From Protoeuglena noctilucae (lineage: Eukaryota), in the NCBI GenBank assembly GCA_958009085.1, contig OY253673.1:682001-746000 (forward strand): 64,000 bases of DNA, written 5' to 3'. The notes below the pieces were generated by a model, which was given only the letters and a program-made list of their open reading frames with translations, was not told where the DNA came from and did no database searches. Both the position numbers and the translations under genes were made by a program. Of this stretch, positions 1-64,000 are shown one piece after another; positions within the stretch are counted from its first letter, which is position 1; each line of letters begins with the position of its first letter.

Positions 1-113
1 GAATCGCCTCTGCGGAACGCGATGCGATTCCGTCGAGGATGCGCGCACACCGACCGCGGCGCGCGGCGGGGCACCCTTCGCGCGCCCCCTGATACCCTGA
101 GCCGGTGCCCGCA

Positions 114-3100
114 GTGTCGACGTGGGGCTCGGGCGGCGGCCCCATCCCCCATGCGGCGCTCCCTGCGGTACCGAGCGAGTTTGCGATCCCAGAGACCATG
201 CTGCTCAAGCGGCTGATGGAGTCGGGGGACCTGATTGCTCTAAACATGGCGAAGGCGAGCCGTCCTGCCTCTTCCCGGCCGCTGCACGCGCCGCGCCGGA
301 TCCCTGGCCTGTTGCGACGGACTCCTCGCCGCATCGTGCGCAGGATGGCATCTGCATGCGCACGAACGGCAAGTCGTGGCGCTGCGCCAACCCGCGCATG
401 ATGGGTAGCCGGTACTGCACCAAGCATGCGGACATGGAGTCGAAGCGCAACCATCACAGCCGCAAGAGGGACTGGATCGGGCGATGGCGGGCCCACAACA
501 GGGACAGGTGCGAAAGGCTCGACTCCCGGCAGCGTGTGGAGTGAGCGCCCAAGCGTGGCGCCAGCATTCAACCGGTGCGGGTGCGGTCGTTCTCAGGGCG
601 GGCGTCGCGGACGCCCCGAGTGACGACCCGGTTCTGGAGACGAACGCGGCACTGCGCCCGGCCCCACGTAGGGCCGCAGCTGCCCGTGCGAACAACCTGA
701 TCGAGTCACTGGCGGCCGCACCGGGCAGGCAGGTGGGCTACTCGGGCCGCTCGCACCACGTTCTGGCGGCGAACCAGCACCCGATGTTCGCGGGGCAGCG
801 CCGGATGGACCGCTCGCGCATGGATGCGGACGTGATTGTCATCGGGGCGGGGCCCGCGGGGCTGGCCGCGGCGCAGCGCTTGCGGCGCGAGGGGCTGGAG
901 GTGGTCGTCCTGGAGGCTCGGCACCGCCTCGGCGGGCGCTGCCACACCGTGACGCTGCCGGCGGTGGAGGGGACGGAGGGCTTGCTGCCAGAGGTCAGCG
1001 TCGACCTCGGGGCGAGCTACATGCACGGGTGCTGCGACGCGCAGCCCGTGTACCGGCTCTCCAAGGACCTCCGCGTCGATTCCGAGCCCGTGGACGACGG
1101 TCTGACTGAGGCGAGGGGCGCGCTGCAGCAAGGGTCTCCTCACAGTCCCTGCCGGCGTCGCTGCACGCTTTGGCTCATCATAGCAGCAAATTCCGATTCC
1201 ATCGGACGATCGAGCAGCGCGCGTGCGGCGCCACGCAAGCGCTGCAGTGCGTGTGGCGATGGCCGCTTCCCTTGTACCTGCAGAAGGCGGCTTGGTACGC
1301 GAATGGGGAGAGGCACCACATCTTCAAAGTCAAGTCCTTCCACGCGATTCTGCACGCCGCGGGGTCCCTCCTGATCCACCGCACGCGCGCCCGCAAGGAG
1401 GCGGGGCTTGAGGACGTGCCCATCGCCGCCATGATGGAGGGGTGCCTGGCAGACGCGCTGATCGAGCGGGCGCTGAAGAGGCTCCCCATGGAGAAGAAGA
1501 AGGTGGGTATGCGGTGTCATGTGATGGGAAATGGGTTTGCAATGTCAAGAGCAAGAGATGGTGGGCGCAGGGTACGTGAGCTGCACCTTGGTGTGCGCTG
1601 AGCTTCTGGGCTTGCGAGGGCTTACCTTCCATGTTATGTGCACAGAAACATCTTCGTATGGTGTTTCTCTTCGCAGCGGATGGCCCCCGGTGTGCTGGAG
1701 CGCATCCGCACGATGCGACCCCTGTTAGAGGACACGCCCACTCCGTCGCCCGCACCGACACTGCCGCCCGCATCTGAGGAGCGGCACAGGCAGGCGCGGG
1801 GCCATGCCTCGCCTGGCAAGTCCCGCACCCCCAAGGGTGGCCATGGCCACGCAGCGGGCCGCAAGCAGGCGGACAAGTCGCCCCTTGCGCCGCACGCCGG
1901 CCAGCCCAGGTGCGCGAGCCCCCGGCTGGTTCCGGCAGTTGCGTGTTGAAAGTGGAAACCTCGCTGTGTCGCTTCGTCTTACATGTTGTAACACGAATGA
2001 GTCCAAAGCGCTCCCCTATTGTTGTCCCCCTGCAGGGAGGGGAGGGCGGGGCAGGCGACGAGGCATTCTGGCAACGGGGCAGGGACGGGCGTGGTGGGCC
2101 GGGACGGGGCTTCGGCAGACGCCTCGCAGGCGCTGCAGGAGCTGGCGCCCGTGGCTGTGCTGCAGCGGGCGGCGCTGCACGCGTCCGAGGCAACCAGGGA
2201 GGCGGTGGCGGCGGCTGGCGGTCTGCGGATCTTCGCCGACGAGGATCCCATGATGCGCGACCAGGTCCGTGCGTCTGCGGGCGATGATCTGACTGGGACT
2301 CGCTCAGAGCCGGCGCCCGTGCCCTGTCGGTCTAGCCGCGTGACACCCTATGTGCCAACACTCGTGCCAACACCCGTGACTGCGTGCTCACAGGTCCTCG
2401 TCCTCTCCTTCTGCGCCGTGGGGGGCTTCTGCGAGCCCGACGCGGCCCGGTGGGGCATACCGCCCTCAGACGAGGCGCCGTCGGTCAAGTTCCCAATGCT
2501 GGGGTCGCAGGCACTGGGATGCTCCCGCAGCGCCGAGCGCGTGGCGTCGCCGATGCTCCAGGAGGTGCTGGAGGGGTGCACGGAGATCCTGCGCAGGGCG
2601 CGCGGGCCCGGGGCTGTGGCGGCGCGGGTGCTGGGGACCGGGCGTGACGCAGAGGACGGGCCCCAGACGCTGCAAGAGCTCTTGGGGTCAGTGACGGCGG
2701 CGGGCGACACGGCGCCGCTGCGGGCGTCGTTCCTCCGGTCGCTCCGCGCGCAGCAGGTGGTGGCGCGGTTGCAGGCGACGGCTCACGTGGTGTGCGCGCT
2801 CGTGGACCCACTGCTGGCCTTCGCGCTCCTCCACGCCTCCGTCCGGCAGCTCCGCAATGTGCTGGCGGAGATCTCGGTGAGTCCCCGGCACGCCCTGCCA
2901 CAGTGCCACCTCCCTCCTCTTTCGCTCTCCAGCCCTTGGGGTAACGCCGCTCTGCTCTGGCACGCTTGCGAGCAAAGAGTCCAGCTCTGCGTCTCCCGTC
3001 GCAGGCGAACCGAGTCGAGCCGGCCATCAAGGCGGCGTCGGCCACGTCTGCAGAGGGCGTGTGGGACATGGTGATCGGGCAGCTGTCGCAACGGCTGGCG

Positions 3101-6100
3101 GGAGGTGGGCTGGCGGGTCTGCCCCTCCCGGGGGTACTGTCCCGCGCCCAGCGCGCCGCGGGGTGCCTCCGTGGCATGGCGGTCTCCATTATGTCCGCCA
3201 ACGCCGTCGCCGTGCTCCACGCTTTGGCTGCTCGGGACGAGGATGTCGCAGATCCCCACCTCGCACCCGACCTGTGGCCCCTCGGCCCCTTCACGGTGCG
3301 CGCACACAGCTTGCGGCTGCTTTGTGGTGGCTACGATCACCCTGTGTGTCGCTGCACTCCCTCTGGCGTGACTGGGACGGCCGTGGGCCCGGCTGGACCC
3401 CGCAGCATGTGAGCACACACACTCGACATGACATCCGCATCTGCACGACAGCCCTGCCCCGTCCCACCCACGCAGACCCCCGCGATCGAGTCGCTGCAAG
3501 TCGAGGAGGTGCGCCTGGGCACGCGGGCGTCGTCGGGCGCCGTCAGCCGCCCCTTGGCAGGCGGCCCTGGGGGCGATGGGTCCATGAGCAATGGGACCGC
3601 CGTCCCTGGCCTGGCACTGAGCGATTCGGGAGAGGGTGTCATGGCGTCCGCTGGCCCCTCCACGCACGTCGTCGCCGTGTCTGACGTCCACACCCTCCCT
3701 GTGCCTTCCATTCGCCCGGCTGCCGTCCGCCACGCCCACCTTCCCGAGCGCCCCATGGCAGCATTCCCGGACTCCGCGCCGGGCCACGCCGGGCTAGCAA
3801 CTCAGGCGCTTTTCCCGGGTAACGCTGACGCGGCTGACGTGGCGGGCGCCGATGCGAGGGCTGCGGGGTCGGAGGGGGTTGCCCAGGCGAACGGCGATGC
3901 TGGCCCAGGCAACCACGGCCCTACTCACGCTCCGGTGGAGGTCATGGAGGTCGATGTGATCGATGAGCGTGCGGGAGGAGCGTCCCTGGTGTCTCAGTCC
4001 TGTCCTGATGGCGGGGCTGGTGGGGCCGACAGCGGCACTCCCACCCCAGGCACCTCCGCCGTGCCCCAGTTGTCTTCAGAGGAACTCCACCGCATCCAAC
4101 AGAGCCTCGCGACCGCGGAGGCTCCGTGCCTTGCCCCGGTGTCCGTGGCTGGCTCTGCGGTGCACGCGGCGGTGGCGGGCGGTGGGGCGGTTGATGCGAT
4201 TGGCACAGTGGGACCGCCCGTGGGTTTGGAGGGCGGAGTGGCTGAGGCGGGCAGCGAGACAGATGCAGAGAGGGCGGAGGGGCTGCTTGATGGGGCAGGT
4301 GCCGGTCATTCAGCAGGGGAGGTGGGGTCGCGTGCGGCGGGTGTGACGGGTGATGGCGACGCAGTGATGCAAGGAGGTGCGATGGGCGAGTCGGGTGCAG
4401 CTGCCGGGGTGGCTGGCGCAGCGAGGGTGGAGGAGAGGGCTCCGAGCGCGAATGGGCACGGGGGCGATGCAGTGGACGTGCCTGGTGGGGCTGGCGATGC
4501 GGGGCAGGGTGCGGATGCTGAGAACGATGCTCTGGGCGGGAGTGCGAGCGTTTTTCGGTGGGGCCTGCGGCAACGGAGACCTCGAGGGAAGGTGCCAGAG
4601 AAGGCGCCAGAATCGCCGGCGCTGAAGCGGGCCAGGCGGTCTGCGGAGGAGACCCCCGGGCAGGGTGGCAAGGTGAGGGGCAAGCAGGGGCAGGGTGGGA
4701 AGGTGAGGGGCGACGGCGCTGGTTGTCAGCGAAATGGATGAATGCAGCTTTGCTGATTGTCAAGACGCAAACGTGGATGTACTCCGTGCTTGTATGCACC
4801 ATGCGCTGTTCAATCTCTCACATCAGCTCAGCGTCGCTGCTTGTGTGCATGACCGCAGTCGCCCTCGGTGGCCCCGGATGGGGAGGCGCCGTTCACCCTG
4901 GGAGACACCACAGTGGCCGGGGGACCCCTGGGCACCCCTTCCCTGACCGTGGTGCACCGCGCTGTGCAGCGGGCGCAGCGGGAGCTGGGCCTGGACACGC
5001 CAGACGAGGTGCTGCCTGGGCTCGACTGCGCCATGCTTGCGGGCGCCCTGTCCCGGTCGTTCGGCTACGTGGCATCGCTCTCGGAGCTCTCCACGATGGC
5101 GGAGCTGGCGTCTGCGGACGAGGTGGCGATGATCGACGGGGCGGCCAGGGACGCGGAGGGACGCGACGGGCGCGGGGCGGCCGGCGAGGGTGGCAGGGGC
5201 GAGGGCGGCCGGGGCGAGGGTGGCAGGGGCGAGGGCGGCAGGGGCGAGGGCGGCAGGGGCGAGGGTGGCAGGGGGGATACCCTGCTGGCCCCGCGGCGGG
5301 GGCGCATGGCGGGCGAGAACGGAGGCAGCAACGAGGCAGGCGGGGCTGCAGCGGGCGCGACTGGGGTGCCTGGGGGTGCCAGGGCTGCAGGCGCGTGGAT
5401 AACAGATGGGGCGCGTGAGTACATGGGCGGCGGTGATGAGGAGAAGGAGAACGGCGAGAGTGTTGCGGCGCGTGTGGAGCGGGAGCGTGCGGCGCTCGAG
5501 CGGGAGATGCGGGAGCGGCAGGAGATGCTGGGGTTGGAAGGGGCGGTGGGGTTGGACCGGTATGTGAAGCCGGGGTACGGCCCTTTCCTCATCCAGCATT
5601 TGATGCAAGGGTTAGAGGACAGCGTCCGGCTGGGTCACGTGGTGCGCAAGGTGTCGTCCAAGCTGGGGGGCGTGGAGGTCGTGGTGGAGGTACCCATGGC
5701 AGACGCCGGTGAGTGGGTGCGGGTGTGGGTAGCAGTGTGGGTGTGGGTGCAAGTGCGGGTGCGGGTGTTTTTGTGAGTGCTAATGACCGCTGTGTATGTC
5801 CCTATATGCAGAGGACCAGGACTGCCCCGTGTTTGCGAACAAGCCGGCAACCAATGGGCAAGGCGTGCACTGTGCTGTGGACAACCCCCTCCCCGCCCAA
5901 CTGGCCATCCTGGAGGCGCGGTACTCTGCGCACCGTCACGCCGTGCGGCCGTGGAGGGCCAAGTTCGCCATCGTGACAGGTGAGGGCCCGGGTCGTGTTC
6001 GGGTCACCCTGCCACAAGCCACCCTGCCTCATGCCACCATCTCGTCTCACCCTGCCCTGTGTCCACATGCTGCATAACGCTTCTCCCTCCGCTACGACTC

Positions 6101-9100
6101 CCGCAGTGCCCGTGGGCGTGCTGAAGAGCAAGCACCCCCGCAGCGCGATTGAGTTCGACCCGCCTCTCATGCCCTACAAGCGTGCGGCCATCGACACCCT
6201 GGGCATGGGGTGCGAGAACAAGATCGTCCTGCGATTCCCCCACTGCTTCTGGAACCCCACCGTCCCATTCTTCCTCACTGGTGAGCGCGACGGCCCTCGC
6301 CATTGTGTTGACTTTCATAAGCTGCCATCGCCGCTGCTGTTGCCGACAACCGACTGCCTGGCCTGTCTGACCCTTGCCACGAACACACCTCTGCTCTCAA
6401 GTAACCGTTACCACTGACACCGCCCCACCTGCCCCGCCAAGTAAGCCACCCCCGCAAGTAAGCCACCCTCGCGCCTCTCACCTCCCGCAGACGACCCTCG
6501 CGTCCGATTCGTCAACCTGCACGCCTTGGGCAAGGAGAACGTGATCGTGGCGCACGTCCCTCCGCCTTACTCGTACTATTTGGTCAAAGGCCAAGTGCCG
6601 CCCGTCCAGGTCGTGACCAATGCCACGGCGAGCGACAGTGACGCGGGCCTGTCTAATGACGGTGCAAACGGCGATGCGAACGGGCAGGGGCATGCGGAAG
6701 GGAACGGTGTGGCGGGGGACGGTGTGGGTGGGACTGGCGGGGTGGGTGTGGGGTCGGGTGGGACAGAGGTCAGCGCAGAGGCCAAGGTCCTTGCAGCCAA
6801 GCAACTGGTGATGGAGATTCTGCGCAAGAGCCTTTTTGCGGGGGAGGACTCGGTGCCGGAGCCGCTGCAGGTGACGGCACAAGCGTGACTGAGGGTGACT
6901 GAGGCGGCAGTAATTGTGGTCTCCTCCACGATTGCACGATGTGTTCTCATCGACCTTTGCTCGCGCCATCTCCATAAGTCCTTGCACACTCGTCGCCCAC
7001 CTGCCACCATACGCCCTCTCGCAGGTGGTGGTCACCACGTGGGACGCGGACCCCTTTAGCCTCGGGTCGTATTCCTTCATGGGAGTGGGCGCCACGGCAG
7101 GCATGGTCCTCGACCTGGCTGCCTGCGAGGGCCTCCCCGGCGAGTGCCGCGTCTACTTTGCGGGCGAGGGGTGCTCTTTGGAGGGCCACCAGTGCGTCCA
7201 CGGGGCCTACGACACGGGTACAAAGGCCGCCGAGGGCATCGCGCGCCGGCTGTTGAGCCGAAAGGACCCCGGGGTGCCTCAGCTGTTTGAGTATGGCTCG
7301 GCGCACACCGTGTACCACATCCAGTGCAAGGACTGCGGGCAGTGGCGCAAGCTGCCCCAGGGGCTGTCGCCAGAGAACCTCGGGGTGTTTGCGGCGGACG
7401 ATGAGAACTGGACCTGCGCCAAGGTGACAAGCGGGGTGGGCACTGTTCACGGGGTGGGTGCAGTGCGCTGGTGTAGTGTGTGGGTGCGGGCGGGGCACCA
7501 GCTTGTCAGTAGGCAAAGTGCGATCGATGCTCGCTGCCCGCCCTCTCAACAACGCCCGCTGTTCTTCCCAACGACCTCGTTGCCCTCCCCGCAGTGGCAC
7601 AAGTCCTGGGGCACCCGCACCTTCTGGGACCGATGCACGGCAACGCGCGCCACGACGTCCGACGGCGGAGCGACACCCGCCACCGCCGCCGCCGTCGACG
7701 CCGCCGTTTCTGGCCCGGCGGCGCCCCTGCCAGAATCCGCCCGCGACCACGAGGCCAAACCGGAGCTTAAAGATGGCCCGGCCAGGGCGCCGGAGCCCCT
7801 CGGGAGGCCGAGCGAGGCTCCGGGGCAGGTGGCGGTGTCGGGCAGGGCGGCTGAGGTCGGTGGCCCGGCCCAGGCGGCCGTCCCCGTGCCCCGGCAGTCG
7901 GACAGTGCGGGGGCAGCCTGGGGTGGCGCCTCTGTGCCCGTGGCCCCCCTCGCGCGCTGGTCGGACGCGGGGGTCCCGGGGAGCGCACCGCAAGCGCAGT
8001 TCCCCGTCAGTGGGCCCACGCATGCCACGTCCTGGACAGCGCAAGCAGAGACGGGAGGTGCAGGGTACGCGCCGGGATACCAGCTGGGCCCGTCTGCCGC
8101 TTCCCAGGCGCGCGTCGGGCCCCTGGCCGCGTATGTCCGGGGCGGAGAGGCCGGGGGAAGTCACTCCGCACCGCCCCCCGCTTGGGCCGCGCATGCTGTG
8201 CCTGCTGACCCCCGCGCGCCGTTCCAGGGCGGCGCTTACGGCGGCAGCGCTGCGTTCCCGAGAGATGACCGCGCGCAGAGGAGCAGGTGAGCGTGGGTGG
8301 GAGGAGATCAGAGGACGCCCCTGCGTAGGGCCTGGGCGAGTGGTGGATGGCGTGTGTCGGCTGTCGTGTGTTTGGATGACTGGTAGAGGGCTGCAGTGTT
8401 TGGTGGCCGTGTAGATTGGCGGCGCGGGCAACACCCTGGCCCTCCACGCTTGCAGGGACGCCCCGCTGCCGCCGCACTCGGGTGCTGAGGGGCCTGGGGT
8501 GGTGGCGGGGGTGGACACGACGAAGGGGCTATCCCGAGAGGACCGCATCCGGCAGAGGGAGGAGATCAAGGCGAGTTGAAGGGAGGGGCTGGGTGGAGTT
8601 GATGTGGGTAACACAGATGACGCGGAGTGAGGGTGGAGCCAGGATGCACATAGCATGGATGACCCACTTGTGGTGACTGCCACCGCGTGGTGCGTCGGAA
8701 CGATCAGCAACGCGTCCCGTCGCCGCAGACCAAGATCGCAGAGCGGGTGGCGCAGGGCGACAGCCGGGCCAAGCGCTACAACATGCCAGGCAGCGGCCTG
8801 GTGCGGCGCCCACCCAACACCCGCTGCCGGTTCTGCAAGAGCAAGCACCTGGGCGGGTGCGGAACGGACGAGGCGCGGGACGGGTGCCTGAAGCGGCCCC
8901 GGAAACCTGGGGACCCAGTGCCACGACCGGGGCGCATGAGCCGTCGGCGCCCGTCGGCGTCTCAAGGCCCGGGGGGCTCCATGAGCGGGGACTATGGGGG
9001 CTCCGGGACGCTGGGGGAGGGCTCTGAGAACTACTCGGGTGAGCGGGGAAGGCGGCTGGCTAACCGGGCACTCTGGACAGGCGGGTGAAGGTAGTACCGA

Positions 9101-9871
9101 GTCGCGACGAGCGGGGTGCGTACCCTCACCCTGCGTGTTCCTTGGCGTGACTGCAGGGGAGGCGGATAGCGTCATGGACGGCTTTGGCCCCATGGAGGGA
9201 GGACTGATGGGAGCAGGCACCACAACGACCCTGGCGCAGCTGCCGGTGCCGGGGCCGCAGTGGCGGAGCGGGGGTGTGGCGGACGCGCATGCGCACGCCG
9301 CCCCCGTGCCAGTCGCGGTGCCAGCTCCGGCGCCGGTGCCCCCGCCGAGCACTGCCGTGGTCGGGCCCGCGCGCCCCGTGCCCACGCGCATGCCGGGCGT
9401 GAGAGCCGGGGCCGCCATGCCCGGCGCAGCCACGCCAGGTGACACACAGCACGCAGCACGCGGATCGCAGCGAAGCGAGGTTTCCTGCATCGATCCAATG
9501 CCCGGCCTTGATGATGTGCGCATGCTCGTGGCTGCCACTGGCACTGGCACTGCATGTCAATTCCATCTGATGCCCACTCACTCCACCCCTGAGCCACCCA
9601 TGCGCGCCCCTTCCCCGCAGCCGCGCCCCTCGCGCACGCTTTCCAGGCCTTCGCGACGCCGGGTGCGGCCCCCGACAGACGCGCGGCGCACCAGGCCTGC
9701 CTGCCATTCGCCGCGTCTGCCGCCCTGCCGCACCGAGCGTTCCCGCCCAACTACGGTCCGTCGGCCTTCGCTTGGCGCCCAGGCATGCTGGGCCCGGGGG
9801 CCCAGCCCAATCAGCCGCCCGTGCCGCACGCGTCGGCGTTCCGACCCCACGAGCAGGGCGGCGTGCTGTGA
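114..9871 (+). CDS. LSD1/KDM1-like flavin amine oxidase (putative histone demethylase) with WRC and CW-type zinc fingers; multi-exon, 5' end probably upstream of the window
   Basis: WRC motif (CMRTNGKSWRC..YCTKH, 344-427). FAD-binding VIVIGAGPAGLAAA..VVVLEARHRLGGR and DLGASYMHG (830-1030). C-terminal oxidase half with GMGCENKIVLRF (catalytic-Lys position), WDADPFSLGSYS and VYFAGE..VHGAY. zf-CW-like HIQCKDCGQWRKLP..WTC (~7317-7420). The junctions I checked are phase-consistent; the last exon (stop 9869-9871) is less certain. Confidence 0.8.
5183..5275 (+). repeat. 15-bp exonic tandem repeat encoding (GEGGR)x~6
   Basis: GGCGAGGG(C/T)GGC(A/C)GG units, translated as GEGGRGEGGR... in ORF 4868..5776. 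Confidence 0.9.
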
Positions 9872-10587
9872 GGGTGCTGCGACCGTCACCCCGCAGCAAC
9901 CAGCGCCCCGCACCTGGCCCAGGGCGGGAGGCACGTGGCGGTGCGCGCCCGGCCCGTTTGTTCGCGCGACGCTTTCTCATAAGCGGCGCATTGTAGTTTC
10001 CGGGGAAAGCGATTGCTTCCCACTTGACGAGCAGCTGTTTGTGCAGTGCAGTCGCAGAGGTGCCAGCCGCGCTGGCTGGCCGTTCGCAAGGCGCAGGTCC
10101 CATCGGGCGTTGCGGAGGCGGCGTAAGTGCGCGACCTATTTGCGGTGGATGCTAGCCCATGTCCTGCCGAGTGAGAGCTGTCTCAGAGCGGTGCACGCCC
10201 CGTCGCCATCCGTTGACCCGTCGCATGTGACGCAGATGCTTGCCTTGGCTGCCATGTCCGTCGGCGGGCGCGCCAGACTGGCGTCCGCCAGCCCTGCCCC
10301 CTCTTGCGCGCCCGTTGGCCCATGACCCGCTTGCTTTGCTCGGCCCAGATCAGCAGTTACGACAGTGGTGTTTGAACTGTTTTGCGACAGCCAGAGGGCC
10401 ACAAGCCAGCCACACTCGATCGTTCCCGTCCCGACCGCTTCAACCGGCCTGAAGCGGCCCTCTATCTGAGCTGCGGCAATGCGGGACCACCCCGCCCGCC
10501 GCAAGCCCCCCCGGCCGAGCCCCGCGCGGCGCCAGCGGCCCGGCGATATCGAAAAGGGTGGAGGCCACGTGAGGGGACCGCCCCGGC

Positions 10588-11766
10588 TCAGGCGGACTTC
10601 CAGCCGATGGGCTTGTAGTGGGTGCGCAGCATGCGGGCCGCCTGCTTGCGCGAAAGCTTGGGGTTCTGGTGGTCCAGGGCCTTGGCCACGCCCGCTTCGG
10701 GCTCCTTGAGCACCAGCTCCACGTGGCAGGGCGACGAGAGGTAGGGGTTGACGCGCCCGTGCGCGCGGTACGTCCGGCGGCGGCCCTTCATGGCCTTGTT
10801 GACCTGGATGTGCGACACCACCAGGTTCTCCACGTCCAGACCCCCCTCAGCCTGCGGAGGTGCGGACGAAGAGCGCGCTCAGCTGCCCGGAGGGTCGGCA
10901 GATGCGGCCGGCGCGGGGAAAACGCCGGCACCCCCCCGAGCCCTGGCCGACCCGCCCGCCGCGACGCGCGACATCCCCGCCGGCCCAGCCCCTCGCCTCG
11001 GCGTTCGCCACGGCGTTCTGCAGCAGCGAGAGCAGGAACTTGCACGACTTCTGGGGCCACCGACCCTGGCCCGTCGTCGACCCCTCCGTCTTGGCCTGCG
11101 CCGTCCTCCCCACGCCACCCGTGAAGCGCGTGAACGTCACGCAGCGCTTATGGGCGATGACATCCTCCAGGAAACGCTTGGCGTCCTTCTGCTTCAGGCC
11201 CATAATCGACTTGGCCGTCTCCCGGGTGTTCTTGAAGTGCACCCGAAGATGGCTCCCGCGGGCCTGCGCCAAAGAAGCAGGGGAGACCATCGGACGGCGC
11301 CCGGGCCGCACCGGCGAGCCGGCCCGCGCCAGTCCCGACCCCGGGGGCAGCCTTGGGGGCCTCCCGAGCGAGAGATCGATCGCTCGTTCATTCAGGACAA
11401 TGCCGGGCATCGTGGGGGGGCGCGCATCGGCCCGCAGAGGATGCCCGGTCCCTTTTGGCAGACGCCGAGCCGTCCTGCCCGTGTCCCAGCCGAGAGGGGC
11501 ATCCGTGCGCGGCGACGAGACGCAAGCGCGATAGCACGCTTCCGACCGGGCCTCCGCCCGCCCCCCGCGCCGCTCGGGGCGCAAGCCGGCAGGGGTGCCG
11601 GGGAACGGACGGAGGAGGTCTCCAGCCCCGCCCAGGCCGTCCAAAGCGCAGAGGAGGTGAATATCCAACGACGTGCGCCCAGTGCGCTGTCGCGGGGGCC
11701 CCCCGTCACCTTGGCCACGCGGTCGCTCTTCGACGAGAGCTTCTCGTAGCTCGGCCTTTTCGTCAT
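10588..11766 (-). CDS. RPL17: 60S ribosomal protein L17 (uL22), 3 exons (11766-11710, 11263-10997, 10851-10588)
   Basis: [34 protein letters not shown] and [23 protein letters not shown] are canonical RPL17 motifs; junctions are in phase. Confidence 0.95.
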
Positions 11767-11976
11767 TTGGGCCCCTTCCCCTACCCCATCGAGAAAGGGC
11801 GAGCAGGGGCGCCCGGGGCCCGGTTTCTGCAGGGGGGCCGTGAAACGCCCGATTCTTGCCAGAGACACGCCACCGGCGCTCTTCGCCTGCAGCATGCCAG
11901 CCCCCCGCGCTTCTCAGAACAGCCCGCACGGTCGCCCGCAGTGCCGCGCTTCGCCCGGGACCCGCCGGTGGGCGTC

Positions 11977-14900
11977 ATGTCCTGCGTGCAGCACGCGCCG
12001 CTCTCTGGGCGCGGGGCCCTCCTCCGCCGCGCCCTGGCGGGGAGCTGTTCGGCCCCCGGGGTCGGTAGCGGGCTGCCTTTCAATAACCTCGTCGCTTGGG
12101 GGCGTGGCGACGTCGACGCGCCGGGTGAGGAACCGCGGCGAGAGGCACGTGCGTTGGGCGCACAATCCCAGCCCAGCCGCGCGAGGGACGACCAGCGCAG
12201 CTCGAGCGTGTGGTGTCGAATGCGCGCTATGATATGACGTCGCTTGCTGCCGCCGCGGGGGTTTGTCGCGTCCGTCCCGGCGAGCATCGCCTCAAGGACG
12301 CATCGCGCGGACGGGCCGCTTGCGCCCGCCCTCCCGCGCACGAGCGTCGCGACGAGGCCGCGTCCCGCGTCCACTCGACGCAGGCTATATCGGCCGATGC
12401 GCCGTGCTGGGAATGGCGCCCCTTTCCCTCGCCCGCCGCGCGGCGGGGCGCGCCCACGCGTCCCCGTCACAAGTGACCACGGAGGCGCGGGTGCCGCCCC
12501 GCCTGTCGGGCCAGGACATCCGCCGCAAGTTCCTGCAATTCTTCGAGTCGCGCGGGCACCTGCGCCTGCCCTCTTCCTCGCTCGTCCCGGAGGACCCGAC
12601 GGTGCTGCTGACCATCGCGGGGATGCTCCAGTTCAAGCCGGTGTTCCTCGGCCAGCGCCCGCGGCCGGCCCCGCGCGTGACGACCACGCAGAAGTGCGTC
12701 CGCACCAACGACATCGAGAACGTGGGCGTCACCGCGCGCCACCACACGTTCTTCGAGATGCTCGGCAACTTCTCATTTGGCGACTATTTCAAGGAGGAAG
12801 CCATCGCCATGGCCTGGGAACTCTCCACCAAGGAATTCCTCATCAGCCCTGAGCGCATCTGGGTGTCAGGTGGGAGGGGCTTTTAGCGCCCGGCAGGACA
12901 GCGTAGAGGGGGCATGGGATGCCGGCACCACTCAGCGGCAAGCCCGGCGCCCACGCAGTGTACGAGAAGGACGACGAGTCCCTGGCCATCTGGAGGGACA
13001 AGATCGGCGTGCCCGCTGAGCGTATCAAGGCAAGTTGCTGTGCCTACCAACGTTGCCCAGCCACTGCTGTGCTTCGTCACTCCACCCCCCGCCCGTTTCC
13101 GCAAACCTCGCCCCACTTCCCTATCGCAGCGCATGGGTGAGAAGGACAACTTCTGGGCGTCGGGGCCCACCGGTCCCTGCGGCCCCTGCTCTGAGCTTTA
13201 CTACGATTTCCACCCCGAGCGTGGCGCGGAGGGGGCCTCTCTTGAGGACGACTCCCGGTTCATCGAGTTCTACAACCTCGGTGAGAGATTCCGATTCCGA
13301 TTCCGATACCGATTCTGCTTGGTTGTTCTTATACAGTCGTGCCCAGAGTTGTCACCCGCGGCCCCCACCCGCCCGCACAGTGTTCATGGAGTTCAATCGC
13401 GACGCGGAGGGTCGCGTGGCTCCCCTGGAGAAGAAGAACATCGACACGGGGATGGGATTGGAGCGGATGGCGCAGATCCTGCAGCGGGTGCCGAACAACT
13501 ACGAGACGGACCTGGTGCGGCCGCTGATGGACGAGGCCGCGCGGCTGGCCGGCACGGACTACGACGCCGCGGACGACCGGCAGCGCCTGGCGCTGAAGGT
13601 AATCGCCGACCACACGCGTGCCGTCACATACCTCGTGTCGGACGGGGTCACGCCCTCGAACGTCGGGAGGGGCTACGTGGTCCGCCGCCTCCTCCGCCGC
13701 GTCGTGATGAAGGGCCGGCTGCTGGGCATCCCGCACCCGTTCCTCCCTGCCGTCTCCCGGGTCTCCATCAGCCTGTCGGGGGACTGCGACCCAGACGTCG
13801 CCCGCAACGCCGACCGCGTCCTCGCCGAGCTCGAGAGGGAGGAGATGGCCTTCGTGGTGAGCAACGGAACTCCAACCATGACCTGGCTATACCTTGCCCC
13901 TCTTGTCTTGTCTCATCATCTGCTATCTGGGGAGCAGGGCTAGCATCTCTCCATATGACACCCGACCACGGCTACCATAGCTCAACACCTTGTTACCCAG
14001 GCGACGCTGAAGAAGGGCGAGAAGATCCTGTCGGACGTTCTCGACAAGGCGGTGACCGCTAATTCGCCCGTCTCGGGCCCTGACGCCTTCCTGCTCTACG
14101 ACACGTTCGGGGTGCCCCTCGAGTGCACGGTCGAGTGGGCAGCCGAGCGCGGGGTGGGCGTGGACGTGGCGGGCTTTGACGCGGAGATGGAGCGGCAGAA
14201 GCGGCAGTCGCAGGCAGCCAGGGAGGACGTCGACCTGACGGCAGACGCGGTGCTGGGAGAGGTGCGGGCGGAGGCGGGACCCACACAGTTTTGCGGGTAC
14301 GAGGACCTGCAGCTGTCGGGCGCACGCGTGGTGGCGCTGCTGCGCGAGGGCGCGCGTGTGGAGCGCGTGGGGGCCGGGGAGGAGGCCCAGCTGGTGCTGG
14401 ACCGCACGCCTTTCTATGCGGAGTCGGGTGGCCAAGTGGGCGACCGGGGTCGGTTGCGGGTGGAGGGCGGGGGCGCGGAGGTGGAGGTGGTCGACGTTCA
14501 GAAGGCCGCGGGGGGCGAGCTGTTCGTGCACAGCGTGCGGGTGGCCGAGGGGAGCGTGCAGGTGCGGAGGAGCGGTGGGGCGACACTCGTGTGCATGAAT
14601 TCTGGCAGAGTAGCATGGGTGTCGGCTCTACTATCGTCATGTGACTTGTTTTCGCAGGTCGGGGACAGGCTGGCGGGCGCGGTGGACGAGGTGTCCCGGG
14701 GTCGCATCCGCGCGAACCACACGGCGACCCACCTGCTCCAGAGCGCACTGAAGGCGGTGCTCGGCCCAGACACGTGCCAGCAGGGGTCGCTCGTGACGGC
14801 CGAGCGCCTGCGTTTCGATTTCAACTCCCCCAAGGGTGAGCAGGGCGCGTGCGGCGCTGCCCTCGTAACCTCGCCTTGGGCTGGCGCGGCGCCTCACCTG

Positions 14901-16067
14901 ACCCGCACCTCGTCCGGTGTGCCGCAGCCATGACTCAGGAGCAGCTGCGGGAGGTGGAGGACCTGGTCAACACCTGGGTGGGCCAGGCGCATGCTCTGGA
15001 GGTGGAGGAGATGCCCATTGCGGAGGCCAAGGCCAAGGGAGCCATCGCCATGTTTGGCGAGAGGTGCGTGGCGCGCCAGATGCGCGAGAGGGCGCACCGC
15101 TAAGGCTGAGGAGTGAGTGAATGCGAGGGTGAGCGAGTGAGCGACTGCGGCTGGCCCTTGCAGGTATGCGGACGTCGTGAGGGTTGTAGATGTGCCGGGG
15201 GTGTCGATGGAGCTGTGCGGCGGCACGCACGTGGGCAATACGTCGGAGATCCGCGGGTTCAAGATCCTGTCCGAGGCCGGCATCGCGTCGGGCATCCGTC
15301 GGATCGAGGCCGTGGTGAGTGCTTCATGCAGGGGTCATAGAGCGCCAGGGACGGTACCGTACCCGGCCACTGCGCTGCGGAGACTCGCCGAGGGCCTTTG
15401 GGGATCGAAGAGAGCGGATCCCGGGAACTATTTGAGGAACTGCGCGCATTAGCGAGGACTTTCGTGCACTTTCCCGCTGCAGACGGGCGACGGGATGATC
15501 GCGCACCTCAACACCGTGGACGGCATCGTGCGGGCGCTCGCGGGCGGCCTCAAAGTGAAGCCGGAGGAGCTCGAGGGGCGCGTTCGCGCCATGCAGGACG
15601 AGCTGCGCGCGGCCGCCAAGGAGGTGGCGGACCTCAAGTCGCAGCTGGCCCTGGCGAAGGCCCAGGCATTGCTGGGGCAGGCGGAGGCCGCGGGCTCTTT
15701 CCGCCTCCTCGTGGCGCGCTTGGACGGAGTCGACGCCAAGGGCCTGCAGGACGCCGCGCTCGGGCTGCAGCAGAAGCTCGGGGAGGCAGGGGCCGTGGTG
15801 CTGGGTTCCGCGTCGGAGGACGGGAAGGTGTCGCTGGCTGCGGCGTTTGGGAAGGAGGCGGTGGCCAAGGGGGCCAACGCGGGCAAGTTCATTGGCGGCG
15901 TGGCCCGGGCGTGCGGCGGAGGGGGCGGGGGCAAGCCAAACGTGGCGCAGGCGGGGGCTAAGGACGCGTCGAAGCTTGATGAGGCCCTCAGCCAGGGGAA
16001 GGCCGAGCTCACGGGCACCATCATCGGGAAAACCGCGAGTCTGGCGTCAGTAGGATCATCCCCGTGA
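11977..16067 (+). CDS. alaS: Alanyl-tRNA synthetase, organellar (plastid/mitochondrial) type; the last ~15 codons come from a transposon end
   Basis: [114 protein letters not shown]. The start at 11977 (transit-peptide-like exon) is tentative. Confidence 0.95.
13287..13315 (+). repeat. (GATTCC)n hexamer microsatellite at the 5' end of an AlaRS intron
   Basis: gattccgattccgattccgataccgattc immediately after the GTGAGA donor. Confidence 0.85.
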
Positions 16068-16135
16068 TACCCAGGAATCGTGGGGATCATCCCGCTGATC
16101 CCGGGGTATCAGAGGGATCATCCCAGTGATCCCAC
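16016..16135. repeat. Left TIR and subterminal GGGATCA/GATCCC array
   Basis: ggatcatccccgtgatacccaggaatcgtggggatcatcccgctgatcccggggtatcagagggatcatcccagtgatccc. Confidence 0.85.
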
Positions 16136-17443
16136 TGACGACACAGACTGTAATGTAAACCCTCATTGAGCCCAGTGATTCCAGCCGCGCGCCCGATCTC
16201 CCTGGGGAGGCCGTTTTACGCGGCGCGGTTACGGCCACGGCGCACCCGGGATGCGAGAGGCCGCTGGGAGCAGTTTCGCGGCATTTCGTCGTGGTCGGGG
16301 ATCGCGGGGAGCGGGGCCCACTCGGGAGCGCAGCGGCGCCGGAAGCGTTAGCCGAGGCTATCCCGCCGCCTATCTTCCTTCTCGGCCGCGATCAGACCTA
16401 TCTTGATCGCGATCGGACGCATCTTTTGGGCACGCGCGCTCCGGGGCCCGCGCGGCCCGGGGGGCTCCGTTCGGCCCGTAATCGCTCCCTAGCGTAGCTA
16501 TTGGTATTTCAATCCCTACGCCGAGGTTACATGACCATCCGTGACGCTCTAGGCAACGCACTCATGCACGCACATGCAGCCGGACTCGGGCGGCCGCAGG
16601 CGCGACGGGAGCGCGCAGCGACCACCGCCAGAGGCACCGACCGCTTGTTCCGGACGCTGCCGCTCCATCGGGGAGCGGCGCTCCGGCACTCGGGCCAGGC
16701 ACTCGGGAGATGGTGGCGTGCGCGACTCCGCCGTGCCGACGGCCGCCCCAGGAGTCGATGACCACCGCTGCGGGGCGCCGCGGACGCCAGACGACAGACA
16801 AGGGGCATGGGTCGGCGGACGAGCCATGGCGGGCCCGGCCAGCACCCGACCAGCGCCGGAACTTGGGACGAGGTGGCACGTGCGCCTGCGTGCTTGTTAG
16901 GCGAAGTTAGAGTCAGTCTCGGGGTGAGAGAGTGCAGGCACGGTGCCAGGTACAGTAAGCAAGTACAGAGATACCACGCTGGCGGACCAGCCCTTCGTCC
17001 CTCCCAGCCAACCAACCCCCCCTTGCACACCTGACCGTGTCGCAGACCCCACCGGTAGCGCAGCAGACCAACCGCGCACCTCGGGGACAGCGACAATGTC
17101 CGACCTGATCTAGTCATGCGTATGCTGCATCTCACCTCACGGGAGCTGGCCCCTCCCCTCCCCAGCCACGTCAGCACACCTCGCAGATGGCTCAGCAGCA
17201 GGCTGCACTCTCACCCTAGAGAGGGACGATGATCCAGCGCTGTTCGCACCAGCAGCGCCGAGCCTCGCCTGTGCGCGGTGCTGTCGCTGCAGCCCTGCAA
17301 TCCACCCCCGCTTGCCTGGAGGACTGACGACCCCTGAGCCTGCCTGACCCACAGAGCGCGCGCTGGACTTTCCTCACCTCCGCTTCCACGCCCTCACCAT
17401 GCCCGCCTTGAACCCTGCATCGCAACCTGCGCTGCAGCTCACC

Positions 17444-20400
17444 ATGCTCGAATGCGACGCGTGTGGAACGCAATTCGATACCCCGGCCAAGCTCGCCCGG
17501 CATCAGCAAAGATGCCCTGCGCTGTGGGGCTGGAGATATGGCGAGGAGAGCCGCCAGGAAGCACCCCGCCCCGCCGCCCCACACGAACACTATGTCTCTC
17601 CGTCTCTGCGAGGCTCGGACGGGCTGGCACGCGACAGCGCCAGCGCGGGACCAGACCAAGAACTGCGGGAGGAAGACGGGACGGCGGACGTTGCTGCGGG
17701 CAGTGATGGCGAGAGCGAAGATGTAGGACTCGCGTGGCTCCACTACGCCGACACGGACGTGGACATGGACGTGGACATTGACTCGGAGAGGGGTGAACCG
17801 CCCGAGAGCGCCGGAGCGCATGATGCGCCCCAAGAGGACGCTCCTGGAGTCTCCTACCTTCCTGCGCCCGGGGAGTACGAACCGCTGAAGCTGCCGGAGG
17901 ACCTGGAGGCATGGCGGGCCAGGAGCAGGGACAGTGACGATGAGTACCTGAGCCAACTTGAAGCAGGGGCGCAGTTCATGGCATCGCTGACGGCAGCGCA
18001 TTTCGATTGCTTCGTGAAGCTGCGCCCCGACATCCGCGACGACCTTCTCGACCTCGGGCGCTCCCACCGCACGTTCCACACCTCACTCAACAGCATCCAT
18101 GGCCAGTACGAGGTGCGTCACGCCGCGGTGCCGCTTGTGTCGAGGGCCTCGGACGCGGCCGAGGGGGCTGACGCCAACCAGTGCACGCACGGCCTGCAGG
18201 TTTTGCAAGAGGAGGGCAGCACAACCATCATCTACCAAACGATAACGGTGCTGAGGGACATGCTGGTGCACGCGGAGCAGATCAAGCCCAAGACGCTCGT
18301 TAAGTTGATGCGAGACTTCAGCGAGGCACGGGAACGGTCACGCCAGGCGCGGGCGAGACCACATGAGACGCATCCCAGCATCCACGAGAAGCTCACCTTC
18401 TCCCGGGCGAAGGGGTATAGCGACATAGCCGAGGCTGTCGCTGGCAAAGTCCGCCCCGAGCTGCACGCCCGGCTGCTCCTCGTGCCCGTCGCGTACAGCA
18501 TCGACGGGGTGGAGATGACCAAGGGCGCATCGACGACGCCCATCCACATGCACCTCCTGTCGCCTTGCAAGGCCGTGAGGACAGGGACGCCGCGAACCGT
18601 GGCCACCGTCGAGTCCATGAAGGCGAGAGGAGGATTGCCGGCGTTGCAGCCCACACGTCCACCACCACGCCGCGTGTATGAGTTGTCGCTCGAGGCCCCC
18701 GCAGGTGTCCGGGATCACTCCGGGGTCACAGGCAGACCTGAACAACAGAGAGGCCATCCAGCGGCGGCTGGCTGCCGTGGACCGGCAGCTGATTGGCGTG
18801 GCGAGGTCCGGTGGGGTGTGGATGACCCTCCCCGACGTCGGGAGAGTCATCGTCTTTCCCGTCTTGGCGGCGCAGCTGAACGACATGATGGCCAACTCGT
18901 CCACGCTGGCCGTCAGGTCGTGCCCGCTGTGCCTCCAGGATGACTGCCGCACGCCTCGCACCGTCGCGCTGCATCGCCTCCAGGTGCAGCACATCCTGCG
19001 CTTGAGGAGGGACGTGGGGACGGCCAGGGCCAACGAACAAGCCAGGGAGAGCAAAATTCATCCTGTGGTTCCTGCCCTGTCGTACTGGGACGAGTTCGGG
19101 TCGGACTTGTATCAGGGCCAAGCACCTGACCCCATGCACACCGTGGAACTGGGAATGTTGGGCAAGACTGTTCCCTTCTGCATACTGACCGTCCTCTACA
19201 ACAACGCGGCAGCGGGAGAGTCTGCGACAAAGGCAAACGCCCTCTTGGCTGCGTTCGCATCGATCATTGCGGATGCCAAGGTGAGCTGCAGGTCAGGCAA
19301 TGGCGTGCGTTGCCTGCAGTGGCGCCGCAGCTGCTCGGTATTCACCTGGCATGTCCATCGTCGTGTGGGTGGAGCGCAGGCCCCGGCATGGATCCACGCC
19401 CGTCCGTGGGGCGAGACCTTCCAAATCGTGCTGAGCCTCGTGGACCCGTTTGGGAAGATAAAGGCGTACGAGGCGAGGTTCTTGATCCAAGCTCTGCCTT
19501 TCGCCCTCGTCGAGCTCTTCTCTCGAGGCGAGGCCGACAGTCAGCGCTGCGAGGGCATCGGGAGGAGCTGCGGGTATCGCGATGCGGGCCGGGGAACCCC
19601 GGGAGTGTTTCCCCACCACCACATCCCTTGCAGAGCCTACGGGCAGCAAAGACGTGCACGACGAGAGGGTTGGGCTCGTGGCCGTAGCCCTGGCATGCCT
19701 TCAGCTCTATGCCGAATGGTCCCTGGAGAGCGCCACCATCGCAGGGGCGCAGGCGGCGGACGCGCAGCTGAATAAGGTCCTCCACGTGAGGCCTTCTCCA
19801 ACACCAGCCCCATCGTTCGCTGCCCCTTACTCACTCTGGAAGCCTTGTCGCTGCCGTGTCGCCGCAGGTCGTGCTCAAGACGCTGCTGCGTGGCCACGAA
19901 ATCGTCCGCACGGAGAAGCCCCTCTTCAGCAAGATCGAGAACAGCCAGAAGTGCCACGCGCTTTCGCATTTCCCTGCAGTGGTGGCGAGGAACGGCTCCA
20001 TCATGTTGGGCAGCATGAACGACGCCGAGCGCATGCACAAGCCCATTGCCAACGCGCGCACGAACGGCAAGGGCGACGTGCAGGTACAGGCAAGAAGCGC
20101 CGCCCAGCGTAGGCGACGCGGGGAAGCCCACGCAGGACGCGTTTCTTGCGACTCACACGTCTCGATGCGGTCGCACGGCGCTCGACCCGCGTGCCATGCT
20201 GAGCCGCGCTGGACTGACCCCCGAGCCCTGTCGCAGGCGAGCACCCGCGTCATCTCTCAGAGGGCGGCCTCCGTCATCAAGAGCCGGGCGAGGGCGGAGC
20301 AGCCGGTCCCGTCCCAGCCCGAGGACCAAGTGAAGGGCGTGAAGACCGTCCTGAAGAAGAACGACCTGTGCAGCGAGGGACGCGCGGAAGACTTCGTTTC

Positions 20401-20902
20401 TAAGGCGGACCTCCTGAACGCCCTCAAGGGCGCGGGGCTTCCCTGCCACGTCTTGGGCGAGGTCGCGCTGACCTCCACGGTCGAGATCGGGACGGCCAGC
20501 GGGGACCGGGCCAGGATCGTCGCCACCGACGAGACCCTGTCCTTCGTCGAGTACCTCCCGGACAGGGGCACGCTGCAGACGGGCAGGGTCGTGTGCGGGG
20601 TTGAGGCGAAGACCAGCTCCGGTGCCGGGACCTTCCTCTGCGCCCTGGTGGCCCCGGTGCACAGGGCCCCATGCGACCTGAGGTACCTGTCCAACCAGTG
20701 CTTGTCGTTCTACACCAACCTGGGAGCGCTGCAGCCTCCCCAGCTGTCGCTCCTGGAGCCTGCGGAGGGCGAGGCTCTGAAGTGCGTGCCCCTCCGCAAC
20801 CTTCGGCGGCAGCTTCACGCCGTGAAAGTTGCTGGGAAGCTTCTTCACTGCGGCCACGTGCAGCAGGTCTGGGAGCACCACGCCAGCGGCGGCGAGGAGT
20901 AG
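17444..20902 (+). CDS. Plavaka-like DDE transposase with N-terminal C2H2-like zinc finger; ~7 exons, ~950 aa
   Basis: Predicted exons 17444-18112, 18200-18622, 18705-19280, 19380-19527, 19634-19785, 19868-20083 and 20237-20902 join in frame. Motifs: CDACGTQFDTPAKLARHQQRC; VAYSIDG (D1); LNDMMAN..CPLC (D2 plus CxxC); PDPMHTVELG; KCHALSHF..RNGS..DAERMHK (E); beta-rich C-terminal domain. This pattern resembles Plavaka/CMC transposases. Confidence 0.78.
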
Positions 20903-21445
20903 GTGACCCCAGGAGCTCCCCGATGCTCGCGGTGCCAGGTCCCCGACGCCGGCGATGTCATCTGTATCGAGATAATTCTCCGAAGCCAGCCCCGCGCCCC
21001 CATCCGCAGCGCCATGACGGCGGGGACGGCTCACCTCCCATGCAGCAGCCACCTCCGTGCGGCGTAGCCGGCAAAGGCGCCGCAGCTAGCGAGATTTAGG
21101 TCACCTCAATCCATAGGCCAAGCGCTGCGTGCCCGATCGCGGCCGCGGCGGCGGTAGGCCTGGTCGAGCACGGGGACCTCCCCGGCGCCCCCGGGGGCCC
21201 GGCGAGCCCGCGAGCTCCCGCTCATCGCATAGATATGGACATCTCACGTTGAACAGCGGCGGCGCAGGGGAAGCGGACCCCGGATGCGTCGACGGCCCCC
21301 GTCTGCATGCTGGAGCAAGCTTTAGGACGCGAGAGGGGCCTCCGAGGCAGTCATTAGCACCAACTAGCAAATGTGCGGTCTCTCCGCCTCCTCTCGAGCC
21401 CCCTGAGCAAACGCGGGGGCGCGCACGCGCGTCAGGGCCGCGGCC

Positions 21446-21605
21446 CGGGATCGCTGGGATCACTGCGGCAGTGGCGGGGATCGCCGGGATCACGGGGATG
21501 ATCCCGGCGATTCCCGGGGATCACTGGGATGAATCCAGTGATTCCCGCGATCCTTCTGATCCGAGTGACGTCAAATCGCCGGGTTTTCCCGATGACACTG
21601 CAGTG
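21446..21605. repeat. Right subterminal GGGATC array and TIR
   Basis: About 8 GGGATC/GGGATG/GATTCC units followed by ggttttcccgatgacactgcagtg. Confidence 0.85.
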
Positions 21606-21813
21606 ACGGAATGCCTCAGACACGGCCAGGACTTGCAGTGACAGAAAACTTGGGGCCATAACTAGTTCTTTTCAACCTTTGATCCTGGCAAGAGATAGTC
21701 AGCAAAGGAAAGCGTAGAGATCGCTTGGTGTTCTTGGGATCCATCACGCGTGCGGTGACCTCACGGACATCATGGGGCTTAGCGGATCTCAATAGTGGAA
21801 TTGTGAACAGTAG

Positions 21814-24800
21814 ATGGCGCTGAAAGCCATTCTGGGAGGAGCCCGGTCCGCGGCCACTGGGCTGCGCGGCCCGGCAGGTGCGGTGCGCGCGTCGGCTCAG
21901 GCCAGGTGCTGCCGCGAAGCAGGCAATGACGATTGGCTTGCATCGCCGATGCCAGCAGGCCAATCGATCTCGGTTACGGGAGCTGCGCTTCTGTCGCGGC
22001 GCTTTGCCGATGAGGCCGAGCCGTCGGGGCAGGAGGCGGACCTCCCCCCCTACATGGGCCCTTATGAGCGCGATCTGCACGTTCAAATCGCCCACAAGCG
22101 TGGGATGGACATTATCGGAGATCCGATTTTCAACCGGTGAGTCTCAGACGTGGCAGAGCGAACGGGGAGCTCGCACGCGTTCACAAGAGTTGCATTGGCC
22201 AACGGACCTTGCCTCTCCCTGCCCTGGTGCTTAGGCTGCCCGTCGTGCCTCCGCGGCATCTACTTTGCATGCCTCTCTCCTCCTGGCACCGCTGTGACGC
22301 ATGTCCGCGACACCGCCGCGCCGCGGCAGGCCATCACACATCGATCACTGACTTCAGCCTGCGCGGCCGTCTGCCGCAGGGGTACGGGCTTCAAGGAGCA
22401 CCATCGAGAGCGTTTGGGACTGAGGGGCCTGTTGCCGCCTTGCGAGACGACGCTCGAGACGCAGATGGCGCGCCTCATGAACGTCTTTCGCAACGGCATC
22501 TCCACGCCCCCTCCGCCCGAGCCCATCACCGAGCAGCACATCCAGCAGTGGCTGTTACTTAGGTGACTGCCAAGAGCGAGAGTCGCCCGCTTCCCCGCGT
22601 GGCCCGATTCGCTGCCAGCTACCCCAGCGATCGCATCGTTTGCTGATCGATGCGCCCCGCCACTGCCCGACGTCGCCCGCTGCTCTTGCAGGGACCTCCA
22701 CGACCGCAACGAGACGCTCTACTACGCCCTGCTCGTCAAGCACTTTAAGGAGCTGGCGCCGATCGTGTACACGCCCACGGTCGGGTGGGCCGCGCTGAAC
22801 TACTCGGTCATCCATCGGCGCCCCCGCGGCTTCTACTTCTCCCAGAAGGACAGGGCCCACTTCTCCTCCATGCTCTGGAACTCCCCGCGGATGGAGGTCG
22901 ACGCCATCGTCGTCACGGACGGGTGCGTGGGGTGCACGGGCGTGGGGTGCTCCGTCTTGGCTAGACTAGCCTCGCTCTTCGACGTGCCAGGCTGCCCTCG
23001 TCGCGCGCAGGTCCCGCATCCTCGGCCTGGGTGACCTGGGCATTCAGGGCATGGCCATCCCCATTGGGAAGCTCGACTTGTACGTGGCGGCGGCGGGCTT
23101 CCACCCAGACAGGGTCTTCCCTTGCATTGTGGTGAGTGCATGCCATGGTGGGTGTGGTGGATGGCATTGCAGTGAGGGCATGGCGTGGTGGGTGTGTTCG
23201 CCTGAGCCTGCCTGGCGTGTGTTGCGATGCAGGACGTGGGGACGGACAACGTGGACCTGCGCAACTCCACCGAGTACATCGGGCTCCGGCAGCCGCGCAC
23301 CAAGGGGAAGGAGTACTTTGAGATCATGGACGAGTTTGTGTCGGCGGTCATGGCGCGGTGGCCCAACGCGGTGCTGCAGTTCGAGGACTTCAACACCAAG
23401 GCGAGGAGAACGCAAGCGGGGTAGATGCACGGGGTGGTGGGGCTGGCGTGAACGCTCACAAGTGATGCAGATGCGGGTGCCTGGTGCCAGCACCACACCG
23501 CACCACACGTCACTGCACACCCTCACTCGTTGCTTGACTAGCCCGTGTCTGCAGGTGGCCCGCACGCTGCTGGAGCGGTACCGCAACCACCACATCGTCT
23601 TCAACGACGACATCCAGGTGCGGAGATGCAAGCGAGCAAGCAAGCACGTAGACAGCTGTGCAGCATGGCTGTCTCTTGTTTCATGCACGCGCCAGCAGCA
23701 GCGCACCATAACACGCTGTGCTCTCTTGCCCAACTGACGAGCCCAGCATGGCACAGCTCAGCTCACGACAGCTCAGCCGCAGCAACCCGCGACGCCAACA
23801 AGCAGTGCGAATCGTGTCGTGTGCGCAGGGGACGGCGGCGACGGCGTTGGCGGGGATGTACGGGGCCATGCGGGTGCTGGGGAGGCCCAAGCGCGCCATC
23901 ACCGAACAGACCTTCGGTGAGGCCTGGAGCGGTCGCGATGCTGTACTGCAAAGCCCTTCTGGATTGCTCGGGCGTTCATGTGTTTAGCTTTGTACTGCGG
24001 AGCCATTTTATGCTACACTAGGTCTTGATGATGACTTCATGCGTCTTCTCGCTCTCTCTCACCCGCAGTGGTGTGCGGTGCAGGGTCGGCGGGCATGGGG
24101 GTGGTGGAGATGATCGCGAAGGGCTTAGAGCGGCACGGCCTGCCACTCCTGCAGGCCCGCAGGCGCTTCTGGCGAGTGCCCCTGCAACGCGCATGATGCG
24201 ATCATTGCAATTCCTGCGACGTGCCCACCACATGCGCTCGGCCTCTTACTTTGAGCATGACCATCCGCTCACCGCCCTTTCGATTAACCAGCTATCAACA
24301 GCCCTTGTTTGTGATCGACGCATCGCCTTTCCTGCACCCCTGTCCCCAGGATCTTCGACCAGGACGGCCTGGTGACGACGCGCCGGCACGGGCTCGACCC
24401 CTTCGTGATGCAATTCGCGAGGCCCGAGGAGGACATGGACGGCATGAAACTCCTGGACGTCATCAACCGGGGTGCGTGCTGCTGATGGGACGGCCAGTGT
24501 GACCATTGTCCATGGCTGTGGATGTGCGCATTGCCTTGCAACACGTCGCGTCGGCGGTGGCGACGGATGCGACTGCGGAGGGTGTACAGAGCCCCGTCCG
24601 CTGCGCCTTGATAATTTATCATCCCCGTCGCCCGCAGTCAAGCCGACGGTGCTGTTGGGCCTGACGGGCGCGGGCAAGATCTGGAGCCGGGACGTGCTCC
24701 GTGCCATGGGCGAGCACAACGCCCGGCCCATCATTTTCCCCATGTCCAACCCCACCAGCAAAATGGAGTGCACGGCCAAGGAGGCACAAGAAGCCACGGG

Positions 24801-25643
24801 TGAGTTACCATGCATGTTTCACCAACCGCGCTCACCAAAACAGACGCTGCCTTGTACACGCCTAGTAGCCATGCATCAGAAACGCATCCCTGCCCTATAG
24901 GGTGCCCCTAACGCTGCCCCCACCGCTTATCCCTACCGCGTATTGAAGGGTGCCCTTGCCGCTCACTTTAGCGTGCCTCACTACCACCCATATGCCGCGC
25001 AGAGACGCTGACACGCTCCTCCCACCCCCACCGCAGGCGGCCGTGCCATCTTCGCCTCGGGCTCCCCCCAGGACCCCGTCAAGATCGGCAACCGCATGGT
25101 GGCGTCGTCTCAGGCCAACAACATGTACATCTTCCCGGGCCTGGCCCTGGGCGCCCTCCTGGCACGCAGCCGCGTTTCTGACGCCATGCTGACGGCGGCG
25201 GCCGAGGCCATCCCGGACGTGCTGCCGGACCGGGTGGTGCAGCAGGGCGGGGTGTACCCGGAGGCTGATGACATCCGCCTCATATCAGCCCACGTCGCGC
25301 TCGCGGTCATCAAGCAGGCGCACATCGAGGGGCACCTGAGGGACTCCAAGGTGAGGGGTTGGGGATCATTGTATAGCAACACATGTGAGAACATTGGTAG
25401 GGCTCTAAGGTGAGGAGTAAGACTCGGGCAGAGCAGGTGGATGGGCAGGGGGGAGGCGCCTCGCTGGGCCATTCAGGGGTAGTAGAAAGTGTGTTTCTTG
25501 AGGCACGATCCTCGTGCCGTGCCCCGCAGCTGGAGTTCCGATTGGAGAGGGGCGACGAGGCGGTGCTGCAGTGGATATTGCGCACCATGTATGTGCCGAT
25601 GTACGGACCGATCGTGACCCTGCCGCCCGGGGTCGCAGAGTGA
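21814..25643 (+). CDS. Malic enzyme, probably mitochondrial NAD-dependent; multi-exon
   Basis: R/A-rich presequence, [80 protein letters not shown]. Confidence 0.93.
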
Positions 25644-25868
25644 GACTGCCGACTGCTGCAATTAGGTCGAGGTCAATGTGCAGCAGAAAGACGCTGCGAC
25701 TTGGCTCGCCTGCGACTGGGCTCGCCCGTTCCCACGGTTGCAACGCACGGGCCATCCAGACATCCTTCACTTGAACAAACCGACAGCCAGGCACACCGAG
25801 GTCGAAAAACCAGGGACAAGCCAGCTAGTCTATCGAACTGCCCGACATGGAATAACCCTCCCGCAGCG

Positions 25869-27046
25869 TCACTCGCTCGCGAGCCCCTCGCCCCGCCCAT
25901 CCGTGCCTGCCCGTGCGCCCTCGTCGCCGCGCCCCGTCTCCGCCAGCGCCCGCTTCCGCAGCCCCTCCTTGAACTCCCTCCGCTGCCGCGAGCTCCGCAT
26001 GCGGGCCGCGGCGGGGAGCTCGCTGTGAAGGAGGTCGACGAACGTCCGCCACTGTGACTCGCCTCGGTGCAACTGCTCCTGTACCGGCAACCCCGGCATG
26101 AGCTTCAGCATCATCCGCACCGCCCGGTCCGCCGCCACGTCCGCCTCGGGCTCCGTCAGCAGCCCCGGCCGCATCTGCAGCACAGCCGCCAGGTTGGCCT
26201 GCGGGAGCACCTCCTTGAGCCTGCAGGGAACCGTGCAGGGGAGCGGCGTCACGTGCAAGCGTGCCTCGCGACTGCGAATCCTTCCCGCACCGCAGCACAC
26301 GGCCCATGATACAGCATATCACCCATCGCAGCACGTTCATGAACCTGAGCACGCTTCCCACAACGCAGCACGTTCACCTGAGCACGCGCCCCGCCAGCTC
26401 GTCTAGCGCCGCCAGCGCCACCTCCGGTCGCTCCCACACGACCTCGACCGTCTGCAGCGGCGACTGCAAGCCCAGGACGTCCGTCAGCGTCGCCACCCGG
26501 TCCGACAGCTCTTCGTGCTGAACGGATGCCAGCGCGCCCCACTGCAGACAGGGCGGGCGTCGAGTTGATCACATTGCCTCAAGACGCATCGCCGCATTTA
26601 TGAAGACACCGCGGGGCTTTTCGCACGGCCCTTGTGCATCACCCTCACTCCCACATACCATGCAGCCATACAGCCACCCCATGCCAGTGCCAGAATCATC
26701 GCGTGTCCCTTGCCTTCCCAGGTTCCGTCTCAGCCAGCTCCTGCAGGTGCTGCAGCAGACGACCCACGGCGCTCTGTGCCGTCGTGTCAGACGCCCACGT
26801 GTCCCGCCAAGACGCCTCGCTTTGCCGCCCATGCCAAGACGCCCGGCACCTGAAGCACCCCGCTGAGCGCCGCGAGGCCCTCACGTCCGCACCCCGCGCG
26901 GCGCTAAGCACAGCTGACGGCGTAACATGACAACGGCGTAGCCTCAGCCCCTCCAGTGCGACGCACCGCACCATAGCACATTGGGACCTGTGGCCCTGGC
27001 TGGCCCCAGCAGCCAGCCAGCTTCCCACCACCGCCGTCGACATCAT
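25869..27046 (-). CDS. Hypothetical, probably organelle-targeted helical protein (at least 3 exons)
   Basis: Phase-consistent joins ...ELAETEPGK|WGALASVQHEELSDRV...LR|LKEVLPQANLAAVLQMRPGLL; Arg/Ala/Ser-rich N-terminus; candidate ATGs at 27046, 27043 and 26974. Confidence 0.6.
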
Positions 27047-27076
27047 CAGCCGAAGATGGAGCACAGAAACACCTCC

Positions 27077-27824
27077 TCAGCTTTTCGCTTGGCGAGCCTC
27101 TCGTCCCATCCGCCCGCGATGCGGGCCAGTCTCTGCGAAGGAGCACGCTGCGGCTTGCCACTGCGCCATCGCGAGTCCCCGCATCCCTGCAACTCCGCGA
27201 TCGCCTAATGCAATCACCTCAGCTTCCTCCGCGGGAGTCTCTTCGACGAGGCGCTGAATCTCCTCAATTACTCCCGCGTCCTCCTCGGCCCCGTTCCCGT
27301 CCACAGTCCCCGCGTGCGCCGCTGCCTGCTCCGCGCTGACACCCTCGAGACCCGCTCCCTGCCTTTCGTTGAGTGCGGCGACGGTCCGCCGCAGCTCCCG
27401 TGCGCGGTTGTCGTGCTGATATTGCGCGATGCGCGCCTCCGTCTGCGCCACGTCCTTGCCCTCCACCAGGTTCTCGACTGCGGGCCGAGCGTGAAGCAAC
27501 ATGAGGTTTTAATGAGGATGAAACCATCGCGATAGCGCTTGCGCACCGAAGGATGCCCCTCGCATAGAACGAGCGCGCTCCACGTCCCTGCGTGGCAAAG
27601 TGGTATCGGCAGTGCTTACTTATCGTCTCCCGCTCCTCTTCGTAGTCGTGCCACTCCTCCGGGTTCGCAAAGTCGTCCTCCGTCTTGCTGTAGCTGCTCA
27701 GGCAAACCAGGGAAAAGGCTTCTTTGCAATGTGGGCTTGACACAGCGCCTTCGGCCTTTTGCTGACCAGAACAAGTGGCTTACATGTCGAGAACTCGCTT
27801 CCGGATGACGTCCTCGCGATCCAT
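27077..27824 (-). CDS. MAT1: CDK-activating kinase assembly factor MAT1, RING-less plant type (3 exons)
   Basis: MDREDVIRKRVLDI|YSKTEDDF..EWHDYEEERETI|IENLVEGKDVAQTEARIAQYQHDN matches the MAT1 central-domain pattern (IRKKVLKIYNKREEDF..EYNDFLEEVEEIVFNL). Confidence 0.8.
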
Positions 27825-28479
27825 GGTCCGGGTGGCCAGTCCTTAGCTTCAGCCAGCAGCGCCACTGGACGTCAAAGCTAGCAGCAGGTTGCTAGTGCCG
27901 TCCGTCCGTTCCCAGGGCATGGCCGCAGGCTGCTAGGGCTCGTCCTGCAGCTGTCGTGGAAGGAGCTGAGCGTAGGGTATTCTGACACGAAAGCCAGAGC
28001 CCTCCCTGTGCATTCTTGGCTCCAACTACGCAGCCGAGCCACACTGTTGGATCTGTGATATCCTTCTAGATCTATGACGTCGCGCTCAAGGTGGCATTGC
28101 CTCAGCGCACCCCCCAAAGAGCTCTTGGACCACTTTCACTGTGCATTCCAGGTTGATATCTGACTCAGAGAGGCTGCGGCCCGGGTTGTTTGTGTGAATA
28201 CCGTCACTCCTGGAAAGGGAGCTGGGCTGACGCAGAGGGGCGAGATGCCTCCGCGGGAAGGTGACGATTCCGTGGCGCCAGCAGCCCGCGTTTGCTGCTC
28301 CCAGCTCTGTTCACTGCACAGCCCCGTCAGCGTCATGGTATGAAGTGTATCTGGCACTAGCGATGCGCAGCACCGTTCTTCGCTCGCGCATGGGGGACTT
28401 TGGGCGTTGGGCAACGCGGCCTTGTGCTGGGCCCCGAAACTCGTCGGCAGCCGGGGCGCCAGCCGATGAACCAATCCCG

Positions 28480-34081
<5,602 letters not shown>

Positions 34082-34537
34082 CGGTATGACGCTGCGCTGA
34101 CTGGGTCATGGGTACGGGTCATGGGGGCCGTAGAATGCGCTGCCTGAGCAGACTGAGCGGCTTATGGGTACGGGTCATGGGCACCGATGTGGGTGCTACT
34201 GTGGATGGCACATGGCTATGCTTGCAATGCCGTTGATGCGCCAGGGTGGATGGATGTGCGTTGCGCGGACAGTGGCTGACAGTGGTAACACGGTCGCTGT
34301 CTCTGCTTGTTTATATGTAGAGTATGCACAGCCGTGCATCGGGAATGTAGCTAGCACTGGCGTGCCACTTCTCTCGTCATCGTGACTAGACTTGCCTATC
34401 GTCAACTTCAATGGGAAGTCGACCGTGAAGCAACAAGCATACAAGCACCCCGTGACAGGCGGCGCCTGACGTACCAGGGCAACCTCATGACACTCTTTCT
34501 ACTCTGTTGCTGTCGCATCACACTCGCCCCCTCCGCC

Positions 34538-37500
34538 TCACCGCGTCACGAACGCCCCGTTCCTGCAGCCACGCAGACGCACCCTGATCAATGCGCTGCC
34601 ACATTGAGTAACGCACCCTTTGCACCATTCTGCTGCTGCCCGTGAGCCACGACAGGCGCTCGTGCAAACCGAGAACCAACCATGATCACTTCCGCGCAAG
34701 ACCCTCTCGCCCCGCCAACTCGCCTCTTGTTCCTCTCGATCTCCTTACGTCTCCGGGCGTCCTCCAGGACGGTGTCGCGCACGAATCCCTTGAATGTCTC
34801 CCAGATACGCACCACCTCCAGCTGACCGAACAGCGCGTCGTCACCCGCACCCGTGGCCTGCGGGGGCACGAGAGCTGAGCCATCGCTGTTCGTTCCATCG
34901 GGTCCTGCCCAGCGCAGGAGTGATGCAGCAGCACAGCCCAGCCCAGCCCAGCACAGCACAGGCCAGCGTCATCAACCCCACCTCGGCTCGCTTGGTGAGT
35001 TGGGCGAGCGCCCCCTCGGGCAGCTTGGTCACGAGGTCGACCCTCGAGAGAACCAGCGCCTCCACGTGCGTGTTGGCCACCACGCTCGCCCGCCGCGCCG
35101 CGCCCGCCAGGACGGCCGTGTCGCCGAAGCTCGAGCCAGGCCCCAGCCGGAAGATCTCCAGCTGCACAAAGCCAGGGCCCTCCGCGACCTGCAGCGCCGC
35201 CTTGGCTCTGCGCATTGAGCCGAGCGGGGCCGTGGTTGGGTGGAAGACTTAACGCGGAGGCTGTGGGTGCTAGCGGTGGCTCGTGCATCAAAGTCCAACA
35301 ACAGCGCAGTCGGCCCCACGCATAACTCACCTGACTCGACACCGCCCTTGCACATGCCATCACGACCATTTCATCTGACTCGACACCACCATCACACGTC
35401 ACATCCCGACCATCTCACCTGACCGAGTTGGTCGAAGTCTTGAGGGTCCTCCCGAACGCGGCCCCTCTCGGCCCCGCCACAGTGCTCTCCAGGGCCTTCC
35501 ACTCCCGGTCCCAGCGACCCAGCACCGTCTCCTGTGGGCACGACACGATGCGAGCAGGAGTCACACGCCCACCCTGGAGTCCCTCTCCCTCACCACAACC
35601 CTCCACCTCTCCCTCACCACCACCCTCCACCCCTCACCGCCGCCCTCCACCCCTCACCTTTTCCTTCTCCTTTGCCTCCGCCCTCTGCGCTGCCCTGGCC
35701 TCCGCCTGCGCAGCCGCAGACGTGCCCTCCATCTCGAGCCCCAGCCCCCCGCGCACGTTGATCGCCGCGAAGAGGGCCGGGCGCGTGCCAGCCGGGGTCG
35801 TTGATGGGCGGGACGGCGTTGGCGACTGGGCTGCCTGTGGGGAGGGCAAAGACACGGGAGGGATGGAGGTGGCAGGTGGGGAACGTGAAGTGCAGAGGGA
35901 TGCAGGAGCAGGAGAGGGGAGAGGTGGTGGGCCGGTGGAATGCAGAGTGGGCGTGAGAAGCGATGTCGTGAGGTGCACAGCAGAGGGATGCGTTTGTGCA
36001 CGACGGCCACCTTGCAAAAGGCCAGTCTCTTCTCAGCGATTCCTTGACTCACCGCCGGTCCCCGCAGCACCTCCTCCTGGAGCTGGGCGCGCAGGGCCGC
36101 CAGCGACGGCAGCGACGGCGTCGCGGGGTCGGCCGGGGGTCGCGCGCGGGAGGCAAAGGCGGCGGCAGTCATCGCGGCCGCCATCTCTGCGCTCGTCTGC
36201 GCCGGGCGCGGCAGCAGGGCGAAGCCTGCCGCCACCTCTGCTGCCATCCCTGTTGCCGCTTTTGCCGGCAGCTCTGCGGTGTCCTCTGTTGCACCGCCCG
36301 CCTCTGCCTCTGGGACTTCCCTCACTGACCCGTTCCTGTTGTCCTGTCCCGCCAGCGCCTGCAGGGCAAGCATCGATCGTGTCGTGAGACTCTCTCCACC
36401 ACCACCCGCCCTGCAGAAGCACCCGCAGCTGCCACGCCTCGTCTCGCCAAGCACCTCACCTGTGCCGATATTCGCACCCACACAGCTGCCACGCCTCGTC
36501 TCGCCAAGCACCTCACCTGCGCCGATATTCGCACCCACACAGCCGCGCCCCGCCTCACCTGCATGGCCGCCAGCACCGAGAGGCACGACGTCGACCTCTG
36601 CGGCACGCGCATCGCCAGCGCGGACGCATACTTGCGCACCACGGACCGCTCCGGCGTCGCGGCGTCCAGGAAAGGCCCCGGCATGGATGCCTTGCGCTGC
36701 CGCGCCTGTCGGAACGCGCCCGGAGCAACCTGCGAGGTCCCTGCGACACCAGCCCCGTCCGAAGGCATCCCGGCACGTGCACCGGGGGCGACTGCCGCCG
36801 GGGCCGCGGCCGAGGCGCCCGCCTTGCTTTCCCTGCCGGACGGTGACCGCGCGACCGCCTCCAACCCGGCCGCTTTGGGCAGCCGCTCCCTCGCGCTCTC
36901 CCGATCTGCCGCGACGGACTGGCGCTTGGGGGATGCGACGCACAGCCGGGACTTGCTGGGGGAGTGGAGGTCCAGCGCCGTGCCCCGGCCCTCTCTGCAG
37001 GGGCGTGGCGCGGGTGCCAATGAGCAGCGGAACAGCGGCGAGGAGCACAGCACAATTGCCAGGCACAGCAAGGGTGATCGAGATGCCGCACGCATGCGTA
37101 GCAACACATCATGACCACCACCAACAGCAGCCCAAGAGTGCAATACGACTTGTCGCATCACCCATTGCCCCCCCAGCCCAGCCCAGCCCAGCGTCGCTCA
37201 CCGGGCGGACGCCCACGAAATGCGCGGCGACCCCGCGGGCAAGCTCCCCTCCTCCGCCGACCCGAAGAGCCCCCTGCGCGCCTTGGCACCCCTCCCTGCC
37301 AGCCCCGCCACAGGCGACGCCCTGCCACTGCCGCTGCCCGGCGGACCCACCAACCCCGCGACCGGAGACACCCCCCCGCTGCTCCTCCCCGACCCCGGCC
37401 CCTCGCCTGCCACGCCGTCCCGCGTCCCATCCCACGCTCTCGAGTCCGACCGGGCGTCGGTGGCAGCCTCCCCGGGGCTGGGGTGTGCCGGCAAACTCCG

Positions 37501-39975
37501 GCGGCTGTGGGGCGCCGTGTTCAGGGTTGCCCGGGACGGGGGCGCGGAGCTGAGGCGGGAGGGGGTGGAGGCCAGGGTGGGGCGCGCGGAGCGGGTGGGG
37601 GGCGAAGGGGCGGCGGAGGGGCGGGCGGTGGTAGGGCGCGTGGGGAGGGCGGCGGCGGGATTTGAAGACGTGACCTCGTCGATGAAAATGGACAGCTCCG
37701 GGGCAATGCGCATCACGTCTTCGTCCGTGAAGGCCGCGCTGCGGGCGGGGAGGGCGGGCGGTTATTGGCCATTAACTGGGATGCCATGGCGACGCGGCGC
37801 CTGGCGTTTCATTGGTTGTGTTTCTAACGGACTCTGACATCACCTGAGGCCGTTCCTGACGTCCGCGAAGTGCTGTCGGACCTTCTCGTTTGAGAACTGC
37901 TTGAGGATCGACGCCTCCCCGCTGATGATGACGTAGAGTTGGTCTGCGTGGGCGGGTCGACCGGCACGACGGACGCTAAGGGTGGGACCCACATGAAGTC
38001 CCTACCAACGACCAGCGTCCGCCTCCGCATGACCCAACCCACACCTATGTACCACACCACTCCGCAGACTCCGTCAATGCTGCAGCCCCGCTCCCGCCTC
38101 ACCTGACGGGTCGCCCTCCCTCACGATCGTCGCCCGCGCGGGGAACCTTAGCGTAGTCGCACAGTAGGCCAAAGCACGCACGTCCTCGTCGCCCAGGTCC
38201 GCCATGATGGGGTGCCTCCTCAGAGCCCCCATCTTCAGAGACAGGCCTCGCTCATGGTGCTCCCACAGCAGACGCTGATAGACGGCACGGTCGATGGACG
38301 CGACCTCGAGCGGCGTGTAGCTGACCACGGAGGCCATCGCGCGGCCACCCCGCCCGTCCATGCAGGCCTCCCCGAACCCCCGGCCCGGCCGCATGGTCCC
38401 CACCACTTCGAATTTGCCACGGTACTCGAGGCGGGTCGTGGCGCCCCACTCTGCGACGATGAGGTGCGACACGTGAGATGCGGACGATGTGTTTGGAATG
38501 CACGGTGTGCGGCAGATGGTGATGACTAGCATCAGCGACCAGCAGGTGCGCAGGAGTCGTGTCATGACCTGAGAGGCCTGTGTGCGTGTCACCTCGGATG
38601 GGCGATCCGCCCAGCGGGGATGACTTGAAGTGCCGCAGCATGAGGGCCACGTCAGCTGCGTCGATGAACTCGCACACGAGCGTGATGCCGGACAAGATGA
38701 CGAAGTAGTGCTGGCCCACCTCGCCCTGCAGAAGAGAATGCCATGTGCGGGGATGCTTGCAGATGCGCGCAGCAGGCATCTCCAAACAAGCGAGGCAGTG
38801 CAAGGTGTGGCATGGGTGCGAACCGTGGCATGGGTGCGAGACGCAGCAAAGCGTTCTCTGCAATATTCCAGATTCCCCGCACCTGCAGGATGATGCTCTC
38901 CATCGGTCGGAAGGTGCGGTACGTGACGTGGCGCAGCAGTTCGCGCTGTAAGGGGGCGTCGAGGGACTGAATGAAGTCGACCTGACTCAGCACGGGGGTC
39001 AGGTTGTCGATGTCGCGGCTCGTGCGGGCCTCGGGAGCGACCTGCGGGGGAGGGCGACGTGCTCACTTGCAAGTGGACGCATGGCTGCCAGCCACTCCAA
39101 GCGACCATCGCGGCAGGCCCAGCCGTGCGTGAGATGGGTCGCGCACAGACAAGCAGCACGCACGCTGTCGACACTGCCACTGCTGCAGCATCCAGGCAGG
39201 GTGTCATGTCACTGCCTCGCTGCAGCACGCGTGCAGATACAAGCCCCGTCCCCGGTCGCGACTCACCATGATGGCATCGAGGAACTGATTGGCGGTCTCG
39301 TCGCCTAACACGCCGGAGACGAGGCTCGGGACGTGGCTGTCCTTCGGGAGCGTGGTGGCGGTCGAGTTGCGGATGGTGGAGGCCACCTCACGCGACCCCA
39401 GGACCGTGTAGTCGTTGCCGAACTTGCTCTCGTTCTCACGGTCCGCTTTAAGCTCCATTTCCCGTCGCTTCTTGGCCGCATCGCGCCACCTGGAGGGCAG
39501 AGCAGGGTGGTTAGGAGCGAGTTGGCTCACGGAGCCGTGCTGGGCGCTAGGGTCTGCAATGCAGCTCGGATGGGAGTCCAGCAGGAGAGGGAACGCACCT
39601 CCGAATGATGCCTGCTGCGCCAACGGGGATCTTGGGGGCGGGAGGGCGCGACAAGTCCTGCGGGGGAGAGCGAAGCGCACTATGAGCTAGCAAAAGACAT
39701 CCAAACATTGGGAATATCGGCTATCCAGGGAGCTTGCTGGTACGGGACGCTCACTCGCGACCTCATCCTTCGTATTCACTGTTGGCCCGCCAAGAGAGCC
39801 CCGCCTGCGGGTGCGGGCGCGGCTGGATAGTTGCGCGCATGTGCTCGTCAAGCCACCAGCAGCCGCGTCTCCAGCGGTGACGCCCAGGGCCACCACAAAT
39901 CCGTCCATTGCAGAGCTGTGCATGGATGCCCTCACCCGCGGGCTTCAGGCGCAGGGCGCCCTCATCGTCCGCCAT
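34538..39975 (-). CDS. Tandem cyclic-nucleotide-binding domain protein; the second CNB domain is interrupted by a long low-complexity insert
   Basis: CNB1: IILQGEVGQHYFVILSG..GRGFGEACM..ASVVS. CNB2 N-part: IVREGDPS|DQLYVIISGEA (~38150-37900). CNB2 C-part: LGPGSSFGDTAVL..RRASVVANTHVEALVLSR (~35170-35030). Gene ends are tentative. Confidence 0.75.
36426..36560 (-). repeat. 57-bp tandem duplication containing repeated CAG|GTGAGG splice junctions
   Basis: cagctgccacgcctcgtctcgccaagcacctcacctg(t/c)gccgatattcgcacccaca x2 plus a partial copy. Confidence 0.9.
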
Positions 39976-40259
39976 CCTGTTACAGAGCTGAAGAGGCCAG
40001 CATGTCGCGAGCTAGCTTCCCCACCCCGAACTGGGGGATACCGCAGATAAAGAATAAAGTCAATGTCACCAGGATGTCGCTTTGATGCCCCAAGGCCTTA
40101 GAGATGCGCCACAATTGGCTGCAGTCCGTGAAGCTGAGAACACGCGCGCTTTCGACTGGAGAATCGTGTCTTTTTGCCAAGGCGTGTGCACGGTGCATCG
40201 CTTTGCTTTCTCTGGCACGGCCTCCTGCTGAGGCCAGCGAGCAGCAAGAGTCTACTAAG

Positions 40260-40669
40260 ATGGCAGGACGTCAGATGCGGAGTCAGAAAGAGCCTGTTGT
40301 GCCCGGCTTTCACTGAAACCACCCCATTCCATCTGGGTTGTCATTCTCTAGCCAGACAAATAGGCTGGGGGAGCTGGGCGACAGTGGCGCCAGATGTCAG
40401 CCCCCAGTACATGTACCGCAAGCTGCCACAGGCAGCGACAGGCGCTGGAGCAGAAACTAGAGCTGTTAGAGCAAGAACTCGGGGCAAAGACCATGGCAAT
40501 TCTGCAACAGGTGGGTCGCGCGATGAAGGGGAGGCGAGTCGCGACTGAAAAGGATGCGCCGGTTTTCATCGCCCCGTGCGTCGCGCGCAGAGGCAGGAGA
40601 TCGACGCTTTGAAGCGCGCGCTCCAGGAACGTGAGCAGAGATCCGCAGGAGCGACTCCGTCGGGGTGAG
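40260..40669 (+). CDS. Possible small coiled-coil protein (spliced)
   Basis: Exon-like segments RQRQALEQKLELLEQELGAKTMAILQQ|RQEIDALKRALQEREQR bounded by GTGGGT...GCGCAG; start unclear. Confidence 0.4.
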
Positions 40670-41050
40670 AGGCTCATCCCGGGGCCAGCATGCATGCATG
40701 CATGCCACAGCAGCAGCAGCATGGCATCCTCGCGGGCGCTTGCAGGGCCAGCGATGCAGCTTTGACATGGTTCCGGGGCCAAGAGGGCGGCGCGGTGGTA
40801 CGGAGGACCAAGGGGCAGCGGGACCAAGAGGGCGGCGGGGTTCTGAGGCCGCTTCGCAGTGTGGGGATGGAGCGGGAGGTGATTTCGTGCAAGAGCCTCC
40901 AAGCATCCGCGTCTTTCAAAGTCGGGAAAGGGTAACTTACTCGGTTCAGACTATGTTCATGCAAGGGACTCCCAGCAGGAGTGCCTCTGGGTAGAACATG
41001 TATAAACGACACGCGAACAGAGTGCGAGCAGAGGGAGTGGGCTAGCTTCG

Positions 41051-42769
41051 CTATCTCTGAAGGGGCGCCCAGGCGTCCCCCACAGGCTTGCGCTTGTTAG
41101 GCTGCGTGGCGGCGAGCTGCGCGGTGTGGTACCACTGCATCTGCAGCCCTGTGATGGGATCGATGCCCGTGGAGTTGGCACGCGCGTTCCTGGGCCCCTT
41201 GAGCCACTGCGAGTGCGGGTGAGGAGCCAGCCCTGAACGTACGCACACCCAGGGGCAGCCACGGGGTCACCGCAAGATGCAGGGCACGGCGGGCCACGGT
41301 GGATTGAAGCCACGTGCACGCCGTTCGACGTACCTGCGATGCGTGGTGCGGCCCGTGGCGCTTCAATGGCCGTATTTGCGTCCCCGCCGCGTCCATTCGA
41401 CTGGGGTCCACTCTCGAGGCAGACTCGCACACCTTCTCGGTCCCCAGCCACTGCGGCAACAACAGGGTTGCTGCTCAGACGGCGTTTGATGGCGCCATGT
41501 CTGCCGCGTGATGTGCCAACGAGCAAAGTCGAGATGCGCACCTTGGGCTCCTGAGAGCGCCGCACGATCGTGGACCGCTGCGCCCTCCCTTCGGCCTCCA
41601 ACGTCTGCAGACGAACGCGACGCTCGCAGCCTCCGGCACAATATCTGGCACAGTCTCTGTAACAGCTGGCACATCACGTCTTGAGAGGACCAAGCCTCGT
41701 GCGCTTTGCTCTCACACGTCGCTTCCGCTACCCTCACCTGAGCGGCATGCAGCAGGCTCCCTTTGTCCTCCGCCAGCACCACCCCCATCTCCCCCACCGC
41801 CATGCGCTCCTTCAGCTCCGCAATCGCGGGGTTTGCGTCACGGGTGCGCCCCATCCGCTCCTGCAGGCACACCCATGGGGCCGTCCAGTGCACCTTTTGC
41901 CCACCTGGTGCCCACCATGCTACCCACCATCACCATCCACCACCCAGCCAACTGTTATGATGATTGGTGTCATCGCAGACACCCTCATCTCTCCCCAGGC
42001 ACCTGCACCGAGGCCTCCACAGCCCGCTTGAGCGTCTCCAATGTCGCCCTGTCCACGGTGCGGCTGTAAGGCAGCGCAAAGCCCCTGCCGTTCGTGACAG
42101 GCGGGATCCAGTTGTTCTGAGCCGTGGCGAAAGGGGCCAGGGGCTCTGGCCGACCCCCACGGAACGGCGAGGGGCGGTAGTGCCGCAGGTAGGCCAGCTG
42201 CGGGGGCAGGGCGGTGGCCGCGTCACGTGGCACGTTTGCACGGGTGATCCAAGCTAGGTCAGTAAACGCGCCCGCACCTCCTGCATCTCCCTTGCTTCCT
42301 GCACCGCCACGGCGCTCCTCGTGACGTCCTCGCAGTTGTCCGTGACTTTGATCGAGACGTCGCGCTTGCGGCCCGGGGGCCCTAGCGCCGCAGCACGCAT
42401 CTCGGACAAGCGGTGGTTCTGCAAGTCGTTGTCAGCCCGGCTGTCGCACTCGTACGTCATCCCAGGGCGCCAGGGTGCCTGCCCAGGGAAGACGCGCCTG
42501 GATGACTTGGACGTCGAAGCCCCAGGAGCTGCGAGGGACGCGTGAGGAGGCTCGTAGCACGCCTTGCAGGGGGCTCGGGCGGTGGCGAAAACGTCCGATT
42601 TTTCCTCACCTTGCGTGGAGAGATAGACCTGCTCCCTGCGCACCGTGTCGACCAGTGCCCGCATGGATGCATTGTCCCACGGATCGGGAGAAACCACCTG
42701 CAATCCAGCCGCAGAAGAGCGCGTGAGCAGCAAGCGCAGAGTGGCCTCTGCATTGTGTTGGGGAGGCAT
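41051..42769 (-). CDS. Hypothetical protein, multi-exon
   Basis: Exon-like blocks with splice signals: MPPQHNAEATLRLL..., LAYLRHYRPSPFRGG..., ERMGRTRDANPAIAELKERM..., GIDPITGLQMQWYH; no recognised family. Confidence 0.55.
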
Positions 42770-43112
42770 GTCCGCCTTACCCGGCCGCAGTACGCCATTT
42801 TCACCGCCCAGCTGGTGGCGCGATAGATGCTTAATTGGCGAAACTCTCTTCCAGGCCAGTCCTTTGACGGAGGCGCAGCAAGGCGGTCCTGGGCTGGGAC
42901 CCTACGCAGGTTGCGCGAACATCGCCCCCCGCGAGACAGCGCGACGCGTGGTCCAGAGCTCCAGCGTCATTCACCACGCAGCGCCTGGTCCAGAGGCGGT
43001 CTTCTTCGGGGTCCGAACGCAACCGCCAGTGCTTGCAGTTGCGCCGCAACCATGTCTCATGAGTCTTTGCGCCCTGCGCCGCCCAGGAGTCCGGGGCTCG
43101 GCAGGCTTGACC

Positions 43113-44999
43113 ATGTGGGTCTTCAAGGGCGGGAGCGATGCTCCCATCTACCTCATCGCCAGCCATGGGGACTACACGCTCGGAAGGAATCCAGGCTCGG
43201 CCCATGGGGCGCGCTCCGACATCTATGTGAGGCCGTAGAATGTTCACGATGCCCTGCGTGCATGCTAGGCTTGCTGAGCTATCGGCACGTTGCGTGCATG
43301 CTAAGCTCGCTGCGTTCACATCACGCTGCGAGCGACGGGCGTGGGACCTCGTGTCGCGCCGCAGATCCCAGCGGAGCGTGACGCGGGGCTCTCACGGAAC
43401 CACGCGGTCCTAACGGTCTGCGGCGACGGCCTGCGTATCCGCAACCTCGGGCGCTACGGCACGCGCGTCGATGCCCAGTCCCTTGGGGAGGGCGAGGAGA
43501 TGCTGGTGCGCCACGGCACGTCCGCGACGCTGCTGTTCGGTCGCGAGGTCCAGCGAACGGTCGAGGAAGTGCCGCTGGTGGCGTGCGTGAAGAAGTGAGC
43601 GGGCGCAGCGCTGCGCTCGCCGTGAGACCAGCTTGCCTGGGTGGGTTGACGGGCTCGCGCAACCCGCCCGCGCAGGGGCCACGAGGGTGACATCCAGCCG
43701 GAGGCGGACGAGGTGGGGGCGCGCCTCGTGCACCGGTGGTCTCCCGCTTGCACCCACTACATCCTGCACGACGGCGCCGACGACGCCTGGGCGGGCCGCG
43801 CCGCGTCACGCCCCACCATCGCGGCGTCTGCGTTCAAAAACGCGGTGCGCGCCCGCGACTTCGGGCGCCTCCTGCATCCCAGCGACCATGGACACCCCGC
43901 CACCCCCACCGTTTCGGGCCCCTCAGGTACGCATGCATGCCTGGCAGCATGAATGATGAAGCGCTTAACTTGTCTGTAGGCTCTGCGCTGCGGACCTTGT
44001 TCGGTTGTGAGTGGAGTGTTACATGCTTGTGATGTGTCACTGGGTGTCGTGATGTCATGCAGGTATCAGCCCAGCAAGGATCTCACCGGGGGTGGTGCAG
44101 GGCGGTAACCGGGGCCATGGGAACCCCAGACGAGAGCAGCTGGGCAGCAGGGAGGGCCGAGGCGAGGGCGGGGGTGCAAAGCGGCGCAGGGAGAGCGAGG
44201 GGCCTTCGCCCATTGGTGGCGACGGGAAGCGGCGCAAGGAAGGCCATGGGACGCCGGGCGGAGCGGGTGTGGGTGTGGGTATGGGTGTGCGCGTGGGTGT
44301 GAGTCCTGGGCCACGAGGACCGGTGGTGCTTGAGACGGGGAAGGGTGATGGGGACGCAGACGACGTGGTGTTAGTGCATGGTCACGCACAGGACCTTGTG
44401 CCACAGAAAGCGGGCACGGAGGGGGTTTCTGAGGGACGGGGCGGCTTGGGCAGGGGCCGCGGCAGTGCTCCGTTAGGCGAGGGGTGGTGCCGGCACAAGG
44501 GTGGGGCAGCAGAGGTGGGGGCGGAGGCTGTCACGTCCAGGTGACAGAGACAGAGAAATGGGTGGAATTGTCACTATGTCTGGCGGTACGGTCCGCCGGT
44601 GCGTGCTGTGGGCGAGTCTGCGAGTCTCCGCCCCTCTGTGCCCGGTCTCACCGCAGTCAGGAGAGGGCGATGGGGGAGGACGGCACGGAGTACGGCCGGG
44701 TGCTGCGGGTGCGCATCGACGGCCCGGGGACGCCCGGCGAGCCATCACGCAGGGTCAGGCACGGGCCACGGGCCATGGGGCGCCAGCCAAACTTCAAGGT
44801 GTTTCGGAAGAAGGGCCAGTTGCCAGGGATGGCCCAGATCGAGCCCCAGGTGAGGCGTTGGCATCAGTCGCTCTGCACACCCCAGCTGGGGCGACGTCTT
44901 CGGCACATTGCGGTTCAATGGGCCCTCCCCTCCCTTGTACCGCAGCTGCGCATGACGACGTTTTGCTACCACTCCGGCATGGAGGACGTGGGCGCATAG
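43113..44999 (+). CDS. NBS1: Nibrin/NBS1-like protein (FHA, BRCT, MRE11-binding motif)
   Basis: Starts MW; FHA motifs YTLGR, LSRNHAVL, LGRYGTRV; BRCT-like GARLVHRWSPACTHYIL; C-terminal NFKVFRKK resembles the NBS1 MRE11-binding NFKxFxK motif. Confidence 0.75.
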
Positions 45000-45199
45000 A
45001 AGAGAGGTTTTATGCATCGGCAATGACGGGGCTGCTGCGTTGACAAGTCGAGATATGTCTGAGACCGGGACGCCAGCGCCACACTGCTTCACACGCTAGC
45101 TCTACCGGCATGCCAGCCCAGCAGCGGGCCGCGCTCCTGTCGAACGCAGCCCCTTTCGCGCACCCACCCCATCGCCTGTCTCGGCAAGGACAGAGCAGC

Positions 45200-47175
45200 T
45201 CAGGCCTGGAAGGTCATCTTCTCGCACTCGTCGCGCGTCGCGGCGAACAGGGCCGAGGAGAGGTAGCGCTCGCCGAAGGAGGGCAGCACGCACACGACGA
45301 GCTTGCCCTTGTTCTTGGGGAGGGAGGCGACGCGGTTGGCGGCGACCACCGCGGCCCCCGACGAGATGCCGACCAGGAGGCCCTCCTCCTTGGCGAGCCT
45401 CCGCGCCATCTCGATGGCCTCGTCGGAAGTCACCTTCTCCACGCCTGGGAGGAGTGAGGAGAGAAGTGCGCGGTCACGCACGCAGACACGCATGGGGACG
45501 AGCGCTCGCGTCTTGACAACACCGCACGGCGCGTCATGGCGCGTCATGGCACCCCTCTCTGCAGGCATCGCGCCACATGCACATGCGGGCGCACGCGGGT
45601 ACTCACGGTTGACGATGGAGGTGTCGAGGTTCCCCGGGATGAAGCCAGCACCGATACCCTGGATCTTGTGGGGCTCCGGCTTGCCGCCCGAGATGACGGG
45701 GGACTCCTCGGGCTCCACCGCCACGAGCTGGATGTTGGGGTTCTTCTCCTGAGACGAGTAGATGGGAACAACTGCTTTTGGCTCAGCCAGAGGTTGGGTT
45801 GGGTCGGCGAGCACGACAAAGCCCACATGTGCGCGAGTGCGTGCGACTGGCGCTCTACCGAGCAATAAAATGCACGGCGTCGCGTGCGGGGGCTGTGCGA
45901 GCGAAAGCGCGCTCGCCTTGAGGTAGCGGCCGGATCCGGTGATGGTGCCGCCCGTGCCGACGCCGGCCACGAGGATGTCGATCTTGCCGCCCGTCTGCTC
46001 CCAGAGCTCCGGGCCTGTCGTCTCGTAGTGGATCTTCGGGTTGGACGGGTTCTCAAACTGCGACGTCCCGGGGGGCAGTCGGGTCAGGCACCGACTCTTA
46101 CATTCGTGCGTGACGGTCGGGTCAGGCACCGACTCTTACCAGTGTTCATGACTCATGCATATGAACTCATGCATGTGAGCACAGACACGACCTGGCGAGC
46201 GGCGAGGTGCATCATGCGCCCTCTCCGCTGAGAGTCATCCCTCGCCTGGTTGGGGATGAACGAGTCCTTGATGGAGGCGGCAATCTCCTCGGCCTTCGCG
46301 ACCGCGCCCTTCATGCCCTTGGCGGGGTCGGTGAGGACGAGCTCCGCGCCGAAGGCCCGCAGGAGCACGCGGCGCTCGAGCGACATGGACGCAGGCATCG
46401 TGAGGATGAGCTTGTAGCCCTGCGGAGGCACGGACGGGGCATGGCGCTGGGCGGCATGCCAGCCGCTGTGACGGGCCCGATGCGCGGGGTCCGCAGGGGA
46501 GCGCTTCAATGCAGTCGCGCTGCTGCTCGCAAAGCGCCCACCTTGGCGGCGGCGATGAAGGCGAGGGCGATCCCGGTGTTCCCGGACGTGGGCTCGACGA
46601 TGGTGGTCTTGCCGGGCGTGATCAGGCCCTTGTTCTCGGCGTCCGTGATCATGGCGTTGCCGATGCGGTCCTTCACGGAGCAGCAGGGCTCCATGATCTC
46701 GAGCTTGGCCGCGACGCGGGCCTCGCACCTGCCTGCAGCGGCGAGCGGGCTGGGTGATAGGCGCACGCGACCGCGTCCGCCGGCCTCTCAGCACGCCACC
46801 GCGCAATATGGTCGCTCCACAAGCCATCCGTGCGCACTGCAACCCCATCCGGGCCGCACCAGAGACGCGCTTGAGGTACACCATGGGCGTCTTGCCGATG
46901 AGGTCCGAAACGTTCTCCGCGATGTTCATCTTCGCAAGATCGGCAGCGGTGACGGCAGCCCGGACGTCGCGCTTCGGATAGGCGGTCGCGAGGCGCAGGC
47001 CACGTGCGGGAGTCTGCGTTTCGAGGCACGGCAGTTGCGGTGACCCCATCCAGGGCCCGAGAGGGATCAGCGCACCGTCGGGAAAGAAAAGCTTCCTTAC
47101 CGCAGTGGAGTGCTGGGGAGCGCGGCTGATGGCGCCGCGAGGGGCGGCCTGGGCCTGTACAACACCCGCGAACAT
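45200..47175 (-). CDS. cysK: Cysteine synthase / O-acetylserine(thiol)lyase, plastid-type
   Basis: [27 protein letters not shown] (PLP lysine), [48 protein letters not shown]; transit peptide present. Confidence 0.95.
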
Positions 47176-47495
47176 GGGACGCCTGGCCAGCGAGTTGCAG
47201 GTCGGGTAACTCCACGTATGCGAGCGGATCAGCCGGGGCGCAGGCCGCTTGCCGTGCTTGGTGCGCCGGACCGTGACGTCGAGTGAGACAGACAGGGTTT
47301 TTACGGACTGCCGCATTCGAGTGGATTTCACGAGCCCGAGAGCTCCTCGTGCCAGGAAGTGAGGCAATTCGTGCGTTTCCACCGGTGCATCGTTTCGCAG
47401 GGACGCGGGGACTCCTTTTCTCTCGTCGAAGGAATTTCATTGCTCCAGCGTCTGAATTCGTGACCTTTTTATTTCGGAAAGCCGTCGGTTCCGCG

Positions 47496-49168
47496 ATGGG
47501 GTGCACGGGGTCGAAGGAGGCGTCGGCCGCGGTCGATGCTGGGTCTCCGGTGAAAACCAAGCCGGCCCACGGGCCCCACGAGGACAAAGCGGCGACGGAG
47601 GTTGCAGTGACGCCGGCGAAGGATGAGGGGACCGAGAAGGCGGCGGACCGGGGGGGGAAGGACACGGACGCCGACAACAGGTGCGAAGCGTGGACGGAGG
47701 GGCCTGCGCGGGGCCCGGGCGTGTCGCGGATTCCGCAACTCAAGCCATACAGCTCAGCGAGGCGCTGTCCCGATGACGCAGGCCATCGGAGGGCGAGGAG
47801 GTGCTGACTCTCGACGACGCCAAGCCAGAGGCCGAGGCGCCCGGCGTCACCGACTCGCGTGGCTCTGTTTCGCCGCCAGTGGAACTCAAGGCGCGCCAGG
47901 CGATCCTCAAGGTGGAAGCGACCGTCGCCTCCGTCGCGGTCAAGCCGGAGCCCCCAAACGCCACCTTCTCCTCCAGCAAGGACTCGGCCAAGGACCGTCC
48001 GAAGGCCGCCGACGCCGACTTTGAGGGTCCCGTGAAAAGCAGAGCGAGCGGGCGCGGGCCGCAAGTGGCGGTGAGGCGGGTGTCGTCGGTGGCATGTTGC
48101 ACGCCTGGAACATCGAAGTCCGGCTTTACCGACGCCTTCCCCGCCATCTATGCAGTCGCTCGCCGCTCTGTCGGCAGTAGCGGAGGAGACGGGCGCTCAG
48201 AGCGGTCCGCCCAGCGTGGAGCCGGCCAAGTCGGACAGCACGCGCATCGACGAGTCCGTCGCCGTTTCCCCGGAGACGAGCCATGCCGCGGTCGTGGACG
48301 CCGTTGCTCACAGGCGAGTTCCTCGCCATTTATTGCGCTCGCTGGCTCGAGCATTCGCATGTTGGTGCGTGCTGCAGGCAGGGGTCGTCGAAAACCGTAC
48401 CATCGCCCGCTGCCACCTGCAGGGATGCCAGTGGGCCTCGCTCTAGCGGGCAGGCCACGGGCCCGAGCACAGCAGCGATGGGTCCTAGCTCTGCGGACCC
48501 TTGGGCAGCCCTGCAGTCCGACTACGGAGCCTCGGTGAGTGCCACTCTGCTCCGGCATCCTGCTTGCTGTGCGTGTCTTGTTTACAAGCACTCTCTGTCG
48601 CCGATGCTTAGCACCGCACCGGGCGTTTCCTGTCCTCCAGGCGGTGGGGAAGGCGGAGGAGGAAGGCATCGCTGCCACGCGGAGCCAGGGCGACAGCCCC
48701 GGGCCGATGATGATGGTGGACGATGAGACGGGGGATGCGTCGGTCATCGCGAGCACCGCAAAGGGGTCCCAGCGGGGCGACACCCCCCCGCGGGGCGCAC
48801 AGGCCCCGGGCAAGGTCCGGCAGGGCAACTGGGGGCAGGGGGAGCTGGCCAAGGCCGGGACGGGTGAGGGGACGCCGAGCTCGCGCCCTTAATCGCGCAG
48901 CCGAGGGCTTGTACTGACAATGTGGCGAGCGCCCGCACCCGCAGTGATGACGGACGCGGGGACGGACGAGGGGGCCTCGCCCGAGTACGTCGCGGATGCG
49001 GACCCGTCCAAAGAGGCGGCGGCTGCGGCTGCGCAGGAGCTCGAGATGCTCGACCTGGACGACGTGGAGGACCTCGACGCGATGCACGCTCAGGGGAACC
49101 ACACGGGGCTCAACGACGACTTGGCAGCCAAGCTGGCCGCCTTTGAGGCCGACGAGGAGGACGAGTGA
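47496..49168 (+). CDS. Hypothetical acidic, low-complexity protein with an N-terminal acylation motif
   Basis: Starts MGCTGSK (myristoylation/palmitoylation consensus); several spliced low-complexity exons; acidic last exon ending LAAKLAAFEADEEDE*. Confidence 0.55.
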
Positions 49169-49382
49169 CGCGGCCGGCCTCGCCAGAGGCTCGCGCGGCC
49201 GGCTTGCGCACGTCTCGGGACGAAGCGCACATTTGAGGACCCCGTTGATGGTTCTCCGTGACACGTGTTTCTTTTCACAACTCATTTCCTAGCGGTGCCC
49301 CCATCGCGCCAGCACCCGTAAGCTGCTGCTCGTCTGAATAGAGCGGTCATGCTAACGAACTGGTTCAGCGCCACAGTGTGAC

Positions 49383-49775
49383 TCACAGGGGGGAGATGAC
49401 CTGCGGGGGGGGGGGGGGGGGTACATAGGCATGGCGTGGCGTGGCTTGCCGTCATTGCAGCCTGCCACGCGCCCTGCCCTCGCCGAGCAACTCGCCTGAA
49501 TGATATCGGGCTTCGTTTCCGCCACCAAGTAGGCCACGGCGAGGATGCCAGGCGCGATGGTGTAGTGGAGGAAGGGCTTGATCTGGAGGAGCGGCCGAAG
49601 CGGTGCTGCTGTGGCACGCACTCAGCCTAGCCCAGCGCGTCTCCGGGTCACACGGATGCGCAGCACTTGCCTTCTTGAACGCGGCTTGCGAAACGCTGCC
49701 CACGTCGTCGAGTGCAGTGAAGAACCGCCCCACCAACGTCGCCTTCCCCTTGTCCGACGCGCCGTCCCTCGCCAT
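49383..49775 (-). CDS. TOM7: Mitochondrial import receptor subunit TOM7 (3 exons)
   Basis: Spliced product ...AAFKK|IKPFLHYTIAPGILAVAYLVAETKPDIIQ|VISPL* matches the TOM7 pattern HYxxxPxxxxxG..PxxxQLLSP. Confidence 0.72.
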
Positions 49776-50331
49776 GGCTGCTCGCCGACGGTGTAGCGAG
49801 AAGTCTGCGACCACGAGGACTCACACAGCGTCCGCCGCTGGCGTCCGCGGCAGGCACGGAGTGCTGGGCCGCCAAGCAGCGTCGCAGCTTGCTCTACCCC
49901 GCGATTCCCGACGCTCCGACTCTCGATGCGCTCTCCAGATCGCGTCCATCACCCGCGTCACCTGTCCTCTTCAAGGAGAGCTTGCTACGCTCACGAGATG
50001 AAGGGTGGTATAAAGTGCCCAGACAATCGCGCGTCCTCCTGGCCTGGGGTTGTGAGTACGATACAACTGCGATAGGGAGCCTGAGGATGGGATGGGGGGG
50101 TCATGAAGGGCCGCCTCAGGCGCCGTCTGTCAGGCCCCCCCGTTAGGTCCGCCATCGTGCTTGCCAAAATCTCAGGACAATCCTTGGGACTCCATCTCAA
50201 TTGTGCAGCAGCGGGTATCCGCGAACTTCGTCGACGGCTTCTTCCCCCTTTCCGTGCAAATCATAGCGCGCGGCAGGACCCTCGGCACCGCGCTTCGCAG
50301 CGCTTTGAAGCCCCCCGGGCGGCGGGCATAG

Positions 50332-51161
50332 ATGTCGAGCGTGGCTCGTGCTCGGCTCGCCATGGAGCGGAAAAACTTCCGCAAGGACCATCCGTGGGGC
50401 TTCGTGGCCAAGCCCTCCACACGGCGTGAGTTTGCAGAGTGCGGCGAGTCCCGCAGGCTTGTTCGCACCGCCTCCGCCCCGCAACCGTCCGCTCGCATCG
50501 CTCGCAGCGGAGGATGACGACAAGAGTCAGAACCTGATGCTCTGGACCTGCCGAATCCCGGGGAAGGATTCCACGGAGTGGGAGGGTGGGAGCTACCCGC
50601 TGACTCTGGAGTTTTCCGAGGACTATCCCACGAAGCCGCCCATCGCAAGGTTACACTTGGATACAAGAGACACATGGAGATGCACCGGGACACGCCGCGT
50701 CGCGTCGAAACTGAAAAATCGCACTGCGTATGCGCCTTTCCCCAGGTTCGAGCAGGGTTTCTTCCACCCGAACGTCTTCCCGTCCGGCAAGGTCTGCCTT
50801 TCGATCCTCAACGAGGAAAAGGACTGGCGGCCCTCCATCACCGTCAAGCAGATCCTCTTAGGCATCCAGGACCTGCTCGCCAACCCCAACGGCGAGTGCC
50901 CCTAGGACAGTGCCCTCGGGTGTCCCATCACCGGGACATCGATGACGTCGTGATCGTGCGCGTCGGATGGCGCCCGCCGCGTCGCGCTGTGGGGTCACCC
51001 TTTGCAAGTGGAGTGGCCCACACGCCCCGCCCAGCCCCGCCCCTCGCCCCCGTGCTGCAGAGAACGACCCTGCGCAAGAGAACGCATACAACGTGTTCCG
51101 CAACAACAAGACCGAGTACTCGAACCGCGTGAAGGAGCAGGCACGGAGGTATGCGGCCTAG
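50332..51161 (+). CDS. UBC9: SUMO-conjugating enzyme E2 (4 exons)
   Basis: [79 protein letters not shown]. Confidence 0.96.
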
Positions 51162-52504
51162 GCAGACCAACACGTCGTCCGGGCAATCGGCCTGAGCGGA
51201 TGGGGGGGTGCGGGTGGCGCCAGAGGGCGTCTTTCTTTAGCAGGGGTAGGATTGGCAGAGGGGAGCACGAGCACCTGTGGCAGCAGCCGGCGCGCTGGCT
51301 TGGCGTCTGCTGCGCGCGCGACGGCGTTTCTAATTCTGACACAGACGTGTTGAACACGCTTGGGCGTGGCACGAGGGGCGTGGAAAGGCTTGTCAATGCC
51401 AATGCAGTTCAGGGAAGCTCCGTGCAGCAGGCGCCCTAGGATGCGGCGCTGCCCACGGGAATTGTCGCAGGGGAGCCGCTACAGTGCCAGGCAGGCCGCC
51501 AGAGCGTGCCGCCAGAAACATAGACCTTTGCGGGGGTTGCTCCTGACAAAGCCCCTCAGCCGGGGCGGGGTGGGGTGGGGTGGAGAGCCAAAGGATCGTG
51601 CAGGGCGCGGTGGGGGGCTGGCACAACTCGGTGCGGCACGACGCGGCGTGCGCAGTGAATACCCACGCGCTGGCGTGAGAGAAAGGGTCGGCTCTATGGG
51701 GACGTGCCCGGGACAGGAACAGGGAGCCAAGCAGGCAACGGAAGGGTCCAGCGCCAGGCACGCTCCCTCCAAGACATCCAAGCCATCTGCGTGGCCTAGC
51801 GAGCGCCATGCGGGTGCGCGGCGCTCATCACGGCCACCGTCGGCGATCGAGTCGGGGCGGTGGCGGCGGCCGGAAAGCGACCGCGGCTGGGCTACATGGG
51901 CTACATGGGCTGGGGGCCGTGGTGGCGAGCGCTGGGCCAACAGTGTCGCAAGGTCCAAGCACAGCAGCTGTTTGCGCAAAGGGGACCGGGGGGGGGCTCT
52001 CTTACTCTGAAATCACCTGCGGGCGGCTGAACGCACGAAGCTGGGGTGGGGGGTTGGGCATAGGGGTGGCGCGTGCTGCCCGTCGGGCCGGGCCACGCGT
52101 GGGTGTGGCGTGCCGAGAGAGCACGGCACGCAAATGGGGCTGGGCTGCACCAGTCGACCGCCCGTGGCAGTCTGAGGACTGGAGGGGCGGAAACGGGACC
52201 TCACTACTGTTTCCTAGCAACGTGCATCCAGGGAGAGGGTCGCAGCCAGGGCACACCGTGGCTTGCGGGGCGAGGGTGCCAAGCAAGGGGCGTGCAGGCG
52301 CGGACGCCCTCTCCCCGGACGTGACAAGCTGACGGCTGGTGGGGATGCTGCCCGTAGCAGCGCTGTGCATGGCGCTGGCCCCGGAAGTCGCGGCATCGGG
52401 CGCGCCTGTGCCGACGCACGCGGCCCCTGTGGTGCCGGCACAAGGGCACTCGGCGCCACGCGCCCGCCCGGGCATCCAGAGCTACGCACGCCTCCACCGG
52501 CGCG

Positions 52505-55500
52505 TCAGTTGGCTAACTTGGCCGCGATTCCTTCCCGCTCGCCGGCCGGTCCCATCCCGGCCCCGCCCGTGCCGGGCCGGGCCACGAGCTCATCCACGGA
52601 CGACAGCGCCCGGCCCTCCCCCTGCCCCTGCTTGGACCTGGAGTTCTTGCGCGTCGAGCCGGGGGAGGCCGAGAGGGACGCCCGCGACTGGTCGATCGAC
52701 ATTGTGAAGTCCGTGCCGCCCAGGCTCTCGGGCATGTCGTCCAGGAGGGGGCTGAAGCGGTAGCACGTCATGACCCCCTTGCCCTTGACCTCCACCACGT
52801 GCCGGCGGCGGGCGAAGATGCTCTGGTACGCGGGGGACAGCTCACGGTACGTGTCCTGGGTAGAAAGGAGCGGGGGCGATGGTGGTGGTGGTGGTGGTGG
52901 TGGTGGTGGTGGTGGTGGGTAGAGGTGCGCCAGGCCAGGCAGGCAGGACCGGAGAGGCCATGGAGCAGATGGGAGAGCATTGGACGGTATCCAGGCAGCA
53001 CTGGCGGGTACTGCTGTGCCAGAGCGGCGCTGGTGGGCTGGCAAGTGCGCGTGACGCCCCGCATGCCCCTCGCGCCCCTCGCCTCGGATATCTGGATGGT
53101 GTTGGCCTCCGAGGTGCTCTCCATGCGAGACGCTACGTTGACGCTGTCGCCCAGCAGGGTGAACTTCTTCCGCACCAGCCCCACGACCCCAGACATAACG
53201 GCCCCTGTGTGCACCCCGACGCGCACCGCCAGGGGCACCCCGTCCGGCTGCGGGGTGGGGAGCGCCAGCGCGTGAGGGTGCCAGGTGGGCCGCGGCACGC
53301 TGCATTACCCCTCCCTGCCTTGTCATATGTCGCCTCGAAGCAAGGGCGGACGTAGACCGCACCATGACGGGGCCCATAGCGCCGTGCGGCGCGACATCCG
53401 TAGTACTACAACGGACTCTCCCACCGCTGCCGCGTCTCTCGCCTGCATCATCGTGACGGCCTCGGCGACGGCCCGGATGGCATAGTCGACAACGCGCGTG
53501 GCGTGGCCAGGCTGGCCGTCCAGGCCGTCCAGCGCGATGTAGCAGTCGCCGACCGTGTCGAGCTTGTAGATGCGCATCTTCAGGCACATGCGGTCCAGCG
53601 TGCAGAAGAGCTCGTGCAGCATGTAGGTGATGCTCTGCGGGTCCACGCTCCCTGCGCAGGCACAAGGCGGGGCGCGGGTCACCGCGTGGCGTGGCGGGCA
53701 CCCGCGGTGACCAGAAGGTACGGCCGAGGCAGGGGAGGGGGGCTCGCCAATGTGCAGGGAGGGCGGCGGTGGAAGAAGAGCCCGCTGTGCAAACGGTGCG
53801 CCATTCAGCAGGGGTGCGGCGTGCAAGGGTGCGCCAATCAGCAGGGGCGCGGTGTGCAAGGGTGCGCCAATCAGCAGGGGTGCGGTGTGCAAGGGTGAGC
53901 CAATCAGCAGGGGCGCGGTGTGCAACGGTGAGCCAATCAGCAAGAGTGCGCCCGGGCGGCTCTCGGCTCTCGGCTCTCACCCGACAGGCTTGTGAACTCG
54001 ACGACATCCATGAACATGATGGTGCACGCGGGCGCGAACTTCTGGTGCGGGAGTCGGCGGGCGTGGGATCGGAACTCGATCACGTCGTCCCGCCCCGTCC
54101 TAAGCAGCTTCGACACGTACGAGTGCACGCTGCTGCGGCCCAGGGCCAGCGCCACGTCCTGCGGGGGTCACCCGAAAGCCGCGTCGTTTCGCAAAGAAGC
54201 ACATCGAGACAGAGATGGGGGGCTGTGGGCCGGTTGGGACGCTCCCATCGCAACTGAAGGTGGCGACTCGCCTTGGGGTAGAGGTCTCCGACGATGAGCT
54301 CCTGCTGCTGCTTGTTCTTGTGCAATAGGTACCCCATGCCGAAGTTGAGGAGGGCGAGGACGACGTTGAAGCCGGCGTTGAGGGGGTACTGGGGCGTGGC
54401 CCGCTGGGTCATGAACATGAGCTCGCGGTAGATGGTGCCCAGGAAGGCGAGCAGCATGAACCAGTTGGACTCCATGACGCTCGGGAGGATGGCGACGGAC
54501 ACGAACACCAGCAGCTGCGGGGGCGGGGGCACGCGGGGCGTCGACCTGTGCAGCGGGGCGTCACATCTACGGGCGGGCAGCACCGAGTCCCCGTCCGGGG
54601 GAGGTGAGGGAGGTGGAGTGGCGGTCACGCTGCGGTGCTCGCCGATCCCTCACCATGCTGCAGTACTGGAGGGTGTGGTTGCCCCCGATGACGGCCGCGG
54701 CCACGTCCGGGAAGGCGCCCTTGTGGACCACGTCGACGCCCTCGACGACGATGGACGCGGCGAAGGAGATGAGGAGGTTGACGAGGGTGAGGACCGAGTC
54801 GTTGTGGTTGAAGAGGCTCAGGATCTGCAGGACGCCCATGTAGAGCGTCTGGGGCATGACGACCGAGTCGGGGACCGGGAAGGCCGACACGCGCATCTGG
54901 TAGACCGTGTTCACGGTCGCCAGGTTGGCCAGCGTGATGAGCACCCACGCGCGGGCGCGCGTCGGGCTCCGGCTGAGGATCAGCCAGGCCAGGGCTGCGG
55001 GCGGGGCGGGGCACGCGGGCTTCGCGGGCGCCTGGGCGGCGCGGCGGGCCGCGGGCGGGGTCGCGGCGACGCGGACGCACCCGAGACGAGGCCGTCGACG
55101 AAGAGGGAGAAGGCAGCGACCTGGCAGGCCCTCCGCGGGTCCAGGACGAGCGACGTGAAGATGAACCAGGGCGAGAACAAGAGGTCGACGGTGCCGTTGA
55201 GGAGGAGGCCGACCCACGCCTGCTCCGGAGCGATCGTCGTGGGCCGCGAGGGGACCGCCGGGCGCTCCGCGATCGCCTCCTCCACCTCCTCCGGGTGCGC
55301 CAGGCCCATGATCTGTTTGAGCTTCTTCAAACGCTCCCCGTCCCGGCTGTTGCGCACGCGCTTGACGCGAAAGATGTAGTGCTCCGGGTCGGCTGGACCG
55401 TACTCCGACCCGTCCTCGCTGCTGCGCGCGGGCAGGGGACCAAGGGATCGCCCTCGCGCATCCCCGCGCCTCGTTGCGGGCGCGCAGGACCGGGCAGGAC

Positions 55501-55726
55501 CAAGTCCAGCTCATTACATACGAGACTCCGTCGCGTAGATGCAGGCGGGGCGGCGTGCGGCGCGGCCGGGGCGCCGGCGTCATGCGACAACATGACCACG
55601 ACGCCGCGGGCATCCGGGGGCCCCGGGACCGGCTTAAGCCCGTCGCCACGCGCGGGCTCACCTCATCCTCTCTGCCTGACTAGCCTGCTGCGGGTCCGAT
55701 TCCATGCTGTCCCTGAGAGGGACCAT
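52505..55726 (-). CDS. Membrane-bound class III adenylyl/guanylyl cyclase with a single catalytic domain
   Basis: Several hydrophobic TM segments, then [56 protein letters not shown]. The start (55726 or 55705) and the 3' end are tentative. Confidence 0.85.
52879..52918 (+). repeat. (TGG)n microsatellite in a cyclase intron
   Basis: About 13 TGG units. Confidence 0.95.
53786..53950 (+). repeat. 33-bp minisatellite (~5 copies) in a cyclase intron
   Basis: gtgcaagggtg(c/a)gccaatcagcagggg(c/t)gcggt repeated head-to-tail with no spacers. Confidence 0.92.
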
Positions 55727-56328
55727 TTTCGACGAAACGCCGCTCGCGGAGCGCACCCCGGGCCGCTTGCGCAGAGCGGGGCGCCCTTCATCTGCAAACA
55801 TGAAAGACCGGCAAGTGTGATCGGCTTTGCCGCGTTCTTTCACCCTTGTAGGCCTGTCTCGGTGTGGGAAGGCCCGTCCCCCTGCGAGAAACGGGCCGGC
55901 GTCACGGTCGCCGACTCCCATTGTCACAGAGGACCCGCGCACGCACCGAAAGCGGCGACGTCTTCCTCCATGGCGTTCGCGCGCCCCCAAGTTCGGTCCC
56001 GTGAGGGAGGCGAGCCCACGTTATGGACGCTATATCCACCGATCTATCTAGCAGCCACGAGGCAGGTCGGAAAGGCGAGGAGAAACGCCAAATTGGTTTG
56101 ACCTTGCAAGTGCCCCCCGTTGACCAGAGTTCTCGTGTGCTGATGGAGGGGAGGAGTAGAAAATGCTGTGATTCCTAGCGACTGTGTAGCTGCGCGGCGC
56201 GGGACGGGGCGCACAGGTCGCTCGTTTCTGACCAGTTTACAGTTTGGCCAAAGGCCCTCTTTCCGCGTCTCCCGCCACCTTCGTGACACTCTGGTTGTTT
56301 GGAGACTCGAGGAGGTTCCTCTGCAAGG

Positions 56329-59300
56329 ATGGTGAAGGCCAACGCAGAGGCCGTGAAGGTCGTGGTCCGATGCCGGCCGATGAACCAGAAGGAGCTGGAC
56401 GATGGGCGCAAGTCCATCGTCCAGATGAACCCGGCGACTGGGCTGGTGCAGGTCAACAACCCCGAGCCATCGGCGGGCGACGAGGGCGTCAAGAAGTTCA
56501 CCTTTGACAAGGTCTTCGCCCCCGACGTGAGTTTGTGAGCGGCGTTCTTTAAGTGGAGCGCTGCGCTGTGGTCTTTAAGTGGAGCGCTGGTGTGTTCTTC
56601 AAGTAGAGCGCTGCGCGTGGAGCGCTGCGCCCGCCCCCGCGGCAAGGATCCCCGTCACATGCGCACGGGCGTGGGGTGCGCCGGCGCCCCGATGCAGGGC
56701 GCAGGTGACCGTGCCTGACCGTACGAATGCAGGGATTTGTCCTCTTATCGGCATGCAGTGCACCCAGTACGCCATCTTCGAGGAGGTGGCCAAGGCGCAG
56801 GTGGACGCGTGCATTCAGGGCTACAACGCGACCATCTTCGCCTACGGGCAGACGGGGACGGGCAAGACGTACACAATGGAGGTGAGAGCTTGCTCGGCGG
56901 CGATCTCCCTGGCCAAGCGTGCACCAGGCGCGGCTCGCAGGGCAGAAAAGAGCCGCCGCCGCTGCTTTTCGCAGGGAAAGGGGGACAAGGAGACCCAGGG
57001 CGTGATTCCGAACGCATTCGAGCATATCTTTGAGTCTCTGAAGGCCGATATGTCCGGGCGCGAGTACCTCGTGAAGGCGAGGGCACCGCAGAGCGCGCCC
57101 CTGGCCTGCCGCGCCGTATCCCTCCGCGAGACCCGCCCCGTTCGCATCCCCAGGTGTCGTATCTAGAAATCTACAACGAGGAGGTCCGCGATATGCTCGG
57201 CAAGGACCCCAAGGCCCAGCTCAAGCTGCGGGAGGACCAGAGCGGGGGCACGTATGCGGACGGGCTGAGCAAGTTCGTGGCGAGCAGCGCGGCGGACATG
57301 TTTAAGTTCCTCGAGATCGGCCGCAAGAACCGCGCGGTGGGCGCCACGGCCATGAACGCGGGCTCCTCGCGCTCGCACTCCATCTTCACGATCCAGGTGG
57401 CCTCGTCGGAGGTGGACGAGCGGGGCAACGAGCTGTCCCGCGTGGGGAAGCTCAACCTGGTGGACCTGGCCGGCTCCGAGCGCGCGGCCAAGACGGGCGC
57501 CACGGGCGAGCGCTTCACCGAGGGCGTCAAGGTGAGGGAGGCGGCGGCGACCGTGCAACGGACTAGATGGGCCTGCAGCCCCTTTCCCCGGATAGCAGCC
57601 CGCGCACACTGACCAGCGCTGTAATGAATGCTGTCCATGTGTCAGCTGCACCCCCTTGCCTCCTCGTTACGCAGATCAACATGTCCCTCACCGCCCTCGG
57701 AAACGTCATCAGGTGACGGGGCAGCAGGGACGAGGGAGCTAGCTTGAACTAGGTTAAGGGGTCCGTGCCTGCCAGCGCTCCGTCTCATGCAGCTCCCAGC
57801 TCCACGCAGCGCCCCACAGTCACCAGCACCCATGCCGCACCGGGCCCCGCATCGCACCCATCCCCGCCCCCGCCCCCGCAGTGCCCTGGTCGACGGGAAG
57901 AAGCACATCCCCTACCGCGACTCGAAGCTCACGCGGCTGCTCCAGGACAGCCTGGGCGGCAACAGCCGTACGGTCATGTTCGCGATGACGGGGCCGGCGG
58001 ACTGGAACTACGATGAGACGGTGTCTACGCTGAGGTACGCCGATCGTGCTAAGCGCATCAAGAACAAGCCGACGATCAACGAGGACCCGCGGGACCAGGC
58101 CATCCGGGAGTACCAGGAGGAGATCCAGCAGCTGCGGTGAGCGGCAGGGGGGGTTGGGATGGTTGGGTCGGGCGTGGTGTGGTGTGGGTGGTGTGGTGGG
58201 GAATGACGACCACTGCGTTCCTTCCCCAGTGCCACTGCTTGCCATTACTGGGACTGTCCACTGCTCACTCACTCACTCACTCACTCACTCATTCACTCAC
58301 TCACTCACTCATTCACTCACTCACTCACTCACTCACTCACTCACTCACTCACTCACTCACACTCACTCACTCACTCACTCACTGCTTCACCTCTCTTCTG
58401 AATGGCCTCAGGGAGGCCTTGGCGCAACTCAAGGCCGCGGGTGGCGGCGACGGCGCCACCGCGGGCGGCAAGCGCTCGGCCTTCATCCTCCCGATCCCCC
58501 TGCGCATCCCCCGCGTGACGCCCGCTCCGGCGCAGCAGGCGCAGGGCACACAGAGCGACGCCGCCACGGAAGAGGCAGGCGATGCGGCGGCCGGCGGCGC
58601 GGGTGGCACCAAGGTCCTGAAGGTGCCCATCCCGGTGCCAGTGCGGATCCAGGGACAGACAATGCAGACCGAGGCGGCGCCTGAGCCCGCCCCGGCCGAC
58701 CCCGCGTTGGTCGCCAAGGCCGAGCGTGCTGACCAGCTCTCGGAGGAGCTCGTGCAGACGGCCAAGAAGGCGGACGAGCTGTCCAGCAAGGCGAGTTTTG
58801 ATGTCAGCTACTGTTCGGGAGCCCGCGCCACGTGCAGGACCCTGCTAGGCTGTCCCTGCCTCAGCCATCACCTGGCTTTCACCAACCACCCCACGGTGCC
58901 GTCCCTGCCTCAGCCATCGCCTGGCTCAAGCAATAGCAACAAGTCACCCCGCCGTGCCGTCCCTGCCCTCAGGTGGCGGACCTGTCCCACGACGTCCTGG
59001 AAGCCAATCGCCGTGCAGAGGAGCTCGCGAGGGGCAACTCGGACCTCGGGGCCCAGGCGGAGGCAGCAAGGGAGAGGCTCAAGGCCACAGAGGAGGCGCT
59101 GGTCGCAGCGAGGGAGGCGATGCGGCAGGCGCGCGACGTGGCAGGGAAGGCCCAGCAGGAGGCCCTGCAGCTCAAGGCCGAGGCAATGGCGCTCAAGATC
59201 GCGGCCGAGCGCGCGCAGCAGGTCGCGCGGCGCGCACAGGACGTGGCGCGCGCCGCACAGCACGTGGCCAAGAAGCGCCCGCCCCGGGTGCGGTTCGTGG

Positions 59301-59779
59301 AGTTCTACCACGGATGGTCGTCCTTCCAGCGCTTCTGGTTCAAGCTCTGCTTCACGGGGTGCAGTGAGTCGCAGCGCGCCGTGGCAGCGGCAGCGGCCCA
59401 CTGTAGGGCCAGGCATGGCACCGTCGCACAAAGCATGGCACACGTGTCGGGCTGCGTCAAGGAGGGTCAAGTGTACATCTCGAGACCTCATCCTGCGCCC
59501 GCCCCCGCACCCGCAGTGCCCGAGATCACCCCCCGCCGCCACCCGATGCGCCCGCCGCGCCCGGCGGACGCCAAGCGGACCGAGGAGGCGGCGCGGTACC
59601 TGCAGAGCTTCTTTGCCATGCCCGAGGACCCCAACATCCCCGACGACATCAACGACCCGAAGAAGGCCGAGCAGCGCGAGCGTCGCCTCAACGCGTCCAC
59701 CAGCGTCACCGCCGACCGCACACTCGACCCGGAGGCAGACACGGTGCCCTTCGTGTGGCAGGTGTTCCACAGCATGTGA
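56329..59779 (+). CDS. Kinesin-2 family (KIF3/FLA10-like) motor protein
   Basis: [83 protein letters not shown], neck [26 protein letters not shown] (kinesin-2 type). Confidence 0.9.
58264..58382 (+). repeat. (CACT)n tetranucleotide microsatellite in a kinesin intron
   Basis: About 30 CACT/CATT units. Confidence 0.95.
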
Positions 59780-60225
59780 TGAAGGGGTCCATGGCGACAC
59801 GGTGCTGCTTGTGTGGAAGGTGTTTCAAAGCGCTTTCTGTGACGTGATGCATGTGACGCGGCCCTGCCATCGCCAGCTTGTTGTGTTTCTGTCTGCTCAG
59901 CCACCGGTGCCCCGCTGCGCCGTACTCGTCTCAGCTCAGCGCCCACAACCCCACGCTACTTAGGTGCCAGCGTTGATTGACACTTGTGTGTTTTGATACA
60001 TGTGTGTCTGTAGGCCAGCTCCTGACCCTGTCCAGTGCCGTTGAAGGCGCGTCCCGTTCAGGAAAGCTCGTTACGCAGCCATACAGTCATGCAGTAGCCA
60101 AGACCCCGCGACACGAGGGTGATAACAGCACCCGTCCCAAGAGAGCCGACCGTGGTACGACCACTGGCTATGGTGCACTGTGATCTGCCACAGCGTCTTG
60201 GTAGCTCCCATGCGTGTTGGCTGTC

Positions 60226-60978
60226 TCACACGTAATAGGTGTGCTTGGACTTTTTCTTGGCCTGCACCTGGGTGATGCCCTCCACGAAGTCCTCGTGGTT
60301 CACCACCTCCGCGTCCCTGCAAGTGACGAGAGAGGGGTCACGTGGGATCCATGACACCAACCCCCCTGCACCAACCCCAGCGTATCGCCACATGCCCCGC
60401 TGGCTCAGACCCTCGCAGTTCGTGTGGCCCAAAGCGACGCAACACACAGCACCGCATGCCCCAGCCAAGGCGCCTCGTGTGACATGATCCCAGTCGCCAC
60501 GCCCCAACACAACACAGCACCCCATGCAAGTAAGCATCACTTACCAAGACACCACTTAAAACCTACAGCACAACCCCACCCCCGCCACGCAACATGCAAG
60601 CACCACTCCGCCCCCTCACCTCCTCAGCGCGAGCATCCCCGCCTCCACGCACACCGCCTTGAGCATGGCCGCGTTGAAGTCGTCCGTGGACCGCGCCAGC
60701 TCCTCGTAGTTGACGTCTCCCGACACATTCATCTTGCGCGCGTGGATCTTGAGGATCTTGGCCCGGGAATCTTCGTTGGGGTGCGGGAACTCGACCTTGC
60801 GGTCCAGCCGCCCCGACCGCACCAGCGCGGGGTCCAGGATGTCCGGTCGGTTGGTGGCCGCGATGATCTTGACGGCGTCGGTCGAGCTGAAGCCGTCCAG
60901 CTGGGAGAGCAGCTCGAGCATCGTGCGCTGCACCTCGCGGTCGCCGGAGAGGTCGCTGTCGAAGCGCTTGGTGCCGAT

Positions 60979-61011
<33 letters not shown>

Positions 61012-62841
61012 GGCCTTCTCCTGGGGTGGGGTGAGTGAGCGGGGTGAGTGGGGGTTGAGTGAGCAGGGGAGTGGGTGAGGGCAGTGCGGCAAGCGGTGGG
61101 GTGAGTGCAGGTGAGGAGTGGGGCAAGCTGTTGAGGGTTCGCAGTGGGGCATGCTGCACACAAATGCGATGGCAAGACACGGTCGGCGTTTGTTCCAAAC
61201 GACAGCGCCCGCCGGGTCCCATGCGCACGCGTCACGCCACCACAAGGTGGGGCAAAATCCCACCTTGGCCAGCGCAAAGGCGTCCCGGACGAGCTTGGCG
61301 CCGTCCCCGATGAACATCTGCACGAGCTGCGGCCCGGCCAGCTTGAGGAAAGTGCAGTTGGTCTCGGCGGCGATGGCACGGGCGATGAGGGTCTTCCCCA
61401 CTCCGGGGGGTCCGTACAGGAGGCACCCCTTGGGCGCCTTGATCCCCAGCTTCTTGAACTTGTCCGCGTGCGTGATGGGCAGCGAGATGGCCTCCTTCAG
61501 CTCCTGCGATGCGGTGAGGGCAGGCGCGTGTGGGTGAGGGTAAGGCCCAGGTCACATGATGGGGAGCGAGATGGCCTCCACCACAACGCCCTCCCATCGC
61601 TCGCCGCCTGCCCGCCTGCCACCATGGCACCCACATGCATGCACAACCACACCAATCACACAACCACCCACCCAGCCAACCACCCACAATCAACTCACCT
61701 GGATCTGCTTGTCGAGCCCCCCCACGTCGATGAACGTCTCCTTGGGCTTCTCGTCCACCTCCATGGCCTTCACCCTCGAGTCATACTCGGCGGGCAGCTT
61801 GTCGAGCACCAGGTACGAGTCCTTGTTCACGCCCACCAGGTCGCCGGGCTTCAGGTCCTGCTGGCAAGGGACCGGGGGTGAGAGCGGGTGAGGGCGGGTG
61901 GGTCAGGGCAGGGTGAGGGAGGCGACAGCAGGTGAGAGCGGAGGCGGTGACGATGGCGGGCGAGGGCGGAGGGTGTGATGAGGGCAAGGTGCCCTGCGAC
62001 GAGGCCCACCATACATGATGTGTCATTTTCATTTTCCCTATATATCTCCTTATCCACTCGCCTTGGGGTCCACGAGGCCCACCACGGGCAGGAAGACCGT
62101 CTGCCGGGTGGAGGTCTTGAGCACGACCGCCTTGCCCTTCCTCTGCGCGTCCAGGTCGATTGCCCCGCCGTCCTCGTCCTCCTCCGGGTCCATGTCCAGA
62201 ATCTCCACGATGTTCCCCACCAGATAAGGCAGCTGGTTGTTCAGCTTGATCTTCTCCTTGTTCTCCTTCACTCGATGGTCCAGGCCCTTCAGGTCGTGCT
62301 CCAAGCGCTTGCCCTCGTCCTGCCAAATCCGTAACTCGTTCTGCGAAGCGGGAGGCAAGCCGGTCCGGCGACGCGGGGCGCCAGGAAAGCGCAGGGAGCG
62401 CGGACACGGATGCAGAGAGCCCTGCGGCGGGCCAAGGCCACGGCAGCGGAAACGAGGGCCGCGATGCGCACAGGGGGCAGTATCGGAGCACTGCAGGGAC
62501 CGCGGCTCGCGTGCCCTTCCACAGCGGGCGCGGCAGGGTCCCCGAGACGCTTCGCACGAGGGACGCAGCGCGCAGGGCCGCCGCGGGGGCGCGAGTGCCA
62601 CCCTGTCCGCAGATCTCCACTATGATGACTTCCACGAGCGGCGCAGGTTTGGCGCGCAGGTACCCCACGGCCCCTGGTTCCCATTCACGACATTGAAAAC
62701 CTGCCCCTGGCCCCGTCCCCGCCAGATCTACTTCCTCACTTGCAAAAGCCTCGTCCTCCTCTCAATGTCCTCCACGGACATGGTCGTGAATTCCTCAGGG
62801 AGCTCATCCTGCCCCTCAAACACCGCCTGCTCGATGTCCAT
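60226..62841 (-). CDS. RPT5: 26S proteasome AAA-ATPase subunit RPT5 (6A)
   Basis: [38 protein letters not shown], Walker [47 protein letters not shown]-terminal HbYX motif YYV. Confidence 0.96.
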
Positions 62842-63364
62842 CCCCGCGTCCCCCAATGCCGATGGGCGCCGCCCCGCGGATAGTCTGGGCCGACCTAGGC
62901 CACTGTACGTGTATACTCCACGGCCGGCGGCACTCGAACCGTGGTTCTTGGAGATTTACAGACCTAGGGACCGCAGAAAACCATCAATGGTCGCGTGGGC
63001 TCGTCAGCTGCGTCGTCATAGAGAGCAGTATGCGAGAGGATCTCGAGAAACGCGACTCAGGACGGCCCAGGCGACCTCTGACACCGCGCGTCGCCAGTCG
63101 GGTCGCGTTGCGCCCACAAATGGCCCGCGGGTGGACCTGGCTGCCAGCAAACCGCACGGCTCGTTTCGCGGCTTCCTGGCCGCGCCCCTTACGGCTGCTC
63201 GCGGCCGCCGCAGGGGGTGGGTAGCGCAGCGCAGGCAGCCACCTGGCCATCTGTGGGAGAAGAAGTCCAAGGTTGCAGTCCCGTTTGCATGCATCCGCTT
63301 GTGGGTGCTCCGGGTGGGCAGAGGTGCATCCAGAACTCCCCTGCGCGCGGATCTGGCCATCAAG

Positions 63365-64000
63365 ATGGAAGCAAAGCCAGCCGCCAAGGCCCTGGCGGTG
63401 CCGCTCCTGTCAGAGCACGAGTCGTCCGCGATTATCAAAGCACTGCAATCGGGCCGCGAGAAGGCAAGCGTCCCCCGCGGCCTGCGCGCGGCGCTGACAG
63501 CACTCTCCAACGCGGACAGCCATCCTGCCCCCCGCGCACCGCAGCCCCTCCGCGACGCGGTTCGGGACGCGCATGACGTCATCGCGGGCAGAGGCTACCA
63601 TGTGATGTGCATGGCGTTCGCGTTCCTCGCCTGCAATCTGCCGTCCCTTCGGTGACAACCCGCGCGATCCGCGCCGCAGCAGCCCGCGTGGCCCCGCAGC
63701 TCGCGCTGCCCTCGCCGCGAAGACCCTTATTCGCTTGCTTGCTTTCACCGCAGAGACCGGCTCTCGTGCACCTTCGCCCTGCATGCGCTCGCGTGCCAGG
63801 GCCCCGCCATCCAATCTTCCGGCGCCCAGAGGGCCAGCGGCCCCCTCCCTGCGCCTTCCGTCCGCCCCATCTCCGCAACCGCATGGGACGCTCTGCTGAG
63901 CCTCATCAGCGACGCCAGGTAGGACCTGGGGACCAACCATGCTGTCCGCACCAGCCTAGGTGTGCTGCAAGAGGCCTCTCACGTGTCATTGACGCGTCTC
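63365..64000 (+). CDS. Possible CCR4-NOT subunit 11 (CNOT11)-like protein, 5' part; runs off the window
   Basis: Spliced N-terminus LLSEHESSAIIKAL..EK|PLRDAV..YHVMCMAFAFL..LR|DRLSCTFALH resembles the plant CNOT11 N-terminal helical pattern as I recall it; weak evidence. Confidence 0.4.

Follow-up and report, generated by a model that had tools for sequence, protein, structure and literature searches.

GC-AG introns are frequent in Protoeuglena noctilucae and follow the U1 match of their flanks

How common are introns that begin with GC in this genome, and what allows them? The question is raised by a 64,000-nucleotide stretch of contig OY253673.1 of Protoeuglena noctilucae (hereafter, the window), in which the initial annotation placed 22 GC-AG introns with the consensus (A)G|GCRAG, estimated them at a sixth to a fifth of all introns, and ascribed them to relaxed or altered 5′ splice-site recognition in this lineage. 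The share of about 1% in model organisms that served as its comparator omits several GC-rich algae, for which GC-donor rates of 8-65% have been published.

Evidence for GC-AG splicing

GC-AG splicing in this genome was confirmed as real. Independent support from RNA contigs or protein homology was obtained for 12 of the 22 sites, and at these 12, nearby GT dinucleotides are not the true donors. RNA contigs from four runs (at most three samples, one study) were placed on positions 10550-30549; five further runs (X5 and X10-X13), in which the sampled sequence words are nearly absent, were left out. An intron of the RPL17 gene (L22 family; 10852..10996, minus strand, GAG|GCGAGG; Pfam 55|56) and two of the malic enzyme gene on the plus strand (23401..23554, AAG|GCGAGG; 24172..24349, CTG|GCGAGT) are joined in 4/4 runs; the intron at 24172 was overlooked in the initial annotation and also shows Pfam continuity. 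GC..AG is the sole G[TC]..AG reading of the RNA joints at 10996, 23401, and 24172, and in the AlaRS gene (13030..13129, plus strand, AAG|GCAAGT), the length of the RNA contig fits only two junctions, both GC, with the flanking junctions as modelled; the excised intron thus starts with GC and ends with AG, as in U2-type GC-AG introns. Among the joints listed (15 of 39), 3 of 11 host-gene joints are GC. An additional joint at 11104-11214 (one run, side 23) was excluded from this count, its origin being probably foreign. These contigs cannot reveal intron retention.

Homology supports the other verified sites. The junctions of the MCM gene, which has almost no RNA cover, are unreadable from RNA; its introns on the plus strand fall at Pfam MCM_N 31|32 (29572..29700, extrapolating two residues) and at Pfam MCM 46|48 (31272..31519), where one position is left open. 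Pfam homology is ungapped across 29572, 10996, 24172, two minus-strand introns of cysteine synthase (PALP family; 45749..45916, 179|180, and 46058..46245, 133|134), and a minus-strand intron of the cyclase gene that had also been overlooked (53248..53442, Guanylate_cyc 94|95 by extrapolation). Numbering is continuous with PDB Ubc9 (124|125|126) across the plus-strand intron of UBC9 (50892..51060, ACG|GCGAGT) and with KIF3B (154|155) across that of the kinesin motor domain (57077..57153, plus strand). The proteasome ATPase RPT5 aligns with P0001 without a gap at the junction of the minus-strand intron 61858..62061; protein searches gave one match for RPT5 and none for the cyclase. Both introns of a 69-amino-acid gene on the minus strand (intron 1, 49583..49670; intron 2, 49401..49495) are supported by database protein P0015, identical to the spliced model; Pfam gives this gene no name, and "TOM7-like" comes from the initial annotation.

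The other ten sites are predicted by gene modelling. They comprise three plus-strand introns of a WRC/amine-oxidase gene (255..343, AAG|GCGAGC; 1111..1283, GAG|GCGAGG; 8571..8728, AAG|GCGAGT), two of a transposase (18623..18704, Plavaka-like, and 19528..19633, plus strand), one at 26542..26713 (minus strand, AAG|GCAAGG), two of the cyclase (52856..53082 and 54159..54271, minus strand), one in the kinesin tail (58791..58972, plus strand), and one in a gene extending past the window end (63464..63544, plus strand, modelled after extension of the window). At 53082, Pfam homology covers the upstream exon through its final residue, and the downstream exon has no match. Three additional introns, absent from the initial annotation, were predicted by the model at 20090..20236 (transposase, plus strand, with a GT competitor 6 nt upstream), 34563..34723 (minus strand), and 48314..48422 (plus strand). 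In-frame GT is absent within 45 nt of 255, 8571, 26713, and 48314. A frameshift demands an intron at 18623, but GT at 18575 is an in-frame competitor for this donor. RNA gives no support for 18623 or 19528, since the contigs at these positions derive from splicing on the other strand and run uninterrupted through both sites.

GC donors across the genome

About one in six introns of this genome is GC-AG, some 15 times the usual plant rate. A gene finder seeded solely with GT introns identified 248 GC introns among 1431 (17%, CI 15-19%) across 780 kb of sequence on 22 other contigs, an ab initio count that covers 3% of the genome, and in the window, 26 of 129 predicted introns start with GC. The estimate of a sixth to a fifth was therefore sound. 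The consensus likewise held in the ab initio set and at all 22 sites, of which 21 carry AG|GCRAG and one CG|GCGAG (50892). The share per block ranges from 8 to 27% with no significant heterogeneity (p=0.23). The acceptor of GC introns is CAG in 273 of 274 cases. In the same ab initio set, the decoy donors GA and GG received 18 and 13 calls, respectively, neither with a consensus, and were treated as noise; a GA/GG-type call in the final intron of Prp8 probably reflects an error of the model.

At least one GC intron occurs in 159 of 278 predicted multi-exon genes, so that annotation restricted to GT donors would damage more than half of them. The warning in the initial annotation that standard predictors would err is reasonable: gene predictors have been reported to be tripped by GC donors in Micromonas pusilla CCMP1545 (PMC4815162) and Emiliania (PMC4028052).

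Assembly errors, or true donors lying at nearby GT dinucleotides, could be suspected because ten of 22 sites are model-only, among them the two transposase sites that lack RNA support. For the verified sites, this reading is already refuted by the RNA joints, the homology, and the identical database proteins, and overall its probability is practically nil: an all-GT null control yielded only 10 GC calls among 1436 introns, the same motif recurs in independent relatives, and all sampled sequence words of 44700-52000 occur in four runs, possibly the source data.

Donor context and base composition

The use of GC is tightly gated by the flanking sequence. With a falling number of U1 matches over seven flanking positions, the GC share declines from 46/54 (seven matches) through 179/456 (six), 42/656, and 7/301 to 0/62 (85, 39, 6, 2, and 0%), and below six matches, GC donors number 49 of 1019. 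GC donors carry -2A, -1G, +4A, and +5G in 93, 99, 91, and 99% of cases, compared with 58, 92, 64, and 87% for GT donors; their flanks thus match U1 better, as in U2-type GC-AG introns. The gating does not stem from biased detection, as 131 of 155 GC donors spiked in weak contexts were recovered. At equal total matches (+2T counted), GC accounts for 12-23% of donors for totals of 4 to 7. GC remains the weaker donor, as unused AG|GCRAG motifs outnumber unused AG|GTRAG motifs in predicted exons by 55 to 4, and the predicted U1 duplex is weaker for GC donors (median -6.4 vs. -8.3 kcal/mol). GC and GT introns are alike in length, 3n-open rate, acceptor, and branch-like motif rates.

Base composition accompanies this gating. 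The genome has a GC content of 66-67% (window 0.665; 10-kb stretches 0.60-0.71). In strong context, the GC share is 201/449 (45%) with +3G and 31/41 (76%) with +3A, against intron backgrounds of 45-55% and 75-83%, respectively; the 45% lies well under the neutral level set by the intergenic (0.69) and third-position (0.75-0.78) backgrounds. Among strong-context donors, intron-body GC is higher for GC than for GT introns (0.633 vs. 0.604, p=0.0004), and GC3 is slightly higher with GC introns (p=0.03).

We therefore consider it probable that these are ordinary U2-type introns served by an unaltered U1, whose +2 position drifts to C under GC pressure wherever U1 pairing has slack. Donors would require just a threshold of U1 pairing, and in a genome of this composition, mutation or gene-conversion bias would drive -2A, +2T, +4A, and +6T toward G or C, of which a donor could spare one or two. 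With near-perfect flanks (AG|G.RAG), +2T would be lost about half the time, such that +2 may act as one further pairing position rather than an invariant one and may be nearly neutral in strong context. Among the features reported for human GC donors are compensation, neutral fixation in strong context, and a C:A wobble at +2 (PMC3167603, PMC4383343, PMC2490688). Against this reading stand the weaker U1 duplexes of GC donors, the unused AG|GCRAG motifs, the 45% share below the intergenic and third-position levels, and the low rates in some other GC-rich algae.

Selection against fully complementary GT donors possibly adds a modest push. MAG|GTRAG donors have +6T in only 8 of 154 cases against a background of 12-18% (p=0.003 to 1e-5). 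Hyperstable U1 pairing hinders the exchange of U1 for U6. This scarcity of perfect GT donors, together with the GC majority at fully matched donors, could also mean that positive selection favours GC donors as regulatory sites or as deliberately weak ones, serving alternative splicing, retention, or the avoidance of over-stable U1 pairing. Such a role appears very improbable: the 85% share is not distinguishable from the third-position background of 0.77 (p=0.25), and GC introns are not clustered in genes (p=0.72), occur in housekeeping genes, and switch between relatives.

The splicing machinery

The U1, U2, U5, and U6 snRNAs have canonical pairing regions, and no changed pairing regions were found in U6, U5, or U2. 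Profile and DNA searches both recovered U1 at a single locus. A variant U1 complementary to +2C was sought and rejected: four loci carry the complementary 11-mer, but none is a U1, and scoring covered 41 of the 427 profile candidates. A search for U12 snRNA, run without a positive control, gave no match, and the donors do not carry a U12-type ATATCC-like signal. Of the proposed relaxed or altered recognition, tolerance at +2 is upheld; the other positions are stricter rather than relaxed, and the suggested substitutions or variant copies of the U1 5′ end and U6 were not found. The suggestion to inspect U1C and Prp8 did bring out substitutions, but these are not specific to the clade.

A spliceosomal protein change in U1C or Prp8 might have made +2C less costly for U1 recognition or for catalysis, with GC pressure filling the space thus opened; we regard this as doubtful. 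In its favour, U1C has Val where Ser19 is expected, a residue bonded to C9 of U1, without which U1 binds the donor less strongly in yeast (PMC4436669), and Prp8 departs from conservation at 13 of 169 conserved RNase H positions compared with 25 of 1049 elsewhere (p=0.001). The trait is common to both clade members sampled, and high GC by itself does not predict it. However, Val also occupies the U1C position in P0005-P0007 (Thr in Ostreococcus), and the RNase H excess recurs in L097/L100, with 0/12 GC introns, and in L157, L158, and L161, so that both substitutions serve as leads only. Moreover, U1C makes no base-specific contacts (PMC4383343), the snRNAs are unchanged, and genes of Luc7, the METTL16 family, and SNRNP27 are present. 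A related proposal, similarly doubtful, is that +2U is no longer privileged in the clade: a change in U1C (Ser19Val/Leu) or the Prp8 RNase H domain, combined with a penalty on fully complementary donors, would make GC preferred at the strongest donors independently of introners.

Relatives and intron turnover

The trait is lineage-wide, as the initial annotation had implied. Two metagenome-derived relatives, which group with this genome in the Prp8 tree (clade support 1.0), share it, with GC at 9 of 16 predicted introns (L091, 3/8; L094, 6/8). In other GC-rich green-clade loci, the model trained on this species called 0/12, 1/16, and 3/28, which counts against GC pressure alone. Together with M. 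commoda, reported to have 64% GC yet 1.5-2.7% GC donors (PMC3033335, PMC4815162), these low rates indicate that GC content alone is insufficient.

Among six intron positions shared with the relatives, two show switches between orthologs: GAG|GTGAGC here corresponds to GAG|GCGAGC in L094, and AAG|GTGCGC here to AAG|GCGAGC in L091, where +4A compensates; the direction of change is not polarised. Among paralogs, one pair was informative (7 GT/GT, 1 GC/GC), and a second match was doubtful.

Intron turnover is heavy. Prp8 has 13-14 introns here, none in L091, and 1-2 in L094; across 80 loci, an exact match was found for just 1 of 13 positions; in a 95%-identical kinase, five introns are private to this genome and three to L091, with gain and loss not polarised. 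GC donors could accordingly be the legacy of old waves of GC-ended introners that have decayed past recognition, as M. pusilla is reported to have 79% of its GC donors in introners (PMC4815162) and GC introns here show a marginal excess of two k-mers. We judge this quite unlikely. At a blastn threshold of 1e-5, only 2 of 274 GC introns had any match, and a sensitive run matched GC and GT introns at equal rates (28/274 vs. 140/1255). Lengths are equal (KS p=0.31), there is no GC-specific direct repeat, and a small end-to-end inverted excess (k=7, z 3.4) is matched in GT introns (z 3.5). No introner family, length class, TSD, or TIR was found among the introns sampled (3% of the genome). Furthermore, the GT/GC switches at shared positions represent conversion in place, and gating by exon bases argues for selection acting on the site rather than a mobile end.

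Comparison with other GC-rich algae

Comparable GC-donor rates have precedents in a few other GC-rich algae, where their abundance has been termed an enigma (PMC3033335), and this genome shares their profile: about 64-70% GC, donors far above 1-2%, an unchanged acceptor, and a canonical U1. This genome differs in that its high rate is not tied to introners among the introns sampled and extends across a green-algal clade. A literature search by trait, rather than by species name, found no account of GC donors in an alga of this profile.

Several parallels are instructive. Emiliania huxleyi is likewise described as a GC-rich marine alga with a high GC-donor share, a retained AG acceptor, and genomic GC as the cause, but it is a haptophyte of 56-65% GC, dominated by GC donors and with a few validated GA donors (PMC4028052), whereas GC is a tightly gated minority here and GA/GG remain at decoy level. 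Aureococcus and Pelagomonas reportedly have 14-17% GC-AG introns in GC-rich genomes (bioRxiv 10.1101/2024.10.30.620910, 10.1101/2021.10.25.465678), with a value of up to 39.6% in PMC3033335; these stramenopiles are described as intron-poor, with TIR-bearing introners and a length peak near 210 nt (10.1101/2024.10.30.620910, 10.1101/2021.10.25.465678), in contrast to this genome, whose genes have about five introns each and whose GC introns lack a TIR, TSD, or length class of their own. For plant and mammalian U2-type GC-AG introns, the sources describe the same offsetting of +2C by the flanking U1 match and orthologous GT/GC switching (PMC6310983, PMC3167603, PMC2490688), but at about 1% rather than 17%, and a GC majority at fully matched donors sets this genome apart. 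The GC-rich green alga Chlorella sp. is listed with a raised share of 7.7%, less than half the rate here (PMC3033335).

The best green-algal precedent, Micromonas pusilla CCMP1545, is reported to have about 66% GC, 22-26% GC donors, and a canonical U1 5′ end (PMC4815162, PMC3033335), with GC introns missed by standard predictors (PMC4815162). It is confounded with introners: D-IE1 introners account for 79% of its GC donors (PMC4815162), and the GC share among its regular introns is 9.7%, compared with 17% here without a repeated intron family. If +2U is indeed no longer privileged in the present clade, its single U1 gene, its relatives of differing GC-donor rates, and its orthologous GT/GC switches would make it a natural experiment on why GC donors are tolerated in some GC-rich algae but not in others. 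Since the trait is introner-free as sampled, clade-wide, and follows a simple match-number rule, mutation pressure and an altered machinery become separable as explanations.

In the Prp8 tree, the branch of this alga is separate from the loci inferred to be Micromonas-like. A nuclear rbcS, the Prp8 tree, and the best PDB match of Prp8 (8xi2, presumably Chlamydomonas) point to a green alga.

Verification of GC donors

The motif (A/C)G|GCRAG is present at all 22 positions where the initial annotation had placed GC donors, in keeping with the (A)G|GCRAG consensus that it described. RNA contigs (four runs of one study) were aligned to window positions 10550–30549, and each of the 15 of 39 joints listed was tested at every permitted shift for G[TC]..AG readings. 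For RPL17 at 10996 (minus strand) and malic enzyme at 23401 and 24172, the sole such reading is GC..AG. GT..AG was found at eight host-gene joints and at three minus-strand joints within a transposon among these 15; one further joint was excluded as foreign. Only GC donors fit the RNA-contig arithmetic for AlaRS intron 2, and homology is unbroken over 29572, 31272, 45916, 46245, 53442, 57077 (kinesin), 50892 (UBC9) and 62061 (RPT5, minus strand). Spliced models of a 69-aa gene with two GC introns and of the U1C gene with one are identical to database proteins, which most likely originate from cDNA contigs. The cited GC donors are thereby verified as splice sites, by RNA or homology, at 12 of 22 positions; the other ten are gene-model predictions, and the two transposase sites lack support from the RNA contigs over 10550–30549. 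The RPT5 acceptor is a tandem CAGCAG (61858–61861), of which homology favours the downstream AG.

Frequency of GC donors

A purpose-written gene finder was seeded with the GT introns of seven window genes, given a prior of 1% each for GC, GA and GG donors, and self-trained on sequence from 22 other contigs (780 kb in all). At convergence its predictions outside the window comprised 1152 GT, 248 GC, 18 GA and 13 GG donors, with a consensus emerging for GC alone among the three non-GT classes. GC donors make up 17.3% (CI 15.5–19.4) of predicted introns in these 780 kb and 26 of 129 in the window, which agrees with the initial estimate of a sixth to a fifth; per-block shares range from 8 to 27%, a heterogeneity that is not significant. 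Twenty-one of the 22 cited sites were called, and the last once the window was extended. Ten of 11 RNA-shown host junctions were reproduced (the first RPL17 intron was missed) in a test that is not fully held-out, since the seed came from the same window. After every called donor was reset to GT and the finder retrained, 10 GC donors were returned among 1436; when 17% of donors were made GC at random, 72/73 in strong (AG|GYRAG-type) and 131/155 in weak contexts were recovered. We consider an artefact extremely improbable.

The genome comprises 26.3 Mb in 27 contigs, GC content in the window is 66.5%, and nuclear rbcS and Prp8 comparisons mark the organism as a green alga. In the sampled blocks (L004–L081), there is a strong preference for G at donor position +3 (92% of GT donors), and about 98% of acceptors are CAG.

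Donor context and origin of GC donors

GC and GT introns are of similar length (median 129), break the reading frame equally often, share the CAG acceptor and are alike in gene position and branch-like motifs, the donor being their sole difference. In the AG|GYRAG context 232 of 490 donors are GC, compared with 42 of 1039 elsewhere. With matches to U1 scored at −3, −2, −1, +3, +4, +5 and +6, the GC share falls with match number (46/54, 179/456, 42/656, 7/301 and 0/62), and GT donors with a full match are scarce (8/154). If +2T is also scored as a match, the GC share is 12–23% across match totals from 4 to 7. The strong-context GC share tracks the neighbour-dependent intron background, at 45% where G follows and 76% where A follows, but is lower than the backgrounds of intergenic sequence and third codon positions. 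The surroundings of GC-donor introns are slightly GC-richer. GC is still the weaker donor, with lower predicted duplex energies and more unused exonic motifs (55 AG|GCRAG vs 4 for GT). These are probably ordinary U2-type donors subject to a U1 pairing threshold, in which GC pressure would turn +2T into C where the flanks leave slack. Positive selection favouring weaker sites seems to us very unlikely.

Abundant GC donors are real, genome-wide and clade-shared here, and represent a further case of a known phenomenon. Reported shares are on average 1.2% in plants (PMC6310983), 7.7% in Chlorella sp. (PMC3033335), 14–40% in Aureococcus (PMC3033335; bioRxiv 10.1101/2024.10.30.620910, 10.1101/2021.10.25.465678) and 56–65% in Emiliania (PMC4028052). 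Micromonas pusilla is reported at 22–26%, mostly within introners (transposon-derived introns), with 9.7% in regular introns (PMC3033335, PMC4815162), whereas the present 17.3% is reached without introner families in a 3% sample of the genome. Decayed introners could in principle have supplied the GC donors, but no intron families, GC-specific length class, TSD or TIR were found among the 274 GC introns of that sample, and we regard this source as improbable. What the genome adds is a case free of introners as far as sampled, in which the GC share follows a sharp rule in numbers and relatives are available for comparison.

Splicing machinery

Searches for U1, U2, U5 and U6 yielded a single locus apiece (L001 1501–1660, L002, L003 and L191), counts that are lower bounds. 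The initial annotation had pointed to U1, U6, U1C and Prp8 as possible seats of altered splice-site recognition. The one U1 locus found has a canonical 5′ end, the pairing regions of U6, U5 and U2 are canonical, and none of four loci bearing a +2C-complementary 11-mer is a U1; U1 is likewise reported as canonical in the high-GC-donor algae checked (PMC3033335). Substitutions do occur in U1C and Prp8, but both are also seen in other lineages. U1C (L082 1501–2662) carries Leu at position 18 and Val at Ser19, a residue reported to touch RNA in yeast (PMC4436669); this position is Leu in a closer relative, Thr in Ostreococcus and Val in three other database proteins. The Prp8 RNase H domain shows an excess of changes, as in several lineages without evidence of the GC-donor trait. 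Prp8 residues 1522, 1533, 1739, 1778, 1782, 1831, 1841 and 1868 (own numbering) are near-invariant sites with substitutions common to this genome and two relatives (L091 and L094, below). Both genes themselves contain GC introns, and genes for Luc7, a METTL16-family protein and SNRNP27 were found. A protein change reducing the cost of +2C is a less probable explanation, kept mainly because GC content alone is a poor predictor of the trait across algae; it is compatible with GC pressure.

Relatives and intron turnover

Metagenomes were scanned with Prp8 and the best 80 of 604 matches were taken. Contigs L091 (90% identical) and L094 (84%) cluster with P. noctilucae with support of 1.0 in a Prp8 tree of 75 unlabelled sequences, and all three share genes neighbouring Prp8. 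Predicted GC introns number 3/8 in L091 and 6/8 in L094, with the same consensus, and 0/12, 0/2, 1/16 and 3/28 at other green-clade loci under a model trained on P. noctilucae. Six intron positions are shared, of which three are GT/GT, one is GC/GC and two are GT in P. noctilucae but GC in the relative, one of these with a compensating +4 change. Most intron positions are private to one genome: Prp8 has 13–14 introns in P. noctilucae (L087+L088 3736–14409), none in L091 and 1–2 in L094, and a 95%-identical kinase differs at eight positions. Judged from these predicted gene structures, intron turnover is fast, without visible introner families.

Transposon and other features of the window

A young Plavaka-like DNA transposon (about 16017–21598; weak PF18759 match), with at least 24 copies of 99–100% identity, sits in the final AlaRS codons, so that the AlaRS stop (16067) falls inside it. 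RNA across the element (15968–21594, minus strand) is spliced antisense to the transposase, with three strong GT-AG introns at 18194–18396, 19222–19345 and 19547–19834 (minus strand; four of four runs). This RNA could derive from any copy and is possibly a regulatory transcript; sense splicing of the transposase was absent among the 15 of 39 joints listed. At 25528–26219, one RNA contig holds the malic enzyme 3′ end together with a convergent minus-strand gene, which suggests that their 3′ ends overlap. A very large predicted protein (>2200 aa) at 198–9871 combines a WRC domain with a split amine-oxidase domain, and it possibly begins before the window's upstream edge.

Follow-up and report, generated by a model that had tools for sequence, protein, structure and literature searches.

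What kind of mobile DNA has entered the end of a plastid-type gene in the 64-kb window (the whole stretch of DNA analysed here), where it begins and ends, and whether it can still move are the questions raised by this locus. The answer we favor, at a probability of roughly three in four, is an autonomous class II cut-and-paste transposon of the CMCT clade (EnSpm/CACTA-Mirage-Chapaev-Transib-Plavaka), nearest to PlavakaB, that belongs to a young, multi-copy and probably active family.

Insertion site and termini

The interrupted gene, on the forward strand at 12887..16020, encodes an intron-bearing alanyl-tRNA synthetase (AlaRS) of cyanobacterial (plastid) type, recognized because different pieces of its ORF match Pfam tRNA-synt_2c and DHHA1; its best named relatives are cyanobacterial AlaRS proteins of 50-60% identity. 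These relatives stop about 5 residues beyond the position that corresponds to the insertion site, and the ORF carrying the insertion reads into the element and stops at a TGA (16065-16067). The insertion lies 11-16 codons before the AlaRS stop and replaces only the non-conserved C-terminal tail of the protein, a probable reason for its toleration. Because the flanking AlaRS is intron-bearing and of cyanobacterial type, the host is an alga; it is a GC-rich marine photosynthetic eukaryote.

The terminal organization proposed from the sequence-only reading, imperfect terminal inverted repeats (TIRs) followed by mirrored subterminal arrays, is borne out. Within the 64-kb window, a 14-nt core, TCATCGGGAAAACC, has just two occurrences, inverted relative to each other, at 16021-16034 (+) and 21582-21595 (-); with up to two mismatches allowed, 0.27 matches would be expected in the window, and two were reached in 2 of 100 shuffles. 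Mirroring extends beyond this exact core in inverted pairs of 58 nt (81%) and 60 nt (78%), and alignment of the outer 130 nt of the two ends gives 95 identical columns of 138. The left TIR (16021..16055, + strand) contains the terminus CATCGGGAAAACC from 16022, and the right TIR (21560..21595, - strand) is read from 21595, its limit marked by the inverted core and by departing contigs of other copies; counted from 16022, the TIRs agree at 29 of 36 aligned columns over their first ~35 nt. Units of GGGATCA/TGATCCC type form a left (16043..16140) and a right (21447..21560) subterminal array with 4 exact sites each, such that 8 of the 13 exact sites in the window fall in two subterminal regions of ~180 nt. 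By analogy with the subterminal repeats of En/Spm, these units are presumed to be binding sites of the transposase.

The outermost boundaries require correction. The element had been proposed to span 16015-21605, with a palindromic outer end of CACTG type and a 4-bp ACGG duplication, and ACGG does stand on both sides of that interval (16011-16014 and 21606-21609), while the right outer 10 nt, CACTGCAGTG, form a palindrome resembling a CACTA-type end. However, the two outer stretches are not mutual inverted repeats (GCACCA, 6 nt, versus CACTGCAGTG, 10 nt), and other copies diverge from the window within them. On the left, element contigs of four other copies in culture run X3 lose their likeness to the window at 16016, 16018 and, in two cases, 16020, so that the A at 16020 is kept in all; on the right, departures occur at 21595 and 21597 in run X3 and at 21594 in run X11. 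Because other copies stop resembling the window there, 16015-16020 and 21596-21605 are flank and the ACGG repeat is coincidental; the wider boundaries are highly improbable, and would be retained only if all of those contigs derived from truncated copies. The element thus ends at about 16021 and about 21595, for a size of 5.6 kb. Its corrected ends read (T)CATCG..CGATG(A), with CATCG at 16022-16026 and CGATG at 21590-21594, and the perfect inverted repeat begins one base outside CATC, with a T at 16021 and an A at 21595. The description of the termini as CACTA-like accordingly falls away, since CAC occurs only in the flank.

The comparison of flanks that fixes these ends is less decisive for the target-site duplication (TSD). 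If the element is 16021-21595, CA directly adjoins both of its ends (16019..16020 and 21596..21597), and three right flanks, including that of the window, read CA, GA and CA, the flanks of other copies being unpaired. The copy from run X11 diverges already after 21594, and its flank does not fit the CA pattern. Judged from one paired copy and these unpaired flanks, a 2-bp TSD (CA) is probable; it may instead be a 3-bp CAC, which would need an asymmetric left end.

Copies and mobility

Contigs from independent runs place the element in many contexts. In run X3, the flank contigs have depths of 150.2 and 107.1, and the element contigs depths of 1,354.9 (left), 2,348.2 (ORF) and 2,797 (right), roughly 9-26 times the depth of the flanks, contig depth being a rough proxy and not a copy number. 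The ORF contig, 2,905 nt long and at ~16-22 times flank depth, differs from the window at 2 positions. Among 112 contigs aligned to the window, identity is at least 99% in 75, 95-99% in 31 and 90-95% in 6. At least 7 loose ends run from the element into unrelated DNA (runs X3 and X11), and one contig joins 17215 to 20475, an internal deletion of 3,259 nt. Within the rest of the 64-kb window, BLASTN and TBLASTN with the element gave chance matches only and no second copy. The insertion in the window was itself found in independent runs, and X3 contigs bridge both of its junctions (15400-16040 and 21568-22200). The deep element contigs, the differing flanks and the deletion derivative together argue for a multi-copy family of near-identical members, with roughly 10-25 such copies, plus internally deleted derivatives, in the host. 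Single-copy ends lacking any relatives are therefore not what this genome presents.

The family is young and multi-copy and therefore probably still active, and we infer that the element is probably still mobile. A less favorable reading, which we regard as rather unlikely, is that the family amplified lately and that this copy, or every copy, has since become immobile through silencing, lack of expression or an inactivating substitution. Set against the majority sequence of three runs, the window copy has 2 differing sites, one of them non-synonymous (R764S). Neither a spliced form of the transcript nor, in four runs, an empty-site joint was found among the contigs; contigs drop rare variants, however, so that the absence of these forms means little. 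An RNA-library (metatranscriptome) contig from run X9 retains the predicted introns and runs colinearly with the DNA over 16072-21594, at a depth of 46.9 versus 4.33 for the flank, the ratio expected from DNA carry-over of a multi-copy element; it is evidence of neither expression nor splicing. Runs X15 and X16, which share few words with the stretch, were candidates for an empty site; X15 yielded only low-depth element pieces and no flank, and is uninformative on that point. Against the notion of a dead relic stand an ORF and two ends that are intact, the near identity of copies seen in the deep ORF contig, and the deletion derivative, of a kind that excision and gap repair usually leave behind. 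The proposal of an apparently intact and possibly active element in an alga is thus upheld by its complete ORF and ends and by near-identical copies at different loci.

A single predicted six-exon transposase gene

The predicted gene model comprises six exons and five GT..CAG introns on the forward strand, giving a spliced ORF of 2,946 nt (981 aa) with no stop or frameshift. This is in keeping with the ~950-aa lesion-free ORF first proposed, the protein being 952 aa if 18113-18199 is also spliced. That optional in-frame intron was rejected and kept as exon, as it shows coding-like periodicity (GC 0.79/0.57/0.89 by codon position). The exons have GC2 values of 0.39-0.48 and GC3 values of 0.77-0.90, the corresponding values for the host AlaRS exons being 0.48-0.50 and 0.84-0.90, and all five introns show flat GC over codon positions. 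Upstream, 16141..17398 (+) is non-coding, presumably promoter and 5' UTR, its ORFs having flat codon-position GC and no Pfam match at E<=0.1; this region differs among copies, as indicated by a stepwise rise in X3 contig depth and a loose end at 17377. Neither the non-coding parts at the 5' and 3' ends nor the complementary strand offered a second gene, their ORFs likewise showing flat codon-position GC and no Pfam matches.

All of the motifs listed in the sequence-only reading, from the finger through D...D(CxxC)...DxxH...KxH...ExxHK, are present in the spliced protein. Exon 1 (17399..18574, 392 codons) encodes a finger of the form CX2CX12HX3C (17453-17515; CDAC...H...C at residues 19-39) with a sub-threshold match to Pfam zf-C2H2 (E 0.06), an acidic region, and the first catalytic residue, D369 (18503-18505). 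Exon 2 (18705..19280, 192 codons) carries the second, D452 (18882-18884), C465-x2-C468 (18921-18932) and DPMH (residues 534-537). Exon 3 (19380..19539, 160 nt), defined by GT..CAG junctions and codon periodicity, ends at the donor GTCAGC (19540), the weakest junction of the model, and is followed by exon 4 (19634..19785, 152 nt). Exon 5 (19868..20083, 72 codons) supplies H718-x3-H722 (19955-19969) and the catalytic E742 (20027-20029), the latter within DAERMHK. Exon 6 (20237..20902, 221 codons and a TAG at 20900-20902) encodes a C-terminal domain that has no Pfam match. This domain had been called beta-rich, a description that the structural prediction fails to sustain: AlphaFold2 run without an alignment gave an unusable model of exon 6 with helices and strands mixed (mean pLDDT 46.5), and its model of exon 2 (mean pLDDT 34.9) was too poor for a fold search.

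Taken as a working mechanism, this single gene would yield, by the predicted splicing, a 981-aa DDE transposase whose N-terminal CCHC/C2H2-like finger, and perhaps its C-terminal domain, would bind the GGGATCA-type arrays and the terminal CATCGGGAAAACC. Re-insertion would proceed through a staggered cut of 2 bp, with NA/CA dinucleotides as the main targets.

Probable affinity with Plavaka and its implications

Assignment of this transposase to a family draws on several partial lines of evidence. Pfam profiles were run exon by exon, an intron that changes the frame interrupting the Plavaka domain. On exon 2 alone, PF18759 (Plavaka) is the only family matched at E<=10, over profile positions 198-317 of 325 (E 0.0072); the score of 16.0 bits falls short of the 26.3-bit gathering cut-off. 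No Plavaka match at E<=10 came from exon 1 or from sub-pieces of its C-terminal part, where the first ~200 positions of the profile would be expected. In language-model comparisons, the neighbors of exon 2 are Plavaka clusters (score 0.94, with 20 of 30 matches in that set), one further neighbor cluster carries PF02992 Transposase_21 (rank 26, score 0.90), and residues 190-392 of exon 1 have Plavaka clusters as their second- and third-ranked neighbors (score 0.89); these scores share 132-168 of 256 features, under the level typical of one family, and serve as leads only. Searching 1.84 billion representative proteins by phmmer, with exons 2-3 and the in-frame intron between them translated as one query, returned 2 matches: P0001, a mis-spliced 201-aa partial model of this gene, and P0002, a spurious tandem-repeat protein that was rejected as a relative. 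Word-indexed protein searches for longer relatives found none at E<=0.001 and none at E<=10. A protein-guided scan of metagenome contigs with exon 2 produced 89 pattern matches, 0 of which were confirmed by tblastn, and an exact TIR-pattern scan had 0 matches in metagenome, genome and viral contig collections. A PDB sequence search with exon 2 gave four chance matches (best E 0.15), which were set aside. By sequence, then, the protein itself offers weak direct evidence for Plavaka.

The termini and the order of motifs also support the assignment. The succession D, D, C(2)C, H(3)H, E in the spliced protein is the CMCT signature, Plavaka included, as set out by Kojima 2025 (PMC12730594), which credits Iyer et al. 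2014 with first naming the Plavaka transposase. The same source gives PlavakaB as 5'-CATCA..TGATG-3' with a TSD of 2 or 3 bp, of which 4 of 5 terminal positions are matched here (CATCG..CGATG). The terminal CATCGGGAAAACC is identical at 12 of 13 positions to CATCAGGAAAACC of the fungal PlavakaB-1_RuGr, and CATC begins all 30 of the full-ended PlavakaB consensus sequences shown, nine '-101/-102' entries aside. KDZ elements left no trace, there being neither a KDZ Pfam match on the exons nor an 8-bp direct repeat at the element ends, the TSD length given for Zisupton (Kojima 2025, PMC12730594). The proposed Plavaka/CMC-type transposase thus gains from the sub-threshold PF18759 match, the language-model neighbors, the motif order and the PlavakaB-like termini, while the profile check it invited singled out Plavaka as the sole family on exon 2 but at a score short of the cut-off.

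We consider it distinctly unlikely that the element is a CMCT transposon outside Plavaka, whether a divergent EnSpm/CACTA element, a Mirage-like one, or a member of an unnamed algal lineage with convergent PlavakaB-like ends. Subterminal repeat arrays are classic for En/Spm, and the TSD of Mirage is 2 bp. The sub-threshold Plavaka score, the lack of any relative among billions of proteins and the Transposase_21 cluster also lean that way, as does the occurrence of CA..TG termini and 2-5-bp TSDs in CMCT lineages generally (Kojima 2025, PMC12730594). However, neither Transposase_21, DUF4218 nor any other EnSpm Pfam family matches any exon at E<=10, Plavaka being the sole family; the corrected termini are not CAC(TA)..(TA)GTG; and a 12/13 match to a PlavakaB terminus, together with the pattern CATC-N3-AAAAC, would be hard to reach by convergence. 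En/Spm (CACTA) elements of plants are CMC elements that encode a cut-and-paste transposase of DDE type carrying C(2)C and H(3)H motifs, have short TIRs and subterminal arrays, and make two products, TnpA and TnpD. The present element shares this type of transposase, the short TIRs and the arrays, but differs from En/Spm in its single gene, its lack of CACTA/CAC..GTG termini or a Transposase_21/DUF4218 match, and a TSD of probably 2 bp rather than 3.

The nearest known system remains PlavakaB of Agaricomycotina fungi (Kojima 2025, PMC12730594), with which the element shares CATC-type termini and probably a short TSD (2-3 bp as published, 2 here), the sub-threshold PF18759 match being its sole Pfam link. 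At 5.6 kb it stands at the small end of the fungal consensus sequences shown (~6-25 kb). Unlike these, it resides in a marine photosynthetic eukaryote, encodes a protein below the Pfam cut-off with no phmmer relative, lacks a TET/JBP accessory gene, begins its perfect TIR one base outside CATC, and carries long GGGATCA-type arrays and a GC-rich six-exon gene. Nor is it the first of its type in algae, and the earlier characterization as a little-described algal family is dated, since reports from 2025-2026 place Plavaka in red algae, chlorophytes and streptophyte algae. Giant Plavaka elements of 17-19 kb, with three accessory genes (PAG1-3) and mostly degenerate, occur in Bostrychia moritziana and other red algae (bioRxiv 10.1101/2025.02.11.637652), candidates are known from chlorophytes and streptophytes through the Spirogyra paper (PMC13519894), and a potentially active 'EnSpm-Plavaka' of Auxenochlorella has insertions polymorphic between haplotypes (bioRxiv 10.1101/2025.02.07.637104). 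Like these, ours is a Plavaka-type DDE transposon of an alga, with activity deduced much as in Auxenochlorella; it differs from the red-algal elements, on their descriptions only, in being 5.6 kb long, single-gene and young. None of these algal elements turned up in the protein searches described above. It represents a new family of the known Plavaka kind, not a new kind of element.

This copy offers a complete, bounded and apparently functional Plavaka-type reference from a marine photosynthetic eukaryote, where algal examples are few and described only since 2025. Automated annotation misses the family because public protein databases carry its gene only as the mis-spliced fragment. The insertion in AlaRS illustrates that an essential gene tolerates a transposon when only a non-conserved tail is replaced. 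Compact algal genomes rarely harbor young DNA transposons in multiple near-identical copies, and such elements are useful for tagging and silencing studies. The conserved terminal motif provides a searchable marker for Plavaka ends and gene-less derivatives where the protein is too divergent. It is a tentative possibility, which we put well below an even chance, that an end of ~13 bases (CATC-N3-AAAAC), required for recognition by the transposase, has stayed nearly unchanged between mushroom-forming fungi and a marine alga while the transposase diverged beyond the reach of sequence search, whether by ancient and very tight co-conservation of end recognition in Plavaka or by horizontal transfer between distant eukaryotes, in a family transposing today. 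If so, a family now moving in a small-genome marine alga would furnish a natural tool for insertional mutagenesis there.

Terminal repeats, copies and boundaries

The structural features that first drew attention to this 5.6-kb element are real. The 14-nt core TCATCGGGAAAACC occurs at exactly two sites in the 64-kb window, inverted to each other (16021-16034 on the forward strand, 21582-21595 on the reverse); with up to two mismatches allowed the chance expectation is 0.27, and two sites were reached in 2 of 100 shuffles. The likeness of the ends extends well past this core, with 29 of 36 columns identical over the first ~35 nt when the ends are aligned from 16022 and 21594, 95 of 138 over the outer 130 nt, and inverted pairs of 58 nt (81%) and 60 nt (78%) recovered by repeat search. 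The mirrored subterminal regions are arrays of GGGATCA/TGATCCC-type units, which have 13 exact sites in the window: four in the left 180 nt of the element, four in the right 176 nt, and a further one inside its ORF. Elsewhere in the 64 kb, neither a further copy nor related coding sequence was found.

Copies are instead evident in public sequencing runs. The region 15400-22200 is present in 18 listed runs from eight studies, two of these runs being possibly the window's own source, and was compared with contigs of four: X3 (a 2025 culture run with an organism label), X11 (2023, with another organism label), X9 (a metatranscriptome) and X15. Two X3 contigs cross the two junctions, one each (10,326 nt, depth 150.2, spanning 15400-16040; and 13,392 nt, depth 107.1, spanning 21568-22200), so the same insertion into an alanyl-tRNA synthetase (AlaRS) gene exists in that culture. 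X3 contigs of the element itself are 9-26 times deeper than these flanks, with depths from left to right of 1,354.9 (16036-16586), 1,784.7, 2,015.6, 2,290.9, 2,348.2 (17625-20529; 2,905 nt, differing from the window at two sites) and 2,797 (20500-21485); as contig depth is not copy number, this excess is read only as many copies. The stepwise increase, seen together with a loose end at 17377 (region 16036-17620), suggests sub-families or 5'-truncated copies having the gene and right end in common. Among 112 matched X3 contigs, 75 were at least 99% identical to the window, 31 were 95-99% and six 90-95% identical, a spread that points to a family including some older variants, chiefly in the 5' part. 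Another X3 contig (depth 61.9) joins 17215 to 20475 with no microhomology (0 bases in common), lacks 3,259 nt (17216-20474) comprising nearly the whole gene, and is an internally deleted, non-autonomous derivative. These many copies, with their unrelated flanks and deletion derivative, bear out the sequence-only reading of a mobile element, and the element is almost certainly a genuine multi-copy TIR transposon.

In X11, a single 5,647-nt contig spans 16020-21594 and continues into 72 nt of unrelated sequence; the whole element is present there with a different right flank and none of the window's flanks, and could represent the same alga at low coverage or a copy carried by a different strain or species. 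X15 yielded pieces of the element alone, at low depth and without flanking sequence. In X9, X3 and X11 alike, position 19424 is G and position 20246 is A, so that the window copy departs from the majority twice, once synonymously (Q599) and once as R764S. A 5,527-nt X9 contig of depth 46.9 aligns colinearly with the DNA from 16072 to 21594, introns retained. The sole flank contig in that run (21759-22031) has a depth of 4.33 and the AlaRS exon is covered by no contig, a ratio that fits DNA carry-over of a multi-copy element; the contig is therefore not taken as evidence of expression or splicing, and no spliced transposase transcript was seen among the X9 contigs. No empty-site joint across the whole element was found in the contigs of the four runs, an assembly form in which rare variants are lost.

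The same copies correct the boundaries. The ends had been placed at 16015 and 21605, flanked by a 4-bp ACGG duplication. Among the X3 loose ends listed (five more exist), the switch to unrelated DNA falls at 16016, at 16018 and, in two contigs, at 16020 for the left end, and at 21595 and 21597 for the right end; overall, other copies part from the window at 16016-16020 and 21594-21597. Hence 16015-16019 and 21596-21605 are flank, and both the earlier ends and the ACGG repeat are coincidental. Two models of the target-site duplication (TSD) were considered: a 2-bp CA flanking an element at 16021-21595, or a 3-bp CAC flanking one at 16019-21595 that is two bases longer on the left. Each of the four X3 left-end contigs listed begins to resemble the window at the A of position 16020 or earlier. 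The bases after the right end are CA in the window and GA and CA in other copies, and the X11 flank, with T after 21594, agrees with neither model. Of the two, the 2-bp model is the better fit to the other copies, and a CA duplication is probable rather than proven because the flanks of other copies are unpaired. The perfect 10-bp palindrome CACTGCAGTG in the right flank (21596-21605) was considered as an outer TIR and rejected, being absent from other copies. One other copy has GCAGTGAC about 30 nt out in its left flank, and CACCA just before the element as in the window; the palindrome-like flank and common CACCA may hint at a target-site preference.

Insertion into a plastid-type AlaRS gene

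The window belongs to the nuclear genome of a eukaryote, GC-rich (0.60-0.72) and carrying multi-exon genes, among them an amine oxidase with zf-CW, ribosomal L22, AlaRS, malic enzyme, a PLP enzyme and an AAA ATPase. ORF pieces at 409-8290 (forward strand) encode amine-oxidase/FAD domains and, after them, a CW-type zinc finger, and this gene may be an LSD1-like histone demethylase. Directly upstream of the element, the intron-bearing AlaRS gene occupies several frames of the forward strand (12887-16020). The best named relatives of its last exon are cyanobacterial (50-60% identity over 82-89% of the exon). The AlaRS is therefore plastid-type, and presumably plastid-targeted, which places the host among photosynthetic eukaryotes or their descendants. 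Runs containing this gene are mostly marine metagenomes.

Cyanobacterial AlaRS proteins terminate about five residues past the point aligned with the insertion site. When the element is removed under any of three boundary models the downstream AlaRS frame is the same and closes with ...ECLRHGQDLQ*; in the interrupted gene, the ORF reads on through 15-16 codons of the element to a stop at 16065-16067. The transposon's left end now supplies the C-terminal tail (gene 12887-16067, forward strand). Only this non-conserved tail was exchanged, a plausible reason for the persistence of a copy in an essential gene between 2016 metagenomes and the 2025 culture.

The predicted transposase and its affinities

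Three forward-strand frames, joined through five predicted GT..CAG introns, give a single ORF of 2,946 nt (981 codons) from an ATG at 17399 to a TAG at 20900-20902, with predicted exons at 17399-18574, 18705-19280, 19380-19539, 19634-19785, 19868-20083 and 20237-20899 (coding part). Codon periodicity supports this six-exon model: in the six exons GC lies at 0.39-0.48 for the second codon position and 0.77-0.90 for the third, much as in the host AlaRS exons (0.48-0.50 and 0.84-0.90), and it is flat in all five introns. A sixth, in-frame GT..AG candidate at 18113-18199 was kept as exon because its periodicity is coding-like; splicing it out would yield the ~950 residues originally proposed, so that the continuous spliced ORF stands and its length is revised. 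Outside this gene, whether in the 1.26-kb 5' part, in the 0.69-kb 3' part or on the opposite strand, ORFs are flat in GC across codon positions and have no Pfam match at E<=0.1, and the element therefore has one gene and no accessory gene.

All the motifs attributed to this transposase from the sequence were found in the spliced ORF: a CX2CX12HX3C finger (residues 19-39), D369 in YSIDG, D452 followed by C465-x2-C468, DPMH (534-537), H718-x3-H722, and E742 in DAERMHK. Kojima 2025 (PMC12730594) gives exactly this order of D, D, C(2)C, H(3)H and E as the signature of the CMCT clade (EnSpm/CACTA-Mirage-Chapaev-Transib-Plavaka).

The predicted protein itself speaks directly, if weakly, for a Plavaka assignment. 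The Pfam Plavaka profile PF18759 matches exon 2 over profile positions 198-317 of 325 (E 0.0072), scoring 16.0 bits where the cut-off is 26.3, a score for exon 2 alone of a profile that spans the frame-changing junction of exons 1 and 2; zf-C2H2 matches the finger below threshold (E 0.06), and nothing else in Pfam matched any exon at E<=10. In a language-model atlas, two non-overlapping parts of the protein adjoin Plavaka clusters, which provide leads and not proof: exons 2-3 (score 0.94; 20 of 30 matches in the Plavaka set; 167-168 of 256 features shared) and residues 190-392 of exon 1 (ranks 2 and 3, score 0.89). A phmmer search of exons 2-3 against 1.84 billion representative proteins returned two. 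One, a tandem-repeat protein (P0002), is spurious; the other (P0001) is a 201-aa model of this same gene, matching window 18705-19229 and ending in an out-of-frame tail through an alternative splice that is probably wrong. P0001 is the sole database relative, and public annotation carries the transposase in fragment form only. Word-indexed protein search found no relatives at E<=0.001 or at E<=10, a metagenome contig scan gave 89 pattern matches of which none was confirmed, and a PDB sequence search gave chance matches only. Two AlphaFold2 models made without an alignment (pLDDT 46.5 and 34.9) were too poor for use.

The ends offer a separate line of comparison. According to Kojima 2025 (PMC12730594), PlavakaA elements have 2-bp TSDs and termini TGT..ACA, and those of PlavakaB, a lineage known from fungi, have 2- or 3-bp TSDs and termini CATCA..TGATG. 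Of the PlavakaB consensus sequences from that paper that were compared, leaving aside nine '-101/-102' entries, 30/30 start with CATC (28 CATCA, one CATCT, one CATCG), in most cases followed by two or three variable bases and a run of A. The element's terminus reads CATCGGGAAAACC from 16022, and identically on the other strand from 21594; among the termini compared, CATCAGGAAAACC of PlavakaB-1_RuGr is identical to it at 12 of 13 positions and CATCAGTAAAACC of PlavakaB-1_PaIn at 11 of 13. The one departure is that the perfect inverted repeat here holds one extra base (T/A) outside CATC. This terminal match is independent of the protein and is, in our view, the strongest single argument for PlavakaB affinity.

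A probable new Plavaka-type family in an alga

Plavaka elements were long regarded as fungal. Published accounts now describe giant 17-19-kb Plavaka elements with three accessory genes, mostly degenerate, in red algae (bioRxiv 10.1101/2025.02.11.637652), Plavaka in chlorophytes, streptophyte algae and moss (PMC13519894), and potentially active 'EnSpm-Plavaka' elements in the green alga Auxenochlorella (bioRxiv 10.1101/2025.02.07.637104). Our initial interpretation, a Plavaka/CMC-type transposon in an alga, is supported by motif order, termini, multiple copies and the plastid-type AlaRS host gene. That the element is at once a member of the CMCT clade, Plavaka-like, autonomous, recently active and flanked by a 2-bp TSD we put at roughly three in four. 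On the evidence here, with published algal elements compared by description, it represents a new family of an already known type: a young, multi-copy family of small, single-gene elements in which a conserved PlavakaB-type end accompanies a very divergent transposase.

Follow-up and report, generated by a model that had tools for sequence, protein, structure and literature searches.

A multi-copy, Plavaka/EnSpm-like transposon at the 3′ end of an organelle-type AlaRS gene

In a 64,000-nucleotide window of the Protoeuglena noctilucae genome (contig OY253673.1, the whole stretch analysed; all coordinates are those of the window), the reading frame of an organelle-type AlaRS gene enters a high-copy transposon and stops inside it. 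Probably, a Plavaka/EnSpm-like element occupying 16019-21594 inserted into the Thr codon two codons before the AlaRS stop, duplicating the dinucleotide AC. On this account, an autonomous-looking, cut-and-paste EnSpm/CACTA-Plavaka transposon of 5,576 bp would have jumped into the gene in the gene's own orientation, at a time when AlaRS ended ...A-E-L-T-G-T-L-Q-stop. The event would have rebuilt the Thr codon from ACA to ACC and replaced Leu-Gln with 15 residues from the element's left end (Ile-Ile-Gly-Lys...Ser-Ser-Pro, stop at 16065-16067), leaving the former CTG CAG TGA unused at 21598-21606. The features of the locus are as follows.

12503-16067 (+): cyanobacterial-type (organelle) AlaRS gene, as far as homology supports it, to the present stop (tblastn, RNA contig)
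15483-16067 (+): last AlaRS exon of the present allele, which reads into the element
15483-16018 (+): native part of that exon, ending two bases into the Thr codon (acceptor, DHHA1, divergence of other copies)
16017-16018: proposed 2-bp target-site duplication (AC), left side (same dinucleotide at 21595-21596)
16019-21594 (+): DNA transposon, 5,576 bp, Plavaka/EnSpm-like (CMCT group), ends 5′-CATCATCGGG...CCCGATG-3′
16019-16140: left inverted-repeat core (16021-16034) and subterminal GGGATCA-type repeats
16020-16067 (+): transposon-coded AlaRS tail, 15 codons (I-I-G-K...S-S-P), then TGA at 16065-16067
17348-20902 (+): three transposase-like open frames, overlapping or adjacent (17348-18943, 18621-19775, 19790-20902)
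21447-21594: right subterminal repeats and inverted-repeat core (21582-21594)
21595-21596: proposed AC duplication, right side (three near-identical copies diverge right after 21594)
21597-21606 (+): orphaned AlaRS end, the third Thr base and CTG CAG TGA (Leu-Gln-stop, 21598-21606)
21607-21641 (+): tail supposed by the initial annotation (frame ACG GAA TGC...TGA), most likely original 3′UTR
21814-22140 (+): first exon of the next gene, expressed and spliced (ORF from the ATG at 21814, RNA joints)

The AlaRS gene and its junction with the element

A cyanobacterial-type AlaRS query of 890 aa (P0001) mapped with residues 19-885 onto 12503-16010 (tblastn). The best 120 database matches were AlaRS, with identity to cyanobacterial AlaRS of 42-60%, and the DHHA1 match is a further likeness to the C-terminal (C-Ala, DHHA1) domain of bacterial and organellar AlaRS; the closest relative found was 65% identical. 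The catalytic (PF01411), second additional (PF07973) and DHHA1 (PF02272) domains occur together in one protein, DHHA1 by a direct match in the last exon (Pfam hmmscan, E 3.9e-13) and PF01411 and PF07973 through the tblastn alignment of P0001, whose three domains are precomputed. AlaRS is still transcribed and correctly spliced: an RNA contig carries GT..AG joints at 14557>14654, 14834>14927, 15061>15162 and 15313>15482, and the cag acceptor of the last exon ends at 15482. The next gene is marked by its own RNA joints (21873>21955, 22135>22379 and 22560>22690).

The initial annotation had read the last AlaRS exon as running into a transposon, with a stop at 16065-16067, and this is what we found, with the + frame open from 15453 to that stop and DHHA1 present. 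The Thr codon at 16017-16019 is a host/element hybrid. An RNA contig spans the left junction (15968-17379), and the insertion is present in a second, independent data set, in which contigs from both unique flanks (run X3, from another study) enter the element to 16040 and 21568 (22 and 27 bases). In each of 13 runs, half or more of the words sampled from the stretch occur.

These observations bear on two doubts: that a repeat has led the assembly to a false join here, or that the insertion is spliced from the mRNA, with the native AlaRS end kept in either case. Assemblies do err at high-copy repeats such as this element, and contigs drop rare variants, such that a minor spliced or empty form could escape. 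However, apart from the contigs that cross each junction in DNA and RNA and the recurrence of the stretch among runs, no joint across 16019-21594 was seen in any of four runs, and the element opens with CATCAT, in which there is no GT to act as a donor at the junction; we consider an artefact or a spliced insertion very unlikely. Neither an empty allele nor a close AlaRS orthologue was found, and a 28-nt stretch of the right flank had no match in metagenome_contigs, which thus yielded no empty allele and no extra copies. Coverage gaps in the AlaRS flanks in runs X13 and X14 were not taken as evidence for an empty site.

Ends of the element and the original AlaRS tail

Inverted element ends, as the initial annotation had proposed, are real. 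The perfect 14-nt inverted end TCATCGGGAAAACC lies at 16021-16034 (+) and 21582-21595 (-), two matches against 0.27 expected, a count reached in 2 of 100 shuffles. The 58-nt arms of the element are 81% complementary and carry subterminal GGGATCA-type repeats; GGGATCATCCC, allowing at most one mismatch, has nine matches against 1.69 expected, reached in none of 100 shuffles.

Contigs of other copies fix the boundaries approximately. Their match to the window breaks off at 16016, 16018 (X3, X14) and 16020 on the left side, and at 21594 (X9, X13, X14), 21595 and 21597 on the right. Because of this divergence, GGCAC (16014-16018) and ACACTGCAGTG (21595-21605), which had been assigned to the element, are probably host DNA and not part of the inverted repeat. 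Allowing shifts of a few bases at either end, we counted 25 boundary models with a perfect repeat of 2-5 nt. If the right end is placed at 21594, the sole perfect flanking repeat is AC and the left end is 16019, and we infer exact ends at 16019 and 21594 (5′-CATCA...GATG-3′) with a 2-bp AC duplication. By chance a 2-bp repeat is expected 1 time in 16, weak on its own, and the AC duplication is proposed from the window copy only, as no copy with both flanks was seen among the run contigs. The duplication is also in some tension with the flanks of unpaired loose ends: all three unpaired left ends have C, and the second flank base of the four unpaired right ends is G, T, T and T.

The AlaRS tail speaks to the same boundaries. 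Excision of the element at AC gives ...E-L-T-G-T-L-Q-stop, and among the 25 models only AC leaves 35 residues between the last GGGG and the C-terminus. This is the modal tail length among homologues (103/131 from the word-index search and 43/106 cluster representatives; a further 42/106 representatives have 36-43). All 146 homologues with a 35-residue tail have L, I, F or V at the penultimate position, and seven of them end in L-Q. Five P0001 residues remain beyond 16010 in the tblastn alignment, equal in number to T-G-T-L-Q, and both terminal codons are those the gene prefers (CTG for 40/82 Leu, CAG for 29/33 Gln). The reconstructed end thus resembles bacterial and organellar AlaRS in having the modal length and a hydrophobic penultimate residue; the present allele differs in being 13 residues longer, net (48 versus 35 from GGGG). 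We infer that the pre-insertion tail was T-G-T-L-Q-stop.

The initial annotation had placed the element at 16014/16015-21605, with duplication of ACG(G) and an AlaRS tail ...E-L-T-E-C-L-R-H-G-Q-D-L-Q-stop. Its arithmetic is right, since cutting at ACGG does give ...ELTECLRHGQDLQ-stop at 21639-21641. A 4-nt ACGG repeat flanks these boundaries, the right end would begin CACTG like classical CACTA elements, and one other copy has CACTG adjoining the shared core (an X3 loose end, 21597). Yet bases 16014-16015 are in none of the other copies, and three copies diverge after 21594, which places 21595-21605 outside the element; this version also needs the element to encode the G-T of ...L-T-G-T, although every divergence point lies to the right of it. 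The tail length it implies, 41, occurs in 1/237 homologues (0/131 from the word index, 1/106 representatives), and the tail uses codons that are rare in AlaRS (GAA 3/57 Glu, AGA 3/65 Arg, TTG 5/82 Leu). We regard this version as very unlikely. Short repeats are cheap, as the 25 models illustrate, and AC is the most likely duplication. Given that near-absent length and the three rare codons, the ECLRHGQDLQ stretch is most likely untranslated 3′UTR. An original end beyond the right end of the element does survive, but as Leu-Gln-stop alone (21598-21606), in a different frame from the tail first proposed.

A boundary one base further out on each side is less easily dismissed, though still improbable. 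Here the element would span 16018-21595 (5′-CCATCA...GATGA-3′) with a CA duplication, and AlaRS would have ended ...E-L-T-G-T-A-V-T-E-C-L-R-H-G-Q-D-L-Q-stop, with the stop at 21639-21641. Base 16018 is C in 5/5 left junctions (the window and four loose ends), which fits an element start at 16018 better, and A at 21595 is common to 3/6 right junctions; CA flanks the window copy and also two X3 loose ends, which possibly do not belong to one copy. However, base 21595 of the window is not shared by three other copies, among them the one with only 2 differences over 5,575 bases. The tail would measure 46 residues from GGGG, a length found in 0/237 homologues. Four of the 14 additional codons have A or T in third position, compared with 13.9% in the gene, and the rare codons GAA, AGA and TTG are used. 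Moreover, it would have to be by chance that the other frame has a Leu and a stop exactly where the family ends. Under the CA duplication, the initially proposed tail would be real, yet five residues longer.

Copies and affiliation of the element

The element at 16019-21594 is mobile and multi-copy, as seen from its depth, the variety of its flanks and near-identical copies elsewhere. Word depth in X3 was about 2,300 inside the element and 107-150 in the flanks. A contig from X13, a run labelled as another organism, covers 16020-21594 and differs at only 2 of 5,575 bases; across runs we found at least four other left flanks and at least five other right flanks, as well as an internally deleted copy (17215>20475). 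The family is young and apparently active. At 19424 and 20246, RNA contigs within the element agree with the family and not with the window copy. The pattern of both ends had no match in viral_contigs or metagenome_contigs.

GC content by codon position in the three transposase-like ORFs (0.64-0.72, 0.49-0.54 and 0.73-0.85) follows the same order as in AlaRS. Neither PF18759 nor PF02992 was found in these + strand ORFs by hmmscan at E up to 10, where the sole Pfam signal was a weak zf-C2H2 (E 0.088). A word-index protein search gave no sequence relatives of ORF2 at E 0.001, and tblastn of ORF1 against a phage collection gave no matches. In the Atlas, the neighbours of ORF2 (0.94, with TM 0.62) and ORF1 (0.91) are PF18759-bearing Plavaka clusters. 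Read by eye, the motifs run SIDG, LNDMMA, CPLC, H-x5-H and DPMHTVE, with putative catalytic residues; C(2)C is present, and the His spacing is 5 rather than 3-4. These leads, namely language-model and predicted-structure neighbours and motifs by eye, point to a Plavaka/EnSpm-like element. Candidate GT..AG introns joining the three ORFs allow too many admissible pairs for one gene model. Five putative minus-strand introns were seen in RNA; a minus-strand transposase gene was considered and rejected, as intron removal left Arg/Pro/Gly-rich frames, the longest of 372 aa, and no convincing protein.

PlavakaB elements have ends 5′-CATCA..TGATG-3′ with 2- or 3-bp duplications, and the wider group has ends 5′-CA..TG-3′ (PMC12730594). 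Under the preferred ends, the window element would resemble PlavakaB/EnSpm (CACTA) of the CMCT group in its short inverted ends running from 5′-CATCA to TG-3′ and its 2-bp flanking repeat: it would begin with CATCA at 16019-16023 and close with CGATG at 21590-21594, which matches TGATG at 4/5 positions and gives the CA..TG frame. Further likenesses are the subterminal short repeats, the large transposase whose nearest Atlas clusters have PF18759, and the order D...D...C(2)C...H...H...E, as read by eye. Differences from PlavakaB/EnSpm include the missing PF18759 or PF02992 match, a left end three bases longer than the right and H-x5-H in place of H(3-4)H. At 5.6 kb, the element showed, in a light search, no sign of the red-algal accessory or TET/JBP genes. 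PlavakaB/EnSpm are known from fungi and red algae, whereas the present host has a high-GC, marine alga-like genome; Plavaka in red algae has already been published (bioRxiv 10.1101/2025.02.11.637652). Classical CACTA elements, with CACTA/CACTG ends and a 3-bp duplication, are a different type: CACTGCAGTG (reverse strand, 21596-21605) lies outside the part common to the three copies that diverge after 21594, and no counterpart of CACTG is present at the left end.

Consequences for the enzyme

The initial annotation held that the transposon had rewritten the AlaRS C-terminus. The present tail and stop are indeed transposon-coded, but only the last two residues would have been replaced. The net change to the protein is small: at a variable terminus, Ile-Ile and a further 13 residues take the place of Leu-Gln, and the conserved hydrophobic penultimate position that was lost is refilled by a transposon-coded Ile. 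Since the change is confined to the variable end and the hydrophobic penultimate position is kept, the enzyme is presumably still functional. The earlier argument, that the insertion is tolerated through an open inverted repeat in frame and a nearby stop, has little explanatory value, as every insert brings a stop sooner or later. Better reasons are that the insertion lies two codons before the natural stop and that C-terminal length varies among homologues. A transposon-derived 3′UTR is plausible because the RNA contig bridges the left junction, although contigs lack strand and 3′ end. The only two + strand copies of TGTAA in 15901-22000 lie just past the new stop, at 16149 and 16154. As a poly(A) signal, TGTAA was set aside, being unenriched in the window (7 and 14 copies versus about 17 expected per strand).

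Transposon insertions that supply a new C-terminus and stop are a well-known phenomenon, and exonisation of transposable elements and chimeric C-termini replace the ends of host proteins, for example in maize Ds/dSpm alleles. The AlaRS insertion is an ordinary kind of event. As in such cases, the host frame enters the end of the element, the stop lies inside and the gene stays expressed. What differs is the site, just two codons short of the natural stop of a tRNA synthetase, with almost no protein lost, and the fact that no splicing of the element was seen.

For this organism, the gene model of AlaRS, an essential organellar tRNA synthetase, has to be amended: the protein has a 15-residue transposon-coded end, and the natural stop lies 5.6 kb downstream. 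The locus also reveals a Plavaka/EnSpm-like family that is young and apparently active in a high-GC, marine alga-like genome and that has near-identical copies in runs labelled as another organism. Insertions this close to the stop of a coding sequence show how much change an essential gene can take without loss. More speculatively, and with low probability, a sense-oriented element in the last codons of the constantly expressed AlaRS gene might have its transposase transcribed by read-through from the AlaRS promoter, while CATCATC (Thr-Ile-Ile) refills the conserved position. If this were true, such gene ends would be a 'safe harbour' for the element family to occupy and become fixed in.

An organellar AlaRS gene that runs into a transposon

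The window has a high GC content (0.62-0.71 in 2-kb steps) and short GT..AG introns. By tblastn, a DHHA1 domain and database matches, an alanyl-tRNA synthetase (AlaRS) gene lies on one side of a DNA transposon; a second gene lies on the other:

~12503-16067, + strand: AlaRS gene, cyanobacterial (organelle) type
15483 to TGA at 16065-16067, + strand: last AlaRS exon, frame open throughout
21814-23000: next gene, expressed and spliced, starting ~208 nt downstream of the original AlaRS stop

Residues 19-885 of P0001, a cyanobacterial-type AlaRS of 890 amino acids, align to 12503-16010 by tblastn. The DHHA1 domain lies in the last exon (E 3.9e-13), and the best 120 of 235 database hits, all AlaRS, are 42-60% identical. 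Together with the open frame of the last exon, these results confirm that AlaRS reads into the element and stops at 16065-16067, as the initial annotation had proposed. The gene is expressed, since a spliced RNA contig spans its exons up to the last and a second RNA contig (15968-17379) crosses the junction with the element; these contigs carry no strand, 3' end or expression level.

The stretch 13500-23400 was present wholly or partly in 18 of 24 listed public runs, with at least half of its sampled words in 13. We compared four of these: X3, a run of another study labelled organism A; the metatranscriptome X9; X13, labelled organism B; and the marine metagenome X14. In X3, contigs anchored in unique flanking sequence extend into the element from left and right (to 16040 and from 21568), and none of the four runs contains a joint across the whole element; the insertion is hence genuine and occurs in an independent data set too. 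No empty allele and no close AlaRS orthologue were seen (nearest relative 65% identical), and two metagenome scans and one viral scan gave no match.

Element boundaries and the original AlaRS end

The motif TCATCGGGAAAACC is found at 16021-16034 (+) and, inverted, at 21582-21595, one copy each (2 matches versus 0.27 expected; at least 2 in 2 of 100 shuffles). Arrays of GGGATCA-type repeats lie inside both ends, where 58-nt arms are 81% complementary, and an alignment of both ends has a mean column identity of 77%. A subterminal repeat motif had 9 matches versus 1.69 expected, a count attained in 0 of 100 shuffles.

The initial annotation had read the ACGG at 16011-16014 and 21606-21609 as the target-site duplication, and 16015-16018 with 21595-21605 as terminal inverted repeats. 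Other copies disagree with both, diverging from the window on the left at 16016 (X3), 16018 (X3 and X14) or 16020 (two contigs in X3), and on the right after 21594 (X9, X13 and X14), 21595 (X3) or 21597 (X3). Because three copies, one almost identical inside, depart from the window from 21595 on, ACACTGCAGTG is host DNA. Perfect 2-5-nt repeats across the junctions are cheap, with 25 boundary models offering one; once the right end is set at 21594, AC is the sole perfect repeat that can flank the element, which then begins on the left at 16019. The resulting ends, 5'-CATCA...GATG-3', are close to those of PlavakaB, published as 5'-CATCA..TGATG-3' with 2- or 3-bp duplications (PMC12730594). A 2-bp duplication is in some tension with the junctions, as unpaired right flanks lack a C at the matching place; no copy with both its flanks was seen among the four runs.

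Excising 16019-21596 joins ...ACG GGC AC to A CTG CAG TGA, giving ...A-E-L-T-G-T-L-Q-stop (stop 21604-21606). We measured tail length in residues from the last GGGG of the conserved glycine motif to the C-terminus, in 131 word-index matches (45 of 176 omitted, motif absent or sequence cut; the window ORF, P0121, excluded) and 106 cluster representatives (43 of 149 omitted likewise). A 35-residue tail was found in 103 of the 131 and 43 of the 106, and all 146 of these homologues have L, I, F or V as the penultimate residue (L-Q end in 7). The AC duplication yields exactly 35 residues with penultimate Leu; P0001 extends exactly five residues beyond the position aligned to 16010. CTG and CAG are also the codons that the AlaRS gene prefers (40 of 82 Leu, 29 of 33 Gln).

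The tail originally proposed, ending at 21641, is 41 residues long, a length shared by none of the word-index matches and one representative (1/237 overall), and uses codons rare in the gene (GAA, 3 of 57 Glu; AGA, 3 of 65 Arg; TTG, 5 of 82 Leu). With three copies also diverging after 21594, we regard that model of boundaries and tail as very improbable. An element starting at 16018 with a CA duplication would fit the C at 16018 common to all five left junctions seen better than chance, but its 46-residue tail occurs in 0 of 237 homologues, making it unlikely. The protein-level evidence thus tips the balance to an element at 16019-21594 with an AC duplication, which we favour with good confidence. 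Judged by family tail length and codon use, the surviving original end is most likely Leu-Gln-stop (21598-21606), and 21607-21641 most likely old 3'UTR.

A young, multi-copy element family

Three long, protein-like open frames and five minus-strand introns lie within the element:

17348-18943, + strand: ORF1
18621-19775, + strand: ORF2
19790-20902, + strand: third ORF
18194-18396, 19222-19345, 19547-19834, 20366-20472 and 20573-20719, - strand: introns with GT..AG joints in X9 RNA

GC by codon position in the three ORFs follows the same order as in the AlaRS exons. On the element ORFs, Pfam returned a weak C2H2 finger (E 0.088) as its sole match, with no Plavaka assignment; a word-index protein search with ORF2 found no match. 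In the ESM Atlas, ORF2 residues 40-260 (score 0.94; TM 0.62 by predicted structure) and ORF1 residues 190-440 (score 0.91) adjoin clusters carrying PF18759 (Plavaka). By eye, SIDG, LNDMMA, CPLC, H-x5-H and DPMHTVE occur in that order, resembling the D, D, C(2)C, H..H, E layout described for EnSpm, Plavaka and Transib (PMC12730594). These two neighbourhoods and the motif order suggest that the element works like a Plavaka/EnSpm element.

The family is multi-copy and young, as indicated by several observations. Summed word depth in X3 was ~2,300 for the element versus 150 and 107 for its flanks, and contigs with other flanking sequence join it at both ends. An X3 DNA contig joining 17215 to 20475 (3,259 bases skipped) represents a probably non-autonomous copy with an internal deletion. 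Over 16020-21594, a 5,647-nt X13 contig differs from the window at 2 of 5,575 bases.

Loose ends at 17377-17379, and a depth over 16107-17310 that falls below that of the interior, suggest copies with a different left part. X13 and X14 carry the element at near identity with almost none of the AlaRS flanks, gaps that prove nothing in themselves; another strain or species could carry the same family, or the family could have spread recently. All four runs have G at 19424 (A in the window) and A at 20246 (C in the window). These differences from the family consensus, one synonymous (CAA/CAG) and one Arg/Ser in the third ORF, are private to the window copy or to the assembly.

The minus-strand joints in X9 (depths 25-158, within 18194-20719) look like spliced antisense transcription of the transposon: removing the introns yielded no convincing minus-strand protein, and the protein-like ORFs are all on the + strand. 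One + strand GT..AG RNA joint, 20903-21009, directly follows the third ORF's stop (20900-20902). A sense transcript may have an intron in its 3'UTR here; alternatively, the actual frame may be another.

Consequences for AlaRS and its neighbour

The next gene has RNA joints 21873>21955, 22135>22379 and 22560>22690, and the element's right end, 220 nt upstream of its ATG, may affect its promoter. TGTAA is a green-algal poly(A) signal; TGTAATGTAA (16149-16158), ~85 nt past the new AlaRS stop, is the sole + strand TGTAA pair within 15901-22000, and TGTAA is not enriched in the window. RNA contigs within the element carry the family letters at 19424 and 20246, not those of the window copy, and so lend no support to deep read-through of AlaRS mRNA.

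The initial annotation was right that a transposon altered the AlaRS C-terminus; it most likely erred in the boundaries, the duplication and the original tail, and the protein changed less than it proposed. The junction Thr codon is restored as ACC in place of ACA, and Leu-Gln becomes Ile-Ile, followed by 13 further residues before the element's TGA (tail 48). The conserved hydrophobic penultimate position is thereby retained, Ile being found there in 18 of the 146 length-35 homologues. P0176, a short eukaryote-like AlaRS fragment ending ...L-A-E-I-I-K, resembles the transposon-coded ...T-G-T-I-I-G-K by chance, which explains why the chimeric end seems native at first sight.

Since tails of 36-43 residues are natural in 42 of 106 cluster representatives, the extension is plausibly harmless. 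The event is real but ordinary: a young Plavaka/EnSpm-like transposon entered an organellar AlaRS gene at its last codons.
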